This document shows positions 1 through 64,000 of a stretch of 64,000 bases of DNA, in pieces. The first letter of the stretch is position 1. Each line of letters opens with the position of its first letter. Under the pieces are notes generated by a model, which saw nothing but the letters and a program-made list of their open reading frames with translations, ran no database searches and was not told where the DNA came from. The translations under genes and the position numbers were made by a program. This DNA is from Candidatus Iainarchaeum sp. (lineage in GTDB: Archaea; Iainarchaeota; Iainarchaeia; JAGGVJ01). The stretch lies in contig JAGGVJ010000040.1 of the NCBI GenBank assembly GCA_021158055.1, positions 1-64,000 of the forward strand. The letters run 5' to 3'.

Positions 1-82
1 ATAATCTACTCAAATTAATAATCTACTCAAATTAATAATCTACTCAAATTAATAATCTACTCAAATTAATAATCTACTCAAA
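1..82. repeat. 17-bp tandem repeat ATAATCTACTCAAATTA, ~4.8 visible copies (may continue left of the window)
   Basis: Identical units at 1-17, 18-34, 35-51 and 52-68, plus a partial copy at 69-82; no spacers. Confidence 0.95.
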
Positions 83-93
83 CAAACAAAAAA

Positions 94-224
94 TGGCGCC
101 GAGGGAGAGATTCGAACTCCCGTGTCCCAAGGGACACTGGCTTTCTAACGGCCAGAAAGACCGGCTCAAGGCTTACGCCCCTATATCATAGAGTCAGCGC
201 AATACCGGGCTATGCGACCTCGGC
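94..224 (-). tRNA. tRNA-Ser(UGA) with two introns (29/30: 173-194; 37/38: 143-164)
   Basis: Acceptor GCCGAGG/CCTCGGC, G73, encoded CCA, T-loop TTCGAAT, long variable arm TGTCCC-TT-GGGACA. Removing two 22-nt BHB-bounded introns gives anticodon arm CTGGC-CTTGAGA-GCCAG. Confidence 0.92.
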
Positions 225-245
225 ACATCAATTGCTATTGCATAT

Positions 246-380
246 CTAATATGTACACTGCGGGTGTCAACTACCACCCATTAAAATAGATGGCTTGCAG
301 TTCCAGTTTTCGTTAAAGGGTTGGCTCCCAGTAAGACGCCCACGCGGGAACGGACTACAATCGGCTGGTTGACAGTGAGA
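246..380 (-). ncRNA. Putative orphan TnpB omega-RNA (reRNA) scaffold plus ~20-nt flanking guide
   Basis: GTCAAC (373-368) is complementary to the terminal GTTGAC (271-266), with a terminal hairpin between them. The guide would be the flank ACCCGCAGTGTACATATTAG. Inferred from TnpB right-end architecture. Confidence 0.4.
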
Positions 381-595
381 TGGTAAACCCACTCCATAGT
401 GTTGAAAACAGCCTACTCAGAGCAGAAAGGCATATACCCAGTGTATCCTTAGTCAATTGCTTGACTCATGCCACTAAGAGCATAGTATATACGAAAAAAG
501 AACATTAAAAACATTCTGAGTCAGGATTCAAAAACTAAAGGTTTCTAAATTTTCATCCAACCATTAAAATAGCTGGTCTTCTTGACTCACGACAG
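266..595 (-). mobile_element. Non-autonomous, internally deleted IS200/IS605-like element
   Basis: Near-identical subterminal hairpin-type motifs at both ends (ccacccattaaaatagatgg ~274-293; ccaaccattaaaatagctgg ~557-576). Minus-strand right end ...CAAGCCATCTATTTTAATGGGTGGTAGTTGAC; TnpB-tail-like codons TVNQPIV (ACTGTCAACCAGCCGATTGTA); TTTAT immediately 5' of the left end; no long ORF. Confidence 0.7.
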
Positions 596-632
596 ATAAA
601 TAATTTAGTTTACCCAAAAAGCTTTAGTCAGT

Positions 633-1196
633 TTAGCCAATTGTTATCTCTTTTCTTTCAATTTTTTCTTTCAGCAAAAGGATTGCAAGCGATGAACCCA
701 TCGCAGGGATTTTGTTTTCCAAGGCCATGTTCACTGCTTTTTCGAAATCAACGAGTTCTACTTTTATGTCCTCAAATCCTCTTTTCCCTTTGTCAAGGTC
801 TTGTTTTGATTTTGTTATATTGCCGGCGAAAAACATGTGAATCTGCCTGTTCAGCTGACCGTATGTTTCATAAAATTAACCCAGTTTGACTAATGAATTG
901 CATTTGAATCCGCTTTCTTCCTCAAATTCCCTTCTGGCCCCGTCTTCAATGCTTTCATTGTCATGAATTCCCCCGGAAGGAAACTCGATGACTTCACTGT
1001 CAACCATGTACCTGTATTGCCTGATCATAACCAGTTTTTTGCTGCCAGTCAATCCAAGAACCATTGCCAAATCCCCGCTGTCCCAGTAAATCCATTCCTT
1101 GGTTTCTTTTGTGGGAAGTTCAACTATGTCTTTTCTGACTTTAAAGAATTTTGTGTCAAGGATTAATTTTGATTCCCTGCATTTCCACTTTTCCAT
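633..1196 (-). pseudogene. NUDIX hydrolase (ADP-ribose pyrophosphatase-like) interrupted by one in-frame TAA at 876-878
   Basis: Nudix box GGIHDNESIEDGARREFEEESG and RQYRY motif. ORFs 876..1196 and 633..836 are in the same frame and read ...LVKLG*FYETYGQLNRQIHMFFAG... Confidence 0.8.
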
Positions 1197-1388
1197 AATA
1201 CCATAAAGAAATATTTGTTATTAAAAGTTATCAAGTTAAAAGTCATCAAATTGAAAATTACCAACGGCATTCGTTTATCTGTTTATAAATAGTTTTTTTG
1301 AAGGCAATAACGCACTGCTTACGCTTGATCCTAAAATGAAAAAAAGAATGCAATCTAAAAGACCTGATTCAAACGTACTTCAACGGAA

Positions 1389-1706
1389 TTATTTGAGCAC
1401 TATCTCAACGTGAACTTTGTCAGGAATCGTTATTCTCATGACTTGCCTGAGCGTCCGCTCATCTGCTTCGATATCAACAAGCCTTTTGTGTATGCGCATT
1501 TCCCAGCACTCAAAAGTTCCTGTCCCGTTGCCGCAAGGGCTTTTCCTTACAGGTATCTTTAGTTTTTTCACCGGCAAAGGCACCGGTCCAGAGTACTCTA
1601 CCCCGGTCCTTTTTGAAATCTCTTTTATTTCCTCACACACTTTGTCCAATACTTTGGCGTCCGGCCCAATTAGTTTAATTCTTGCTTTCTGCATTTCCAA
1701 TCCCAC
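1389..1706 (-). CDS. rps10: 30S ribosomal protein uS10 (start possibly ATG at 1694)
   Basis: ARIKLIG...SGPVPLP...RKSPCG...[12 protein letters not shown]; follows EF-1A. Confidence 0.97.
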
Positions 1707-1771
1707 TCAAAAAAATAAACGATAAACTTAACTTAAAAAAAAATGAGGGAGTATTGCTCCCCGTTGAGTCA

Positions 1772-3091
1772 TTATTTCTTGTTTGAAGATTTCTTGCTTG
1801 AAGATTTCTTGCTTGAAGAAACAACATCCAAAACAATTCCCGCTGCAACGGTTTGACCCATGTCTCTGATTGCAAACCTTCCAAGCGGTGGGAATTCACT
1901 GAACTTTTCAATAACAACAGGCCTTGTCGGTTTGATCTTGACAACTGCTGCATCCCCGTTTTTAATAAAGGACGGGTTTTCTTCAGTAACTGCACCTGTT
2001 TTCGGATCCATTTTTTTCGTAATCTCTGTGATTGTGCACGCAACCTGCGCAGTATGCAGATGGAATACTGGCGTGTATCCGACTGTGACTGCTGTCGGGT
2101 GGCTCATCACAATTATTTGCGCAGTGAACTCAGTAACAACTGTTGGCGGGTTGTCCACGTGTCCGAGAACATCTCCCCTTCCAATGTCTTTTTTTGAGAT
2201 TCCTCTCAAGTTGAAACCAATGTTGTCACCCGGAGCCGCTTGCTTGAGTTCCTGGTGGTGCTGTTCAATTGACTTGACTTCTCCAATCAGTCCTTCACCT
2301 GTTCTTCCAGGCAGGATAACCACTTTTTCGTTTGGCCGGAGAATTCCTGTCTCAACTCTCCCTACACCAACAGTTCCTGCTCCCGTAATGGAATAAACTC
2401 CCTGTATTGAGAGCCTGAGCGGCAGGTCAACCGGTCTTTCCGGCAGTGGAAGCTTGTCAAGCGATTCTTCGAGAGTCGGTCCTTTGTACCAAGACATGTT
2501 GTCTGATTTTTTTATGACATTGTCTCCGCCGTAAGCAGAAATCGGCACGTATTTTACATTATCCGGCTTGAACCCTATTCCGCTCACGAGTTTGACTACA
2601 TCGTCTTTTACTTCGTTGAATTTTGATTCCTCGAACTTGACAACATCCATTTTGTTGATTGCAACTATGAGGTTGTTGATTCCAAGCACTTTGCTGAGCC
2701 ATGCGTGCTCTTTGGTCTGTGCCATTACCCCGTCATTTGCTGCAACAACAAGAACTGCGGCGTCTGCCTGAGACGTTCCGGTAATCATGTTTTTGACAAA
2801 GTCCCTGTGTCCGGGCGCGTCAATGATTGTGAAGTAGTACTTGTCAGTGTTGAATTCACGGTAGTTTACGTCAATTGTAACTCCTCTTTCCCTTTCTTCC
2901 TTGAGCGTGTCCATAACGAAAGCAAGGTCAAAAGTTCCTTTTCCAAGCTTGTCTGCTTCGTCTTTGAGTTTTCTTCTGACTTGTTCCGGAATATTCCCGG
3001 AGTCAACCAGAATCCTTCCGACTGCGGTTGATTTGCCGTGGTCCACGTGTCCGATAAACACGAGGTTCATGTGTGGTTTTTCAGCTGCCAT
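1772..3091 (-). CDS. tuf: Elongation factor 1-alpha
   Basis: [29 protein letters not shown] and [12 protein letters not shown] motifs; AGGAGGA ribosome-binding site before the ATG at 3091. Confidence 0.98.
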
Positions 3092-3436
3092 TTTATTTCT
3101 CCTCCTGTATTCAAACAATTTATAGGTTTAATTTTTTAGTTCTATAAAAATAACTTCTCGCTTTTTAGTTATCAGTTAAAAATCAAAAATCGGTGTTATC
3201 TGCCCTGAACTGTTTGCTGATTTTTGTGTTTATCTGTCAAAACACATATTTACATAGTTGTAATTTCACTTGCAACTTTTCACCAGTTGCCATTATAATT
3301 ATCTTTAACCGGTTTTATAAACATTGTTGTTTTCACGCCACTAAATGGGTATTTTGCATTGAATTGCGTATTGATTGAATTTTCCTGAAAACAAAAATCA
3401 ACAGCCACATGCACTGCAAAACAACACTGCACTGCT

Positions 3437-5647
3437 TTACTCCGCGTCGTCGTCAACAATACTCTCTGCCTGTGGCGGATTCGGGTCAAGCCCTTTTCTT
3501 TCGCGTATTTGCTTTACAACAGGGAGGTAAAGGTCACGCGGCAACGGGGTGTATCCGAAATACTCGATGCTCCAGTTCACTCTTCCTTCTGTTGCACCGC
3601 GAATGTCCCCTGCAAACCCGAACATTTCTGCCACCGGCACTTTTCCGATAAGCGAAATGCTGTCTCCGTCTTGTTCCATGTTGTCAATGAATCCTCGTCT
3701 TCCCTGGATTTCTTTTGTGGCAGCCCCCATGAACTCCTGTGGCACTGTAATCTGGATTTTTTGCTTTGGCTCGAGAATAATCGGTTTTCCGGTTAGTATG
3801 CCTGCGTGTATCGGCCTCCATATTGCGGGTATGACTTGCGCCGGACCCCTGTGGATTGCGTCCTCGTGAAGTACTGCGTCCACAAGAACAACTTTTACAC
3901 CCTGCACTTTTTCTTTCGCAATCGGTCCTGCGTTTACTGCCTGTTCAAAACCCTGTATTATGAGTTCTTTTGTTTCATTGAGGTACTGAACCCCTTTTGA
4001 AGCGTTCACCATGATATTGTTGTTTGAAACAGCCCAAAGCTTTTTTGCTTCATTTCTTGGCATCCCTGCCTTGACAAAAGGTTCAACGTGAGTGGTTCCC
4101 CTTATTTTCCCTTCGGGAATTTCCCCTTCAATCAACAATTCCATCACTTCTTCGGTAATGGGTTCGACGTAAAAATAAAATTTGTTGTGCCTGTTCGGGG
4201 ATTTTCCCTCGATTTCTTTGCTTTTTGCAGTCACTGATTCACGGTATACTACAATCGGCGGCGAGGTGGTAATTTCAAGCCCATGGTCACGTTGTATGAT
4301 GTGTTCTATTCTTTCAAGGTGAAGTTCACCCATTCCCGCAACAAGGTGCTCGCCTGTTTCCTGATCAAGCTCTACTTTTATTGTGGTGTCCTGTTTTTGT
4401 ATTCCGCGCAAAACTTCAATGAGTTTCGGAAGGTCTTTTGTGTTTTTTGCTTCAATTGCTTTCGTGATAACCGGTTCTGAAAAGTGCTTCATTTCTTCAA
4501 ACGGTTTAATTTCAACTTCGCAAATTGTTTCACCTGCAGTTGCTGCCCTTAACCCGACTAAAGCAACAATGTTTCCTGCCGGCACATCTTCCACATTTAT
4601 CCTGTCAGGACCCATATATACTGCGACCTGCTGTATTTTTGCGTCAACATTGCCTGTTATGAGTTTTACTTCAAGGCCTTTGCCGATCTTTCCGCTGAAA
4701 ATCCTCCCTGTTGCAATTTCCCCTGCGTGCGGGTCAATGATAACTTTTGTAATCATCATGACCATTTTTCCGTTCGGGTCGCATGAAATCATGCTTTTTC
4801 CCATTTCTGATTCAAGGTCTCCTTTCCAGATTTTCGGAATCCTGTATTTTTGTGCTTCAATGGGATTCGGGAATTTGTCAAGAGCCATCTCTAATACGAC
4901 CCTGTAAAGCGGGATTTTCTTGGCAAGCTCGTCTTGCTTTTCTTGTTTGCACCCGTCATAAATGTCTTTGAATGACATTCCTGTTTTTTTCATCATGGGA
5001 AGAGATATTGCCCAGTTGTTATATGCGCTTCCGAAAGCGACTGTCCCGTCTTCAACCCTTACCTGCCATTCTTTTTTGAACTCGTCCGGTGCCATTGCAT
5101 CTATGAGGCTGTTTACTTTTGCAATGATTTTTACAAACTGTTCCTGCATTTTTTCAGGGGTAACCTGCAACTCGTTTATGAGCCTGTCCACTTTGTTGAT
5201 GAAAAGAACCGGTTTTACTCTTTCGCGAAGTGCCTGTCTTAGAACTGTTTCGGTTTGAGGCATTATCCCTTCAACCGCGCATACTACAACAAGCGCGCCG
5301 TCCACTGCCCTCATTGATCTTGTAACATCCCCTCCAAAGTCAACGTGCCCGGGGGTGTCAATTAAGTTGATGAGGTATTGGTCTTCTTTGTTTTCTTCCC
5401 TTCCGTAGACCATGGAAATGTTTGCTGCATTGATGGTAATTCCACGCTCTTGTTCTTCCTGATCGAAATCAAGGAACAGTTGTTTTCCTGCAAGTTCAGT
5501 GGAAATCATTCCGACTCCCGCAATCAAGTTATCTGAAAGGGTGGTCTTCCCGTGGTCGATGTGCGCCACTATTCCCATGTTTCTGATCTTTTCCTGATTG
5601 TTCATCAGCTCCTTTACTTTTTCAACCATCTGCTCGCGTCTTCCCAT
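3437..5647 (-). CDS. fusA: Elongation factor 2
   Basis: [29 protein letters not shown] and the diphthamide loop [12 protein letters not shown]. Start taken at ATG 5647, after a GGTG RBS. Confidence 0.98.
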
Positions 5648-5766
5648 CCAATACACCTGTTTTTCCAGTTATTTTCGCGTTTTTTCAAATTCCTTCAAAC
5701 TTTTCAATCTCAAAACTGCCTTTTCAAAAAATGTTTTCATGCGGTTGTCCTGCTGTTTTCAGGCAG

Positions 5767-6753
5767 TTATCTTGCGGACCTTGCCATTCTTTCAAGAGCA
5801 TTTTTTCTTGAAATCGAAAATGATTGCGGGTCGTTTTTGGAAACCCTTATTATTTCGTTTGCCAATGCTTCCGAGGCGGTTGTCTTGCTTTTGAATGATT
5901 CTGAAAATCCTGCCAAAGCAATGTTTTTTATTGCCTCGTCAACTCTTCGGAGCGGCGCAACATCAACGCTTTGCTGCCGGCTTATCCCTCCGAATCTTAC
6001 CACAGTTATGTCTTCCCTCGGTCCTGCGTTTTCGATTGCGTCAACGTAAACCTGTATCGGGTTGATTTTTGTTTTTGCGTAAATCATGTCAAAGGCACTT
6101 TCCACAATAAGTATTGCTTTGAGTTTTTTGCCTGTGTTGTTTCTTCCGCGGATATATTTTCCTTTCAGTTTCCTTTTTCCCTGTCCGCTTCTCATGACTT
6201 TGTTGACAAGCCTTTCGACAATGTTGAGTTTTGCTTTCCGAAATTGCTTGTCGCCTGTGTACCTGCCGTGAGTGTGCGGGATAACAACGCTGTCAAGACC
6301 GACGTAATTTTGAAGGCTTACATCGTGAACATGCACTTCTGAAAAATCGTATTTGTGAAAGAGCCTTGAAGTAAATGCAAATTCAGCTGTTTTTTCGCTC
6401 GGTTGCACGTCGTCATGTGACTCAACTGGTTTTTTTGAAGGTTCTTTTGAAACCTCTGACTTGTCTTTGGTTTCGCCTGCTTTTTTTTCCGCGGCTTTAC
6501 TGGCATCGGGCTTGTTTTTACCAGCTTCTTTCGCTGGTGCTTTGCCGGCGGATTGTTTTACTGTTGATTCGCTGGCTTTTGTCTTGGCTTCCAATTCCTG
6601 TTTCACTTCCGGCTTCTCCTTTACTTCCGGCTTTGAATCTTCCGCCATGCTTTCCCCGGCTTCCGGCTTCTCCTTTACTTCCGGCTTTGGCTTTTCTTCT
6701 TTTGTTTCTTTTGTTTTTTTCTCAGCCTTGTCTTCTTTTAACTGTTCAGCCAT
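5767..6753 (-). CDS. rps7: 30S ribosomal protein uS7 with ~125-aa Lys/Glu/Pro-rich N-terminal extension
   Basis: C-terminal ~200 aa: NIVERLVNKVM...NPIQVYVDAIENAGPRED...VDVAPLRRVD...ERMARSAR. The ATG at 6753 is 4 nt after the rps12 stop, with a GGTGA RBS. Confidence 0.95.
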   Translation of the reverse strand: MAEQLKEDKAEKKTKETKEEKPKPEVKEKPEAGESMAEDSKPEVKEKPEVKQELEAKTKASESTVKQSAGKAPAKEAGKNKPDASKAAEKKAGETKDKSEVSKEPSKKPVESHDDVQPSEKTAEFAFTSRLFHKYDFSEVHVHDVSLQNYVGLDSVVIPHTHGRYTGDKQFRKAKLNIVERLVNKVMRSGQGKRKLKGKYIRGRNNTGKKLKAILIVESAFDMIYAKTKINPIQVYVDAIENAGPREDITVVRFGGISRQQSVDVAPLRRVDEAIKNIALAGFSESFKSKTTASEALANEIIRVSKNDPQSFSISRKNALERMARSAR

Positions 6754-6757
6754 AATT

Positions 6758-7183
6758 TCACCTTCTTGCCTTCTGCTTCTTACCCTTGAGCACTGCGTCC
6801 AAAGACACGTCGTTTACTTTACAGACACTCCATTTGACTGTCGGGATGTCTCCTTTCGGACCCCCTTGTGCGCCACCGATTCCTTCGAGCGTGACTTCGT
6901 CGTGTTCGTCAATCTGCTGGATTGCCTTGTCTTTCGGCGCAAAAGCAGTTACTTGAATTCCATTTTTTATAAGCTGCACCCTGACGCACTTTCGAAGAGC
7001 GGAGTTCGGTTGTTTTGCTTCAACAACTGTTTTTTCAATAACTATTCCCCGCGCTTGCGGTGCTCCACGGAATGGATCTTTCTTTTCCTTAATCCTCAAC
7101 GCCCTGTTTTTATATTTCGGGGACTTCCATTTCCATTTTTTCCTGTTCAGTTTAAGTTTTTTTGCTGCAAACTCACCCGGCAT
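6758..7183 (-). CDS. rps12: 30S ribosomal protein uS12
   Basis: [21 protein letters not shown] and GDIP motifs. Confidence 0.98.
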
Positions 7184-7266
7184 TATTATTCACCTGTTAA
7201 ATTTTTTATTCAACCACTGTTGTTTTTTAATATTTATTTTTTTAATGTTTTTTTGATTTTATTATT

Positions 7267-7734
7267 TCATTGCATTATCCAATTATCATGACTTGGTGCT
7301 CTCATTTGTTGCAACCTTATATCGCTTATATTGTGGTGTCTTAAAAGCAGTTCTTTTGCTTTTTTTATCCTGCTCCCGTTTTTTCCAATTGCTTGCGCCC
7401 TTTCTGTTGATTTAAGGAACACATTGGCTACTTTTTCACCGCTTGATTCTTTTACGCTGATTTTAGCCAATTCAGCCGGAGCCAAAAGGTTTTTTATCAT
7501 TTCCTCTGCGTTTGGCGAGTATTCAAAAATCAAAACGTTTGGGTTGTTTAATTTTTCCCTGACTCTTCTTATCTTAACGCCACCCTTCCCTATTACATTG
7601 CCTGCTTCGCCTTTGTTTACCACAAAAACAAGCGCGTCGTCAAACCTAACACAGTCCTTTGGAAAAATACCTGTTATGTCCCTGAAAAGAGAAATCAGCT
7701 TGATTGAATCATTTTCAAGCTTCAATATTTTCAC
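7267..7734 (-). CDS. nusA: Archaeal NusA (two KH domains)
   Basis: VIGKGGVKI and AIGKNGSRI GxxG loops; conserved position between L30e and S12. Confidence 0.93.
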   Translation of the reverse strand: MKILKLENDSIKLISLFRDITGIFPKDCVRFDDALVFVVNKGEAGNVIGKGGVKIRRVREKLNNPNVLIFEYSPNAEEMIKNLLAPAELAKISVKESSGEKVANVFLKSTERAQAIGKNGSRIKKAKELLLRHHNISDIRLQQMRAPSHDNWIMQ

Positions 7735-8044
7735 CTAAAAGATCAAGGACCTGTGAATTTCCTTCACTTATGACGTTCAAAACAGCTACAGAAAACGGTT
7801 TCCCGCAAGCAGAACCTAATTCAACACCTGTGCCGTTAAAAACGTAAACAGAAATGTCACTTAATTTAGAATAATGCTCGATTCTTTCTTTTATATCTTT
7901 CGGGCAGTTTGAGGCAACTATGACCATTTTCAAAGACCCTGTTTTTATTTCCTGCACTGTTTTTTTTGAACCGAAAACAACTTTTCCGGTGTCAACTGCT
8001 CTTCTGATGGCTTTTTTTTCATCAATGACTTTTGTTTCAGCCAT
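7715..8044 (-). CDS. rpl30e: 50S ribosomal protein eL30
   Basis: AVDTGKVVFG...ASNCP...GTGVELGSACGKPF. Confidence 0.96.
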   Translation of the reverse strand: MAETKVIDEKKAIRRAVDTGKVVFGSKKTVQEIKTGSLKMVIVASNCPKDIKERIEHYSKLSDISVYVFNGTGVELGSACGKPFSVAVLNVISEGNSQVLDLLGENIEA

Positions 8045-8087
8045 GTTAATCACTCCAAAATACTTTTTATGCTGTTGATTTCATTTA

Positions 8088-12102
<4,015 letters not shown>

Positions 12103-12106
<4 letters not shown>

Positions 12107-13914
12107 GCCTTGTCCACAAGGTCAAGCCTTGAAAGAATTCCCATTGACTTCATTTCATCAAGCAACAGCTTGAATGCATAGCTCATTTCAACAAGGTGAA
12201 CGTCTGAGCCACCGCACATCGGGCACACGTTTTTGCGCCTGATTGTGTCGTTAACCGCTATTATCCCGCATTTTTCACACACAAGTTCTGTTGTCTTATC
12301 AGATTCTTCAACAATCCTCTCCTGCAAAAGCATCGCTGCCCCGTGTCCGACAAGACAGTCTTTTTCCATTTCCCCAAACCGGATTCCTCCTTCGCGGATT
12401 TTTCCTTCGGTCGGCTGCCTTGTAAGAAGCTGGACCGGTCCTCTTGAACGAACCTGAAGCTTTTGTGAAACAAAGTGATGAAGCCTCCGGTAATAAACGA
12501 CGCCGATAAAGATTTCCGCTTCAATCACTTTTCCGGTAATCCCGTCATACATTCTTTCCTTTCCGTCGCTTCTAAACCCGAGTTCATGAAGCTCTTGCCT
12601 GAGCGCGTCTTCCGTCTCCCCTTCAAACGGCGTGCCGTCAACAAACCTCCCGTTGAGAGCACCAACTTTTCCGCCGAGAGTTTCTATCAGATGCGCCACA
12701 GTCATACGGGAAGGTATCCCGTGCGGGTTAAGTAAAAGGTCAGGAATTATGCCGCTTGTGGTGAAAGGCATGTCTTCCTGCGGGATTATTGCACCGACCA
12801 CTCCTTTTTGACCGTGTATCGAAGCAAACTTGTCTCCGACTTCAGGTGTTTTTTCACTCCTGACTTTTATTTTAACAAGCCTGTTTCCTGTTTCAGATTC
12901 AGTCAATATGATGTTATTGACATAACCGCCTTCACCTATTTTCACAGAATCCGAGTTTTCCCTTCTTTTTTCCTCAACTACCCCGAATTCGGAAATTTCT
13001 TCAAGGAACCTTGGAGGCGATGTTTTTGCCGCAATGAGATCTCCGCCTTCAACTTTTGTTTCCGGGAGGATTATCCCGTCTTCGCCAAGGTTTTTGTAGG
13101 CTTCTTCTCCCCTGAACCCGCTTATGTCTTCGCCGGGAATTTCAAACCTGTCTTTCTGGCCTCCCGGGTACCTGAGCTCTTCAGTCTGGTAAGTCCTGTA
13201 AAAAGTGGTTCTTCCAAGCCCCCTGTCAACCGCTGCCTTGTTTAAAACTACCGCGTCTTTTATGTTGTAGCCATAATACGTTGCAATTGCAACAACAAAA
13301 TTTGTTCCGACAGGTCTTTTTGACTGATTTACTTTCTTCATGACCTGGGTCTGGACCATTGAATCTTCAGGGTAGTGCAGGATGTAACTTCGGGTATCGT
13401 TTCTAAGCAGATAGTTTGGCGCGTAAAGCGAAACTGCCTGCTTGCCCATTTTTACTCCGAATGTGTCCCTGTTTGCCATGTTGTGCTGCGCGTAAGGGAT
13501 CATTGTTGCGGTGATTCCAAAAATTGAAAGCGGAGTCACTTCAAGGTGAGTGTGTTTTTCAGTGAGGTATTCTTCTTTGACCGCAATCAAGGCGTTTTCC
13601 TCTTCTTCGGCGTCAAGGTATTCTATTTTTCCAAGCGCAATCAGTTCGTCCCATAAAAGTTCCTTTTTTTCAATTTTTTCAAGGTCTTCCTCGGTTATAA
13701 GCGACCTGCCCTCCTCAACAATGATTACCGGACGCATTAATCTTCCTTCGTCAGTGTTTATGTACACTTCAAAACTGTCTTGCGATATTGCAATCGACAC
13801 GTGGCTTGATATCTTTCCGTTTCTTCGGTCTTTTCTTAGTTCACGGACCAGATCCGCTGAATCGTCGTGGAAACCCACAAGCTTGCCGTTTACATAAATG
13901 CTTGCTTCTTTCAT
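12103..13914 (-). CDS. rpo2C: RNA polymerase subunit B' (Rpo2 C-terminal half; split rpoB)
   Basis: GDKFASIHGQKG, PSRMT, LTRQPTEG, RFGEME and a C-terminal Zn ribbon. Confidence 0.97.
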
Positions 13915-15404
13915 TCTTCCTCACCCTGCCGCAAGTCAAATTTTACATTTTTTTCCATTAGAATTTTTTCCACATTTTCTGAATTTTCCTCTGTAGAAAT
14001 TTCCACAGTCAGACCAAGGCTTTTTACAAGACCGCAGTTCGGCCCTTCAGGCGTCTCCACGCAGCAGATTCTTCCCCAGTAAGTTGCGTGAAGGTCTCTT
14101 GCCTCGTAGTTGGGGCGGTTTTTTGAAAGCGGTGATGTAACACGCCTTAAATGTGATATTGTCGCAAAATTGTTTGAGCGCTCAAGAATTTGCGAAACCC
14201 CGTTTCGCTTGTTTGTCCACTGCCCTGTGCTCATTGCAATCCTGATTCGCTCTGTCAGCGCGTCGGGACGCACAAGGGTTTTTATGTTCTTGAGTTGTCT
14301 GCTTCTTGCAGACGCTCTTTCAACCTGAAACTTGACGTCTTTTTTGAACGTGTTGAAAGCTGTTCTGAAAAGGTCATCCATGAGTTCCCCTGCCATCTTA
14401 AGCCTCTTATTTGCATAGTGGTCCTTGTCATCTTCTTTTCTTTTGCCGCAGTCAAGGTCTATTGCTTTTTCTATCATGCGGACAATGAAAAACGCTTTTT
14501 TTATCCTGTCTGATTTTTCACCGCCGATGTGGGGGAGCAAGTACTTGTCAATTAAATCCTGTGCCCTTTGCATCCTGTAATCCTGCGGCTGCCCCGGTGC
14601 CGCCCATTTTCCGATGTGGTCGATTGCCTCATCAACTGTCTGGGGGATAACCCCCTCAAGATTCAAGAGCACGTCGTTGACGTAAACTTTGTCGTTTTTG
14701 AACGCGTTGAGAATATCCTGGTCGGATTCTATTCCAAGCGCTCTTATGAGTACAAACGGATTGAGGTTTTTGGGGCTGAGCGGGAAAGAAATCCTGAATG
14801 TTCCTGTTTTCCTTTTTTCAATGTAAATTTTTGTGCGGTAACCCTGCCTGACAGAAATCGCTTTTGCAGTGATTACTCCGCTTGCCTGCCTGTCGACCAT
14901 TACCCTGTTCGGGGCGAGTTCTTCCTGCATGACAAGAACTTTTTCGTTTCCGTTGATAATAAAATATCCGCCTGAATCGTCCGGGTCTTCTTTTGCATCT
15001 ATGATTTCTTCGCGTGTTTTTCCGTGGAGGTGGCACAAATTTGATTTGATCATGACCGGGAGTTCTCCGATGTATACTTTTACCGGTTCAATTTCTTCTC
15101 CTTCCTGAACAGGGGTCATTTCAAGAAATACGGGTGCGGTATATGACCTGCTCCTTATCCTTGCCTCCATGGGAGTTATGTCTCTTTTTGAACCGTCTGC
15201 TTCAAAAGTCCTTGGTTTTTCCAGGCTGATCCTGCCCATTTTAACCACGTAGTTGTCAATGTTCGGTTCAATCAGGTTTGACTCGTCAACAACTCTTTGC
15301 AGTTTTTTGCTGATGAACTGGTTGTATGAATCCAGATGAAACTGGACAATTTCTCTTGCGTCAAAAAATGACTCAAGCAATGGTTTAGTGTTCATTAACC
15401 CCAC
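13911..15404 (-). CDS. rpo2N: RNA polymerase subunit B'' (Rpo2 N-terminal half)
   Basis: PMEARIR, GGYFIINGNEKV, DKDHYANKRL, ETPEGPNCGL. Confidence 0.97.
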   Translation of the reverse strand: MGLMNTKPLLESFFDAREIVQFHLDSYNQFISKKLQRVVDESNLIEPNIDNYVVKMGRISLEKPRTFEADGSKRDITPMEARIRSRSYTAPVFLEMTPVQEGEEIEPVKVYIGELPVMIKSNLCHLHGKTREEIIDAKEDPDDSGGYFIINGNEKVLVMQEELAPNRVMVDRQASGVITAKAISVRQGYRTKIYIEKRKTGTFRISFPLSPKNLNPFVLIRALGIESDQDILNAFKNDKVYVNDVLLNLEGVIPQTVDEAIDHIGKWAAPGQPQDYRMQRAQDLIDKYLLPHIGGEKSDRIKKAFFIVRMIEKAIDLDCGKRKEDDKDHYANKRLKMAGELMDDLFRTAFNTFKKDVKFQVERASARSRQLKNIKTLVRPDALTERIRIAMSTGQWTNKRNGVSQILERSNNFATISHLRRVTSPLSKNRPNYEARDLHATYWGRICCVETPEGPNCGLVKSLGLTVEISTEENSENVEKILMEKNVKFDLRQGEEE

Positions 15405-15422
15405 CCTCTAGTGTAATTTATC

Positions 15423-15662
15423 TTATCTGGCAACTCGCCTATAATAAACAGACTCGCCGGCTGTAATGCTTTTGCGAGTTATCCTGAGAACCTGTCCTTC
15501 TTCAGTATCCAATGCCACAACTACCGGGTCATTGAGTTTTATCAACGGAAACTGTTCTTTTTTTATCCCGAATTCTTTCAAAAGAGATTCGACTTCTTCT
15601 TCACTTAAAATTTCGTGTTTCGGTACTAAAACATGGTTTAAAAGGTCTTCTGCAGTTTCCAC
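15423..15662 (-). CDS. rpo5: RNA polymerase subunit H (Rpo5)
   Basis: HVLVPKHEIL...DPVV...ITRKSITAGESVYYRRV. Confidence 0.97.
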   Translation of the reverse strand: METAEDLLNHVLVPKHEILSEEEVESLLKEFGIKKEQFPLIKLNDPVVVALDTEEGQVLRITRKSITAGESVYYRRVAR

Positions 15663-15919
15663 GGAATTTCCTCCAAAAAAAGACTAACATTGCAAATGCA
15701 TGTCACAAAACTGCGCACTGTATACTCCGGCACGCGTTTTTAAAAAAATGGTTCAACAAATTAAGAACGTACTAACAATACATTTATTATAATATTTATT
15801 CATTTCGGTAAATGACTAAACCATCTCTACAAACACTCGGATAATACACCGGAAAACTTTTTTGAACAAGTTTACAGTTTTTAGCCTGCATTTTCACATC
15901 TGTCTGCCTTTATGCTGTA

Positions 15920-16027
15920 TTGCAACTCTTTCTGGTTGCCTTGTAATTCTTTTAGTTTGTCTTGTAATTCTTTTAGTTTGTCTTGTAATTCTTTTAGTTT
16001 GTCTTGTAATTCTTTTGGATTGCCTTG
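15920..16027. repeat. 21-bp intergenic tandem repeat CTTGTAATTCTTTTAGTTTGT (3 perfect plus 2 degenerate copies)
   Basis: Perfect units at 15940, 15961 and 15982, partial at 16003; lies just 3' of tRNA-Asp. Confidence 0.93.
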
Positions 16028-16061
16028 AACAAATTGCCATTTCGGAACTTTGCTAAAATAC

Positions 16062-16175
16062 TGGCGCCCCGGTCGGGATTTGAACCCGAGTCACAAGCTT
16101 ACTGCCTGTAATTGAGCCGACAGGCGTATGCAACCAAAATGGTTTTTGCATCCTGGGCCACTAGACTACCGGGGC
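16062..16175 (-). tRNA. tRNA-Asp(GUC) with two introns (29/30: 16126-16145; 37/38: 16100-16117)
   Basis: GCCCCGG/CCGGGGC, G73, CCA, TTCAAAT. After removing the 20- and 18-nt introns the anticodon arm is CAAGC-CTGTCGA-GCTTG. BHB central helices are ATGC/GCAT and CTGT/GCAG. Confidence 0.93.
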
Positions 16176-16469
16176 ATTTAAAACAACAAAATTTCAATAT
16201 CAAAAAACCTTAAAAAACTAATTGCAAGCTCAAATTAAAAGTTGAACATTCCAGTTATCCTAAAATTAATTTGTTCAAATCTAATTCGTTCAAATCAAAT
16301 GTTATTAAATTGTTAAAAAAATTTAATTACATTTACTACCCTTAATTCAATGTCGTTAAATTTATTTAAACCTATTCTTGAAAAATTCACCCGCAAGTTA
16401 ATTCGAGCTCTTTACCCGCAAGTTAGTTTGATTAACTTAATTACTCTTGTTTAGATGATGTTTGAATAA

Positions 16470-16913
16470 TCACTTTCTTTTGTTTAAAAATTCTTTTATG
16501 TCAACAACAACTTTTTTTACCCTTAAAACCATATCAAGCACGTTTTTTTTGTTTTTTTCAAAGTCCCTGCAAAGCTTTTCTTTCTCTTCTTTTGGAAAAG
16601 CTGTTTTTTTGCCTGAAAGCACTTGCGCGTTTATGATGACTTTTGCCTGGGCAAAATTAAAGCAAAACTCGTCAAGATTTATTTTTTGAGTGTCGCAGTC
16701 AAAGTTGAGTTCAAAAAGATACTTGTTTATTTCAAGTGAAACGTGCGAACCCATCTCTTCATGATAACCTTCAACAATCTCCGTTGCACTTGCAAGAAGT
16801 TCTTTCAACTCATTTCCTGCGTTGTGGCCAAAGCCAAACTCTTCAAAAACTGCTTTTTCAACCTTTTCACTTATGTTCAGTTTATCGCTCATGAAACCCT
16901 TCTCCCAAAACAC
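16470..16913 (-). CDS. Hypothetical protein (helical, ~140 aa)
   Basis: Open frame with protein-like composition between two tRNAs; no recognised motif. Confidence 0.65.
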   Translation of the reverse strand: MFWEKGFMSDKLNISEKVEKAVFEEFGFGHNAGNELKELLASATEIVEGYHEEMGSHVSLEINKYLFELNFDCDTQKINLDEFCFNFAQAKVIINAQVLSGKKTAFPKEEKEKLCRDFEKNKKNVLDMVLRVKKVVVDIKEFLNKRK

Positions 16914-16949
16914 AGTTTATCAAAACAAAACATTGCATATCAAAAAACA

Positions 16950-17053
16950 TGGTAGCCCCGGAGAGATTCGAACTCCCGCCACCAGCTCCAAAGGCTGGCA
17001 TACTTTTGTGGGTCAATGCAGATGCATTTGGCTGGCCACTATACTACGGGGCT
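16950..17053 (-). tRNA. tRNA-Gln(UUG) with 28-nt D-loop intron (17006-17033)
   Basis: AGCCCCG/CGGGGCT, A73, CCA; intact arm CCAGC-CTTTGGA-GCTGG. The D-loop insertion is bounded by a BHB (GTGG/CCAC; bulges CC|A and AA|A). Confidence 0.92.
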
Positions 17054-17201
17054 TTAAAAATTGTGTCCTTATATCTGAAATCTCTTATATATTATACAAT
17101 TAAAGTAATTAATAACATATCTATTACAACAACCCAAATTAACCAAACCAACCACCCCCAAACCAGGCCAACGCAAAATCAACACACTTAAAATATCTCA
17201 A

Positions 17202-18521
17202 ATGAATATATCTAACATGGTCAATCAACCCGAAGTCAACCTGCCTGAAAAAGAGCAGCTTAAAGAACTTGTGAAAAAATACGGTTCGCCTCTTTTTGTT
17301 GTAAGCGAAGCAAAAATCATTTCCCAGTATTCAAAATTAAAGCGCGAGTTTTGCGCCCTTTACCCGAACACAAAAATCGCGTACGCTTACAAGGCAAATT
17401 ACCTTCCTGCAATATGCGACCTGATAAACCGCGAAGGCGGCCTGGCCGAAGTCATCTGCGGGTTTGAATACCAGATAGCAAAAATAGTGGGGGTCAAGGG
17501 AAGCGACACTGTCATAAACGGACCATACAAACCAACAGAAGAACTGGAAGACGCCATAGAGTGCAACTGCATGATTAACGTTGACAATTTTGACGAGCTG
17601 AAACGAATCAACGAAATCGGCCTCAAAAAAAACAAGCAAGTCAACATCGGGATAAGAATCAACACAAAAATCTGGCACCTTCTCTGGAACCAGTTCGGGT
17701 TCAACATCGAATCAGGCGAAGCGTTTAAAGTCGCCGAAACCATTCAGGATGACTTTTCAAACCTGAACTTAACAGGAATACACATTCACATCGGCACAAG
17801 TTTAACAGACGCCGGACTATATGAAAAATCTGTTCTGGCAGTTATTTCCTTTATAAAAAAACTTGAAGGCGAACTGAAAATTGAAATAGAATACATTGAT
17901 TTGGGCGGGGGGTTCTCTTCAAAGGGAACCTGCCCCGCAGACAAATCCCTTGAAGAATGGAGCGTTCCAAAAACAGAAGACTATGCAAAAAAAATATGCG
18001 GCCCGTTAAACAAATTTCCCGGGGATAAAAAACCGTTGTTGATACTTGAACCCGGGCAGTACATGGTTGACGAAGCAGTGGTCCTGATTTCATCAGTTGT
18101 CGCGGTAAAAAACATTTTCGGGATCAGGTCACTGTTCTTGGATGCGGGAATAAACATTTTGCCTTCTGCGCTTTACAGAAAACACCTGGTAAAACCGTTA
18201 ACAGCAAGCCAAAGCAGCGAAGAGCAAGAAAAAGAAATCACTGACATTTACGGCCCTCTTTGCATGAGCATCGACCTGCTGGAAACAGGAGTGATGCTGC
18301 CAAAACTGCAGGCGGGGGACTTGCTGGTGATTCACAACGCCGGGGCTTACGAGATGTCAAGGTCGACCCAGTTCACAAGACCACGGCCGGCAGTCGTCAG
18401 TGTGGACAAAAACGGAAAAATACGGCTGGTTAAAAAACGAGAGACCATAAAAGAAATCCTTGCATTGGACAATCTGAAACCAAATGACCCGGGGAAAAAT
18501 ACTTTTTGTGATGAACAATGA
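17202..18521 (+). CDS. Fold-type III PLP-dependent decarboxylase (Orn/DAP/Arg family), probably not a true LysA
   Basis: YGSPLFV, PLP lysine in YAYKANY, HIHIG, DLGGGF, LEPGQ, GPLCMSID, AGAY. Confidence 0.85.
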   Translation: MNISNMVNQPEVNLPEKEQLKELVKKYGSPLFVVSEAKIISQYSKLKREFCALYPNTKIAYAYKANYLPAICDLINREGGLAEVICGFEYQIAKIVGVKGSDTVINGPYKPTEELEDAIECNCMINVDNFDELKRINEIGLKKNKQVNIGIRINTKIWHLLWNQFGFNIESGEAFKVAETIQDDFSNLNLTGIHIHIGTSLTDAGLYEKSVLAVISFIKKLEGELKIEIEYIDLGGGFSSKGTCPADKSLEEWSVPKTEDYAKKICGPLNKFPGDKKPLLILEPGQYMVDEAVVLISSVVAVKNIFGIRSLFLDAGINILPSALYRKHLVKPLTASQSSEEQEKEITDIYGPLCMSIDLLETGVMLPKLQAGDLLVIHNAGAYEMSRSTQFTRPRPAVVSVDKNGKIRLVKKRETIKEILALDNLKPNDPGKNTFCDEQ

Positions 18522-19567
18522 CAAGCCAGATCTGCGTCGGAGTCACCGGAATCAAAGTGACAACAAGCCCTCAAACCGGTTTCGGTGTGGCAAGAAGCCT
18601 CAAGGAATCCGGGCACGGTGTTGTTGGAATTTGCGAAACAGCTTTGACTTCCGCCATCTGCGCACCGTATTTTGACAGCGTTTACGCGCTTGATTCAATT
18701 TATTCAGAAGACATTGACGGTTTCATAAAAAAAATAACAAAAATACAAAAAGAAACAAACCTGAAAGTTTTTATTCCGTGTTCCGACAGCGAAATTTATT
18801 TTTTTGAAAAATACAAAAAAAGGCTGCTTGAAAACAACATCAAGACATTGCTCCCGTCACTTGAAAGCTTAAAAAAAACATCAAAACTGTTCCTGCACAA
18901 ATTGTCAAAACACGGTTTAAACGTGCCGAAAACAATAATTGCGTCTTCAGAAGATGACTTGGAAAAAGTAACAAACGAACTTGATTTTCCGGTTGTCTGC
19001 AAGGGAATTTTAAAAGACAGCTATATCGCAAGAGACAAAATTGACCTTCTTATTTATTTCAGGAAAATCAATGACATGCTTCACGGGGGAAAAGGAAGAA
19101 TCATTTTCCAGGAGCATATCAAAGGCGATTTTTACTGTTCAACAGGCGTTGCCAACCGCAACAGCGAGCTTGTCAGGTGCCTGAACATGAAAAAGCTCGG
19201 GATTGACATCAACGGTTCAACCTGGGCTGGAATGACTATCAAAAAAGACACTTTAACTAAAATATCGGAAAAAATGGTTAAAGCAGTCAACTGGGTCGGC
19301 CCATTTGAACTGGAGTTCATAAAAGACAATGACGGCAAGTACTGGTTATTTGAAATAAACCCGCGCCTGCCGGCGTACATTTACCTTGCGACTGTTTCCG
19401 GGCAAAACCTGCCCAAAGCAATTGTTGATCTTGCGCTTGAAAAAAACGTGAAGCAAGATTTCTCTTTCAAAAAAGACCTGGTTTTTACCAGATTGAGTGA
19501 AGAAGTCGTTTATCCAAAAGAATATCTTGACAGTTTGGATAACGGCAAGCTTCCGCAGTTCCAATGA
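18518..19567 (+). CDS. ATP-grasp carboxylate-amine ligase family protein
   Basis: FPVVCKG, IFQEHIKG, GPFELEFI, LFEINPR; ATGA overlap with the decarboxylase stop suggests translational coupling. Confidence 0.88.
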   Translation: MTSQICVGVTGIKVTTSPQTGFGVARSLKESGHGVVGICETALTSAICAPYFDSVYALDSIYSEDIDGFIKKITKIQKETNLKVFIPCSDSEIYFFEKYKKRLLENNIKTLLPSLESLKKTSKLFLHKLSKHGLNVPKTIIASSEDDLEKVTNELDFPVVCKGILKDSYIARDKIDLLIYFRKINDMLHGGKGRIIFQEHIKGDFYCSTGVANRNSELVRCLNMKKLGIDINGSTWAGMTIKKDTLTKISEKMVKAVNWVGPFELEFIKDNDGKYWLFEINPRLPAYIYLATVSGQNLPKAIVDLALEKNVKQDFSFKKDLVFTRLSEEVVYPKEYLDSLDNGKLPQFQ

Positions 19568-19582
19568 AACAAAACAAAAAAA

Positions 19583-19720
19583 CTATTCAGAAGTTTCAAA
19601 AAGCAATTCTTCTGCAACTGTTTTTTTGCACTCGCTTTGCGTGTTTTTAATATAACTCGGCAATTTTCTGATTATGCTTTTTCCAATTGCAATTTCCATT
19701 AATATTTCATCACTTTTCAT
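19583..19720 (-). CDS. Small hypothetical protein, 45 aa (MKSDEILMEIAIGKSIIRKLPSYIKNTQSECKKTVAEELLFETSE)
   Basis: Read by eye (below the ORF-track cutoff); GGTGGT RBS-like sequence before the ATG; converges on the ATP-grasp stop. Confidence 0.4.
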   Translation of the reverse strand: MKSDEILMEIAIGKSIIRKLPSYIKNTQSECKKTVAEELLFETSE

Positions 19721-19944
19721 ATCAACCACCACACTTCAGTGAACAATTGTTCACCTGCAGCCGCCGGTCCGCAAAAGAAACAACAACCGCAAACCCAAGC
19801 ATAACAATTATTGCATAATTGTCATTAATAAATGTAACTTCCGCAGTGTTTGTTTAAGGTGCATGACATTGGTGTTGTTTAACACGCATGACATTAATTA
19901 TCACCAAATCAGACAGGGAAAATCCAAACTGTTCAAAAAAGAGG

Positions 19945-20049
19945 TCGGAAGGGAGGGAGTCGAACCCTCAACCGCTCGGTTTTTGTTTTATGCGCGTTTG
20001 TTCGCGCGTCGATCTACAGCCGAGTGCTCTTCCATTGAGCTACCTTCCG
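19945..20049 (-). tRNA. tRNA-Tyr(GUA) with 33-nt intron at 37/38 (19981-20013)
   Basis: C1-G72 acceptor CGGAAGG/CCTTCCG, A73, arm CTCGG-CTGTAG|A-CCGAG; relaxed BHB; CCA not fully encoded (CCT). Confidence 0.92.
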
Positions 20050-20084
20050 AAAAACAAAATTAAGTGTTTTTAAAGTCCTTTTTC

Positions 20085-20196
20085 TGGTGGGGCCACGGAG
20101 ATTTGAACTCCGGTTACGGGCTGTTTTGCTTAAACGAACCTTTTGATTCGTTTTGTCCCAAAGCCCGAGTGATAGACCAAACTACACTATGGCCCC
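20085..20196 (-). tRNA. tRNA-Pro(UGG) with 34-nt intron at 37/38 (20123-20156)
   Basis: GGGGCCA/TGGCCCC, CCA; arm CGGGC-TTTGGG|A-GCCCG; BHB helix TTTG/CAAA. Confidence 0.94.
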
Positions 20197-20294
20197 TTTA
20201 AAAATCATTTCCAGAAAAATCCACTGCTTGCTGTTATTAATACTGCAAAACTGCCTAAAAGAGTTTACTGTAACTTTTATTATTGACCATTTGA

Positions 20295-20412
20295 AGTTTA
20301 AAATTATTCCTTTGCAGTTTAAAATTATTCCTTTGCAGTTTAAAATTATTCCTTTGCAGTTTAAAATTATTCCTTTGCAGTTTAAAATTATTCCTTTGCA
20401 GTTTAAAATTAT
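20295..20412. repeat. 21-bp intergenic tandem repeat AGTTTAAAATTATTCCTTTGC, ~5.6 copies
   Basis: Five perfect units from 20295 plus a partial copy; no spacers. Confidence 0.96.
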
Positions 20413-20442
20413 CCTCTTCAATCCCGCTCACTTTTTAACTGC

Positions 20443-20934
20443 TCACTTCTTTTTTCTTGACCCGTACCTGCCTGATTTTTTGACAAGAACTTCAAGCTTG
20501 TTGTAATCAATCCTGACTTTTGTTTTTTCAAGCGCCCGCCTGACCGCGTATGTCTTGCAGACTTCTTTGAGCGTGTTAATGTCTTTTTTTTCCATTTCAA
20601 GCCCAAAAGTAAGCTCGTTTATGACTTTTCCCACTTTCGGGCCCTGCGCTGAAGAAAGCGCTTTCGCAATTTCCTCTGAAGTGAACCTTCCTTTGTCTTC
20701 CGGAATCATTTCATTGATTTCCGCGTCAATTTTTGAGGTGTCAACAAGTTTTGCAATGGATTCGCTTGTTTTTCTGTCAAAGCTGTCTGAAACGCTTGCG
20801 AAAAACCTTATGATATCGAGCGGTTCCGTATTTTCATCACAAGTTATTTTCTTTACCGCAACCCAGTCACCGTATTTTGCAAGAAACTGGATGCTGTCCT
20901 TTTGTTCTTTTTGTTTCAAGTCACTGTCTGGCAA
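20443..20934 (-). CDS. Conserved archaeal hypothetical protein (DUF2666-like)
   Basis: IQFLAKYGDWVAVKK...ENTEP resembles DUF2666 from memory; GGAGG RBS. Confidence 0.65.
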   Translation of the reverse strand: MPDSDLKQKEQKDSIQFLAKYGDWVAVKKITCDENTEPLDIIRFFASVSDSFDRKTSESIAKLVDTSKIDAEINEMIPEDKGRFTSEEIAKALSSAQGPKVGKVINELTFGLEMEKKDINTLKEVCKTYAVRRALEKTKVRIDYNKLEVLVKKSGRYGSRKKK

Positions 20935-21093
20935 AAATATCCCTCCAAAACCAATGGCAAAATTAACACTAAAAAATGCATTGCACTAAAAATATGTCAC
21001 AAAACTGCACTAAAAAAATATATTACAAAACTAAGTTGCTCCACATTAAAAAGACATACTCAAAAAACACTTAATGCCTTGAAAAAAACCATT

Positions 21094-21196
21094 TGGAGCC
21101 CCCTGCGAGATTTGAACTCGCGACCTACTGATTACAAGTTACGACCAAAAGCAGTTGGCTTTTGTCAGTCGCTCTGGCCAGCTGAGCTAAGGGGGC
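21094..21196 (-). tRNA. tRNA-Thr(UGU) with 26-nt intron at 30/31 (21140-21165)
   Basis: GCCCCCT/AGGGGGC, U73, CCA; spliced arm ACTG|A-CTTGTAA-TCAGT; BHB helix CGAC/GTCG with inner hairpin CAAAAGC/GCTTTTG. Confidence 0.93.
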
Positions 21197-21400
21197 AAAC
21201 AAAACAGACAATGCAGTATTCGCTGAAAAAATCAATAAACAACTTCAGTAAATAAATAATTACAAAATAAAAATGTAATCATTAAATGGATTTTATTGTT
21301 TAAAATCATTGCTGATTACCTGCAAAGCTAAACTTTTTTATTTAAAACATGCATTATTATTGCTGTTGCTTTAAACGTGCCAAAAAAACACTTTATTGAA

Positions 21401-21565
21401 GCCGGGGTAGCTCAGTTGGTTAGAGTGCTAGACTCATAAGTTTCATTCTTATGAGTGATGACCTTCAACACACGCTCGCTTGATTGCGGGTGTCTTGCGG
21501 GAATGACAAAAAAGATGCACTGGGAAATCTAGATGTCGAGGGTTCAAGCCCCTCCCCCGGCACCA
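21401..21565 (+). tRNA. tRNA-Met(CAU), elongator type, with 88-nt intron at 37/38 (21439-21526)
   Basis: GCCGGGG/CCCCGGC, A73, CCA; arm CTAGA-CTCATA|A-TCTAG; BHB helix CTCA/TGGG. It lacks the initiator A1-U72 pair and triple-GC stem. Ile2(CAU) is not formally excluded. Confidence 0.88.
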
Positions 21566-21609
21566 GCAATGCTGGTAATACAAATGCCTGTAAAGCACAG
21601 GGGTTAAAA

Positions 21610-22176
21610 ATGAAAAACGGCATCAACATCACTTATTTTGTGCACGGGACAACTTCAGACAACGAGCAGAACATTGCTACCGGCTGGTCTCCCGGCGAAT
21701 TATCAGAACTTGGCAAAGAACAGTCAGTCAAACTGAAAAAGCTCATAAAAAACAAAAAATTCGACGTCGTGTTCTGTTCCGACTTAAAAAGAGCAGTTGA
21801 TTCAGCAAACCTGACTTTCAAAAACACTGTGCAGATCGTTCAGGACAAAAGACTGCGGGAATGCAATTACGGAAACCTTACCGGAAGCAGCTCCAAAAAA
21901 GTGGAATTATTGACTCTGCAGCATATTGAAAACCCTTTTCCTGACGGTGAAAGCTACAGGGACGTTGAAAAAAGAATAAATTCCTTTTTAAATGAACTGG
22001 CAAAAAAATACGCAGGGAAAAACATCGCAATCGTTGCGCACGGGGCTCCTCAGTTAGCCCTGGATGTTTTGCTTAAGAAAAAAACATGGCAACAGGCAAT
22101 TAAAGATGACTGGCGCCTGAAAGAACCGAAAGAATGGAAACCCGGGTGGCGTTATTTACTCAAAAACAACAGTTAA
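21610..22176 (+). CDS. Histidine phosphatase (phosphoglycerate mutase superfamily) protein
   Basis: FVHGTT (RHG variant), SDLKRA, LRECNYG, PDGES, IVAHG. Start moved to ATG 21610 because the longer ORF runs through tRNA-Met. Confidence 0.85.
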   Translation: MKNGINITYFVHGTTSDNEQNIATGWSPGELSELGKEQSVKLKKLIKNKKFDVVFCSDLKRAVDSANLTFKNTVQIVQDKRLRECNYGNLTGSSSKKVELLTLQHIENPFPDGESYRDVEKRINSFLNELAKKYAGKNIAIVAHGAPQLALDVLLKKKTWQQAIKDDWRLKEPKEWKPGWRYLLKNNS

Positions 22177-22190
22177 AACCAAAACAGCAC

Positions 22191-22856
22191 TCAAACCCTG
22201 AGAAACTGGTCGTTTTTCTTTTGCACGTGAACGTCATCATAAGTTAAAATAATTGCAACGTCTGCCATTCCCTCAAAATAATTGGAGTCAATCACACCCG
22301 GCACTTCAAATGCCTCGTGGACTAAGTCGCCGTGGTCAAACCTTTTATCAAACTCGACTTCAACAAACTTGTTTCCTGACTCGCTTTCCGAATCACTGAC
22401 CTGTGAAACTTTTCCCATCAAACCGACTTGTTCCGAGAGTCTTTTTATCGCAAACGGGTGCACTTCAAAAACTATTTTTCTGGTCAAATTTTGCTTCCAG
22501 CTAATCTTATCCAAAAGCACCACGCATTTTTTTGCCGAAAAACAAAGAAGATTGTCTTTCAAAAGAGAATCGGACTTTCCCTTCAGAAAATCATAGTTTG
22601 TATCAAGCTCCATTGCCTGTTCAAACATTATGTCCGGGTCGCAGTCAAGCATATTTTTTATGGGAATGTGAAATTGCTCCAGCAAAACCGCGCTTTTTAC
22701 ATTGGACGGGATTCCTGTAATGTTAAGTTCTCCGCAACTTACCCTTACTCCAAGCGCCTTTATGGTTTCGTAAACAAATTCACCACCGCCAAAACCAACA
22801 ACCATGCCGTCTTTGACAAGCATTGCAGCGGTTTGGCCGACAACCTTGATGTTCAT
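22191..22856 (-). CDS. Ribose-5-phosphate isomerase A-like protein with degenerate active site
   Basis: Colinear with RpiA (VKDGMVVGFG, GIPS, EVHPFA, SGN, VPGVI), but the catalytic motifs are altered. Confidence 0.75.
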   Translation of the reverse strand: MNIKVVGQTAAMLVKDGMVVGFGGGEFVYETIKALGVRVSCGELNITGIPSNVKSAVLLEQFHIPIKNMLDCDPDIMFEQAMELDTNYDFLKGKSDSLLKDNLLCFSAKKCVVLLDKISWKQNLTRKIVFEVHPFAIKRLSEQVGLMGKVSQVSDSESESGNKFVEVEFDKRFDHGDLVHEAFEVPGVIDSNYFEGMADVAIILTYDDVHVQKKNDQFLRV

Positions 22857-23022
22857 TTCATAAACCCCCAAAAAATAACTCAACTCACAATGCTGTTTTA
22901 CTGAATCAGCAACCAATAACACTTAATTGATTCTGACTAAAAAGCCTTTGTTTTTTAGGAAATCTTTTGTTTCGGGTCCGAATTTCACAACATATTTAAT
23001 CTTTTATATAACATAGTTAATC

Positions 23023-24189
23023 ATGGAATACATTCGCGACAGCGTGCACGACGAAATAGCACTCAACAGGATAGAGTGCGAATGCGTTGATGCCCATGAA
23101 ATGCAGCGGTTGAGGGGGATAAAACAGCTCGGCATGTCTTTTTTGGTCTATCCCAGTGCAAACCATTCAAGGTTTGAGCACAGCCTCGGAACCATGCACA
23201 TAGCAAAAGTCATGGCAAAGTCACTGAAACTTGAAAAGCGTGACGTGCAAAAACTTTCGCTGGCAGGATTGCTTCACGACCTTGGACACGGTCCCTTTTC
23301 ACACGTTTCAGAGATAGTGATAAAACAAAAAACAGGCAAATCTCACGAAAAAATAACAAGAAAACGAATCACTGAATCAAGAATCGGAAAAATACTTGAA
23401 AAATACGATTTTGACGCGGCTGAAATAGCATGTCTTGCAACAGGCAGGGGAGAATTCGGCAAGATAATTTCCGGTGATATTGACGCTGACAGGATGGATT
23501 ACCTGATGAGGGACGCTTACCACACAGGTGTTGTTTACGGGTTGTTTGACATAAAAAGGCTTATCAGGACAATGCGGCTTTTTCGAGGAGACATCGTGCT
23601 TTCAAGAAAAGGAATTGACGCTGCTGAAAGGCTTCTTCTTGCAAGGCACTTCATGCATCTTTCAGTGTACCGGCACCACACAGTGAGAATAATCGGAGAA
23701 ATGATGGTAAGGGCCATTAATTACGGGTTTGAAGAAGACTTGTTTTCACTGGATGAATTCATTTCAATGGACGACGTTGATTTGCTGAGCAGGCTTCGCT
23801 CAAGTTCCGGAAACGCAAAAGAGTTCATTTCAAGGATTGAGTCAAGAAACCTTTTCAAGGAAGCTTCAAGAATCACTGAGCACTCCACAAACAAGCAGCT
23901 TGATAAAAAAAGCCCTGAAAAAATAGCAAAAATCGAGGAAAAAATAGCTGCAGAAGCAGGTCTGGACGCGCTGAACGTTATTCTGGACGTGCAGGGCCCT
24001 GTGAAATCCCCTGAATACAACACCAAAGTAGTAATTGAGCGTTCTCTTTTTCCGCTCGACGAAGTTTCGTTTTTCGCAAAAAATCTGGAAAAAGCAGAAA
24101 ACAGTTTTCGTTACACTGGGGTTTACACTTTGCCTTCCTACAAAAACGAAGTAAAAAAAATAGTGGAAAACATGTTTCCCGCAAACTAA
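23023..24189 (+). CDS. HD-domain dNTP triphosphohydrolase (SAMHD1/Dgt-like)
   Basis: IRDSVH, QRLRGIKQLG, HSRFEHSLG, LLHDLGHGPFSH, DADRMDYLMRD, VYRH. Confidence 0.92.
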   Translation: MEYIRDSVHDEIALNRIECECVDAHEMQRLRGIKQLGMSFLVYPSANHSRFEHSLGTMHIAKVMAKSLKLEKRDVQKLSLAGLLHDLGHGPFSHVSEIVIKQKTGKSHEKITRKRITESRIGKILEKYDFDAAEIACLATGRGEFGKIISGDIDADRMDYLMRDAYHTGVVYGLFDIKRLIRTMRLFRGDIVLSRKGIDAAERLLLARHFMHLSVYRHHTVRIIGEMMVRAINYGFEEDLFSLDEFISMDDVDLLSRLRSSSGNAKEFISRIESRNLFKEASRITEHSTNKQLDKKSPEKIAKIEEKIAAEAGLDALNVILDVQGPVKSPEYNTKVVIERSLFPLDEVSFFAKNLEKAENSFRYTGVYTLPSYKNEVKKIVENMFPAN

Positions 24190-24213
24190 CCGCCCAGCCA
24201 GGACTTATCCTGT

Positions 24214-25302
24214 CTAGCTGATTATCTCATCAAGTTTGTTTGATTTTACGGCCAATCTTATCTCTTCTGCAATCCGTCTGCCTGTTGAAAGATCCGGTTC
24301 TATGAAGTCAGAGTAAGGCGAGCCGCTCGGAAACAAATTCGTGCCGGCAACAATTCTTGCAGATATTTCAAACACTTTGAATTCAAGGTTATCAGTGCAG
24401 ATGGTCTCAAGGCAAAACGGCCCCGTAAGGCCTCCGAAAATATTTACGGACTCTTCCACGACTTTTTCCCCGAGTTCAAACACTTTTGGAAGAAGCGATT
24501 CTCTTGCGATAATCGGCGCGTTTCCGGTGACAACAAAACTTGGCTGAATTGAATTTTTTGAATGGCCCAAACTTCCTTCGCGCAAAATGCGCATCCTGAA
24601 AAGCTCATCTATGTTTGTTTCTATTCTCCTGTCCATTCCCAAAAGCTCAAGGCTTCCTTTTTTCAGTTGATAGCCCGTGCTTTTCACCGGTGAGTAAAAA
24701 AAATGAAGGTAATACCTTGCTCCAAGAATAAACTCCTGTATTGTGCAGTTTTTGTGTTCCTTGATTTTTTGGTAGAATTCTTCAGCGGTTTCGGTCACAA
24801 AAAAACCCTTGCCTCCTTTTGCCCCGTCAAATTTCACGATTACAGGACCGTCAATTTCCTCCGGAGTGTCATATATCCGCGGAATCGGCACTCCCGCTCC
24901 TTCAAGCCATTTTCGCTCTTTTTTGCGGTCTGATTCAAAAGTCAAAGAGTGCTTGTTTCCAAAAGAAGGCACCTTAAACGACAAAAAGTTTTCTGCTCCG
25001 AGGTATTCAACAAAAGAACCGTGCGGCACAACAATTGCGTTTTTTTCCAGAAGCTTTTTGACAACACCTTCTGAAACAATGTCTTTATATGATTCAACAA
25101 TCAAAAACTCATCCGGGCAGGCCGCCGGAAACGCGTCGTAAAACCTGGGTTTTTCGCCGACTGCAATCCCGATTGTGTGAAATCCCTCTTTTTTTGCCCC
25201 GTGAAATATCTGCAGGCTTGAATGGGAACAGACCGTTGCTATGCTGATGTTTTCCAGGTCATAAGAGCTGATTGTTTCCTTCAATCTTGCATCATTATTC
25301 AT
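24214..25302 (-). CDS. purP: PurP, FAICAR synthetase (formate-dependent, ATP-grasp)
   Basis: SHSSLQIFHGAKKEGF, PHGSFVEY, GAKGGKGFF, GPFCLE, FEISARIVAGTN. Confidence 0.92.
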   Translation of the reverse strand: MNNDARLKETISSYDLENISIATVCSHSSLQIFHGAKKEGFHTIGIAVGEKPRFYDAFPAACPDEFLIVESYKDIVSEGVVKKLLEKNAIVVPHGSFVEYLGAENFLSFKVPSFGNKHSLTFESDRKKERKWLEGAGVPIPRIYDTPEEIDGPVIVKFDGAKGGKGFFVTETAEEFYQKIKEHKNCTIQEFILGARYYLHFFYSPVKSTGYQLKKGSLELLGMDRRIETNIDELFRMRILREGSLGHSKNSIQPSFVVTGNAPIIARESLLPKVFELGEKVVEESVNIFGGLTGPFCLETICTDNLEFKVFEISARIVAGTNLFPSGSPYSDFIEPDLSTGRRIAEEIRLAVKSNKLDEIIS

Positions 25303-25403
25303 TTAAACACCTGTGGATTGTTCATTTAGACACCTGACAGCGCACCGGCAAACCGGTAAAACACCGGCTTTGCACAAGCAAACACCGGCTTTCAATCTTT
25401 CAA

Positions 25404-26591
25404 TCATGTTATTATCTTTTCAAGTTCATTCATTTCAAGCGCTCTTCTTATCTCAAGCGCGGTTCTCCTTCCCGTGCTCATGCTGGTTCTCCAGACAGAG
25501 TTTGCGTAAGGGTGGCCCACTGCCATGTGCACGTTTGTCCCGCCCCCGACTCTGGGCGCAACGTCGTAAATGTGATAGTTGAGGTCTTTGTCAACGCAGG
25601 TCTGCAGGCAAAAAGCGCCGATTATTCCCGGCGAGTAATGCTTTTTCGCCGCATCCACGTATTTTTCCCCGAGCTCAAATGCTTTTTCAAGAAGCGACTC
25701 GCGAAGCGTGGCGGAATTGTGACCGCACACAGTGTACTCCGGGGTTTTCTGCGACTCATTTAAGGCAAGCTGCTGGTCTGCCGGAAGCCGGACGTGACCG
25801 TCAAGGCTTGATTCAAACCTCCAGTCCACTCCAAGCAGCTCCAGCCCGCCTTCTGAAAGGGGAGAGTAAAAGAAATCAAGGTTAAAAACAGGCCCTATCA
25901 CATAGCGCTCCATCCTCGCGGATTCAAGGGCCTCGCGGGCAATGACTCCTTGAGATATGAGCGATTCTGATTTTTCAGTGTATTCCTCAAAAGAAGACGC
26001 GGTAAAAAACCCTCTTTCAAGCTTTTTTACTGCGTGAGGCAGCTTTATGATAGACAATTCGTTTATGTCTTTCGGATCAGTGATCTTTTCAGGAAACGGC
26101 AACCCCGCGCGTTCAAGAATCCAGTAGTAGTCCTGTTGTTCGCCGCGTTCCTCGCTTCTGAGCATGTTTCTGCTTCCGACCATGGGAACGGCAAAATCAC
26201 GTTCTATTGCGTCCATGCTGCAATAAGAAGAAAACGACCTGTTCGGGACAAATAAAGTGTTTTTTTCAATGAGCTGTTTTTGGATTCGCGGAGACAGAAT
26301 CTCTGAAAACCTGTCCAAAACCATTACTTCGTCAACAAATCCTTTTTCAACCACTCCCGTGTTTGGATTCCGCCTTGACTTGAAATAAACAGAATAAGTT
26401 TTCTCGCGTCCTTTTTGGCACACTGCAAGGGTCTTGAACCCTTCGTCTATTGCGCCGTCGCAGACGTCGAGCGCGGAGTGAGAACCCACGACACCGATAG
26501 CCAGGTTTTCTGTGTCGTAACTTTCAAGAACTCTCAAAAGATCGTCTTTGTCAACAAATCTGCCCTTAATTGAATCTTCTTCACTTTCCAT
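25404..26591 (-). CDS. PurP-like paralog
   Basis: GSHSALDVCDGAIDEGF, PNRSF, LERGFF, GAFCLQ, YDVAPRVGGGTN. Confidence 0.88.
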   Translation of the reverse strand: MESEEDSIKGRFVDKDDLLRVLESYDTENLAIGVVGSHSALDVCDGAIDEGFKTLAVCQKGREKTYSVYFKSRRNPNTGVVEKGFVDEVMVLDRFSEILSPRIQKQLIEKNTLFVPNRSFSSYCSMDAIERDFAVPMVGSRNMLRSEERGEQQDYYWILERAGLPFPEKITDPKDINELSIIKLPHAVKKLERGFFTASSFEEYTEKSESLISQGVIAREALESARMERYVIGPVFNLDFFYSPLSEGGLELLGVDWRFESSLDGHVRLPADQQLALNESQKTPEYTVCGHNSATLRESLLEKAFELGEKYVDAAKKHYSPGIIGAFCLQTCVDKDLNYHIYDVAPRVGGGTNVHMAVGHPYANSVWRTSMSTGRRTALEIRRALEMNELEKIIT

Positions 26592-26675
26592 AATACACTT
26601 TGTGAACGCAAAAATAAAAAGGTTTCAATTTACTTTCACATAACCGCAATTCAAGAAAATTACAGACAACCAGAA

Positions 26676-29600
26676 TCAGGCAAGTTCCACGTTGTATTTC
26701 CAGCTGCACTTTCCGTTTGCAGGAATGCACGCCTGAATATTGTAAATTCCCGGCGGGACAACAACAAACACCTGACCGCCTGCCCCCGTGAACGGGCCGA
26801 ACTCTTCAGAATCACTCACCCTCACTGCCTCGGCAGTTACCTCGCCTGAGTAAAGAGCCGAGCAATCTGTTACAGTAATCTTGAACCGAGAATAATAGCT
26901 CACATCCCACGAGTCAAGGCTCGGGGTGCTTCCGGAAGTGAAATTTGCCTTCAGTTTAATCGGGACGCTCCCGACCGTTGCTGAAATGTTCTGCCCGTTT
27001 TGAACATTTGAAATCAAAACATTGTCATCTGACGCTTTCAAAACATCAACTGTAAGGATAGAGTTTCCCGGCGTGGTCTTTGAAAAAGTTATTACTCCCC
27101 ACTTGCTGAAATTCACGGGGTCAATCGCAGGCGTGGTGAAACTCCCGCTTGACTGCGTGCCTGAAAGAACCACGCTCTCACCAGACAACTCCGTGTCTGA
27201 ATAAGCTCCGTCAGACAAACTCAAACTTACAGTTGCAAGACCTGAATCATTCACAAACACAACTTCAGTAAACTCACCGCCCCAATAAGTGCCATCGCTT
27301 GCCTTTGCTTTGATCTGCCACAAACCAGGCTCCCCAACAGCAGTGAAAGAATAACTGCCTGAACTTTGAACTGCAGGGTTCAATATCTCATTTCCCAAAC
27401 CATCCAAAACCCTAAAGTCATACTGAACAATCGGGTCGCCGTTCGGATCAATCGCGGTGGCAGCCGCCTCAACTGCGTCCCCAAGTTCAAACAAAGCCAA
27501 GTTAAGCGAAACGTCTGTTATCACAGGCGCCCCAAACTGCTCCTGCGCACCCAAACCGACTGCCGGTTCAGAAGAAGCGTATTTTCGGATAAGGATGTCA
27601 TCCCAGTAATGCTGACCGGTACTCGGATCATAACCTATGCTCATCCTTACCTTGTCTATTGAAGATGCTGCTGATGTGGGGAGGTCATTGCCCTTTACCT
27701 GACCGCTTATTTTAATAAACGGATATCTGTCATTCACGGTATCAAAAGCCAATTCAATTTCATACCATACATTTGCAGACCATAATGTATCAACGGGCAA
27801 ATTTACACGTCCAGTGTCTGCCTGATATTTAAAATGACCGTCCTGATGCATTGTTATGCCTAAATAATTATTGCCTGCATCAGATTCCCCGACAAAAGTT
27901 CTTGAACCCCCTGATGTTCTCCTCATACGAACTTTTAAGATGCCGGTATCAAAATCCACTGCTTTATTAACGCCGCTTTCAGGATAACCATCATGGCTCG
28001 CTGCTCTCAAGCCCCCGTAAACAACACTGCTTTGCACGTCAATATCATTCTGACCAACCCACCCTCCTTGACCGTTCAAATCCCCTGCATTGTAGTTTTC
28101 AAAATCATCAAAAAAATCAAATGTTTCCATGCCGTTGCTCACACCCCCCGCAACCGGATTACCGTAATACATGTAAATATCTGTGGAACCGTTCGCAGGA
28201 ATGCTTGGGACCTTTACCCAAACCTTCGTGTCCGCAGTGTTGCACCCGGACTCAATCCAGTAACTCAGCTCATGTGTCCCGGAAACATCAGTAAACCTCA
28301 AATCACTGCAATCACTGCACATTGCACCTGCAGAAACCAACGACTCGGAATCAAACTCAACCAACACCTGAAAATCAGTCAGATCAGAACCGCTCAACTC
28401 AGCCATGGTAATCGGTTTCCTGTACAGCCAATCAGAACCCCACCAGCCGCTGACAATAACGCTCTCACTGAAAACACTACTTTCGTGACCGTCAACATCA
28501 ACCACTGTCACTTCAACAGCCCATGTTCCCGCGACATCGGGAGTGAAAGAATACTCACTGCCTGCCGGGGTTACGGGACCTGCGAATATACTTCCACCAG
28601 GGCTTTTTACAGTGAAAGAATAACTCTCAATCGTTCCAACTCCTTGCGGGTCATCTGCAGTGGCGGTTGCTGTCACACTTTGACCTATTTCCAAAGAAGC
28701 GGGGTTGAACAAAACACCTGTGACAAAAGGACCGTCTTCCTGTTCTTGATCGCCCAGAATTACTGTCGGTTCCTGAACAATGTTAAGAGCCGAATAATTC
28801 CTGACAAACACATTGGCTCCCTGATGGGCATTCTTATAATCTATATGTGGGCTGCCGGCGTAATACTCACCGTAAACAATCACCCCGACGTGGTTACCTA
28901 CAGAAATCCATGGGTCCTCCGAATTCGCGCTCCTGAAATACCAGCGGTACTGCGTGGGCGACGCTGACTGGGATGATTTTTTCACGTTCTTCAAGGCATT
29001 TGAATAACAGCAGACAATTTCCGACGGGTAAGTTATCAGCCAGTGGGAATAATCCCCTGTTGAAAGCAAAACCTCATCATAAGAAATACCACTGAAATTC
29101 ATGTAAAAATCAGATGACGCAGTAATATCCGGGACATAAGTTCCGGAAGAGTGATTCGGCTGCAAGTTATAATTCCACGAAGCCCAACCCCCTACGTCGT
29201 CGTTCCTGATTACAAAAGTCCAGCCGCCGCCGTCCAACGACATGTCACAATAAACCTGAAAAGGAACACCATCCGGATCAATCCAGTAAACACCATCCAT
29301 TGAAGAACCATTGCTGCGGACTTCCGTGCAGGACTTCCCAGCGGGAGAGACATCTGAACCGAAAACAACGGATTCCAGACTTGCGCTATCTGCAAGGGCA
29401 TTTCCGTAATACATGTAAACAACTGAAGAAGAATCCCCTGATATAACAGGTATCTCAACCCTCACTTTCGTGTCTGGAGTATTGCAGCCGGACTCAATCC
29501 AGTAACTTAATTCCTGAATACCGGACATATCCGCAAATCTTAAGTCGCCGCAATCATCTTTCATAGCTCCTGAAGAAATCAGGGACTGGGAATCGAATTC

Positions 29601-32477
29601 AACTAAAACACCATAATCAGTCAGATCAGAACCTGAATTTTCATTTATTGTGATTGGTTGCCTGTACCTCCAATTAGAGTTCCACCAACCAACCACCTGC
29701 ACCTGCTCAGAATAAACATTGCTTGTGTGTCCATCACCATCTGTTGCAGTAACGCCCACAGACCAATACCCCCCCTCATCAGGAACAAACGAGTAAGTGT
29801 TGCCTGCCTGAGTCACCGGACCCTCAAACACGCTTGAATCAGGCTTTTTCACAATAAAAGTGTAACTTGAAATGTCTTCCGGGCCCTGCGGGTCACTCGC
29901 AGAAACAGCCACAGTCACTGACTGCCTTGACTCTGGAGAAATCGGGTCAAAAGAAACGCCGGTAACACACGGCCTACCGCTCTGCTCCTCGCCGCCAACA
30001 CTTAAAACCGGCTCGGCGGAAGCGCATTTGGCGACAAAGAATTCGTCAGCATATCGCGGCCCGTAATCCCAAGCCGCAAGACCCACCTGACCGGCACCCG
30101 TTATCTTTGAACCAAGATCAACTGTTGTTTTATAATTCCCATTAAGCCACACTTTTGCCGAATTACCTGATACACATGTCTCAACTATATTCCAGTCAGA
30201 TGTGACATCGCCACTTGCAAAATGCCCTAAAACACTGTTACTACTGCCATTCCAGTAAAGCATATCCATTTCACTTCTTGGAGAATCTCTTACAGAAAGC
30301 CAATACAATTCTCCCGTTCCAGATTGCCTCCTGAAAGCCAAAGCTACATAGTCAGAACCCCCTGTTACTTTAAGCTTTGCCCGCAGCCTCAAATCCGCGT
30401 AAGAAGACCCAGTGACATAAGTAGTGGCAGTCATATCCTCATGCGTAGCCGGACCGTTATACACCCCATCTGAAACCGCCCATTTACTATTTATATCAGT
30501 CCACGCATCCTCGTTCTCAAAATCATCAAAAAATTCAAAAACAGCGTCACCATCGCTTGCGCTCTCCGCTTCATCGTTTCCATAGTAAGCATAAATTGTC
30601 TTTGTGTCATCTGCGGGAATTTCAGGAACCTTCACCCAAAAAGTTCCGTCTTTTTCCTGCCAGTAAGGAAAAGACGCAGCCCATTCAGATTCTTCAAAAC
30701 TGGCTGAATCAGTAAACCTGATATCATCATAGTTTGGCTTTGCATTTGCGTCGTAGTGGGCTTTGATTTCATCGGGGGAAAGAGCGCGGTTGTAAATGCG
30801 GACTTCGTCGATGAATCCGTTGAAAGCAGTTCTGATATTATTATCCCCTTCATCATACCACGCGCCAATATACTCTGAATAATTCCCTGCAGGAAATCCA
30901 AATGTTCCACCGCCCACAGCATCTTCGACACCGTCTATATACAATTTTGTGGAAGAAATATCCCAGGCCACTGCAACGTGCGTCCAGACACCATCAGCCA
31001 ACGGCTGTGCAGAATACAAACTTGTAACGGAACCGTAATTATCAGTGATCTTAACTTTGTTTATATCCGCACCACTCTCCTCCACAGCAAGACCAACGCT
31101 GTAGTTCATTGCTCTTTGTTTCATGAAGAGACCCGGATCATAACCCGTTGTCTGAACACCATCACGCTTTACCCACATTGATATAGTCCCCGTGATTGTC
31201 GGCAGAGCCTGATAAGGCACGCTCACTCTGGAAGCCGAAGTACTAGTCGCACCATCAAAATACCCGCAATAGCCATGTTTACCACCTGAATCCCGGGAAA
31301 AATTACCTGCTGCTGTTCCACTATGCTGGTTTCCACTTGCATCTGCAACGCTTGTTCCGGATGTTCCGTCCATATGCCAGCTTGCGACCAAACCGGTCTC
31401 GTCATAAACCGGGTTCTCCACCTTTACCTGATAATCAGTCAAAGCAGAACCACCGGTGTTGTCGATTGTGATTGCTTTCCTGAAAGAATAAGTCCTGTCC
31501 GACTGCTCAGAACTGATGGTAGTTGCCGGCTCGGGGGAGGTATATTTGCGGACATAAATCCAATCCACATATCCAGTGCTGCTTGGTCTCTGATGCAAAA
31601 AAATGTGTCCTGTTGTGTATATAGGCGTTCCCGTCAATTCACCAAGTTGCGTACTATCATCATCTGCATAAGCTTTTACTGTAGCTGACCCAGACGAGGG
31701 AATCCATAACTTCCCACGATACCATGTATCTGAAACTGGGTCAGTTGCTGATTTCGTAGCCCCCCCGCCAACATAAAGAGCGAAATTATCGTCAATTCTT
31801 GTCGAAAGTTTTTCTTTCGATGTTCCTTGTGCTTTTGACCCTTCCGAGCCTAAATATAGTTCGCATGGCTCTGTTCCAACTACCTTAAGTCTTGCTTCGA
31901 TTGCATATCCATTACTGAAGTTTTGCTGAGAATTTAAACAATCTGAAAATGTAAAGCCTCCATCCGAAAGTGCAAGAAGACCACCTGAAACACTATATAA
32001 TCCGTGATTATTGCTTACCCATTTATTTGTCCAATCTAAAGAACTACTAAAATCATCAAAAAACTCAAAAGTACCCGGTCCGCTACTCGCACTCACAGCA
32101 ACCGGATTGCCGTAATACATATGGATATCAGTTGAACTGCTTGCCGGAATGCTTGGAACCTTCACCCACGCTTTTGTATTTGCAGTATTGCACCCGGAGT
32201 CAAGCCAATAACTCAACCCTTGCGCTCCGGAAACGTCACTGAACCTCAAATCACTGCAATCAAGATTCATCTTCCCGGCAGAAACCAAAGATTGAGAATC
32301 AAACTCGACCAAAACCTGAAAATCAGTCAAATCAGAACCTGAAGAATCAGTAACAGTGATTGCTTTCCTGTACTCCCAGTTTGAGTCCCACCAGATTCCC
32401 GCTGAAAAAACAGGGGACAAAAAAAGAACAACAGTTAAAAAAACAAATGATTTAGTCAACGCATTCAAAAGCAACAC
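26676..32477 (-). CDS. 1933-aa secreted modular surface protein: 4x DUF2341, LamG/ConA lectin, fibrinogen-C-like and Ig-like domains
   Basis: Signal peptide; repeated WW..W.YRK.IT...DLTDFQV.VEFD...DLRF...YW..SGCN...WVKVP.IP...YMYYGN; LamG WTHVAV...FNGFIDEVRIYNRALS; fibrinogen-like SC...DGVYWIDPDG...VYCDMSLDGGGWT. Confidence 0.88.
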   Translation of the reverse strand: MLLLNALTKSFVFLTVVLFLSPVFSAGIWWDSNWEYRKAITVTDSSGSDLTDFQVLVEFDSQSLVSAGKMNLDCSDLRFSDVSGAQGLSYWLDSGCNTANTKAWVKVPSIPASSSTDIHMYYGNPVAVSASSGPGTFEFFDDFSSSLDWTNKWVSNNHGLYSVSGGLLALSDGGFTFSDCLNSQQNFSNGYAIEARLKVVGTEPCELYLGSEGSKAQGTSKEKLSTRIDDNFALYVGGGATKSATDPVSDTWYRGKLWIPSSGSATVKAYADDDSTQLGELTGTPIYTTGHIFLHQRPSSTGYVDWIYVRKYTSPEPATTISSEQSDRTYSFRKAITIDNTGGSALTDYQVKVENPVYDETGLVASWHMDGTSGTSVADASGNQHSGTAAGNFSRDSGGKHGYCGYFDGATSTSASRVSVPYQALPTITGTISMWVKRDGVQTTGYDPGLFMKQRAMNYSVGLAVEESGADINKVKITDNYGSVTSLYSAQPLADGVWTHVAVAWDISSTKLYIDGVEDAVGGGTFGFPAGNYSEYIGAWYDEGDNNIRTAFNGFIDEVRIYNRALSPDEIKAHYDANAKPNYDDIRFTDSASFEESEWAASFPYWQEKDGTFWVKVPEIPADDTKTIYAYYGNDEAESASDGDAVFEFFDDFENEDAWTDINSKWAVSDGVYNGPATHEDMTATTYVTGSSYADLRLRAKLKVTGGSDYVALAFRRQSGTGELYWLSVRDSPRSEMDMLYWNGSSNSVLGHFASGDVTSDWNIVETCVSGNSAKVWLNGNYKTTVDLGSKITGAGQVGLAAWDYGPRYADEFFVAKCASAEPVLSVGGEEQSGRPCVTGVSFDPISPESRQSVTVAVSASDPQGPEDISSYTFIVKKPDSSVFEGPVTQAGNTYSFVPDEGGYWSVGVTATDGDGHTSNVYSEQVQVVGWWNSNWRYRQPITINENSGSDLTDYGVLVEFDSQSLISSGAMKDDCGDLRFADMSGIQELSYWIESGCNTPDTKVRVEIPVISGDSSSVVYMYYGNALADSASLESVVFGSDVSPAGKSCTEVRSNGSSMDGVYWIDPDGVPFQVYCDMSLDGGGWTFVIRNDDVGGWASWNYNLQPNHSSGTYVPDITASSDFYMNFSGISYDEVLLSTGDYSHWLITYPSEIVCCYSNALKNVKKSSQSASPTQYRWYFRSANSEDPWISVGNHVGVIVYGEYYAGSPHIDYKNAHQGANVFVRNYSALNIVQEPTVILGDQEQEDGPFVTGVLFNPASLEIGQSVTATATADDPQGVGTIESYSFTVKSPGGSIFAGPVTPAGSEYSFTPDVAGTWAVEVTVVDVDGHESSVFSESVIVSGWWGSDWLYRKPITMAELSGSDLTDFQVLVEFDSESLVSAGAMCSDCSDLRFTDVSGTHELSYWIESGCNTADTKVWVKVPSIPANGSTDIYMYYGNPVAGGVSNGMETFDFFDDFENYNAGDLNGQGGWVGQNDIDVQSSVVYGGLRAASHDGYPESGVNKAVDFDTGILKVRMRRTSGGSRTFVGESDAGNNYLGITMHQDGHFKYQADTGRVNLPVDTLWSANVWYEIELAFDTVNDRYPFIKISGQVKGNDLPTSAASSIDKVRMSIGYDPSTGQHYWDDILIRKYASSEPAVGLGAQEQFGAPVITDVSLNLALFELGDAVEAAATAIDPNGDPIVQYDFRVLDGLGNEILNPAVQSSGSYSFTAVGEPGLWQIKAKASDGTYWGGEFTEVVFVNDSGLATVSLSLSDGAYSDTELSGESVVLSGTQSSGSFTTPAIDPVNFSKWGVITFSKTTPGNSILTVDVLKASDDNVLISNVQNGQNISATVGSVPIKLKANFTSGSTPSLDSWDVSYYSRFKITVTDCSALYSGEVTAEAVRVSDSEEFGPFTGAGGQVFVVVPPGIYNIQACIPANGKCSWKYNVELA

Positions 32478-32601
32478 CTTGCCTGTGGTTTTTCCCCTTC
32501 AACCAAAAAACCCAGTGAATCTGTACAGTAAAACACAAATAAAGTAATTAAAAAGGCATACTAAAAAGTATCGCTGAAAATGGTAAAAATCAGCTGTTGT
32601 C

Positions 32602-32694
32602 TGGAGCCCCCTGCGAGATTTGAACTCGCGGCCTCTACCTGTTTGGTTTGAAAAAATTACCAAGGTAGCGCTCCACCGACTGAGCTAAGGGGGC
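32602..32694 (-). tRNA. tRNA-Thr(GGU) with 17-nt intron at 37/38 (32641-32657)
   Basis: GCCCCCT/AGGGGGC, CCA; arm CTACC-TTGGTA|A-GGTAG; BHB helix TTGG/CCAA. Confidence 0.94.
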
Positions 32695-32838
32695 ATGACC
32701 TGTTAATGCAATTAATACACCAACATAGCAATGCAACACCAAAACATTGCCTGTTGAAATGCAACTATATCCATAGCAACTTGATTGAATTTAATTTTAT
32801 CGTCTTCAACTTTCTTTATTTCTTTATTTCTTTATTCC

Positions 32839-32909
32839 AATTGTTTCTCTCTTTCTATCTCATTACTATAATTGTTTCTCTCTTTCTATCTCATTACTAT
32901 AATTGTTTC
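32839..32909. repeat. 31-bp tandem duplication AATTGTTTCTCTCTTTCTATCTCATTACTAT, ~2.3 copies
   Basis: Identical units at 32839 and 32870, partial at 32901. Confidence 0.85.
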
Positions 32910-33868
32910 AGCCAGTTAAAAATTTTGACCAGGTATTTGACCGCTAAAAGGTAGGTGGTTGCAATAAACCCAAATATCATTGCAAATACTGACACAACAA
33001 TCATCACTGAAAAAGCTATTGCAAGCAGAAAAAAATCGTAAAAAAACCTGAGCGGGGTGTCTTGTTTTATCTTTTCCATGAACTGCGGCGACGACATCGC
33101 TTCAATCATTTTTGACTGGGTAAGCGACGAATACGCAAGCGTTGACTGGATAGTGCATTCTTCAAGAGTTTTTTTCAATTGCGGGTCGTCTATCGAAGAC
33201 ATCTGGCTCTGGAAAGACTTTTGTTTTTCAAGCTCGCTTAAAACATCTTGTCTTGAAACCGGTTCTTTCAGCGAATCTTCAACTGTCAGCTTCAAAAAAT
33301 CCACAAAGTTTTCGTTTGCAACCTGCTTGAGCTCTTCCTGATAAGGCATGAACGCGGCAAGAGACGCAAACACTGAAAGGAACGTGAAAAAAAACAAGCC
33401 GTCCCTGACGGTGTTGGAAGCAAAAGAAAACATTTTGTTGTTTTCGGAATTTCGTGCCGATATCTTTTCAGAGGTTCTTGCGGTTTGAAAAAGGCCGAAT
33501 GCGTTTGCAACGCCCATGAAGAAAAAAAACAGGGAAAACCCAAAATGCGGAAGCATCACAACCACTGCCACAAAATTTCCTAAAATGACTATTTGCGAGA
33601 CCTGTTTTTTAAAAACCCTTGGAAAAATAAAAGCAAGCGAATAAGAAGCAGAAAAAAACAACACAAAAAGAACAAAAGGCAAAGACAAAAGCTTTTCAGA
33701 AACCTGCTCTGCGTGAGAAAACTTGAGCATGTCAGACGCTTCAAGACCGGTTTGTGAAAGCGAAAACATCCATAAAAAAGAAACAAGCAAAGTGACAGAA
33801 AAAATTATTATGTTTGCTTTTGTGCCAGCGCTTATTAACCGGTTTTTGTGTTTTTTTGATTTTTTCAT
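32897..33868 (-). CDS. Multi-pass membrane protein (~6 TM), unknown function
   Basis: Several Phe-rich hydrophobic segments and one soluble helical loop. Confidence 0.75.
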   Translation of the reverse strand: MKKSKKHKNRLISAGTKANIIIFSVTLLVSFLWMFSLSQTGLEASDMLKFSHAEQVSEKLLSLPFVLFVLFFSASYSLAFIFPRVFKKQVSQIVILGNFVAVVVMLPHFGFSLFFFFMGVANAFGLFQTARTSEKISARNSENNKMFSFASNTVRDGLFFFTFLSVFASLAAFMPYQEELKQVANENFVDFLKLTVEDSLKEPVSRQDVLSELEKQKSFQSQMSSIDDPQLKKTLEECTIQSTLAYSSLTQSKMIEAMSSPQFMEKIKQDTPLRFFYDFFLLAIAFSVMIVVSVFAMIFGFIATTYLLAVKYLVKIFNWLKQL

Positions 33869-33916
33869 TGAAATACCAAAGTTTTTCTTATTTTATATCT
33901 TTTCCCATATTTTTTC

Positions 33917-34843
33917 TTATCTTATATTTGTCCTGTCAGTGAGTTTTTCCGCTCCCTTTGAAGTCACAACAACAGTGTCTTCTGCCTGCGCGACTATTTT
34001 TCCTTTTTCCTCTGCAAGCACCGGGTACGGCCTGATCACTTTTTTCATCATGAGCTCGCGAAACGCCATCTTCAGCTTGAGCCTGCTGTAATCTTTGGCG
34101 ACCCATCGCTCTGCAAACGGCAGCGTGTTGTAGTTGCTGACCAGGTTCGGGAAAATAATCCTTGCTTCTTTGTTTCTTAACGGCGCTGCGCCCGAAACTG
34201 AAAATATCTCGCATTTCGCGCTTTCCCGGACATGCCCTTTGCCGTCTGTCGCAAACGGTTCAAGCGCCAGAACCGAACCTTCCTCAAACTCAGCAGGGCT
34301 TTTGACAACAGTGTTTGGAATGGAATTGCCTGCATGAACAAGGTACTCTCCAAGAGTGTGGCCTGAAAGGTTTTCGACCACGTGAAGGTCAAACGACTCA
34401 ATGGTCTCCTGCACTGTTTTCCCGAATTCCTGCAAAAGAACACCAGGTGCAATCACTTTTATTCCCTGCGCAAGCCCTGTTTCCGCAGCTTCAACAAAAC
34501 GGCCGTATTTCCCGCTTAAATCTTTTGTTATGGCAGAGTCTGCAATAAACCCGTCAACGTGCACCCCGATGTCAATCTTCAGCACATCGTTTTCACCAAG
34601 CTTTGTCTCGTCGTCAATTGAGGGAGTATAATGGGCTGCAACTTCGTTGAGAGACAAATTTATGGGGAAAGCGATCCCCGCGTTTTTTTCAAGCATTATC
34701 GCTTCGGCGTCGTTTGCAAGGTCAATGAGCTTTGCCCCGACAACCGCGTTCTCAAACACTGTTTCCATCACTTCGACAAGTATTTTTCCTGCCTGCCTAT
34801 TTTTTTCAATGTCGTTTTTTTCAACTGCCATAAAATCACACAA
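33917..34843 (-). CDS. map: Methionine aminopeptidase type II
   Basis: AFPINLS, AAHYTP, KIDIGVHVDGFIADSA, NLSGH, ALEPFAT, AQAEDT. Confidence 0.96.
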   Translation of the reverse strand: MCDFMAVEKNDIEKNRQAGKILVEVMETVFENAVVGAKLIDLANDAEAIMLEKNAGIAFPINLSLNEVAAHYTPSIDDETKLGENDVLKIDIGVHVDGFIADSAITKDLSGKYGRFVEAAETGLAQGIKVIAPGVLLQEFGKTVQETIESFDLHVVENLSGHTLGEYLVHAGNSIPNTVVKSPAEFEEGSVLALEPFATDGKGHVRESAKCEIFSVSGAAPLRNKEARIIFPNLVSNYNTLPFAERWVAKDYSRLKLKMAFRELMMKKVIRPYPVLAEEKGKIVAQAEDTVVVTSKGAEKLTDRTNIR

Positions 34844-34930
34844 ATTCCTCTTTTAAACTACATAAATTTCTCTTTCAACTGCCAACAACAAAAGCAATCC
34901 AAACCCGCCAATAACAACAGCAACCCGGAC

Positions 34931-37474
34931 TTAAAACCATTTCTTCATTGACGACTGTTTTCCTTCTGTTGTCATGTCCGAGTCTTTGAAGCCAAGCTCG
35001 CCGATTATCCTCATTGTTGCCGGAAGCACCTGGTTATTGACATAGTATTCCGCGTCAAAATCCCCTTCCCTTGCAAAACTCATTACTTCTGCTTTGGCTG
35101 AAATTGTTTTGCCGTGCTTTGTCACAATGTACCCGACAAGCGCGCCGTCTGCAACTTCTTCCCCGCGTGCGCGCGCCTTTTCAACTGCCGCAACGTGTGG
35201 TCCTATTGACTCGTATTCGGAGACCTTTTTCTTTAAGCGGGTGTAAATCACAAGTTCTTTTTTTGATACCTCACCTTTCCTCAGCCTTTCAACCACCGAT
35301 TTCACGTAATCGGCCGCTTCCTTGGGTTTTCCTTCAAGCACAAGCCCGATCACTTTTTGCTGGGTGTTTTTCGCGATTTCAGCCCAGTCCCTGCGCACGA
35401 ACTCAAACCCCTTTATTTCAACTTTTCCGTCTTCACCCAAAAGAGCATACCTTTTTTTTGCTGCTTCTTTTCCTTCCCTTTTCGTCACAAAAAGGCCTCT
35501 CTTGTAAAACCCCTGAAAGTCAAGCTCCATCTTTTCAGGCAGGACATTTTCGTTGATGTGGCGCATGAACTCCATTCCTTTTTTCCTGACATCGCCTTTG
35601 CCATAGGTTACAAAAACAGAGTCAGTGTCCGCGTAAAGCACATCCAGCCCGAATTTTTCCGCTTCAGCAATGGTTTTTTGGATGTACTGCCTGCCCCACG
35701 CCGCAGTAGACTCCGCGCATTCAAGGCTGTACCATCTGAATCTGGGGTAACCCATCACGCCGTAGGCAGAGTTTGCGATTATCTTGAGAGCGTGTTGTTT
35801 TGCGTCAAGTATTTTTCTTTGCGTTGAATCACGCGCCTGTTTTTTCATTTCCTGTTTTGCCTGCTTGCGGCGCAAAAGTATTTCTTCAAGTATTTCCGGA
35901 ATAAAACCCTTTTTTTTAGCGCAGAACTTGTGGCCGCCCGGAGAAACAAACGATTCGTCGTCACTGCAGCAGTCGCAGTCAAGGGTTGAAGAATCAATGT
36001 TGTGGGAAATTATTATCGAAGGGTAAAGAGAGCGGAAATCAAACACCATTATGCTTTCGTGAAGCCCTGCTGTCGGCTGTTTTACCATCCCCCCTTTGTA
36101 CGTGGAACGCGCTCTTCCCATGACCTGCCTGAAACTCGGTTTTCTCGGAATAAGCTCTCCTCTTTTTTTTGCCTCGCGCACAAGGAACTGTTCAACCATC
36201 TGGCCGGAGGTAAGGTTTGTGACCTCCTGAAGCGAAACAGACAAAAGCCGCGCAAGCTCTTCAAACTGCGGGGAAAAATTGTCAAACAATTCAAAAACCG
36301 CTTTTGAGTCCTCAAGGCAATACTGCGCAAGCTTGTTCACTGCGTCTTTTCCCCCGCTCCACCACATGTCAATGTTTCTTGTGTCTATTTTTTCTTTTTT
36401 TTCATTGAATACAGCTTCAAACACGTCTTCAAGGCGGTACCTCATAAGGTCAAGCGACCCTGTTCTTGCAAGAAACTGCACCATACGATAAACATCTATC
36501 ACTTGCCTGCCTGTCAAAAGCGCCTGCGACGAATCTTTTCGGCTGACAAACCTTACTTCCGAGTTGTCCCGCCCGATAAGAAGCTTGTTCTTAAGCGCCC
36601 TTGACCTTTCCCGAAGGTACGGAAAATCAAAATTGTCTGTGTTGTACCCGATAATTATGTCCGGGTCGATTTTTTTCACTGTATCTGAAAAACCTTCAAG
36701 CATTTTTTCCTCGTTCCCGAAATTTTCGACAAAATCAGTTCCTTCAAGGTCTTTTGAGTACGACAATACTTTTTTTTCATTGTTCCAGACCGAAACCATG
36801 ACAATTTCATCTTTTGAAGGTCTTGGCACGCCAAAAGGGTTTTTCACTTCCAGGTCAAACGCCATTTTTTTAAGAATGACCTTGATTTGTCCTGCCTGAT
36901 CTTTCAATGGCCTGATGGACTTCAACCGGTCTTTCTCAAACTCGACTTCAACGCTTTGAAGCGGCGAGACCCCTTTGTCTATGAGGTATTTCAAAGTCCA
37001 TTTTATCATGTGTTCGCGGGTATCAGCAACCCCGTCCATTTTTTTGACTATGTCACGCACCGGCTTCAGGTTTGAGGTGTGCCCCACGTTTATTTTTATG
37101 CATTCTGTTTCCTTTCCATTGATTTTTTTTATCTCCAAAACCACTGGCTTTGCCTGTGCTGCGGATTTTGCTTGTACTGCGGGCTTTGGCGGCACTGTGG
37201 ATTTTTGGGTGTAACCCCTGTTTGAGTGGTTTTCTCTCTCTTTGTGGTCTTTCCTCTTTTTTACTTCAACGCATACTTTTTCAATTTCAGAAACAAGTTT
37301 TTTTGCATCGCAGTCAGGCTCTGCAAGCACGTAAAAATAATCTGAAAAACTCTCATCAAAAAGCATCAGGTAACCGTCTTTTGTCTTCAGGCTAAGCCTG
37401 ATTGAATTGCCTGCGTTTCCTTTCGCATAGTCGACATCCAGTAAAACCGCTTTTGCTTTCATGTTACCCTGCAC
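34931..37474 (-). CDS. polB: Family B DNA polymerase (PolB3-type, no intein)
   Basis: Exo I FDLEV, Exo II YNTDNFDFPYL, Exo III YCLED; Pol motifs DFRSLYPSII, KIIANSAYG, YADTDS. Confidence 0.96.
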   Translation of the reverse strand: MQGNMKAKAVLLDVDYAKGNAGNSIRLSLKTKDGYLMLFDESFSDYFYVLAEPDCDAKKLVSEIEKVCVEVKKRKDHKERENHSNRGYTQKSTVPPKPAVQAKSAAQAKPVVLEIKKINGKETECIKINVGHTSNLKPVRDIVKKMDGVADTREHMIKWTLKYLIDKGVSPLQSVEVEFEKDRLKSIRPLKDQAGQIKVILKKMAFDLEVKNPFGVPRPSKDEIVMVSVWNNEKKVLSYSKDLEGTDFVENFGNEEKMLEGFSDTVKKIDPDIIIGYNTDNFDFPYLRERSRALKNKLLIGRDNSEVRFVSRKDSSQALLTGRQVIDVYRMVQFLARTGSLDLMRYRLEDVFEAVFNEKKEKIDTRNIDMWWSGGKDAVNKLAQYCLEDSKAVFELFDNFSPQFEELARLLSVSLQEVTNLTSGQMVEQFLVREAKKRGELIPRKPSFRQVMGRARSTYKGGMVKQPTAGLHESIMVFDFRSLYPSIIISHNIDSSTLDCDCCSDDESFVSPGGHKFCAKKKGFIPEILEEILLRRKQAKQEMKKQARDSTQRKILDAKQHALKIIANSAYGVMGYPRFRWYSLECAESTAAWGRQYIQKTIAEAEKFGLDVLYADTDSVFVTYGKGDVRKKGMEFMRHINENVLPEKMELDFQGFYKRGLFVTKREGKEAAKKRYALLGEDGKVEIKGFEFVRRDWAEIAKNTQQKVIGLVLEGKPKEAADYVKSVVERLRKGEVSKKELVIYTRLKKKVSEYESIGPHVAAVEKARARGEEVADGALVGYIVTKHGKTISAKAEVMSFAREGDFDAEYYVNNQVLPATMRIIGELGFKDSDMTTEGKQSSMKKWF

Positions 37475-37755
37475 TTTTTGCGTTTTGTTTTTTATTACCT
37501 GTTTTGACAGCTGATTTTATTACTGCTTTGACAGCCGGTTATTTAGTTGTGTTTTGTTACACATTTATACAGATATAATAAGAACCACAATTGAATAAAT
37601 ATACTCAGTATTTCTTTGTAAATACAAAGGATATATATTATTTTATACAATATTATTAGTGCAATATATACAAGGTTGCTCAATACAAAATTAGCGAAAA
37701 ATATTAGTACAAAACAGCGAAAATAAAAACTTTCAGTTAAAATCAGTGATATACA

Positions 37756-38259
37756 ATGGCAAGACAAAACGTGGATCTTGATATAGTGCTGAGCCAGCTA
37801 AACAATGACATGCGTGCGCTTGACACAAAAATAGCGATAATTGTGCAGAGAATCAAATACGTTGAAAAACACGAGAAAATCCTTGCCCAAAACCTCATCA
37901 GCTTAAACAACAAGGTAAAAGAACTGGAGTCCGGTGCCGGCAAAACCACCCAGGACAAAAATGAATCAGGGTTTGGAAAAGAACCCGCAAAAGCTGTTTC
38001 AAAAGTGGCGGTCAAGGAACTTGAAAGCGTAAAAAAGGAACTTGAAAACCTGAAAAAAATCGAGGGGCTGGTAAAAGAAAATTCCTCGAAAAGCAAGGAA
38101 ATTTTGATTGAACTCAAAAAAATGAAAGACGATTCTGTAAATATTCAGGACTTCAACCAGTTGCGTTACGTGATAGACACTGTCAACCCGCTTCAGTTCA
38201 TTACTTTTGACCAGGTAGAAGAACTGATTGAAAAAAAATTCAGGGAAAAAAAACTTTAA
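37756..38259 (+). CDS. Coiled-coil hypothetical protein
   Basis: Heptad-rich sequence; C-terminal LRYVIDTVNPLQFITFDQVEELI looks like a conserved motif. Confidence 0.75.
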   Translation: MARQNVDLDIVLSQLNNDMRALDTKIAIIVQRIKYVEKHEKILAQNLISLNNKVKELESGAGKTTQDKNESGFGKEPAKAVSKVAVKELESVKKELENLKKIEGLVKENSSKSKEILIELKKMKDDSVNIQDFNQLRYVIDTVNPLQFITFDQVEELIEKKFREKKL

Positions 38260-38333
38260 ACACAAAACTTCGCTTTATTCCAGCCAAATATCCCAATCAA
38301 AACCTTTCCCGTTCAACAAGACAAGCAAACTGC

Positions 38334-39878
38334 CTATTTTTCAAACCTGCTTAAAGTGGGCCTGACCTTAACGCGGTAAGGCCGTCCTGCAACTTCTTTT
38401 ACCGCGACCTCTCTTTCCGCGATCACTTCAATGTCCAGTGTGGAGGACTCAACCATCGAACGGTCAAGATGATGCCTTGTTTCGGCAAGGTAACAGCACC
38501 CAAGCCCGTAGTTTTGGCATTCGCCGCTCAGTTTTATGAATTCCGACTGCATTACTGTCGGGTTTTCACCAAACATCAATTCAGAGTGGGGTATGACCAC
38601 GACTCCCCCAATGCTTTTGCTGTGGTTTTCTTTTTTGAACTTTTGAAGCACAATTTCAAGAACAGAATAAACCATAAGCACGCCGACTTCTGTGGAGTAA
38701 TCTGAAAGGTCTACGTGGGACACCCTGCCCATCGAGCCCCTCCATCCGCCAATGATGTCATCAACCTGGTTTTTCCCTCCAAAGGCATTTTCGTTTGACT
38801 TCTCAATCACTTTCAAAAACCTTACCGCGCGGTTTATCTGGAACCTGTTCCCTTGTTTTCTTTGAAGCTTGTCAAAAATTTCCTTGACTGAAGTAATTGA
38901 CCCTTTTGACTCAAAAATTGTTTCCTCGATGAGATTGGCTGCCTCGTTGTCCCCGAGGTTGAACGCCTGTGAAAAAACCCCTTTCGGCAGCAAATTTAAA
39001 TCCACGTGAATGTCTTTTCCCGCAACAAATTTTTTTGTCGGAAACCCGATCGGCTCAAGGTCTATTTTTGACTCCGCAAACTTTGAAGTGTCGTTGGAAG
39101 GCAAAGATATACCCTTGAACTCCGCGTCCATGTCAAAAATCAGTGCAGGAACATTGTTCAGCAAAGATCCTTCTGCAATCACTTGTGTCACTGCGGCGCG
39201 GTTGCTCTTAAGGGAACCTGAAATAACGGCTTTCAAAAGCGACTGCACAGAAATTTTTGCAATTGTGCTGTCGGAAGTAAGGCCAAAAACAAACTCTCCC
39301 GCAATTATTTTTGATTTCGTGCCTTTGATTGACGCCGGATACGCGCCTGTATCCGTCGCGGATCTTACGGCTGCAGATGCGACAATCATCAAGGGTTCTG
39401 AATAAAACTGCATTTCAGCAGCTTTTCCCGCTTCCTTCAGTGAAGTGAATTCAATATTGTATGCTTTTCCTATTTCTTTTATGGAAACTGAAATTGATTC
39501 AAGGTCTTTGTTCATTTCCTGCACGGCGTTTGACAGCTCTTCTGACTCAAGCCCGACGTATTTCGGGTAAGCGGGAATCACCGCAAACTTGAATGACTTG
39601 TCTTGCGTGTGCTTTTCAACAATGATTATGTCGCGTTTTATGGCGGATGCAAAGTGCTGCACGTCACCCACGACAGTGTATATCTTGTTGAACATTACAA
39701 CCATTCCCTTAAGGCTCTTGCCTTTCCCGTCAAACACAATAGTTAAAGTGTCCTTGTCCGGGTTTTGATACACCATAAGAGAATTTTTTTGAAATTCCCC
39801 TGAAAAAAGTTGTACCCAGGGGCCAAAAGGCAGTTTTAGTATGTTCATTTTATCACTTGAGTCATATCCTTGCGTCAT
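38334..39878 (-). CDS. HerA/VirB4-like (DUF853/DUF87-type) ATPase homolog with degenerate Walker motifs
   Basis: KAVISGSLKSNRAAVTQVIAEG...VPALIFD aligns by eye with the HerA P-loop region; VVVIPHSELMF occupies the Walker B position; YGLGCCYLAE corresponds to the GV...TQ motif. Confidence 0.65.
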   Translation of the reverse strand: MTQGYDSSDKMNILKLPFGPWVQLFSGEFQKNSLMVYQNPDKDTLTIVFDGKGKSLKGMVVMFNKIYTVVGDVQHFASAIKRDIIIVEKHTQDKSFKFAVIPAYPKYVGLESEELSNAVQEMNKDLESISVSIKEIGKAYNIEFTSLKEAGKAAEMQFYSEPLMIVASAAVRSATDTGAYPASIKGTKSKIIAGEFVFGLTSDSTIAKISVQSLLKAVISGSLKSNRAAVTQVIAEGSLLNNVPALIFDMDAEFKGISLPSNDTSKFAESKIDLEPIGFPTKKFVAGKDIHVDLNLLPKGVFSQAFNLGDNEAANLIEETIFESKGSITSVKEIFDKLQRKQGNRFQINRAVRFLKVIEKSNENAFGGKNQVDDIIGGWRGSMGRVSHVDLSDYSTEVGVLMVYSVLEIVLQKFKKENHSKSIGGVVVIPHSELMFGENPTVMQSEFIKLSGECQNYGLGCCYLAETRHHLDRSMVESSTLDIEVIAEREVAVKEVAGRPYRVKVRPTLSRFEK

Positions 39879-40035
39879 TCAGCAGACAAATCAATGCCAA
39901 CATAATATAATGCCGGCAAATACACTTGTTTTTTATAATTATTGTAATTTATATATAGTTATATGTTTAAAATTTTTCATGGTTTATTCAACAAACCTGT
40001 TAATAAAATGTTTATTAATCTTTTAAATATGTCTG

Positions 40036-40992
40036 ATGTATATATCTTATGTGGTTAACGTGAGCAACATTGAATCCATCATAAAAACGATGATTAAATC
40101 AGGTTCTTCCCCTGAAAGCGTGCGAAACACTCTTTTGGAAATGGGTGTTTCAAAAGAGGCAATCGAAAACTCCTTTAAAAATGAAAACACAGCTGCTGCA
40201 CAATCACCTCAAGCAACTGATCAAGCTTCACAGCCTGCGCCGGACCAGCAACCTTCGTCATCAATTGACCTTTCAAACTTTGAGCCTGCAAAAGAAACCA
40301 TTGCGCAAACAAGCGACAATGCTGCGCAAACAAGTGAAAGTGCTGCACAGCCAAAGGATAACATTGCCGGATCATCTCAGCCGCAGCCGGTTCAGCCGCC
40401 TTCGCTTCAAAAAAAACAGGAAATGTTTCCAGCAACCAGCGAACCGCAACCAACGAACAACGAACCGCAATCACCCGTAGGCCTGTCTGAAGCCACCAAA
40501 CCTGTAGAAACAGCAGGCGGTTCTGCTGACACTCAAAAATCCCTTGACATAACTGACATGGACAAAAAACTTGCAGAGCTAAAACAACAGGTTGAGTCCA
40601 TACCGGTTGACAACATAACTTCAAGCATGGAACTGCTTAGCCAGGAAAGAAGCGAGGGTTTGTCAGAACACAGCAAGATCATTTCTGAGCTCAGTGAAAA
40701 GGTCTCGCAGGTCCAGGACAAGATTGATTCAAGTTCACCTGACAACATTAAAGAGCTTACTTTGGCTGTGGACGACTTGAGAAAAATGCTGAATGAAATG
40801 AAGCCCATGGTATTTGCCCTTCACGAGATCGACAAAAAGATACTTGACACAAACAGGGAGGTCCTTTTTGAGCTTGCTGAAAAAATCCACGCCCAAAAAC
40901 AGGAAAACCCGGTAAAAAGCAATACTGCTTCAACACCAAAGCCTTCGGTTGCAGAAAAGGAAAAAACCAAAAAATCCGTTAAAAAAAACTGA
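40036..40992 (+). CDS. Hypothetical protein: small helical N-domain, Gln/Pro/Ser disordered linker, C-terminal coiled coil
   Basis: Composition and heptad pattern. Confidence 0.75.
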   Translation: MYISYVVNVSNIESIIKTMIKSGSSPESVRNTLLEMGVSKEAIENSFKNENTAAAQSPQATDQASQPAPDQQPSSSIDLSNFEPAKETIAQTSDNAAQTSESAAQPKDNIAGSSQPQPVQPPSLQKKQEMFPATSEPQPTNNEPQSPVGLSEATKPVETAGGSADTQKSLDITDMDKKLAELKQQVESIPVDNITSSMELLSQERSEGLSEHSKIISELSEKVSQVQDKIDSSSPDNIKELTLAVDDLRKMLNEMKPMVFALHEIDKKILDTNREVLFELAEKIHAQKQENPVKSNTASTPKPSVAEKEKTKKSVKKN

Positions 40993-41081
40993 AGACAAAA
41001 AGAAACCAGATTGTGCTGAATACATTGACCGGCCCAAAGCAAAATAACTGTTTTTAGAACTTTCTTCTTTAATTGGACCTG

Positions 41082-41414
41082 TCATCTTCCTCTTTGAGGG
41101 GGTTCGTCATCTTCCGGGGGTTCTTCCTTGTTTGAATCCAGTATTTTATTGGTTGTTTTACGGGCTCTTTTCCATGCCTTAACAGTTGTCGGAACAGGCT
41201 TGAAAGTTGATCTCGGGTACGGCTTTGAACCGGAATGCTCTTCTTCGTCTTCTTCAGCGTCGTCTGAATAGCTTTTCGGAGCTGATTTGATTTCGGACAA
41301 CACCACCAAAAACGCAATCAATGCAAGGACAAACCCGATTGCCTGGCCTGTTCTTTTGTCAAGGACAAAAAATATAACTGCAAGAAACAATAACAAAACC
41401 GGCAAGTACTTCAT
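41082..41414 (-). CDS. Small 2-TM membrane protein with charged tail
   Basis: Two N-terminal hydrophobic helices; GGTGA RBS. Confidence 0.7.
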   Translation of the reverse strand: MKYLPVLLLFLAVIFFVLDKRTGQAIGFVLALIAFLVVLSEIKSAPKSYSDDAEEDEEEHSGSKPYPRSTFKPVPTTVKAWKRARKTTNKILDSNKEEPPEDDEPPQRGR

Positions 41415-41485
41415 TTTTTCACCATTTGACCTTTAAATCCTGATTTCACCCTGACTTTTGAACATTACCTAGATTTGAATTTGGT

Positions 41486-41803
41486 TCAGTCGCCGCCAAG
41501 GCCAACCGCGTTCCTTATGCCTTCACCGAATATCGACAGGAAAATTATTGCCGCGACAAGCCACACAAGCGTCGGGTGCGTCCAGATGGTCAGGTAAACA
41601 AGCGCAAACCCGACTATCCAACCGACAAACCCAGGCAAGTGAGAACGGCCCCAGTTGATTATCCAGACTGAAAATATTATCAACAAAGCATACCAAATCT
41701 GTATGTCGCCGAAAATGTTGGTGTTGAACAACTGTGACATCGTGAAAAGCACAGGGCTTGTTGAAACATTCAAAAAATCCATGTAAATACCTTCATTATC
41801 CAA
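41486..41803 (-). CDS. Small 3-TM membrane protein with internal PGF motif
   Basis: Hydrophobic segments; ...RSHLPGFVGWIVGFALVYLTIW... Confidence 0.7.
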   Translation of the reverse strand: MDNEGIYMDFLNVSTSPVLFTMSQLFNTNIFGDIQIWYALLIIFSVWIINWGRSHLPGFVGWIVGFALVYLTIWTHPTLVWLVAAIIFLSIFGEGIRNAVGLGGD

Positions 41804-41846
41804 CTTATTATTACTTATGTTTCAAACCATTTATCTAATTTTAAAT

Positions 41847-42485
41847 TTATCGACAATAGCACATCCTGTCTCCAGTGTAATCGCAAGCAAACCTTGCCTG
41901 GTCTTCATTGAACACCTTTTTCTCTTGAGAGTCTTTAATCTCATCAAGTCTAGAGCCAAGTCTGGAGCCCGAGCCTGAAACTAAACAATAACCATTCCTT
42001 TTAATAATACCATGATCAAGGGAAACGCATGCGTCATCGCAACACCCAATCTTGTCATCCATACAGCTTGCAGGCAAATCGCGGATGTTTTTGTTGGTGC
42101 TTAAATCATTATTCCACTCATCGTCACAATAACTTACCAGGTTTTCAACAGTTATACTGCTTAATTCTTCAACAATATCACTATTATATATTATGGTGCA
42201 GGACTTAAAGCTTCCAAACTGCTCCAGTTTACTGGTATCTGTTTGTTTTTCCGGGGTGGCAATGATATCAAAAGAGCATTTTGGGGTACTATACGCTTCT
42301 ATATTTGTCAAACTGACATAATCAACAGCCAGCCTGACTTTTCCACACGAAACACTATCAATCAGTTCAGACTCAAATTCCAAGCCGGGGCACTCGTTCT
42401 TAAAATTGTCTTTTGTGCACCCGGAAAGAAGCACAATCCCAAACAAAAAAATTACCACAATCAAGTTTTTACATGCAACGCCCAT
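41847..42485 (-). CDS. Cys-rich lipoprotein
   Basis: Hydrophobic leader ending in lipobox LLSG-C; 14 Cys in the predicted mature part. Confidence 0.78.
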   Translation of the reverse strand: MGVACKNLIVVIFLFGIVLLSGCTKDNFKNECPGLEFESELIDSVSCGKVRLAVDYVSLTNIEAYSTPKCSFDIIATPEKQTDTSKLEQFGSFKSCTIIYNSDIVEELSSITVENLVSYCDDEWNNDLSTNKNIRDLPASCMDDKIGCCDDACVSLDHGIIKRNGYCLVSGSGSRLGSRLDEIKDSQEKKVFNEDQARFACDYTGDRMCYCR

Positions 42486-42501
42486 ACAAAACCCTTACCA
42501 A

Positions 42502-45500
42502 TCATTTAGCAAATCCTCTTATGAACTCAACAATTATTTCATCCAATTCATCTTCACAGGCATCCAATTCCAGACCCTGCCCACTGTTTATAAAACATAT
42601 CTCCGGCGGTCTTTCATCACCATAATCCTTATCTTCGCACACCGGTCTTTCGTCTGAACCCATACTGAATATCAACCCCGTGATTATCAACTCACTGGTT
42701 GGACTCAAACTGTCATCTTTGTTTCTCCTGACTACTTTTACCGGCGTTACTGTATTTGTCTTTCCGATGTCTGACATTTGCTTCCCGTCAATACTAACGT
42801 CTCCTTCAAGTATTTTAAGATACTTTCTCTGAATGTTTTCTACAACTTCCTCTGAACTGCCTTTTACAACCACTGAAACTTTCTGGCCTGTTCCCGCGGG
42901 AGCAGAAGGATTCCAACTCATGATTGCAAAAATTCCGTCGTATTTATTGATAAGATTCACTACTCTTAAACACGCGCTTTTATAGGCATCATCTTCCTTT
43001 TCACAACGGTTTTCATCAAGATTTTCCCCTACATACCTTGCAAACAGATTAAATTGACTGTTACCGGAGGCACGCGACGGTGAAAGATTTCCTGCCAATC
43101 CCTCAATGCCCTCAATCCCAGCTGTGTTGGAGTATTCAACATCAAACATCTCCTCAAAAGGCAAGCTGTATGTTCCTTTCTGCACGCCGGAACCGTCACT
43201 AAGCGGCGCAAAAAACAACGGGAAATACTTCGGCAGGTTTATCACGCCGAAATTGCAGTTGTAAGTGGACTTGCTGTCAGCTTCCTTTCTGTCAACTTTT
43301 ACGATATAGCTGTTTTCACCATCCCTCGTGTAAATCCTTTTCCAGACACCGCAGGACATCTTTTTCGGACTAACCTCAAATTTGATTGACGTCGGGCCTG
43401 GACTGCTTATGTCACTTCCAACAACAAAAATTTCCTTGTCCCAGCTTAAAAGTTTAAGGCGCGCAGGAGAAATTCCCCCGAGTTTAAACGGGGATTCCCC
43501 CCGATCATCTCTGAACACACCCAATGCAAGAGACATAATCCCATTGTATTCCTCATCTGTAAAAGCAAATTTAAATTCATTCTCGTGAATATTAGCTCTT
43601 TTCAAATTTCCGCCATCCAACGGAGAACTGAAAAGGAAAAGATACAATTCGTTCAAAAGCTTGAAAGTTGTCTGGTCGCAGTAATGCGTGTTGCATTCCC
43701 TGAACAGTTTGGAAATGTCTTGCGCTGAAAACCCTGAAACTTCACTGCCGTCGTCGTCAACAATTATTTTGTTTCCGTTGAACATCGCAGCAACTTCGCT
43801 AAACCCCCTGCTGTCTTCTTTCACCTTGAAATTGCCGCCCGAGGTTTTCTCAACCGGCTGGTCTTCCAGTGCTTCTTCCCCGAAAATCGTGGCGAAAAGA
43901 GAGTCGTATTCAATAGTGCACTCTGTTCCGATTACGTTCACCCTGAAATCTGCAATCTTATTTTCAGGTTCGCTGAATCCTTCAAGAAGCTTTGTTTCAC
44001 CCCGACCGACAAAAGTTTCAGAAAGGTCATAACCGTAATTGGTTGTGCCGGAAGTCGTCGAACTCTCAAGGAAACGAACTCCCTGCTTTCCTTTGTTCTG
44101 CGCCTTCAGCCCTTCTTCGGAGTTGATGAAAATAAGTGTCGAGTTCAGGTCAGAGCAATTCAGATATTTCTTTTTAAAAACATGGCTGCACTCTGTAGCC
44201 GCTTCACTTTCTTCTTCTCTTTTCATGCTGTATTCTATGCTGAACTCTTCTTCACTTTCACCGAAACTGACAAAAAGAAGATCAGATTTCCCGGATTCAA
44301 TAATCACATCCTTGTCAGTCCCTGCGAAATTCGGATTTTTCGTTATTGTGACTTCTGCATCTGACTTGTTGTCAATAAACAGGCCGCCCAGCGAGTCGCT
44401 CAACTCAAACGATACCTTGTCGCACAGCTCGCTTCCGTAGACACAACCGTCGTCACGGTTAACGTTCACGGTTACTTTTTGTTTCGGGGCAGTTTCTTTT
44501 GATTCGCCGATGTAGATTGCAAGCACCCACTTGCCGTTGTCGTCAGTCAAATCGTCACTCACTTCCGCTTCCAGTTCAAACGTCTTTGCCTCGTCAATCA
44601 ACAGTTTGTGTTCCTCGCTGAACTCTTCAAGAACTCCTTCTTTTTCAGCTTCTTCGTCATCGCCGGTAACTATCTCAAGAATCGTTGCAGTGGCCAAACC
44701 CTTGTCTGATCCTTCCTCGTCTTCACCCGGCAAAAGCTTGAAATACAGGTCAATGGCGTCTTCTGAAATGTTTTTCAAATCAAACTTGATTGACTCTGTT
44801 TTTTTGTCCTGCATGCACATGTTGTCAAAAGAAATGCTTTCAATGGAGGTTTCAGTGTTTTGCTTGAGCACTTTCACGTAACTTTGCCCGCTTTGCGGTG
44901 AAATGCTCACTGAAACAGGCAAAGTGGCTTCAACAGGTTCGCCTGAACAGTCAACTGTAAGAACATACTGCCCTGAAACAGCCAGATTGCCTGTTATTGC
45001 CTTTTCTTTGTCTATTTCCGCCACAAGTTCAATGTCTGTAAGCGCGCTGCTTTTGTCAGTCCATTTTGAAAACGCTGTTTCAATGTCCCCTCCGGAGCTT
45101 TTGCTTCTAAGCAACACGTTCAGCTCAAAATCACCCGCGACAGTGTCGCCGCTTAAAACAATGAATTCCTGGCCTGAAAACGAACTGATGTTGCAGGAAC
45201 AAACAGTTTCTATTTTTATCCCCTGCAGTATTTTTGACCTGTTGCCGGAATCAAGCAAAAATTCTGCTTCCTGATCGCCTGAACCGTAAGATATCCTGAA
45301 GCAGTCGGAAGAACCGTGCGCAGTCACTTTGAACGGCAGGGTTGTAATATGCAGCTTGTTGTCGCTGTCTGATTTGCCTGCAACGAAAACATATCCTTCA
45401 AAGCTTGGATCACTTGCGGTTTCAACGCTCACCCACGCTTTCATCTTGAAATCAAGAGTGGAGCCGTTTTCAATTTCCCTTCCCAGAATAATGTTTTTGA

Positions 45501-48500
45501 AGTCAAGGTGAAAGTCGTCTGACTCGTTTCTTGAGACAATGTCAGCGACAGTAATCGTGATATTATTTGAGCCATTGTTTTTCAGTTTCAGGGTTTCTTC
45601 AATGGTTTCTGTTTTTTCAACAACGCCGAACTCAACAATTGAATCGCTTCCCTCTGAATCAGTTAACTTGAGGTCTGAGTCAAACTCTTCTGAAACATTT
45701 ATGTCAACGCCTGCCGGCCTGAACCTACCTGCGCTTACCCTGGCGTTGACTGTTCCTTCTTCAAGTGAAAAGAACTCTCCCTGTTCAGGGAAAATGTATT
45801 CACCGTCTTTTCCAGAGCCCTCTTCGTCGTCAAACCCTGTTTTTGAATAAGTCACGTCTTCCCCGAGAGGCACACCGGTTTTGTTTGAAAGAAGAACGGA
45901 TGCGCCAGTCACCGGAGTATCGCTTCCTGCTTCAGTTACAATCAGTTTTATCTGGTTTCTTCCTTCAAGAATCATTGTCGAAGGGCTCACGTCAACGTCA
46001 AGCAGTTTGTCCCCCGTGGAATCAAAGTAAACTGTAAACACGCCCCCCTCATCTTCTGCACCGTCTTTTGAAAACTCAAACTCTATTCCCACCCCGTCGC
46101 TGACAACTCTTGAAAACGCCTTTATTTCCCCTGCCAGCAAATCTGACTGGTAATCCTCAAGAAGCGTTGAAATCAAATCGCTTTCATCTTCAAAAGCAAT
46201 CCCCCCGATGTCATATGACTTGAACCTAACGCTTCCTGCCATGTCAGGCGAAACTTTTACTTTGTATCCGTCAAGATAACTCCCATTCTTTGAATAAGCG
46301 GAAAACTCAACCACAAAATCAGTTGAGGTGACTGTTGAAAACAATCCGCTCGGGAAATATTCTTCACTGTCCTCTTCCCTGAAAAGCGCTGAAAAACACA
46401 CATTTTCCCCACACAGTTCTTCCTGCGCAACCACAAGGAATTCTTCCTCGCGCAATGCAATGTCTTTTTCGTCAATGTTTCCCCTGAAACCAAAAACTGC
46501 CTTGTCTTCTTCTTCCGCATCGCTTTTTACGGCAAGCCACACCTCAATCTGGTAAACCATTGGCCCGCCTGAAGAACTCTCCGCCTTTGAAAGGGAGATC
46601 CATTTCCAGCCCCCTGAAGACAGCATTGAAGTAGTTTCAAACTCCTGTCCGCCCAAAACTTCAAGGTCAATTTTTGAAGAATAGCCGCTTACAACCCAGT
46701 TTGAATCTTCAAGGCCGAGCCCTTCACCGACCGAAAGCATAAACACAGAGTCGCCTTCCGCGTTCTTTGGAATAATAACATTGAAAACCGCGCGGTACGT
46801 TTCATCTACTGCAACCGCGTATTTTTGGTTTCCGCTTTGGTCAAATAGTCCTTCAAAATCTATTGATTCATCTGAACTTTCAGCATGCATTTTTGCGTTC
46901 ACGGTCGCCCCGCCCGAAACAACAAGAACGGGCCTTGACACAAAGTCAAGGTAATTGTCTTCTTCGACCATCACATAAACAACCATGCCCTGCGGAGCCA
47001 GCAACTCATACGCCCCTTCTTTGCCGCTTGTGTCTTTTGTTATTTCACTGTTTGTTTCCACGTCAAACAACGAAACTTCGGCGCTGTTCAATGCAGAGCC
47101 GTTTTTTGCTTTTTCAACATTTACAATGATTTTTTCAAGTTTTGAACTCAACAAAATATCAACATTTGTTGTTTTTCCTGCTTCAACTTCAACTCCGGAA
47201 ACCTGTCCGGATGAAGCCAGCGACTCTGCTTTTGCAGTTATTGCCGAACCTGCCGGGACATCCGGGAAAGAAACACAACCGTCTGTTTCGGTTTTTTTCA
47301 GGGGCATGCCAAGGAAATCTGTTCCGGTCCACAAGGTGACTGACGCCCCGTGAACAGCAGCAAAGTTTTTCTTCACGCAGACATTCAGGTTTGCCGAGTT
47401 TTGTGTAGTGGACTCTTCAAGTTCAATTGATACCGTTGAACCGGAAGAAACGCCTTTTTTGAGCTTTGGAAGATACCCGCTCTTGTAAGCTGAAACATTG
47501 TATGTCCCTGCTTTCTCAAGCAGGACAACTCTTCCGCTTGAAGCAGTTGTTTCAGACAAAAGGATTTCTGAACCAGTAAGCAAAGTGACAGCTGCTCCGG
47601 AAATGCCTCCAAAGTATTCTGTTTTCACTTCCACGATTATCTGGTTTTCGTCACCTGCTTTTTCCATGGTGATTTCTTTTCTTTCAACTGTTTGTCCTGA
47701 TTCGATTTCAAAATAATTTGTTCTTTCTGTGGAGTAAATTCCCTCCGGATCTGTTGCAACAACCTGTATTTCAACGTTTGCGGGTATTTCGCGAAGGCTT
47801 ACCGTTCCTCCCGCGTAAGTCGTGCCCTCTGAAATTTTCGTTGAGTCATACCTTTTGGCAGTTACGGTTATTCCGGCAAGCAAATCACCGGATTCGTTTT
47901 TAACTGTGACTGGAAGGGTAACTATTGAACTTTTCGGATCAGGCGCGCTTAGATTTTTTGCAAGGGTAACTGTAAACTGCTTGTTTTCTGATTCAGAGTC
48001 AACACTCACTTCTTCGCTGTAGTGGTTGTCTGAAGAAAACTCAAGAACATATCTTTTGCCTCTTTCAAACCCGCTGAAAGAAAACGCGCCGTCTGTGTAA
48101 AAAGTAGTTTTTATGTTCAGCTTGGCACCAGTATCTTCAACACCCAAAATCGTGACCTCGCCGTCCAGCACTTCATTGTCATCGTTTTTTATCAAAAATG
48201 ACGCTTCAAAACTCACTGTTTCTTTGGCAAGTGAAATCTCTGCAAGGGTTCCTGCTTCGTATGTGTTTTGCCCGATTTCAAATCCGTCTGTGTTGATAAC
48301 CAATTTGACTGATTTTTGCTCATACCCCTCTTTTTCAAGGTTTATCCTGAGCGGTTCTCCAAGCCGCGGGGACGCAATGTAAAACACCCCGTCCTCCTGC
48401 GTCTGCCCAAGGTCTTTCAAGCCGGTTTCAGGAAAATTGGCTGACACAAAAACCCCTTGGACAGGGTCAAGCGTTATTGAGTCAATGACTGTTACTTTGA

Positions 48501-48741
48501 ACACTAAAGGCGACATTGCCCCTGCTGCAAGGAAAGCGACTGTTCCGAGAAGCACAGTCAAAAGAATAAGGACAACCGGAAACGAGGGGACGTTTTTTGA
48601 CTCCATTGCATCAACAACAGAGTACACAGGAACTCCCTTGCCGTCCAGAAAATCAAGCACAGAATAGTACTTGTCCTCCATGGATGCATAGAAATCTGAA
48701 AGCGATTCCTTTAAGTTACTTGCCACACTCAAATAAACCAA
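42502..48741 (-). CDS. Giant (2079 aa) N-terminally anchored surface protein with carboxypeptidase-regulatory/Cna-B-like beta repeats
   Basis: N-terminal FY..MEDKYY..LDFLD..GVPVY..VDAME.KNVP then one TM; repeated V.V....G..V.GA.V.L....T..G units; acidic Ig-like remainder. Confidence 0.85.
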   Translation of the reverse strand: MVYLSVASNLKESLSDFYASMEDKYYSVLDFLDGKGVPVYSVVDAMESKNVPSFPVVLILLTVLLGTVAFLAAGAMSPLVFKVTVIDSITLDPVQGVFVSANFPETGLKDLGQTQEDGVFYIASPRLGEPLRINLEKEGYEQKSVKLVINTDGFEIGQNTYEAGTLAEISLAKETVSFEASFLIKNDDNEVLDGEVTILGVEDTGAKLNIKTTFYTDGAFSFSGFERGKRYVLEFSSDNHYSEEVSVDSESENKQFTVTLAKNLSAPDPKSSIVTLPVTVKNESGDLLAGITVTAKRYDSTKISEGTTYAGGTVSLREIPANVEIQVVATDPEGIYSTERTNYFEIESGQTVERKEITMEKAGDENQIIVEVKTEYFGGISGAAVTLLTGSEILLSETTASSGRVVLLEKAGTYNVSAYKSGYLPKLKKGVSSGSTVSIELEESTTQNSANLNVCVKKNFAAVHGASVTLWTGTDFLGMPLKKTETDGCVSFPDVPAGSAITAKAESLASSGQVSGVEVEAGKTTNVDILLSSKLEKIIVNVEKAKNGSALNSAEVSLFDVETNSEITKDTSGKEGAYELLAPQGMVVYVMVEEDNYLDFVSRPVLVVSGGATVNAKMHAESSDESIDFEGLFDQSGNQKYAVAVDETYRAVFNVIIPKNAEGDSVFMLSVGEGLGLEDSNWVVSGYSSKIDLEVLGGQEFETTSMLSSGGWKWISLSKAESSSGGPMVYQIEVWLAVKSDAEEEDKAVFGFRGNIDEKDIALREEEFLVVAQEELCGENVCFSALFREEDSEEYFPSGLFSTVTSTDFVVEFSAYSKNGSYLDGYKVKVSPDMAGSVRFKSYDIGGIAFEDESDLISTLLEDYQSDLLAGEIKAFSRVVSDGVGIEFEFSKDGAEDEGGVFTVYFDSTGDKLLDVDVSPSTMILEGRNQIKLIVTEAGSDTPVTGASVLLSNKTGVPLGEDVTYSKTGFDDEEGSGKDGEYIFPEQGEFFSLEEGTVNARVSAGRFRPAGVDINVSEEFDSDLKLTDSEGSDSIVEFGVVEKTETIEETLKLKNNGSNNITITVADIVSRNESDDFHLDFKNIILGREIENGSTLDFKMKAWVSVETASDPSFEGYVFVAGKSDSDNKLHITTLPFKVTAHGSSDCFRISYGSGDQEAEFLLDSGNRSKILQGIKIETVCSCNISSFSGQEFIVLSGDTVAGDFELNVLLRSKSSGGDIETAFSKWTDKSSALTDIELVAEIDKEKAITGNLAVSGQYVLTVDCSGEPVEATLPVSVSISPQSGQSYVKVLKQNTETSIESISFDNMCMQDKKTESIKFDLKNISEDAIDLYFKLLPGEDEEGSDKGLATATILEIVTGDDEEAEKEGVLEEFSEEHKLLIDEAKTFELEAEVSDDLTDDNGKWVLAIYIGESKETAPKQKVTVNVNRDDGCVYGSELCDKVSFELSDSLGGLFIDNKSDAEVTITKNPNFAGTDKDVIIESGKSDLLFVSFGESEEEFSIEYSMKREEESEAATECSHVFKKKYLNCSDLNSTLIFINSEEGLKAQNKGKQGVRFLESSTTSGTTNYGYDLSETFVGRGETKLLEGFSEPENKIADFRVNVIGTECTIEYDSLFATIFGEEALEDQPVEKTSGGNFKVKEDSRGFSEVAAMFNGNKIIVDDDGSEVSGFSAQDISKLFRECNTHYCDQTTFKLLNELYLFLFSSPLDGGNLKRANIHENEFKFAFTDEEYNGIMSLALGVFRDDRGESPFKLGGISPARLKLLSWDKEIFVVGSDISSPGPTSIKFEVSPKKMSCGVWKRIYTRDGENSYIVKVDRKEADSKSTYNCNFGVINLPKYFPLFFAPLSDGSGVQKGTYSLPFEEMFDVEYSNTAGIEGIEGLAGNLSPSRASGNSQFNLFARYVGENLDENRCEKEDDAYKSACLRVVNLINKYDGIFAIMSWNPSAPAGTGQKVSVVVKGSSEEVVENIQRKYLKILEGDVSIDGKQMSDIGKTNTVTPVKVVRRNKDDSLSPTSELIITGLIFSMGSDERPVCEDKDYGDERPPEICFINSGQGLELDACEDELDEIIVEFIRGFAK

Positions 48742-48876
48742 TCCTGATTTTTAATTTAATTCCACTGTCTCCAATCAACAACCGGTTCAAACAACCACCA
48801 GTCATGATAAACATTGCGGTTAAACCTTTAAAATAATTACCTTATTAAAAACATTTAGCAAAAGCGGTAAAAAAAA

Positions 48877-49308
48877 TCAAAGAAAAAACGGGACTGCCGC
48901 TGCAAGCGCTGACACCGCAAGCAAAGCAAACGCTATTTTGACCGGCTTGTTCGTGTTTGACTTTCCCCGCAGGTCTGCGTGGAGTTCAAGTCCGAGGTAC
49001 GCGCCTGCAAAAAGCGCGATGAAAACCGGAAAAAACGTTTGGGCTGCTGCCTGTGGGTTTTCCTGCATAAGTTTGCCGACTGCCTGTCCGAAAAAAAAAC
49101 TCGGCACAAAAGAAAAATAGCCGAAAAAAAGCATCGCTGACACAAAAGGCGCAACAGTTCCAAGCAAAACTGCGACAAGCAACTGGTCTGAAGTGATATT
49201 CAGGGGCACTTCAAAAAGCACCCCTTGTTCAAGCGCAAACCCAGCCAGAAGCCCGGCTGCAAAAAACGCAAGGGCAACCACCAAAAAAACCTGTTTCGGT
49301 TTCATCAT
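48877..49308 (-). CDS. Small ~4-TM membrane protein (weak SpoIIM-like appearance)
   Basis: 143 aa, almost entirely hydrophobic; lies between the two giant genes. Confidence 0.7.
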   Translation of the reverse strand: MMKPKQVFLVVALAFFAAGLLAGFALEQGVLFEVPLNITSDQLLVAVLLGTVAPFVSAMLFFGYFSFVPSFFFGQAVGKLMQENPQAAAQTFFPVFIALFAGAYLGLELHADLRGKSNTNKPVKIAFALLAVSALAAAVPFFL

Positions 49309-49372
49309 TCAGACACTGTTCCTTTATTCAATTGCTTATCACATCTCTCAGATTTCTCAAATTTCTCAAGCA

Positions 49373-52300
49373 TTACACTTCTTCAAAAGTCACTATGCAG
49401 TTGTCGTGCTGTGCAATATACACGTCGAGTGCCCAGCATGCGCCTGCAATTGCTGCGCTTCCCAACGGGTTGATTCTCTTTACTTTTTTTAATGACTCAA
49501 GTTTTTTCTCGGTTTCTTCAACACCTTTTGTCATTTCATTGCTTTTAGCCACAAACTCACTGTGTTTTTCCGTGTTTTTCAAAAGCGCGTCTGTTACGTC
49601 ATCCCCTTCGTCGCTAAAGTTAACACCTTCGTCTGCAAGAGAACGTAAGTCAGTTTCCAGTTGCCCTTTACGGGCGGTCAACTCGTTTTGCGTTTCAAGC
49701 AGTTTTTCTTTACCCAGCGCTCCTCCCTCTATCTTTCCCTGCAACTTCCAAACATTTTCAAACTGCTCGTTTACTTTTTTAAGATTTTCAACTCTTTCCG
49801 CTTCAAATTCACTGAACATTTTCTGGGTGTCTTTCACTTCTTTCAAAAGTTCCCTGCGCACAGTCAATTCTTTATTTGACGCATCCATCGTTTTCACTAT
49901 GTCACCGGACAGCTTGTTTAACTCGCCGGTTTCCTTTACAAGATTTGTTTTGCCCTGCTCTAACGTCTGAATGCCTTTTTTAAGATTACTGGTATCTATT
50001 TCAATTTTCTTGAAATCACTTAAAGATGTCAAAACATTATCAAGAGCAGAATCATAACCCATTGTCAGGTTAGAGAACGCGCTATTTCCCTTGATTTCAC
50101 TTACTGCATCTGCCAGTTTGGCCGGGTCGTCCCCCTTATTCACCATGTCCCTGAAGTCTGTGATAAATTTTCGATCCATATCATCTAATGTGTCCCCCGG
50201 AGCAGTCATAAATTCATCAATACCTTCCAAAAGCACTTGTTTATTCTGTTTAAAAAGATGGCCTGCATCGTCAAGACGGGGACTGAGATCATTTAACGCA
50301 GCCCTGTTTTGAGTTATGGTTTCCTCAATGCCTTTCACTTGCTCCATGTTCAGATTCATGGTGTCATTTGCATTCTTGAAAGCCGATTCCAACCCCTTGA
50401 CATCAAGTTCTGCCGGTTTTGTTTTGCTGAGATTATCCAACACATCCTTTAATGCCTTTTTTGAATCATCAATTTCTTTATTGACGGTGTCCAGTGCATC
50501 CAAATGCGCTTTATAAACAAGATCATCACCCATCCCGGCCGTATCTATCTTCATGCCTGCCAGTATGGCGTCTCTTTCTTTAGTCAAACCAGCTACTTTG
50601 CCGTCTAATTTACTTATATCATCTTCTAACCTGGCTATTTCATCCAGAGTATCTGCATATTTACTCCATTTGCCTGCCGCGTTCTTGTATGATTCGGCTA
50701 TTTCTTTCTTGATATTATAGTTGTCAAGATAATTCTTATTGCCCAAAACCAGCAACTTAAGCTGTTTTCCAGACGAGTCAAGTGCATCCGGTTCAAGAAC
50801 CTGTGAAGCTACTGCTCTTTGTATCTTGAACTGCCTGATTGCCGGATACAAACGTCTAAACGGCTGCGCAAGAGCCCCTTTTACTTTTTTTAACTTGCCG
50901 CTGCTTTCAACGACTTCTTCCCCGAGCTTCTTGTAAGAACAAATAGCTCCCGCAGCTGTGGGGCCGGCAGTAATCCCTGCGGCTATCATCGGGGTGTAAT
51001 AAGGTGAACGCGTCAAAGTGCTGATGTCAGTGAAGCCCTCCCCTGCTTCTTTGAACTTATTCTTATAGGCCATGTGGTCAAAGCCAACCTTCAGTATTTC
51101 GTCAACAACCAAAAAGTCAACCAACTGGTCAGCTACGAAAAGCCCGGCACTGGCTCCCGCGCCTGCCGGGTTCCAGGACATCAATGCTGCCCCGCCCCTG
51201 GCCACTGCAACCCCTGTCACAATCGTGCAGGCTGAATTCATTGCAGGGCAAGTGTTGATTGTCGGGCTTTCCTTGATTTCAATGTTCATCCTCAGTTTGA
51301 CACCGTCATCACCCTTCATAACCTTTTCATTTCCATCCTCAGTCGTCATCAATCCGCTCCACCTTATTTCCGGCCTGCAGCTGTGGCAGTCATCTGTCAA
51401 CATACTCTCGCCCCAAAAGTCAGATGAAAACGTGCTTCCCCAAAATTTTTCATCAACATCTGCAACGCACGTGGCCCAAGCGGGCTCGTTTTCCTTGTCC
51501 CTCAGGTTATGTATTTTATCTCTGAAAACATCTTTTGTGAAATCTTCTCCCGTGTACTTGATTTTGTACCCGCCGTAGATTCCTGTGCCGGTGTCAAAAG
51601 AAATCAGCGCCGCAGTGCATTCACAGGCAATAAGACTTGCCAGCGCTTCAGCATCTTTCACAATCAAAGTCCGCCCGTCCTTGTCAACTTCCACCCTGCC
51701 CTCAAACTCAGGCAATATTATTTTCCAATTTCCATTGGCAAACACGCACTCGTTTCTGCCCGCGTCTTTTGCGTTCAAAGGAGCTTCAGTCAAACCCGTA
51801 ATCACAAACGAATCAATCTTTGCCCTGTCGCCTTCACGTTTTGAAGTGGACTGCGACCCGAAATAACAACCGATCGGTTTTGCTCCGGAAGCAATCTCAA
51901 CAAAAGCACTCACTGCTGTTCCAATTGATTTGTTGAGATCTTCTGATGAGTCTCCAAGAGCATTCTTGTCAATCACCAATTCAAAAATATTACTGCCGAA
52001 CTTGGAAACATCGTGGTGAATCACACCGTAAGCTGGGTAGCCGATGTCCTTATTAAGAATATCAACCAATTCGCTTTCTTCTTTAGTCAAATTAGCCGAA
52101 TCCCTAAAGAGCAACTTGACAACGTTTTTTCCGCCGACGACATCAAGAGATGTTTTTACCCTGCCATCTTTTTCAAGCAAATTATAATCCAGTTCAGTTC
52201 CGCTTAAACCCGAAGCGATTTCTTCAACTATTCCCTTAAAACTGTCTTCTTCGTTCTTAGGAATTACAAAAACTGTGTTTTTCATTTCAGCTGCATCTTC

Positions 52301-55300
52301 CGAACTCAGGTTATCCCAAGGCAAAAGAGTGCTCATGTGAAGTGCGTTTCCTTCACAGGCAGCTGTTTCACCGACATAGCTCGTTTCTACAAAGATACTG
52401 AACTGACTGCCTATTTCACCATCACGGGCAAAAAACACCGGCTTGAACTTTACTTTGTACCAACCGCATTTCCTAAGTAACTCTTCCGAGTCATAATCAT
52501 TGTGTGAATCATAATCATTGTGTGAATCATAACCATAGTGTGAATCATAATCATAGTGTGAATCATAATCATAGTGTGAATCATAATCATAGTATATGTC
52601 TCCACCGGTGCTTATTCTACCTGAATTCACCATTTCTCTGTAATCACCGCTCACTATCTGCCCGTTAAAGTAACGTGAAACAACATTGGTTTTTGCCCGT
52701 TTCAACGCTTCTAAAGTCACCCGGTCATCCATCAGGAACAAGTCAACCCCGTTTAATATCCAGTCATCCTGCGGAACAAGACCTGACTGAAGCAACTCTT
52801 CAAAAGTGCAGATGTTTCTTTTAGATGACCCGCACCCGATATCCCTGATTTTCTTGCCTTCAAATGCTGTCAGTATCTTATCCATGAACCGGTCTGCTTT
52901 TTCAATTACATATTCAGCGGCCTGCATCCCATCACAGTACCCGTCACTGCAGTCCCCGCTCAAACCTGCTTTTGTCGGAATCGAGACAGTTTTTGTTATC
53001 CCGATATCCGGGTCGCATGAGTGAACCAGATACTCTGTCGTGAAATCGGATGTCTTCAAATCAGAGCCTATTTCCACGTTTATCATTATAAGCTCGCTTA
53101 AAATTTCTGTATCTGAAGATGTTTCACCTGCAATGAAAACACCTTTCTGGAAGCTGTCACTCACTATAGCTGCTCTTTTGGACACTCTTTTCAACCTAAA
53201 GTCAAACTGCGCGGTTTCACCGTCAAAAAGAGACCTTTTTGAACCTTCTGAAAAGTCAATGTACAACCTGAAATCGTTAAGAGGAATGAAATCGACAAAC
53301 CTGGTTATCCTTTTGCCGCACTCGTTCTTGATAACAACTGAACTTTTTATTTCATCAAAGTAAGCAGTTGTTGAAACAAAATCAATTGACTCCGAACTGA
53401 TTACCTTCAGGCAACCTTCTTCTTCGGGAACTATTTCCACAATCAAGCCCACTTCCCTTGAAACTGAAGTGACTTTTCCCGGCTTGTTCTTATAATAGAC
53501 ATCTGCGTCGATAACAAGAGTCCCGGTCATTCTCCCTGCCTCTCCGCTGTAACCTGAAGCATCAACTTCAATTTCAAAATGAGTTGTGTCTTCCGGTTCA
53601 AGCTCATCTATTGTTGACGATGCTTCAGTCTCGCTCAAATAATTCACATAAATATTCGGGTTGATCTCCCAGTCTTCTGCTTTTTCACTTATCCTAATGT
53701 TTTTGAAAGTAACCGAACCGCGGTTTTTCAAGACAAGTTTTTCTGCATTGCCGTCCAGTATATCAAGCGATTCCCCCGCCTTGAGCTTTAGCTTTACCTT
53801 GTTCTCAACATCAAGGGCTGCTGCCTCGTCAAGGAACACCACTGCATAGTCAAGCTCTCCTGAAACGTCCTGCGAGCCGTTTTCCCCCCTGAAAACAAGG
53901 GTTCCGACAACATCATCATCTTCAGCGTTGTTCTCGCTGTCATCCAAAGTGTCTGCCTGGAAAGTCACAAGGACAGTCGCCTTGTTCTCGCCTGAAAGCG
54001 AATCAGCTGAAAGCAATTCTATAACTGTACTTTCTTCTTCACCTGTCCCTTCAATCACCTGGTTTCCGTTGCAGTCAAGGACAAAAATTCCACCGTCAAG
54101 ATCATTGCTGGAATAAGCGACAATGTTTGACAAATCAATCCCACAATTGTTTTTCAAAACGACTTCCATTGAATTGAACGCAGTGTCAAGGTCTTCTGAG
54201 CCGACCACAAACTCTGTCTGCGACGGGGTCACTTCAAGGCATTCCGCAATTACCTGCGCGTCTATTTTCGGCGCGTACAAGAGTTTTATCCTTCCCTGCG
54301 CTGTCACATACTCGTTGTCTTTCACTGCAAATATCTTGATTGTGGCCTCGGCTGACGCGGAATCCGTCGAGTCAGGGAAATAACCTGAAGTGAACGTGAG
54401 GTAAGTTGTCTCGCCAGGCCCGAGCAATCTTGTGATTGATGCGTCGTCGAGCTCCAAGCTGAAATCATCATCCGGAAAGCCCTCGTCGCGTTCAACTACA
54501 ACCTGCAGGTCAGTGAGTTTTTTGCTTGAGCTATTTTTTATGGCAAGCTGTTTTGTCGCGGTTTTTATATTAAGGGGAATCTCAATCACAAACGGGTCTT
54601 CGTCAATTGCGATCGCCGCTTCTTTTCCGACACGCACAAGAATTGTCTCTTCGGCAAAGTGATCTGCTGAAACATTTACTGCAATGACTCCCGAGGCAGG
54701 CTCAATTGTGGTTGCGTAGACGCCGTTTCTTCCGCGGTTTCTCTTGTCTTTTCCTGTAATTGTTATTGTTTTGTTTCCAAGCGGTTTCCCGATGTTGTTG
54801 ACCAGTTTTATCGTGGCGTCGGTAACTGCTTCAAAATCTCCCGCGCGAAGCACTGTTATCATAAACTGGGTTTTTTCACCTGCAACAGCCATTTCCGGCT
54901 CAACGAAAACACTGAGCCCCAGTCCCGCAACAACTTTAAGGAACAGCTCTTTTTCAATCAGCACTTCACCTGACCTTTTCACAATTATTTTTACTGAAGC
55001 CGAGTTGTTTTCAGCTGTCGGGACAAACACTGCCTCAAGGCCTGTTCCCCTGTTTTTCCCAAGGCTTTCAAGGTTGACTGCAAGCGCGTGCGCTTCGTCA
55101 TCAAGCTGTGTCTGGGTTCCAAGGTAATGGTATGACACAAAGTCAAGCGATGCGTCAGAATTTAAAATTTCCACCTGCAAATCTTCAAGGTCTTGTTTTG
55201 CCTGCACTTCGATTCCAAGCGAGTAGACCGCGCTCAAGTACGCCTCACTTGCAGTCAGGTCCTTGATTTCTTCCCCGGTTATTGCCCTTGAAAAACCGTA

Positions 55301-57670
55301 ATTCATGCAGATTTCCTGCGTGCATTCAACCGTATTTTGCGTCACTGAAAATTCAACGGGTGTGGTGGCTGCGTAAAGCGGCTGTTTTCCTTCAGAGTCA
55401 ATCAAAGTTCCAAGTTCTTCGTCAAACGGGCTTCTTTCCATGCCGCCCAGGTTTATGTAAGTCCAGCCCCTGAAATTGAATTTCACTCTCTCGCCCAAAA
55501 CCACGTTGTCTTTCACCTGAACTGCAAAGTCCACAACATGCGTTCCTTTCCCGACATCTTTTCCAACCACCTGCACCCACTTGTTCATCTGTCCTGAAAG
55601 CGTGGTTCCTGCCATGTCAATATCCTGTCCAAGCGGGGGGTTGTGGGTCGTGCCTGAAGACGGTTCTCCCATCGCCTGCATCACTCCCGTGATTGCAACA
55701 TTGTCTTTTGCTGAAAAGTCGTTTTCTTCAAGGCCTGTCATCAAAAACAACCCTGCCTCGTCTGACGCGGCGGCCGTGTTCAACGCGACTCTTGCGCGGT
55801 ACTGCTTGCTTTCAACAACGCTTTCTACCCTGTTTCCGAACCTGTCGAACAAGCCGATGAAAACCGCGCCCGTGGAATCCGCGGGGCTGAAAAGCTGTAC
55901 ATCTATGCGGTTTTCTTTTGAAGAGTCAATGTTTATGACATGGGAAAAGTATTTTGCGCTGCCAGGCGATTCAACGACTGCGTAAGCCTGTATGCCTTCA
56001 ACAACGTCAAACTCGGCAACCCCATTTGAATCCGTGACAGTCGGCGACGAAAGCTCTTTGCCTAAAACCGTTGCCGCATTGTCAAATAAAATCACGCTTG
56101 CTCCTGAAACCGGGTTTTCTTCTTTTGTCACTTTGACCGTGACTTTTGTCTGCGTTGCGCTTATGTCAATCATTGGTTCCTGCGTGGTCGGAGTTTCCAC
56201 TGGTTTTGCCACTCCGACTTTGGAGCCGACGTATGCCTTTGCAATGACTGTCTTGTTGTTCGGAACGTCGCTGAACTCCGCGCAACCGCTTGAACCGGTC
56301 AATTCTGACGGGATTCCCAGCACTTTTGACGCAGTCTCAAAAAGAACAACCGGCACACCGTTTAACGGTGCCTTGGTGTCTTCTTCGCGGACACACACTC
56401 TAAGGGTTGATGTATTTTCCTTGGTTGACAGCTCCATTGAAGCCAAAACTGATTCCCCTGCCCCGACATCTGTCCTGACAAACGGGACATAGTTGCCTGA
56501 GTAGACAGAAACCATGTATTTTTTTGACTTGTCCACAAGAACTTTTCCTGTCCCGTCGATGTCCTGCGATTTCACGAGAACGCCGTCCAGATAAACGTTT
56601 ACGGCTGCTTCAAGGGGTGTTCCGGTCATGGTTCTTGCAGTGACGTTTATAAAGTCGCTGTTTGCAAAATCAGCTGTTGAAATAATCATTTCAAGTTTGT
56701 TTTCAGCGTTTGAAAGGACCTGAACGGCTTTTTCAGTCTGGCTCAAGTACTCTTCTTTTGACACCGTCACGTTGTAAAGTCCTGGTATCAGCCCTCTTAA
56801 AACTGTTTTTCCGTCAACGTCGGTCTTTTCAGAAGACGCGAGTTCTGCAACGCCTTTTGGGCGGGCTTCAACCTCCGCTCCTTCAACTGCATCGCCGTTT
56901 ATGTCTTCAATGTAAACCAGTAAATCTGCAGGTTCGCTTTCATCGGCTTCAAGGCTTATGGAGAGCTCCTGGTCTGAGTTGAACGTGAATGTTTCGCTTT
57001 TTTCCTGATAGCCCGGGGATGTGAAAACAAGGTCAATGTCTTGTCCCTGCGGAACTATCGCTTCAATTACCCCGTTTTCTTTTATGGTGTATGTTCCAAG
57101 GTCTTCTCCTTCTTTCATTACCTTGACTGTGCCTTCCCTTACAATGCTGTCAAAATCGGTTGTGACTCTCATCACTACTTTCACGTTTGTTTTTTCAAGT
57201 TTTGAAAGCGAAAAATCCTGCTGAAGCGAAGTGAAATAAAAGGATTTGTCAAGGGTTTCGTAGTCATACTTTGTTATCTCTACTGTGCCGTAACTATTGA
57301 GCTTGTCGAAATTTTCTATTGTTGCAATTCCTTTTGAATCGGTTTTTCCGATAAACGAGCTTAAGGTATCCGGGTAGGTTATCCTGACATCAGCCCCTTC
57401 AATGGCTGCTCCTGTTTCCGCATCAACGACTTTTACCTGAAGCGTTCCAGAGGCGGGGGTGCCAAGCATGAAAAACGCGACAAGCCCAATGAAAAAAATC
57501 GTCAAAAATAACGGGAAAACAGGTATGTTCTTGTCTTCAAGCGCGTCTATTACGCGGTAAACAGGGATTCCGTGGTCATCCACAAAATCCATCAAACCAA
57601 AAAACTTGTTTTCCACGCCGTAATAAAAGTCGTTCAAATTGTCTTTAACTGACTTGGATGCCAACTTCAT
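49373..57670 (-). CDS. Giant (2765 aa) surface protein, paralog of 42502..48741, with C-terminal hydrophobic segments and long coiled coil
   Basis: Same N-terminal module (FYYGVENKFFGLMDFVDDHGIPVYRVIDALEDKNIP plus TM) and Cna-B-like repeats; last ~620 aa are helical with three Gly/Ala-rich hydrophobic stretches. Confidence 0.87.
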   Translation of the reverse strand: MKLASKSVKDNLNDFYYGVENKFFGLMDFVDDHGIPVYRVIDALEDKNIPVFPLFLTIFFIGLVAFFMLGTPASGTLQVKVVDAETGAAIEGADVRITYPDTLSSFIGKTDSKGIATIENFDKLNSYGTVEITKYDYETLDKSFYFTSLQQDFSLSKLEKTNVKVVMRVTTDFDSIVREGTVKVMKEGEDLGTYTIKENGVIEAIVPQGQDIDLVFTSPGYQEKSETFTFNSDQELSISLEADESEPADLLVYIEDINGDAVEGAEVEARPKGVAELASSEKTDVDGKTVLRGLIPGLYNVTVSKEEYLSQTEKAVQVLSNAENKLEMIISTADFANSDFINVTARTMTGTPLEAAVNVYLDGVLVKSQDIDGTGKVLVDKSKKYMVSVYSGNYVPFVRTDVGAGESVLASMELSTKENTSTLRVCVREEDTKAPLNGVPVVLFETASKVLGIPSELTGSSGCAEFSDVPNNKTVIAKAYVGSKVGVAKPVETPTTQEPMIDISATQTKVTVKVTKEENPVSGASVILFDNAATVLGKELSSPTVTDSNGVAEFDVVEGIQAYAVVESPGSAKYFSHVINIDSSKENRIDVQLFSPADSTGAVFIGLFDRFGNRVESVVESKQYRARVALNTAAASDEAGLFLMTGLEENDFSAKDNVAITGVMQAMGEPSSGTTHNPPLGQDIDMAGTTLSGQMNKWVQVVGKDVGKGTHVVDFAVQVKDNVVLGERVKFNFRGWTYINLGGMERSPFDEELGTLIDSEGKQPLYAATTPVEFSVTQNTVECTQEICMNYGFSRAITGEEIKDLTASEAYLSAVYSLGIEVQAKQDLEDLQVEILNSDASLDFVSYHYLGTQTQLDDEAHALAVNLESLGKNRGTGLEAVFVPTAENNSASVKIIVKRSGEVLIEKELFLKVVAGLGLSVFVEPEMAVAGEKTQFMITVLRAGDFEAVTDATIKLVNNIGKPLGNKTITITGKDKRNRGRNGVYATTIEPASGVIAVNVSADHFAEETILVRVGKEAAIAIDEDPFVIEIPLNIKTATKQLAIKNSSSKKLTDLQVVVERDEGFPDDDFSLELDDASITRLLGPGETTYLTFTSGYFPDSTDSASAEATIKIFAVKDNEYVTAQGRIKLLYAPKIDAQVIAECLEVTPSQTEFVVGSEDLDTAFNSMEVVLKNNCGIDLSNIVAYSSNDLDGGIFVLDCNGNQVIEGTGEEESTVIELLSADSLSGENKATVLVTFQADTLDDSENNAEDDDVVGTLVFRGENGSQDVSGELDYAVVFLDEAAALDVENKVKLKLKAGESLDILDGNAEKLVLKNRGSVTFKNIRISEKAEDWEINPNIYVNYLSETEASSTIDELEPEDTTHFEIEVDASGYSGEAGRMTGTLVIDADVYYKNKPGKVTSVSREVGLIVEIVPEEEGCLKVISSESIDFVSTTAYFDEIKSSVVIKNECGKRITRFVDFIPLNDFRLYIDFSEGSKRSLFDGETAQFDFRLKRVSKRAAIVSDSFQKGVFIAGETSSDTEILSELIMINVEIGSDLKTSDFTTEYLVHSCDPDIGITKTVSIPTKAGLSGDCSDGYCDGMQAAEYVIEKADRFMDKILTAFEGKKIRDIGCGSSKRNICTFEELLQSGLVPQDDWILNGVDLFLMDDRVTLEALKRAKTNVVSRYFNGQIVSGDYREMVNSGRISTGGDIYYDYDSHYDYDSHYDYDSHYGYDSHNDYDSHNDYDSEELLRKCGWYKVKFKPVFFARDGEIGSQFSIFVETSYVGETAACEGNALHMSTLLPWDNLSSEDAAEMKNTVFVIPKNEEDSFKGIVEEIASGLSGTELDYNLLEKDGRVKTSLDVVGGKNVVKLLFRDSANLTKEESELVDILNKDIGYPAYGVIHHDVSKFGSNIFELVIDKNALGDSSEDLNKSIGTAVSAFVEIASGAKPIGCYFGSQSTSKREGDRAKIDSFVITGLTEAPLNAKDAGRNECVFANGNWKIILPEFEGRVEVDKDGRTLIVKDAEALASLIACECTAALISFDTGTGIYGGYKIKYTGEDFTKDVFRDKIHNLRDKENEPAWATCVADVDEKFWGSTFSSDFWGESMLTDDCHSCRPEIRWSGLMTTEDGNEKVMKGDDGVKLRMNIEIKESPTINTCPAMNSACTIVTGVAVARGGAALMSWNPAGAGASAGLFVADQLVDFLVVDEILKVGFDHMAYKNKFKEAGEGFTDISTLTRSPYYTPMIAAGITAGPTAAGAICSYKKLGEEVVESSGKLKKVKGALAQPFRRLYPAIRQFKIQRAVASQVLEPDALDSSGKQLKLLVLGNKNYLDNYNIKKEIAESYKNAAGKWSKYADTLDEIARLEDDISKLDGKVAGLTKERDAILAGMKIDTAGMGDDLVYKAHLDALDTVNKEIDDSKKALKDVLDNLSKTKPAELDVKGLESAFKNANDTMNLNMEQVKGIEETITQNRAALNDLSPRLDDAGHLFKQNKQVLLEGIDEFMTAPGDTLDDMDRKFITDFRDMVNKGDDPAKLADAVSEIKGNSAFSNLTMGYDSALDNVLTSLSDFKKIEIDTSNLKKGIQTLEQGKTNLVKETGELNKLSGDIVKTMDASNKELTVRRELLKEVKDTQKMFSEFEAERVENLKKVNEQFENVWKLQGKIEGGALGKEKLLETQNELTARKGQLETDLRSLADEGVNFSDEGDDVTDALLKNTEKHSEFVAKSNEMTKGVEETEKKLESLKKVKRINPLGSAAIAGACWALDVYIAQHDNCIVTFEEV
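52488..52592. repeat. 18-bp coding tandem repeat encoding (Y/N)DYDSH, ~6 copies
   Basis: gaatcataatcatagtgt units; protein reads YDYDSHYDYDSHYDYDSHYGYDSHNDYDSHNDYDSE. Confidence 0.93.
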
Positions 57671-57842
57671 ACCCCCGATAACCTAAATAATCACATGCGG
57701 AATTAAACCGCATTAACTTTGTTGCAACAAAAATATAAGTTTTAATAATTGAAACACTTCAGCATATATATTCTTTTTTATATACTGTTATAATACAACA
57801 CATATCCGGACACAAAACCACCATGTCCACCATATACATTGT

Positions 57843-59648
57843 TTAACAACTTTCGCTTGCTGAGCCGGTGCACATGTCACACGACGATACTGACATGAAG
57901 TTGTCAACACACTGGAGATCAAGCCCTTCAACATAAGGCAACGTGCTCCTTGTTGCCCCCTTCCATTCTTCCTTGAGGTCTGCCCTTACACTGTCACTTA
58001 CACTGTTTTCCCTTGCCAGTGAAACGCAGAACACAAACGGGACAGAAATGCCCCCGTCATCGGATGTCGTTGAACTCATCGGGGCTTCCATCGGGTGATA
58101 AATAATCTGGTTTTCTTCCGGTTCAAAATGAGTTGTCCCGTAACCCCCCGGTATTCCAAACCCCTTATCCACAATGGTAAAACAGGCATAAGCAGCTTCC
58201 GGAACCTGCGCGCAAAGCGCCGGCTTCAGGTTTACCTGGTCTCCAAAAGGATTTGAAATAATGCCTGATTCAGGGTACTGCACATAAGAAGTGCTTCTTG
58301 AGCACCCGTCAAAAACACCTGCTCCGTTGTCAACAGTGTACCTGAAGTACTTTGTGGGGAAAACCACTTTTTCAAGGAAACCTAAAGAATGCCTGTTTTT
58401 ACTTGAATTCAGCCCTTCGCGAATAAAAAACTGCGCGCCTGAAAAAACACCATCAATTTTCCCCCTGTACTCAAGAGTGTCAAAATACAACGGCGCAAAT
58501 TCAATGTTGCCGGCACTTGACTTCAGTTCCGAATTATTGCCTGAAAGAACACCCCCTATTTTTTCTGAAACACTGTCCATGTAACTTTCGGCAGTTATCT
58601 CGCCTGAAGCATAAACATCGTCGTATTCTGAATCAAGGCATTTTCTTTCAAAATCCGTTTCAAAATACGGGGGGGTTTTGGGGTCATAGTGCACCCACAC
58701 CGGCAAAGAAACTTCCGAAGAATCCGAAACAGCCACTGAAATTTCTTTTGTGCAGTCAAGCCGTGATTTTTTTCCAAAATACTCTGCTTCACCATAAATT
58801 TTGCAATCCACAGGATAATCCGACCCCCTCGTCATGCAATCGCATCCCTGTGCGCCTGTTGATTCCAGGTCGCACAAGCCCCACGGTTTTATTTTACCAG
58901 GCCCCTCCAGATTCAGAATTTCGTCCTGGATCGCAAAGGCAATGTCTGCTGCTTTCATAAACCTTATCGGAACAGGGACAATCAGGCTTCCCTCCGGGAT
59001 CACAGAACTGACGCTTTCTTCCCCAGTGAGATTGTTTGTCATGACTATCCGCGCAATCTCATCGTTGCTTAAGTCGGCCGGGGGCTTTATTTCCACTGCA
59101 AACGAACCGTCTTTTGAACTGAAACAATCATCTGGAAAAACAAAAATATTATATCTTGTGAGGCTGCCGACCAATCCAATACTATAGTCCCCGATATTTA
59201 CAAGGTGTTCTGAATCAGTATCTTTAAACTCTCCAACCACGTCAAAAACGCTTGAAGTCATATTTGTCAATAAACTTGTCCTGACACCGGATTCAAAAAA
59301 ATCCTTCACGACCGTGCAAAAAGTGCCGCGGTCAGTTGAAACAAAAATGGCTTCTTCAAGGTCGTTGTTAAAATACTTCTTCAAAAACATATTGTGGGTC
59401 TGGGCCTTAAACTGAAAAATCACCGTGTGAATCGCATCCATCCTTGCAAAATCAAGAGTCGCCGACTCCTTCAGAGAAGACTGGTAGTCAACAATGACAC
59501 TGACCCTGTTTTTTTCAGTGTTTATTATGTTTACTATCATTACAAGAGCAATTACAAGAATCACCATCCCGACAAGCGGGGTAAACAATGTAAACCCTTT
59601 TTTCATCTTTTGCGACACTGACATACCAGGCAACCAGGTTTTTTTCAT
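57843..59648 (-). CDS. Large pilin-like protein with class III signal peptide and Cys-rich C-terminal domain (~600 aa)
   Basis: ...QKMKKG|FTLFTPLVGMVILVIALVMIVNII; start placed at ATG 59648 after AGGTG; the upstream ORF extension overlaps the archaeosortase gene. Confidence 0.72.
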   Translation of the reverse strand: MKKTWLPGMSVSQKMKKGFTLFTPLVGMVILVIALVMIVNIINTEKNRVSVIVDYQSSLKESATLDFARMDAIHTVIFQFKAQTHNMFLKKYFNNDLEEAIFVSTDRGTFCTVVKDFFESGVRTSLLTNMTSSVFDVVGEFKDTDSEHLVNIGDYSIGLVGSLTRYNIFVFPDDCFSSKDGSFAVEIKPPADLSNDEIARIVMTNNLTGEESVSSVIPEGSLIVPVPIRFMKAADIAFAIQDEILNLEGPGKIKPWGLCDLESTGAQGCDCMTRGSDYPVDCKIYGEAEYFGKKSRLDCTKEISVAVSDSSEVSLPVWVHYDPKTPPYFETDFERKCLDSEYDDVYASGEITAESYMDSVSEKIGGVLSGNNSELKSSAGNIEFAPLYFDTLEYRGKIDGVFSGAQFFIREGLNSSKNRHSLGFLEKVVFPTKYFRYTVDNGAGVFDGCSRSTSYVQYPESGIISNPFGDQVNLKPALCAQVPEAAYACFTIVDKGFGIPGGYGTTHFEPEENQIIYHPMEAPMSSTTSDDGGISVPFVFCVSLARENSVSDSVRADLKEEWKGATRSTLPYVEGLDLQCVDNFMSVSSCDMCTGSASESC

Positions 59649-59721
59649 TTTAACACCTTTATCTTCAAAAACACTTTGTTTGTCTTCAAAAACACTTTGC
59701 TTGCACCTTACATAAATTGCT

Positions 59722-60324
59722 TTACCTGTCCCTTGCTTTCTGCAAAAACTGTTTTGCCGAAAAACCTGCTTTTTCAAGCCAACCGATATACCTTTCAAGC
59801 CACCCAAGGTACCATGCGGCATAAAACACAAACGTAAACACAAAAAGGCTTGCCCTGAAAAGCGTATTGTGGGTGAAATCCGCTGCTTCCCAGCCAAACC
59901 ACACCCCGGTTGCAAGAGTCAATGCAATGCGGACCGGGTTAAACAAAAGAACTGCAAAAAAGCCAAGCCCCGCGCCGACTGCCCTGCTTTTCAGAGTCCT
60001 GTCAGTGCTTGAAAAGACAGCCGCAAAAAGAACAGCTATTTCAAGGTCGCCTGAGCAAATCCTTGAAATCACTGCCGTGAACGGGTAAAACAGGTCAGAA
60101 AAAATCAACGGCGCAGCCCCTGAAAAAATACCGGGCGTCATTTCTGCCCTGATTCCCAAAACCGCAAGCACTGCAACTGCAGAAACCGCGCTGAATGCCT
60201 GCAAAAGAGGGGTGAGCAAAAGGGAAATCAAAAACGAGACCGCTAAAAAAAGAACTGAAAATAATGCCGTGAACTTTGCTGCCCGGATTAACTCAAAACG
60301 AAGAATATTTATTGGAATACGCAC
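59722..60324 (-). CDS. Archaeosortase/exosortase family membrane transpeptidase
   Basis: Multi-TM protein with Cys-Arg-His triad in family context: ISRICSGD, FNPVRI, DFTH; GTG start after AGGTGA. Confidence 0.85.
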   Translation of the reverse strand: MRIPINILRFELIRAAKFTALFSVLFLAVSFLISLLLTPLLQAFSAVSAVAVLAVLGIRAEMTPGIFSGAAPLIFSDLFYPFTAVISRICSGDLEIAVLFAAVFSSTDRTLKSRAVGAGLGFFAVLLFNPVRIALTLATGVWFGWEAADFTHNTLFRASLFVFTFVFYAAWYLGWLERYIGWLEKAGFSAKQFLQKARDR

Positions 60325-60336
60325 TTTTTTCACCTT

Positions 60337-62631
60337 ATGGGTGAAATGGATAAGGGCAAACATGTAATTAAAAGTGAGGGTGGCAAAAAAACCCTTGTAA
60401 TCGATTACAGGAACTCAAAAACCGGGGCAGACATCGCAGAATACGCCGACTGCATGGAACAAGTGCTCTCTCTTTTGAGAACAAACGACGCTGACTTAGT
60501 GGTTTTGGCTGACCTGTATGAAAGGGTCTACGACGAAAAGCAGACAAAAATGCTCAAAGAAATAGCTGACCTGGCAAATTTGTTTGAAACAGAAAACCTT
60601 TGGGGCTACACATATCTCGGAAACGTAAAAACAGAAAGCGAAGTGACTTTAAGCGAGAGGCACAACCTGGTGGTCAAAATTGCCCACGACCTGCTTTTGC
60701 GCGACCCGATAAAGGCATACCTGACTCTTCTTGACACCCTGAAAAAAGAAAAAATGAGAGCAAACGCAGGAGGAAAAACCTATCCCGTCGTGTTCCTGAA
60801 AACACTGGTGTTTGTCAAAAACAAGCTTGAGGCAACCAATCTTATTTCCGTCACAAAAAACCTGATTTTAAGGCTTCACAAAGTCCCGACGGGACGAGGT
60901 TTTTATCACTCGTTTTTTGACGCGCAGATAAAGCCGTCTTTTGTGGGTTCAAGGCTTCTTTTCAAAACCGACGAAAAAGTTGAACTGGTTGACCAGTACA
61001 ACGTTCTTGACGCGGAAGTGCGGGTCTACAGGCACCCTGAAAAAATCGCTTTAATGTATTACATCAACCCGCCCGAGTACTCGCTTTCGCCTGAAAAATA
61101 CTTCATCTTGACAAAAACAAAAGAAGTCGTTGCAAAATACAGGCCCACAAACACAGAATTTTCAGATGCTTCCCAGTCAAGGAAATACTTCGAGCACATT
61201 TACCAGGCAACCATAAACGACATTGCAAAAGAAAACAGCATTTCCATCTCACCGCGGGAAAAAGAAGCGCTTGCAAAAATAGTGGCGCGCTACACAATCG
61301 GCTACGGCGTGCTTGAACTCCTGTTGTCTGACAGGAAACTGACAGACGTTTACCTTGATGCGCCTCTCGGAACCAAACCTATTTATGTTGTTCACGGCGA
61401 ATACGGGCAGTGCCAGACAAACGTAATCTTCACAAACGAAGAAGCCCGCTCAACAGTATCCCGGCTCAGGGCGCTTTCAGGCAGGCCTTTTGACGAAGCC
61501 CACCCTGTCATGGACTTTAACCTATCCTCGCTCCAGACAAGGGTCGCAGTCATCGGCCAGCCCCTCAGCCCGCACGGCATAGCGTTTGCGTTGAGGCTTC
61601 ACAAGACCACTCCCTGGACTTTGCCCCAGTTCATTGACGCGCACATGATTGACCACCACACAGCAGGCCTTTTGAGCTTTCTCGTGGACTCAAAGGCATC
61701 CATGCTCATAACCGGCTCAAGGGGTTCGGGAAAAAGCTCCATGCTTACCGCGCTCATGCTTGAGATCCTTCAAAACCTGAGAATCATCGTCCAGGAAGAC
61801 ACCCTTGAAATTCCCGCGCCGTACCTCAAAAGCATCGGCTACAACATCCAGCAGCTCAAAACCCAGAGTGCGATTTCCGTGGGAAGAACCGAAAACGAAG
61901 TAAGCCCTGACGAGGCATTGAGAACAGCGCTTCGTCTGGGTGACTCTGTCCTGATCGTGGGTGAAGTGAGATCAAAAGAAGCAAGAGTGCTTTACGAGGC
62001 AATGCGTATCGGCGCGGTGGGAAACGTTGTCATGGGGACCATTCACGGCGAAAGCGCTTATTCCGTGTGGGACAGGATTGTAAACGACCTTGAAGTGCCG
62101 AACACTTCCTTCAAGGCAACCGACATGGTCCTTGTCCAGGCCCCTGTTAGATTCAAGGGCTCGCTCAAACGGCACAGGAGAGTAATCCAGCTGACTGAAG
62201 TGAAAAAGCACTGGCAAAACGACCCTGCCGCAGAAGAGGGGCTTCTTGACCTGCTCTCTTTTGACGCTTCAAAAGACGGGTGGGACCTGTTAAAGGACAA
62301 CTTCAAGGACTCCGAGTACTTCCCGAAACTCAAGCGCACAACCGGCATGAGCATTGAGGAAATATGGAAGGACATAAAACTGCGCGGAGAATCAAAAAAA
62401 TACCTTGTCGACTCAAAAAACAAATTTGAAATCCCTGCTCTTCTGGAAGCCGAAAACACTGTTCCGATGAACAACAAATTACTGCTGATGGCTGAAGAAA
62501 TGCGCAAATCCGGCGGAGGCATGGACTACGACAAGCTTCTTGAATCATGGAAAAAATGGGTTGACAACCGGTATGTGAAAGAAATAATTGCAAAAAAAAG
62601 GCTTGTTTCAACACGTAAAATCAAAAGGTGA
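60337..62631 (+). CDS. Type II/IV secretion (VirB11/TadA/ArlI-like) ATPase with long N-terminal extension
   Basis: GYGVLELLLSD, Walker A GSRGSGKS, QEDTLEI, ALRLGDSVLIVGEVR, GTIHG. Confidence 0.93.
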   Translation: MGEMDKGKHVIKSEGGKKTLVIDYRNSKTGADIAEYADCMEQVLSLLRTNDADLVVLADLYERVYDEKQTKMLKEIADLANLFETENLWGYTYLGNVKTESEVTLSERHNLVVKIAHDLLLRDPIKAYLTLLDTLKKEKMRANAGGKTYPVVFLKTLVFVKNKLEATNLISVTKNLILRLHKVPTGRGFYHSFFDAQIKPSFVGSRLLFKTDEKVELVDQYNVLDAEVRVYRHPEKIALMYYINPPEYSLSPEKYFILTKTKEVVAKYRPTNTEFSDASQSRKYFEHIYQATINDIAKENSISISPREKEALAKIVARYTIGYGVLELLLSDRKLTDVYLDAPLGTKPIYVVHGEYGQCQTNVIFTNEEARSTVSRLRALSGRPFDEAHPVMDFNLSSLQTRVAVIGQPLSPHGIAFALRLHKTTPWTLPQFIDAHMIDHHTAGLLSFLVDSKASMLITGSRGSGKSSMLTALMLEILQNLRIIVQEDTLEIPAPYLKSIGYNIQQLKTQSAISVGRTENEVSPDEALRTALRLGDSVLIVGEVRSKEARVLYEAMRIGAVGNVVMGTIHGESAYSVWDRIVNDLEVPNTSFKATDMVLVQAPVRFKGSLKRHRRVIQLTEVKKHWQNDPAAEEGLLDLLSFDASKDGWDLLKDNFKDSEYFPKLKRTTGMSIEEIWKDIKLRGESKKYLVDSKNKFEIPALLEAENTVPMNNKLLLMAEEMRKSGGGMDYDKLLESWKKWVDNRYVKEIIAKKRLVSTRKIKR

Positions 62632-62635
62632 AAAA

Positions 62636-64000
62636 GTGCGCGAAAGAAAAAAACAAAACCAGGCAAACAGAAAAACCCGCGACACCGAAAACATTGATGT
62701 CAAGCTCCCGGGATCACTGATTTACGGGGAGCGCGAAACAGATCCGGTCACAAAAACCGCTGATTCAAAAAAACCAGGAAAAAGCGGTTTTGTGAAATTC
62801 TGCAAGTGGAGCTACAGGCGCATAAAATCAAAAAACTCCAAATTTGACGAAAAATACAGGCAGGCAATTGACTTTCTCGGCTGGAACCTCACTGCAGACG
62901 AGTTTGCTTCAGGACAGAAAATGTCTATGGTCCTTGGTTTTGCATTGTCTGCAGTGATTGGACTGTGCGCATCCTACTTTGGCCTGATTTCATTATCAGG
63001 CGGCATTTCAATGGACAATCTTCCATTCCTTGGCATGCTTGCGGTGATTCCGATGGCCGCTTCGGCGATGGTTGTCAAAATGCCTTTAAACGCTGCCGAA
63101 ACAGAAAAAATGAACTCCATGACTTACGTTCCTGAAATCGTAAATTACCTTGTCATGAGCATGAAGCTGTCGCCAAACCTTGAAAAGGCAATCCAGTTTG
63201 CTGCAGAGCACGGGCGGGGAAAGATCGCCGACGATTTCAAAAAGCTGTTGTGGGACGTTGACATCGGAGTATACAACACTGTTGAGGAAGGCCTTGACGA
63301 CCTCGCGTACAAATGGGGGGACTACAGTTCTGTCCTGAAACACGCCTTGATGCAGATTCGCGCTTCAGTGATTGAGGCAAACGATGCAAGGCGCCTTGCG
63401 TTGCTTGACAAGGCGGTAGCCGATGTCATTGAAGGAATCAAGGCGGAAATGAGCACTTACTCGCGAAAACTGCACGCGCCCGCGATTTACCTTTATTACC
63501 TCGGGGTCCTCCTGCCGCTTATGCTTGTGATCATCCTGCCTATCGGCTCCGTGTTTACCGGGGCAGGCCTTGCTGACAGGAACCTCTTGTTTGTGCTCTA
63601 CAACATAATCATACCGACAGCCACTTTCCTTTTTGCAAGAAACCTCCTCAAAAAAAGACCCCCGACTTACACCCCGCCGGTCATCCCCGATGACTTTCCG
63701 GGAATCCCCCCAAAACACAAGTTGTTTTACGGGAAAAACAAAAAAACATTCCCTGTCCTGGCACTTGCAATAATTGCTGCTTTGGCTGTTCTCCTGTTTT
63801 CATTCATGGCAAACAACACAATTACTCAGCTTAGCTTTTCAGGCACCGACTTTGGCATCGACCCTTTTCACATGGTCACGCTTGAAGAGGCAAAAAACAA
63901 CATCTGGGGAACTTTCAACGACACCGGGTTTGAATGGGGCGGAATAAAATATGTCACTCCGATCTGGATGATCTACGGAGTTCTTTTATCGGTTGTTTCC
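62636..64000 (+). CDS. TadB/TadC (T2SS F-domain) membrane platform protein, truncated by the window end
   Basis: Read by eye (absent from the ORF track): GTG after AGGTGA; ...PEIVNYLVMSMKLSPNLEKAIQFAAEHGRGKIADDFKKLLWDVDIG...LYYLGVLLPLMLVIILP. Confidence 0.85.
   Translation, partial: MRERKKQNQANRKTRDTENIDVKLPGSLIYGERETDPVTKTADSKKPGKSGFVKFCKWSYRRIKSKNSKFDEKYRQAIDFLGWNLTADEFASGQKMSMVLGFALSAVIGLCASYFGLISLSGGISMDNLPFLGMLAVIPMAASAMVVKMPLNAAETEKMNSMTYVPEIVNYLVMSMKLSPNLEKAIQFAAEHGRGKIADDFKKLLWDVDIGVYNTVEEGLDDLAYKWGDYSSVLKHALMQIRASVIEANDARRLALLDKAVADVIEGIKAEMSTYSRKLHAPAIYLYYLGVLLPLMLVIILPIGSVFTGAGLADRNLLFVLYNIIIPTATFLFARNLLKKRPPTYTPPVIPDDFPGIPPKHKLFYGKNKKTFPVLALAIIAALAVLLFSFMANNTITQLSFSGTDFGIDPFHMVTLEEAKNNIWGTFNDTGFEWGGIKYVTPIWMIYGVLLSVVS

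Follow-up and report, generated by a model that had tools for sequence, protein, structure and literature searches.

The window analysed here, 64,000 nucleotides of a Candidatus Iainarchaeum contig, raises the question of whether its last 26 kb or so encode a single machine or several neighbouring ones. A first-pass annotation had described this part as free of housekeeping genes and assigned all of it to one apparatus. All the genes it listed exist at their given positions, and the lack of housekeeping genes holds from position 37756 onward; just before it sits a family B DNA polymerase (PolB; 34931..37474, minus strand; Pfam DNA_pol_B, E 6.5e-72), a housekeeping flank outside the apparatus and, as the sole PF00136 match, the sole family-B polymerase found in the assembly. 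The gene cluster continues past the window end at 64000 up to contig position ~75274, adding seven pilin genes, a TM/zinc-ribbon protein (tmZn) and a 1451-aa secreted protein (SP1451). Genomes related to that of the window carry Iainarchaeota (DPANN) labels, and the window most likely represents one end of an Iainarchaeota-specific gene block, of which we found no account in the literature searched. Three units can be distinguished: a pilus set, a run of archaeosortase, pilL and giant-protein genes, and a group formed by tm105, lc318, HerAL and cc167. Our preferred reading, with a probability of roughly 55%, is that the pilus set and the archaeosortase/giant operon make up one surface-appendage or adhesion system, and that the HerA unit is separate.

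The motor of the pilus set is a 764-aa secretion/pilus ATPase of the FlaI/TadA/VirB11 type (60337..62631, plus strand) with long N- and C-terminal extensions. It matches Pfam T2SSE (E 2.5e-19) and the NCBIfam models FlaI (E 7.7e-41) and TadA (E 1.1e-38), all under the equivalog cut-offs. Its full-length orthologs display 48-59% identity, and a match at E<=1e-120 is present in 109 of 121 genomes. On the same strand follows a TadC/FlaJ-like platform protein of double, fused length (62588..64000, cut by the window and ending at contig position 64843), 751 aa long and with 9 hydrophobic segments. By itself it matches Pfam T2SSF weakly (E 0.012); among 17 aligned TadC-like members, comprising 16 orthologs and the window copy, 14 match T2SSF at E<=0.01 (best 5.6e-7), the window copy not being one of them. 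After this gene come seven class III pilin genes (contig positions 64840-68803), with class III motifs in all seven. Prepilin peptidases are encoded outside the block, elsewhere in the genome, which holds four A24 peptidase homologs. The far end of the pilus operon is occupied by SP1451, which carries a C-terminal anchor signal; an LPxL-type motif, a helix and a basic tail are kept in its homologs in G000, G008, G030 and five genomes of families f3 and f11.

Comparison of gene order links this set to the neighbouring operon. In most of the 13 relatives fetched, SP1451, tmZn, the pilins, TadC and the ATPase are followed, head-to-head, by the archaeosortase (ArtX), giant G1, pilL, G2, tm143, G3 and G4, and the same order was met again in further relatives of a second set. 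The head-to-head pair of ATPase and archaeosortase, with a giant next, was seen in all families examined, including f3, where the sortase is shortened. Genes of G000 from outside the block turned up in the fetched flanks of relatives only three times (x323 in G026, PAC2 in G008 and G040). The synteny in relatives that had been anticipated was thus found for the pilus motor, the archaeosortase, the prepilin-like protein and the giants, with the HerA-like protein tied only loosely. Physical linkage is not obligatory, as indicated by G012, where giants, ArtX, ATPase and SP1451 are all scattered, and by G028, where SP1451 lies ~200 kb away from the pilus genes. PolB and a methionine aminopeptidase are also part of the conserved block, indicating that shared order does not always mean shared function.

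ArtX (59722..60363, minus strand) belongs to the archaeosortase family TIGR04178, scoring 33.8 bits against a cut-off of 23, and its residues C103, R145 and H165 are conserved in 90% or more of 17 sequences. It adjoins the ATPase in all regions examined, including those of family f3, where the family model detects a short form of 140-173 aa with 150-230 bp between it and the ATPase; the short sortase of genus g6 in f3 is closely followed by the start of a giant. A genome scan returned 33 ORFs with a C-terminal helix and basic tail bearing several different motifs, so that the sortase substrate is not pinned to one protein. We infer that SP1451 is the best candidate.

The two giants of the window share a common architecture, each with an N-terminal segment of ~50 aa, one membrane helix and beta-sandwich domains. 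Giant A (2765 aa; 49373..57670, minus strand), assigned by Pfam and NCBIfam matches, displays in order an N-terminal motif, the membrane helix, a beta-sandwich stalk, a region rich in Cys that includes weakly hydrophobic stretches (at 2007 and 2171) and, at the C-terminus, a coiled coil; the model of its residues 1050-2249 is of low confidence (pLDDT 48.5). It is closest to the position-1 giants of relatives (185 vs 84 bits) and can be termed G1-like. Giant B (2079 aa; 42502..48741, minus strand) has an N-terminal motif, helix and beta-sandwich domains (Pfam CarboxypepD_reg, E 3.8e-22; N-terminal module A2, E 4.5e-27), followed by a region of unknown type, and its orthogroup is ambiguous (89 vs 86 bits). 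The N-terminal module was found in 40 of 41 genomes. In 17 of the 18 giants scanned, only beta-sandwich stalk domains were found, all inside the first ~1030 residues, and the domain scans detected no protease, nuclease or other enzyme domains in the giants. Their Cys-rich head matches nothing known, and its alignment contains many invariant cysteines, as expected of an extracellular domain. Several giants also harbor internal Gly/Ala-rich hydrophobic segments.

Relatives have a set of four giants, each orthologous to the giant in the same position in the other genomes, with positions 1 to 4 matching those of G008 one-to-one in 9 of 11 relatives, which points at four old, distinct subunits rather than interchangeable variable adhesins. 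The window genome has two giants in the block, compared with four in relatives, and three in the whole genome, and those of the window are much diverged (185 and 89 bits, compared with 480-1450 among relatives). The genomes of f3 and f11 contain one to three giants each. The giants themselves lack a class III signal, nor was a C-terminal signal of the sortase type seen on them; gene order alone ties them to the pilus or sortase machine.

A more specific link is offered by pilL (57843..59648, minus strand), a prepilin-like protein of ~600 aa with the class III signal KG/FTLFTPLV. The motif KG/FTLFT is conserved in 13 orthologs, which sit between giants G1 and G2, and its closest matches in the Atlas are clusters of unnamed Iainarchaeota proteins. 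The presence of a prepilin signal amid the giants ties the giant operon to a pilus-type assembly machine. Hydropathy places a four-helix membrane protein, tm143 (48877..49308, minus strand), between the giants, and its orthologs come after G2 in G003, G006, G010, G020 and G032. Two further minus-strand genes, for a Cys-rich protein with a lipobox-type sequence (LLSGC; 41847..42485), which gave no family match, and for tm110 (41082..41414; 110 aa, two membrane helices by hydropathy and a charged tail), have no relatives detected in the fetched regions.

Starting from the observed family assignments, signal motifs and conserved gene order, we propose the following picture. The core would be a type IV pilus-like assembly system of ATPase, platform, seven class III pilins and prepilin peptidases, coupled head-to-head with the operon for the archaeosortase, the large prepilin-like protein and several N-terminally anchored giants. 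Motor and platform would build a short pilus or pseudopilus out of the small pilins, and the 600-aa pilL might join this filament and bridge it physically to the giants. The latter would be held by their N-terminal helix, presenting a stalk of about ten beta-sandwich domains with a disulfide-rich head at its tip. The archaeosortase would process a protein with C-terminal motif, membrane helix and basic tail, possibly SP1451. Pilus, giants and sortase product together may constitute a cell-surface fibre or adhesion structure, with adhesion as its likely purpose.

The third unit is centred on HerAL (38334..39878, minus strand), a 514-aa protein whose HerA fold was assigned by AlphaFold, Foldseek and alignment. 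Its model has a pLDDT of 82.1, and the Foldseek matches, among those listed, are HerA or HerA-family chains (HerA complexes, TdpA, untitled entries) with 4d2i on top (E 3.6e-13). The HerAL profile matches the same PDB HerA (4d2i) at E 9.3e-6, and its Atlas neighbours are DUF87/HerA_C clusters. At the P-loop site, GK[ST] is absent in 20 of 21 family members (alignment A1), the window copy reading GSLKS, and the Walker B acidic pair is replaced (hhhP). Since neither motif is conserved, HerAL is predicted to be inactive as an ATPase, and its earlier description as a dead, Walker-less HerA-like protein agrees with both model and motifs. As a single-copy gene of the class core, HerAL occurs in 119 of the 121 genomes sampled from the phylum, and a search of 1.84 billion proteins assigns 185 cluster representatives to its family at E<=1e-30.

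Its neighbours are likewise conserved. The last conserved gene of the co-oriented run, tm105 (41486..41803, minus strand; 3-4 membrane helices by hydropathy), has orthologs in 11 relatives, located after the last giant and before the HerAL unit, and stays with HerAL in G028 and G012. Divergent from HerAL lies lc318 (40036..40992, plus strand), in which a long low-complexity linker connects a small helical domain at the N-terminus to a helical C-terminal part; its orthologs lie next to HerAL in 10 relatives by phmmer and in G012 by eye, including G028 and G012 with their giants elsewhere. Convergent with HerAL is cc167 (37756..38259, plus strand), a soluble, probably helical or coiled-coil protein of 167 aa that matches no family at E<=0.01; the term coiled coil is based on weak family matches only, for this protein and the 318-aa one alike. 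Orthologs of cc167 adjoin the HerAL gene in 16 of 17 relatives. HerAL, tm105, lc318 and cc167 are a separate conserved unit, usually beside the block.

According to the first-pass annotation, all parts, including a HerAL ring, cc167, lc318 and the small membrane proteins, would form one envelope-spanning contact machine, possibly forming a channel, with HerAL as a cytoplasmic hub. We regard this as unlikely. The proximity it presumes was found in 22 of the 27 relatives whose HerAL and ATPase genes share a contig (12 families), where HerAL comes directly after the last giant and tm105 and 36-66 kb from the ATPase, although this way of counting favours linked pairs, as unlinked ones are split over contigs in fragmented assemblies. 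In the remaining five relatives, of families f9 and f14, the distance is 96-131 kb, and HerAL, when apart from the giants, keeps tm105 and lc318, together with cc167 and PolB in G028, G002, G016 and G034, though not in G012. In the window, tm105 is co-oriented with the giants at short gaps, whereas HerAL alternates strand with its neighbours, which places it outside the giants' operon. A joint machine would also accommodate cc167 in G012, where it lies beside the archaeosortase and away from HerAL, the Gly/Ala-rich segments of the giants, which could enter the membrane, and their conserved N-terminal motif before the helix, which, taken as cytoplasmic, needs a partner. A somewhat less doubtful, still tentative explanation is that the HerAL unit and PolB cooperate in chromosome replication or segregation at the membrane, and that the surface cluster is a neighbour by inherited order. 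In 14 of the 17 relatives examined, HerAL, cc167 and PolB follow one another directly, also where the giants are elsewhere (G028, G002); HerAL is a nearly universal core gene with, as modelled, a DNA translocase fold, and in G012 it lies among TFB and a gene that is ScpA-like by eye. In that genome, however, PolB is 32 kb from HerAL. Lacking conserved ATPase motifs, HerAL cannot pump DNA in the manner of HerA; moreover, canonical NurA-HerA and Rad50 are encoded elsewhere in the genome, and the most faithful neighbour of HerAL is a membrane protein.

For the giants themselves, it could be argued that they form the main, S-layer-like cell coat, with pilus genes and archaeosortase adjacent as fellow envelope-biogenesis genes and no contact apparatus involved. 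A position-conserved set of four, nearly universal in the class, suits a structural core better than variable adhesins; the archaeosortase A of Haloferax reportedly matures the S-layer glycoprotein, and Foldseek with the low-confidence stalk model retrieves many proteins with Ig-like repeats, one of them the S-layer protein SbsB. However, an S-layer is usually built from one or two proteins, 40-200 kDa in size, that carry a signal peptide and are anchored at the C-terminus, in contrast to the four proteins of 250-380 kDa with N-terminal anchors found here. The variable number of giants, one to three in f3 and f11 and three in the window genome, is hard to reconcile with a fixed four-part coat, and this view does not account for the prepilin-like protein amid the giants, so that we consider a coat improbable. 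Far less credible is a mobile element or a Ced/Ted-like DNA-transfer system, despite the presence of a HerA/VirB4-fold protein near small membrane proteins and pilin-like genes. Across the class, all key genes belong to the single-copy core and occupy a fixed chromosomal site between PolB and PAC2, GC is even over the region (0.42-0.48), no integrase family matched any of the 13 proteins of the stretch (Pfam, NCBIfam), and the analogy to Ced/Ted drawn earlier fails on the Walker motifs of HerAL.

The preferred reading, a pilus-linked surface system beside a separate HerA unit, can be placed alongside known systems. HerAL shares the overall fold of HerA, the translocase of HerA-NurA DNA end resection (PDB 4d2i, 7wrw, 9x1m), with an N-terminal barrel and RecA-like core, and its profile matches HerA sequences. 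In contrast to HerA, it does not conserve the Walker A Lys/Ser-Thr and the Walker B acidic pair, has no NurA neighbour (the canonical NurA-HerA pair is on another contig) and belongs to a small, lineage-specific family. Ced and Ted are DNA-import systems of Thermoproteota, and share with this locus a HerA/VirB4-fold protein near small membrane and pilin-like proteins; here, however, that protein leaves no evident motor, a polytopic CedA-like partner was not noticed among the cluster's genes, and the HerAL unit is a core gene set beside PolB. ArtX shares with ArtA of the Haloferax archaeosortase/PGF-CTERM system the TIGR04178 membership, the Cys, Arg and His residues and a nearby secreted protein with C-terminal motif, helix and basic tail. 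It differs in being short (213 aa, and shorter still in f3), in matching the ArtD, ArtB and XrtH subfamilies only far under their cut-offs, and in a candidate signal that is LPxL/PxEP-like rather than PGF.

Archaeal type IV filament loci, as described in the portion available of the survey by Makarova, Koonin and Albers (2016, PMC4858521), have in common with this block a FlaI/TadA-type ATPase, a TadC/FlaJ-type platform and several fast-evolving class III pilins. There, large proteins neighbouring such loci are interpreted as adhesins or S-layer-like, and DUF2341 proteins are likened to PilY adhesins; the window also encodes a DUF2341 protein. DPANN, archaeosortases and giants of this kind have no occurrence in that portion, and a fixed pairing of archaeosortase and pilus ATPase was not found in the literature searched. 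Distinctive here are this head-to-head pairing, large proteins in the form of four paralogs (2200-3450 aa), conserved by position, each with an anchor and a motif of its own at the N-terminus, and a 600-aa prepilin-like protein set among them. Judged by their available descriptions, the SPEARE proteins of Nanohaloarchaeota (PMC6642349) and the giant genes of Omnitrophota (PMC10066038) likewise concern very large, membrane-associated, multi-domain proteins in small-genome lineages thought to be contact-dependent. Compared with what is described of them, the giants of this block are free of detected protease, nuclease or other enzyme domains, and form a fixed four-member paralog set linked to a pilus locus.

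All of the genes named in the first-pass annotation (ATPase, TadC-like gene, archaeosortase, class III signal peptide protein, giants, small TM proteins and HerA-like protein) are there in the window, but the cluster is bigger than was claimed and goes on past the window's end. The window takes up the initial 64 kb of a 100,473-bp contig, in an assembly of 1.15 Mb and 45 contigs. Regions of 50-76 kb around homologs were fetched for 13 relatives, with shorter regions for five more, and the window's proteins were mapped onto all six-frame ORFs of these regions by phmmer. Related proteins bear the source name Candidatus Diapherotrites, and the Atlas clusters nearest to one protein of the cluster are labelled Candidatus Iainarchaeota; the organism is accordingly treated as belonging to the class Iainarchaeia (DPANN). 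The comparison genomes all come from the same class and none is closer, making the Iainarchaeota class the sample. The order that recurs among them is (PAC2), SP1451, tmZn, pilins, TadC, ATPase <> ArtX, G1, pilL, G2, tm143, G3, G4, tm105, lc318, HerAL, cc167, PolB, M24. Here <> marks a head-to-head gene pair, SP1451 is a secreted protein of 1451 aa, tmZn a TM/zinc-ribbon protein, ArtX the archaeosortase-family protein, pilL a prepilin-like protein of ~600 aa and HerAL the HerA-like protein of 514 aa, with G1-G4 denoting the relatives' giants by position.

As a background control, the window's own genome supplied 25 genes from upstream of M24 and 23 from downstream of SP1451, and these were sought in the regions fetched for the relatives. 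Only two turned up in a matching place, x323 (in G026) and PAC2 (in G008 and G040); the control is modest, given relatives' flanks of a few kb each. No family-B polymerase other than PolB was found in the assembly. Since the block ends in housekeeping genes, conserved order at its edges should be equated with shared function only with caution. Further out in the window, positions 24214-26591 (- strand) hold two tandem paralogs with DUF1246 and DUF1297 domains, which are putatively PurP-like.

The motor ATPase (60337-62631, + strand) is of the T2SSE/FlaI/TadA type with long additional N- and C-terminal regions; it scores 69.6 bits against Pfam T2SSE (cut-off 24.9) and matches NCBIfam FlaI at E 7.7e-41, under the equivalog cut-off. 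The TadC-like platform gene that follows crosses the window end and encodes 751 aa with nine hydrophobic segments at full length. The window's own copy matches T2SSF weakly in truncated form (E 0.012) and has no match at 0.01 at full length, and hhalign against the contig's other TadC gives no support (probability 1.2). PF00482 (T2SSF) is matched by 14 of the 17 aligned family members, with a best E of 5.6e-7. Past the window, seven small genes follow, each encoding a protein with a class III signal motif; a zinc-ribbon membrane protein and then SP1451 come after them. The motifs, assessed by eye, are kept across orthologs of the seven small proteins and pilL (KGQ|AF, GQE, KGF, KG|FTLFT), the prepilin-type signal KG|FTLFT of pilL being kept in 13 orthologs; no match to a pilin family model was obtained. 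For the prepilin peptidase, the genome has four PF01478 matches above cut-off, one of them on the same contig (85877-86203).

Several further pilus-related features were seen. The contig carries two additional pilus-like gene sets (L001:14682-19969 and, in L002, contig positions 76682-85408), one of whose ATPases has an N-terminal 4Fe-4S ferredoxin domain, and in G033 an additional pilus set lies inside the block. In ten relatives (G022, G041, G047, G063, G066, G077, G079, G080, G103 and G129), the orthologous ATPase sits in open frames of ~1275-1360 aa, with the match interrupted around query residue 490, which looks like an intein insertion. A locus search of contigs with the ATPase as query gave two loci, the usable L055 and an unrelated bacterial paralog. 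A 1933-aa protein at 26676-32477 (- strand), 2.5 kb upstream of M24 and beyond the conserved block, contains four DUF2341 repeats, a LamG domain and a fibrinogen-like piece; DUF2341 is compared to PilY-type pilus tip adhesins in a passage of PMC4858521.

Head-to-head with the ATPase lies ArtX (213 aa), which passes the TIGR04178 model with 33.8 bits (cut-off 23). Its residues C103, R145 and H165 are conserved in at least 90% of the 17 aligned sequences; we assume that these Cys, Arg and His are the archaeosortase/exosortase active-site residues. The two ORFs as listed share 27 bp (60337-60363), indicating that one start codon is probably further downstream and that the shared promoter region is very short. 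A loss of ArtX in family f3, as a single-protein search had suggested (26/41 genomes), was rejected on using a family model, which recovered short forms of 140-173 aa in each of the four f3 genomes tested, at 150-230 bp from the ATPase. In one f11 genome (80% complete), the same model found none. With these short forms adjoining the ATPase, the sortase<>ATPase pair and the giant that follows are the most constant feature of the block.

SP1451 ends in a proline-containing motif that is followed by a hydrophobic helix and a basic tail. Genome-wide, 33 ORFs share a C-terminal helix plus basic tail, and their motifs are of several kinds. SP1451 is the best candidate for a putative sortase substrate because its homologs keep an LPxL-type motif together with the helix and basic tail (the window's own genome, G008, G030 and five f3/f11 genomes). 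Its homolog lies far from the pilus genes in G028 and G012. Co-occurrence of ArtX with the SP1451 tail is no guide to the substrate, as the single-protein search missed the short f3 forms.

Giants A (2765 aa) and B (2079 aa) of the window begin with a segment of ~50 residues and a single membrane helix, continue with transthyretin-like beta-sandwich domains and then comprise more than 1000 residues without family match; the larger, giant A, has a C-terminal coiled coil. A four-helix protein stands between them, and a lipobox-type Cys-rich protein and two small membrane proteins come after. Relatives have four giants of 2200-3450 aa, one relative five. The N-terminal module (alignment of 38 rows) occurs in 40 of 41 genomes; the larger genomes carry four to seven copies of it, those of families f3 and f11 one to three. 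By summed BLAST scores, each giant position best matches the same position of G008 in 9 of 11 relatives, the exceptions being G024 (third giant fragmented) and G020 (first two positions unassignable). Such same-position matches make the giants, as far as sequence comparison tells, four old and distinct paralogs. The window's giants are far more diverged, at 185 and 89 bits vs 480-1450 among the others, and giant A alone can be assigned, as G1-like. A third giant of this genome (2094 aa) lies on contig C13, in a region (6560-26447; L069 and L070) that also holds a pil212-like pilin and, beside them, a canonical NurA-HerA pair, with Rad50 somewhat further. We considered it as a relocated G2-G4 and rejected this; it is a distant member next to NurA-HerA-Rad50, not the missing paralogs.

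Of 18 relatives' giants, 17 match beta-sandwich stalk families only, within the first ~1030 residues, and one matches nothing; neither window giant had a phmmer match (E<=1) among PDB sequences. The aligned G1 head regions hold many invariant cysteines, as expected outside the cell. Two position-3 giants are especially cysteine-rich, with 88 in G040 (L050:10976-19507) and 56 in G030 (100015-107751) as compared to 18-34 in others. In position-4 giants, a strongly hydrophobic stretch lies inside the chain near residue 1500 and precedes DPC(D/E); the Gly-rich segments of position-1 giants, near residue 2000-2100, are more weakly hydrophobic. For residues 1050-2249 of giant A, the AlphaFold model (11-row alignment) is of low confidence (pLDDT 48.5), and Foldseek relates it to generic tandem Ig-like repeats with TM-scores of at most 0.15, which gives a weak hint of beta-sandwich repeats.

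The first-pass annotation also described a dead HerA-like protein, a description that stands. The AlphaFold model of HerAL (21-row alignment, pLDDT 82.1) was compared to PDB by Foldseek, and the matches shown are HerA or HerA-family chains, with E down to 3.6e-13; the HerAL profile reaches HerA among PDB sequences at E 9.3e-6, and its look-alikes in the Atlas are DUF87/HerA_C clusters. The model thus predicts a HerA fold of barrel and RecA-like core. At the place of the P-loop, located from the model's strand-loop-helix and the start of a weak DUF87 match rather than by residue-level structural alignment, the consensus reads hhGGxxxDRxH, with GK[ST] absent in 20 of 21 sequences and GSLKS in the window copy. 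The Walker B place reads hhhP, without the acidic pair. The genome's canonical NurA-HerA pair and Rad50 lie on a different contig, which makes HerAL, judged by its motifs, an extra, inactivated HerA paralog. HerAL was found, as a single-copy core gene, in 39 of 41 genomes and, in the wider sample, in 119 of 121. Its family is small, with 185 cluster representatives at E<=1e-30 in an exhaustive search among 1.84 billion proteins.

Linkage of HerAL to the pilus genes bears on how the block is to be divided. HerAL and the orthologous ATPase share a contig in 27 relatives of the 121-genome sample, at a distance of 36-66 kb in 22 of these (12 families) and of 96-131 kb in five (G028 and G053 of f14; G012, G075 and G098 of f9); this count is biased to linked pairs, as fragmentation of an assembly puts unlinked pairs on separate contigs, where they go uncounted. 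Among the 16 assemblies with at most 10 contigs, HerAL is near rather than far in a ratio of 12 to 4. Where HerAL is apart from the giants, tm105 and lc318 stay with it, as do cc167 and PolB in G028, G002, G016 and G034. HerAL, cc167 and PolB directly follow one another in 14 of 17 relatives examined; G040 (altered order), G030 (contig ends) and G012 depart from this. The strand of HerAL alternates with respect to its neighbours, and HerAL is therefore outside the giants' operon. Conservation of the neighbourhood was accordingly found in part: the ATPase<>ArtX-giant arrangement is class-wide, but we read tm105, lc318, HerAL and cc167 (the HerA unit) as separable. Near HerAL in G012 (L060:4779-5444), a TFB gene and a gene with an N-terminus that is ScpA-like by eye were seen.

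We give a probability of roughly 0.55 to a core reading, in which pilus machine, pilL and giants build one surface structure, the sortase matures SP1451 and the structure serves attachment; all three steps are what we infer from the parts and their order. That the giants form a plain cell coat instead is improbable in our estimate. The first-pass view of a single machine that also includes HerAL appears similarly unlikely, though the near pairs are in its favor. Complex prediction pairing HerAL with the N-terminal module of the giants (its first 52 residues) gave no support, scoring 0.00 in both runs with the partner fold uncertain, and counts neither for nor against this view. Slightly better placed, though still doubtful, is a chromosome-related role of the HerA unit; such a role would not conflict with the core reading. 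Everything is dispersed in G012, where HerAL, lc318 and tm105 are found among housekeeping genes, and cc167 there adjoins the archaeosortase.

An unlikely model is that the whole block forms one Iainarchaeota-specific envelope-spanning apparatus. Here, the motor would drive a short filament capped by pilL, G1-G4 would form a fixed heteromeric stalk-and-head complex around it, the giants' Gly/Ala-rich hydrophobic segments would insert in a partner cell's membrane, and their conserved N-terminal motifs would dock on a hub of a dead HerA ring, lc318, cc167 and tm105. If true, this would be a contact or conduit machine without described counterpart. A mobile element or a Ced/Ted-like DNA-transfer system is close to excluded. 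Ced/Ted systems are defined by an active VirB4/HerA-like ATPase and a dedicated polytopic membrane partner; in contrast, the HerA unit lacks conserved ATPase motifs, and its sole faithful membrane neighbour is the 105-aa tm105; on the ATPase motifs, the analogy with Ced/Ted fails. GC content is even across the region. Genes for split RNA polymerase subunits occupy the window's first 15 kb, together with archaeal genes for ribosomal proteins and elongation factors.

To our knowledge, it is largely unknown how DPANN archaea hold other cells, and the literature surveyed names no cultured member or known host of Iainarchaeota. The block offers a concrete class-wide parts list for surface biology, consisting of four position-conserved giants, a prepilin-like linker and a sortase paired with the pilus motor, which can direct cryo-ET and surface proteomics as well as the search for hosts in enrichments by antibodies or FISH. 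Two unannotated families are defined, the giants' N-terminal module and the inactivated HerA paralog as a class core gene. The fixed pairing of archaeosortase and pilus ATPase hints that two envelope pathways, normally considered apart from each other, are connected.

Compared to HerA/FtsK-type translocating ATPases, HerAL is alike in fold but lacks the Walker A motif GxxxxGK[ST] and the Walker B acidic pair. No description of the cluster was found in the running text of the literature searched; S10 Fig of PMC13705601 (DPANN T4F-like loci) and Figure 2A of PMC6393860 could show related loci. In the passages considered from PMC4858521, PMC6393860 and PMC13705601, an archaeosortase partner, position-conserved giants and an inactive HerA go unmentioned. 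A 2019 survey reports unrecognisable pilus-like 'dark matter' islands in DPANN genomes (PMC6393860), and a 2026 survey finds that its T4F models rarely match DPANN, with candidate loci only in a supplementary figure (PMC13705601). PMC4858521 describes archaeal pilus loci next to which large proteins of adhesin-like or S-layer-like type are encoded. We regard the present cluster as a type IV filament locus whose accessory parts are unusual and conserved.
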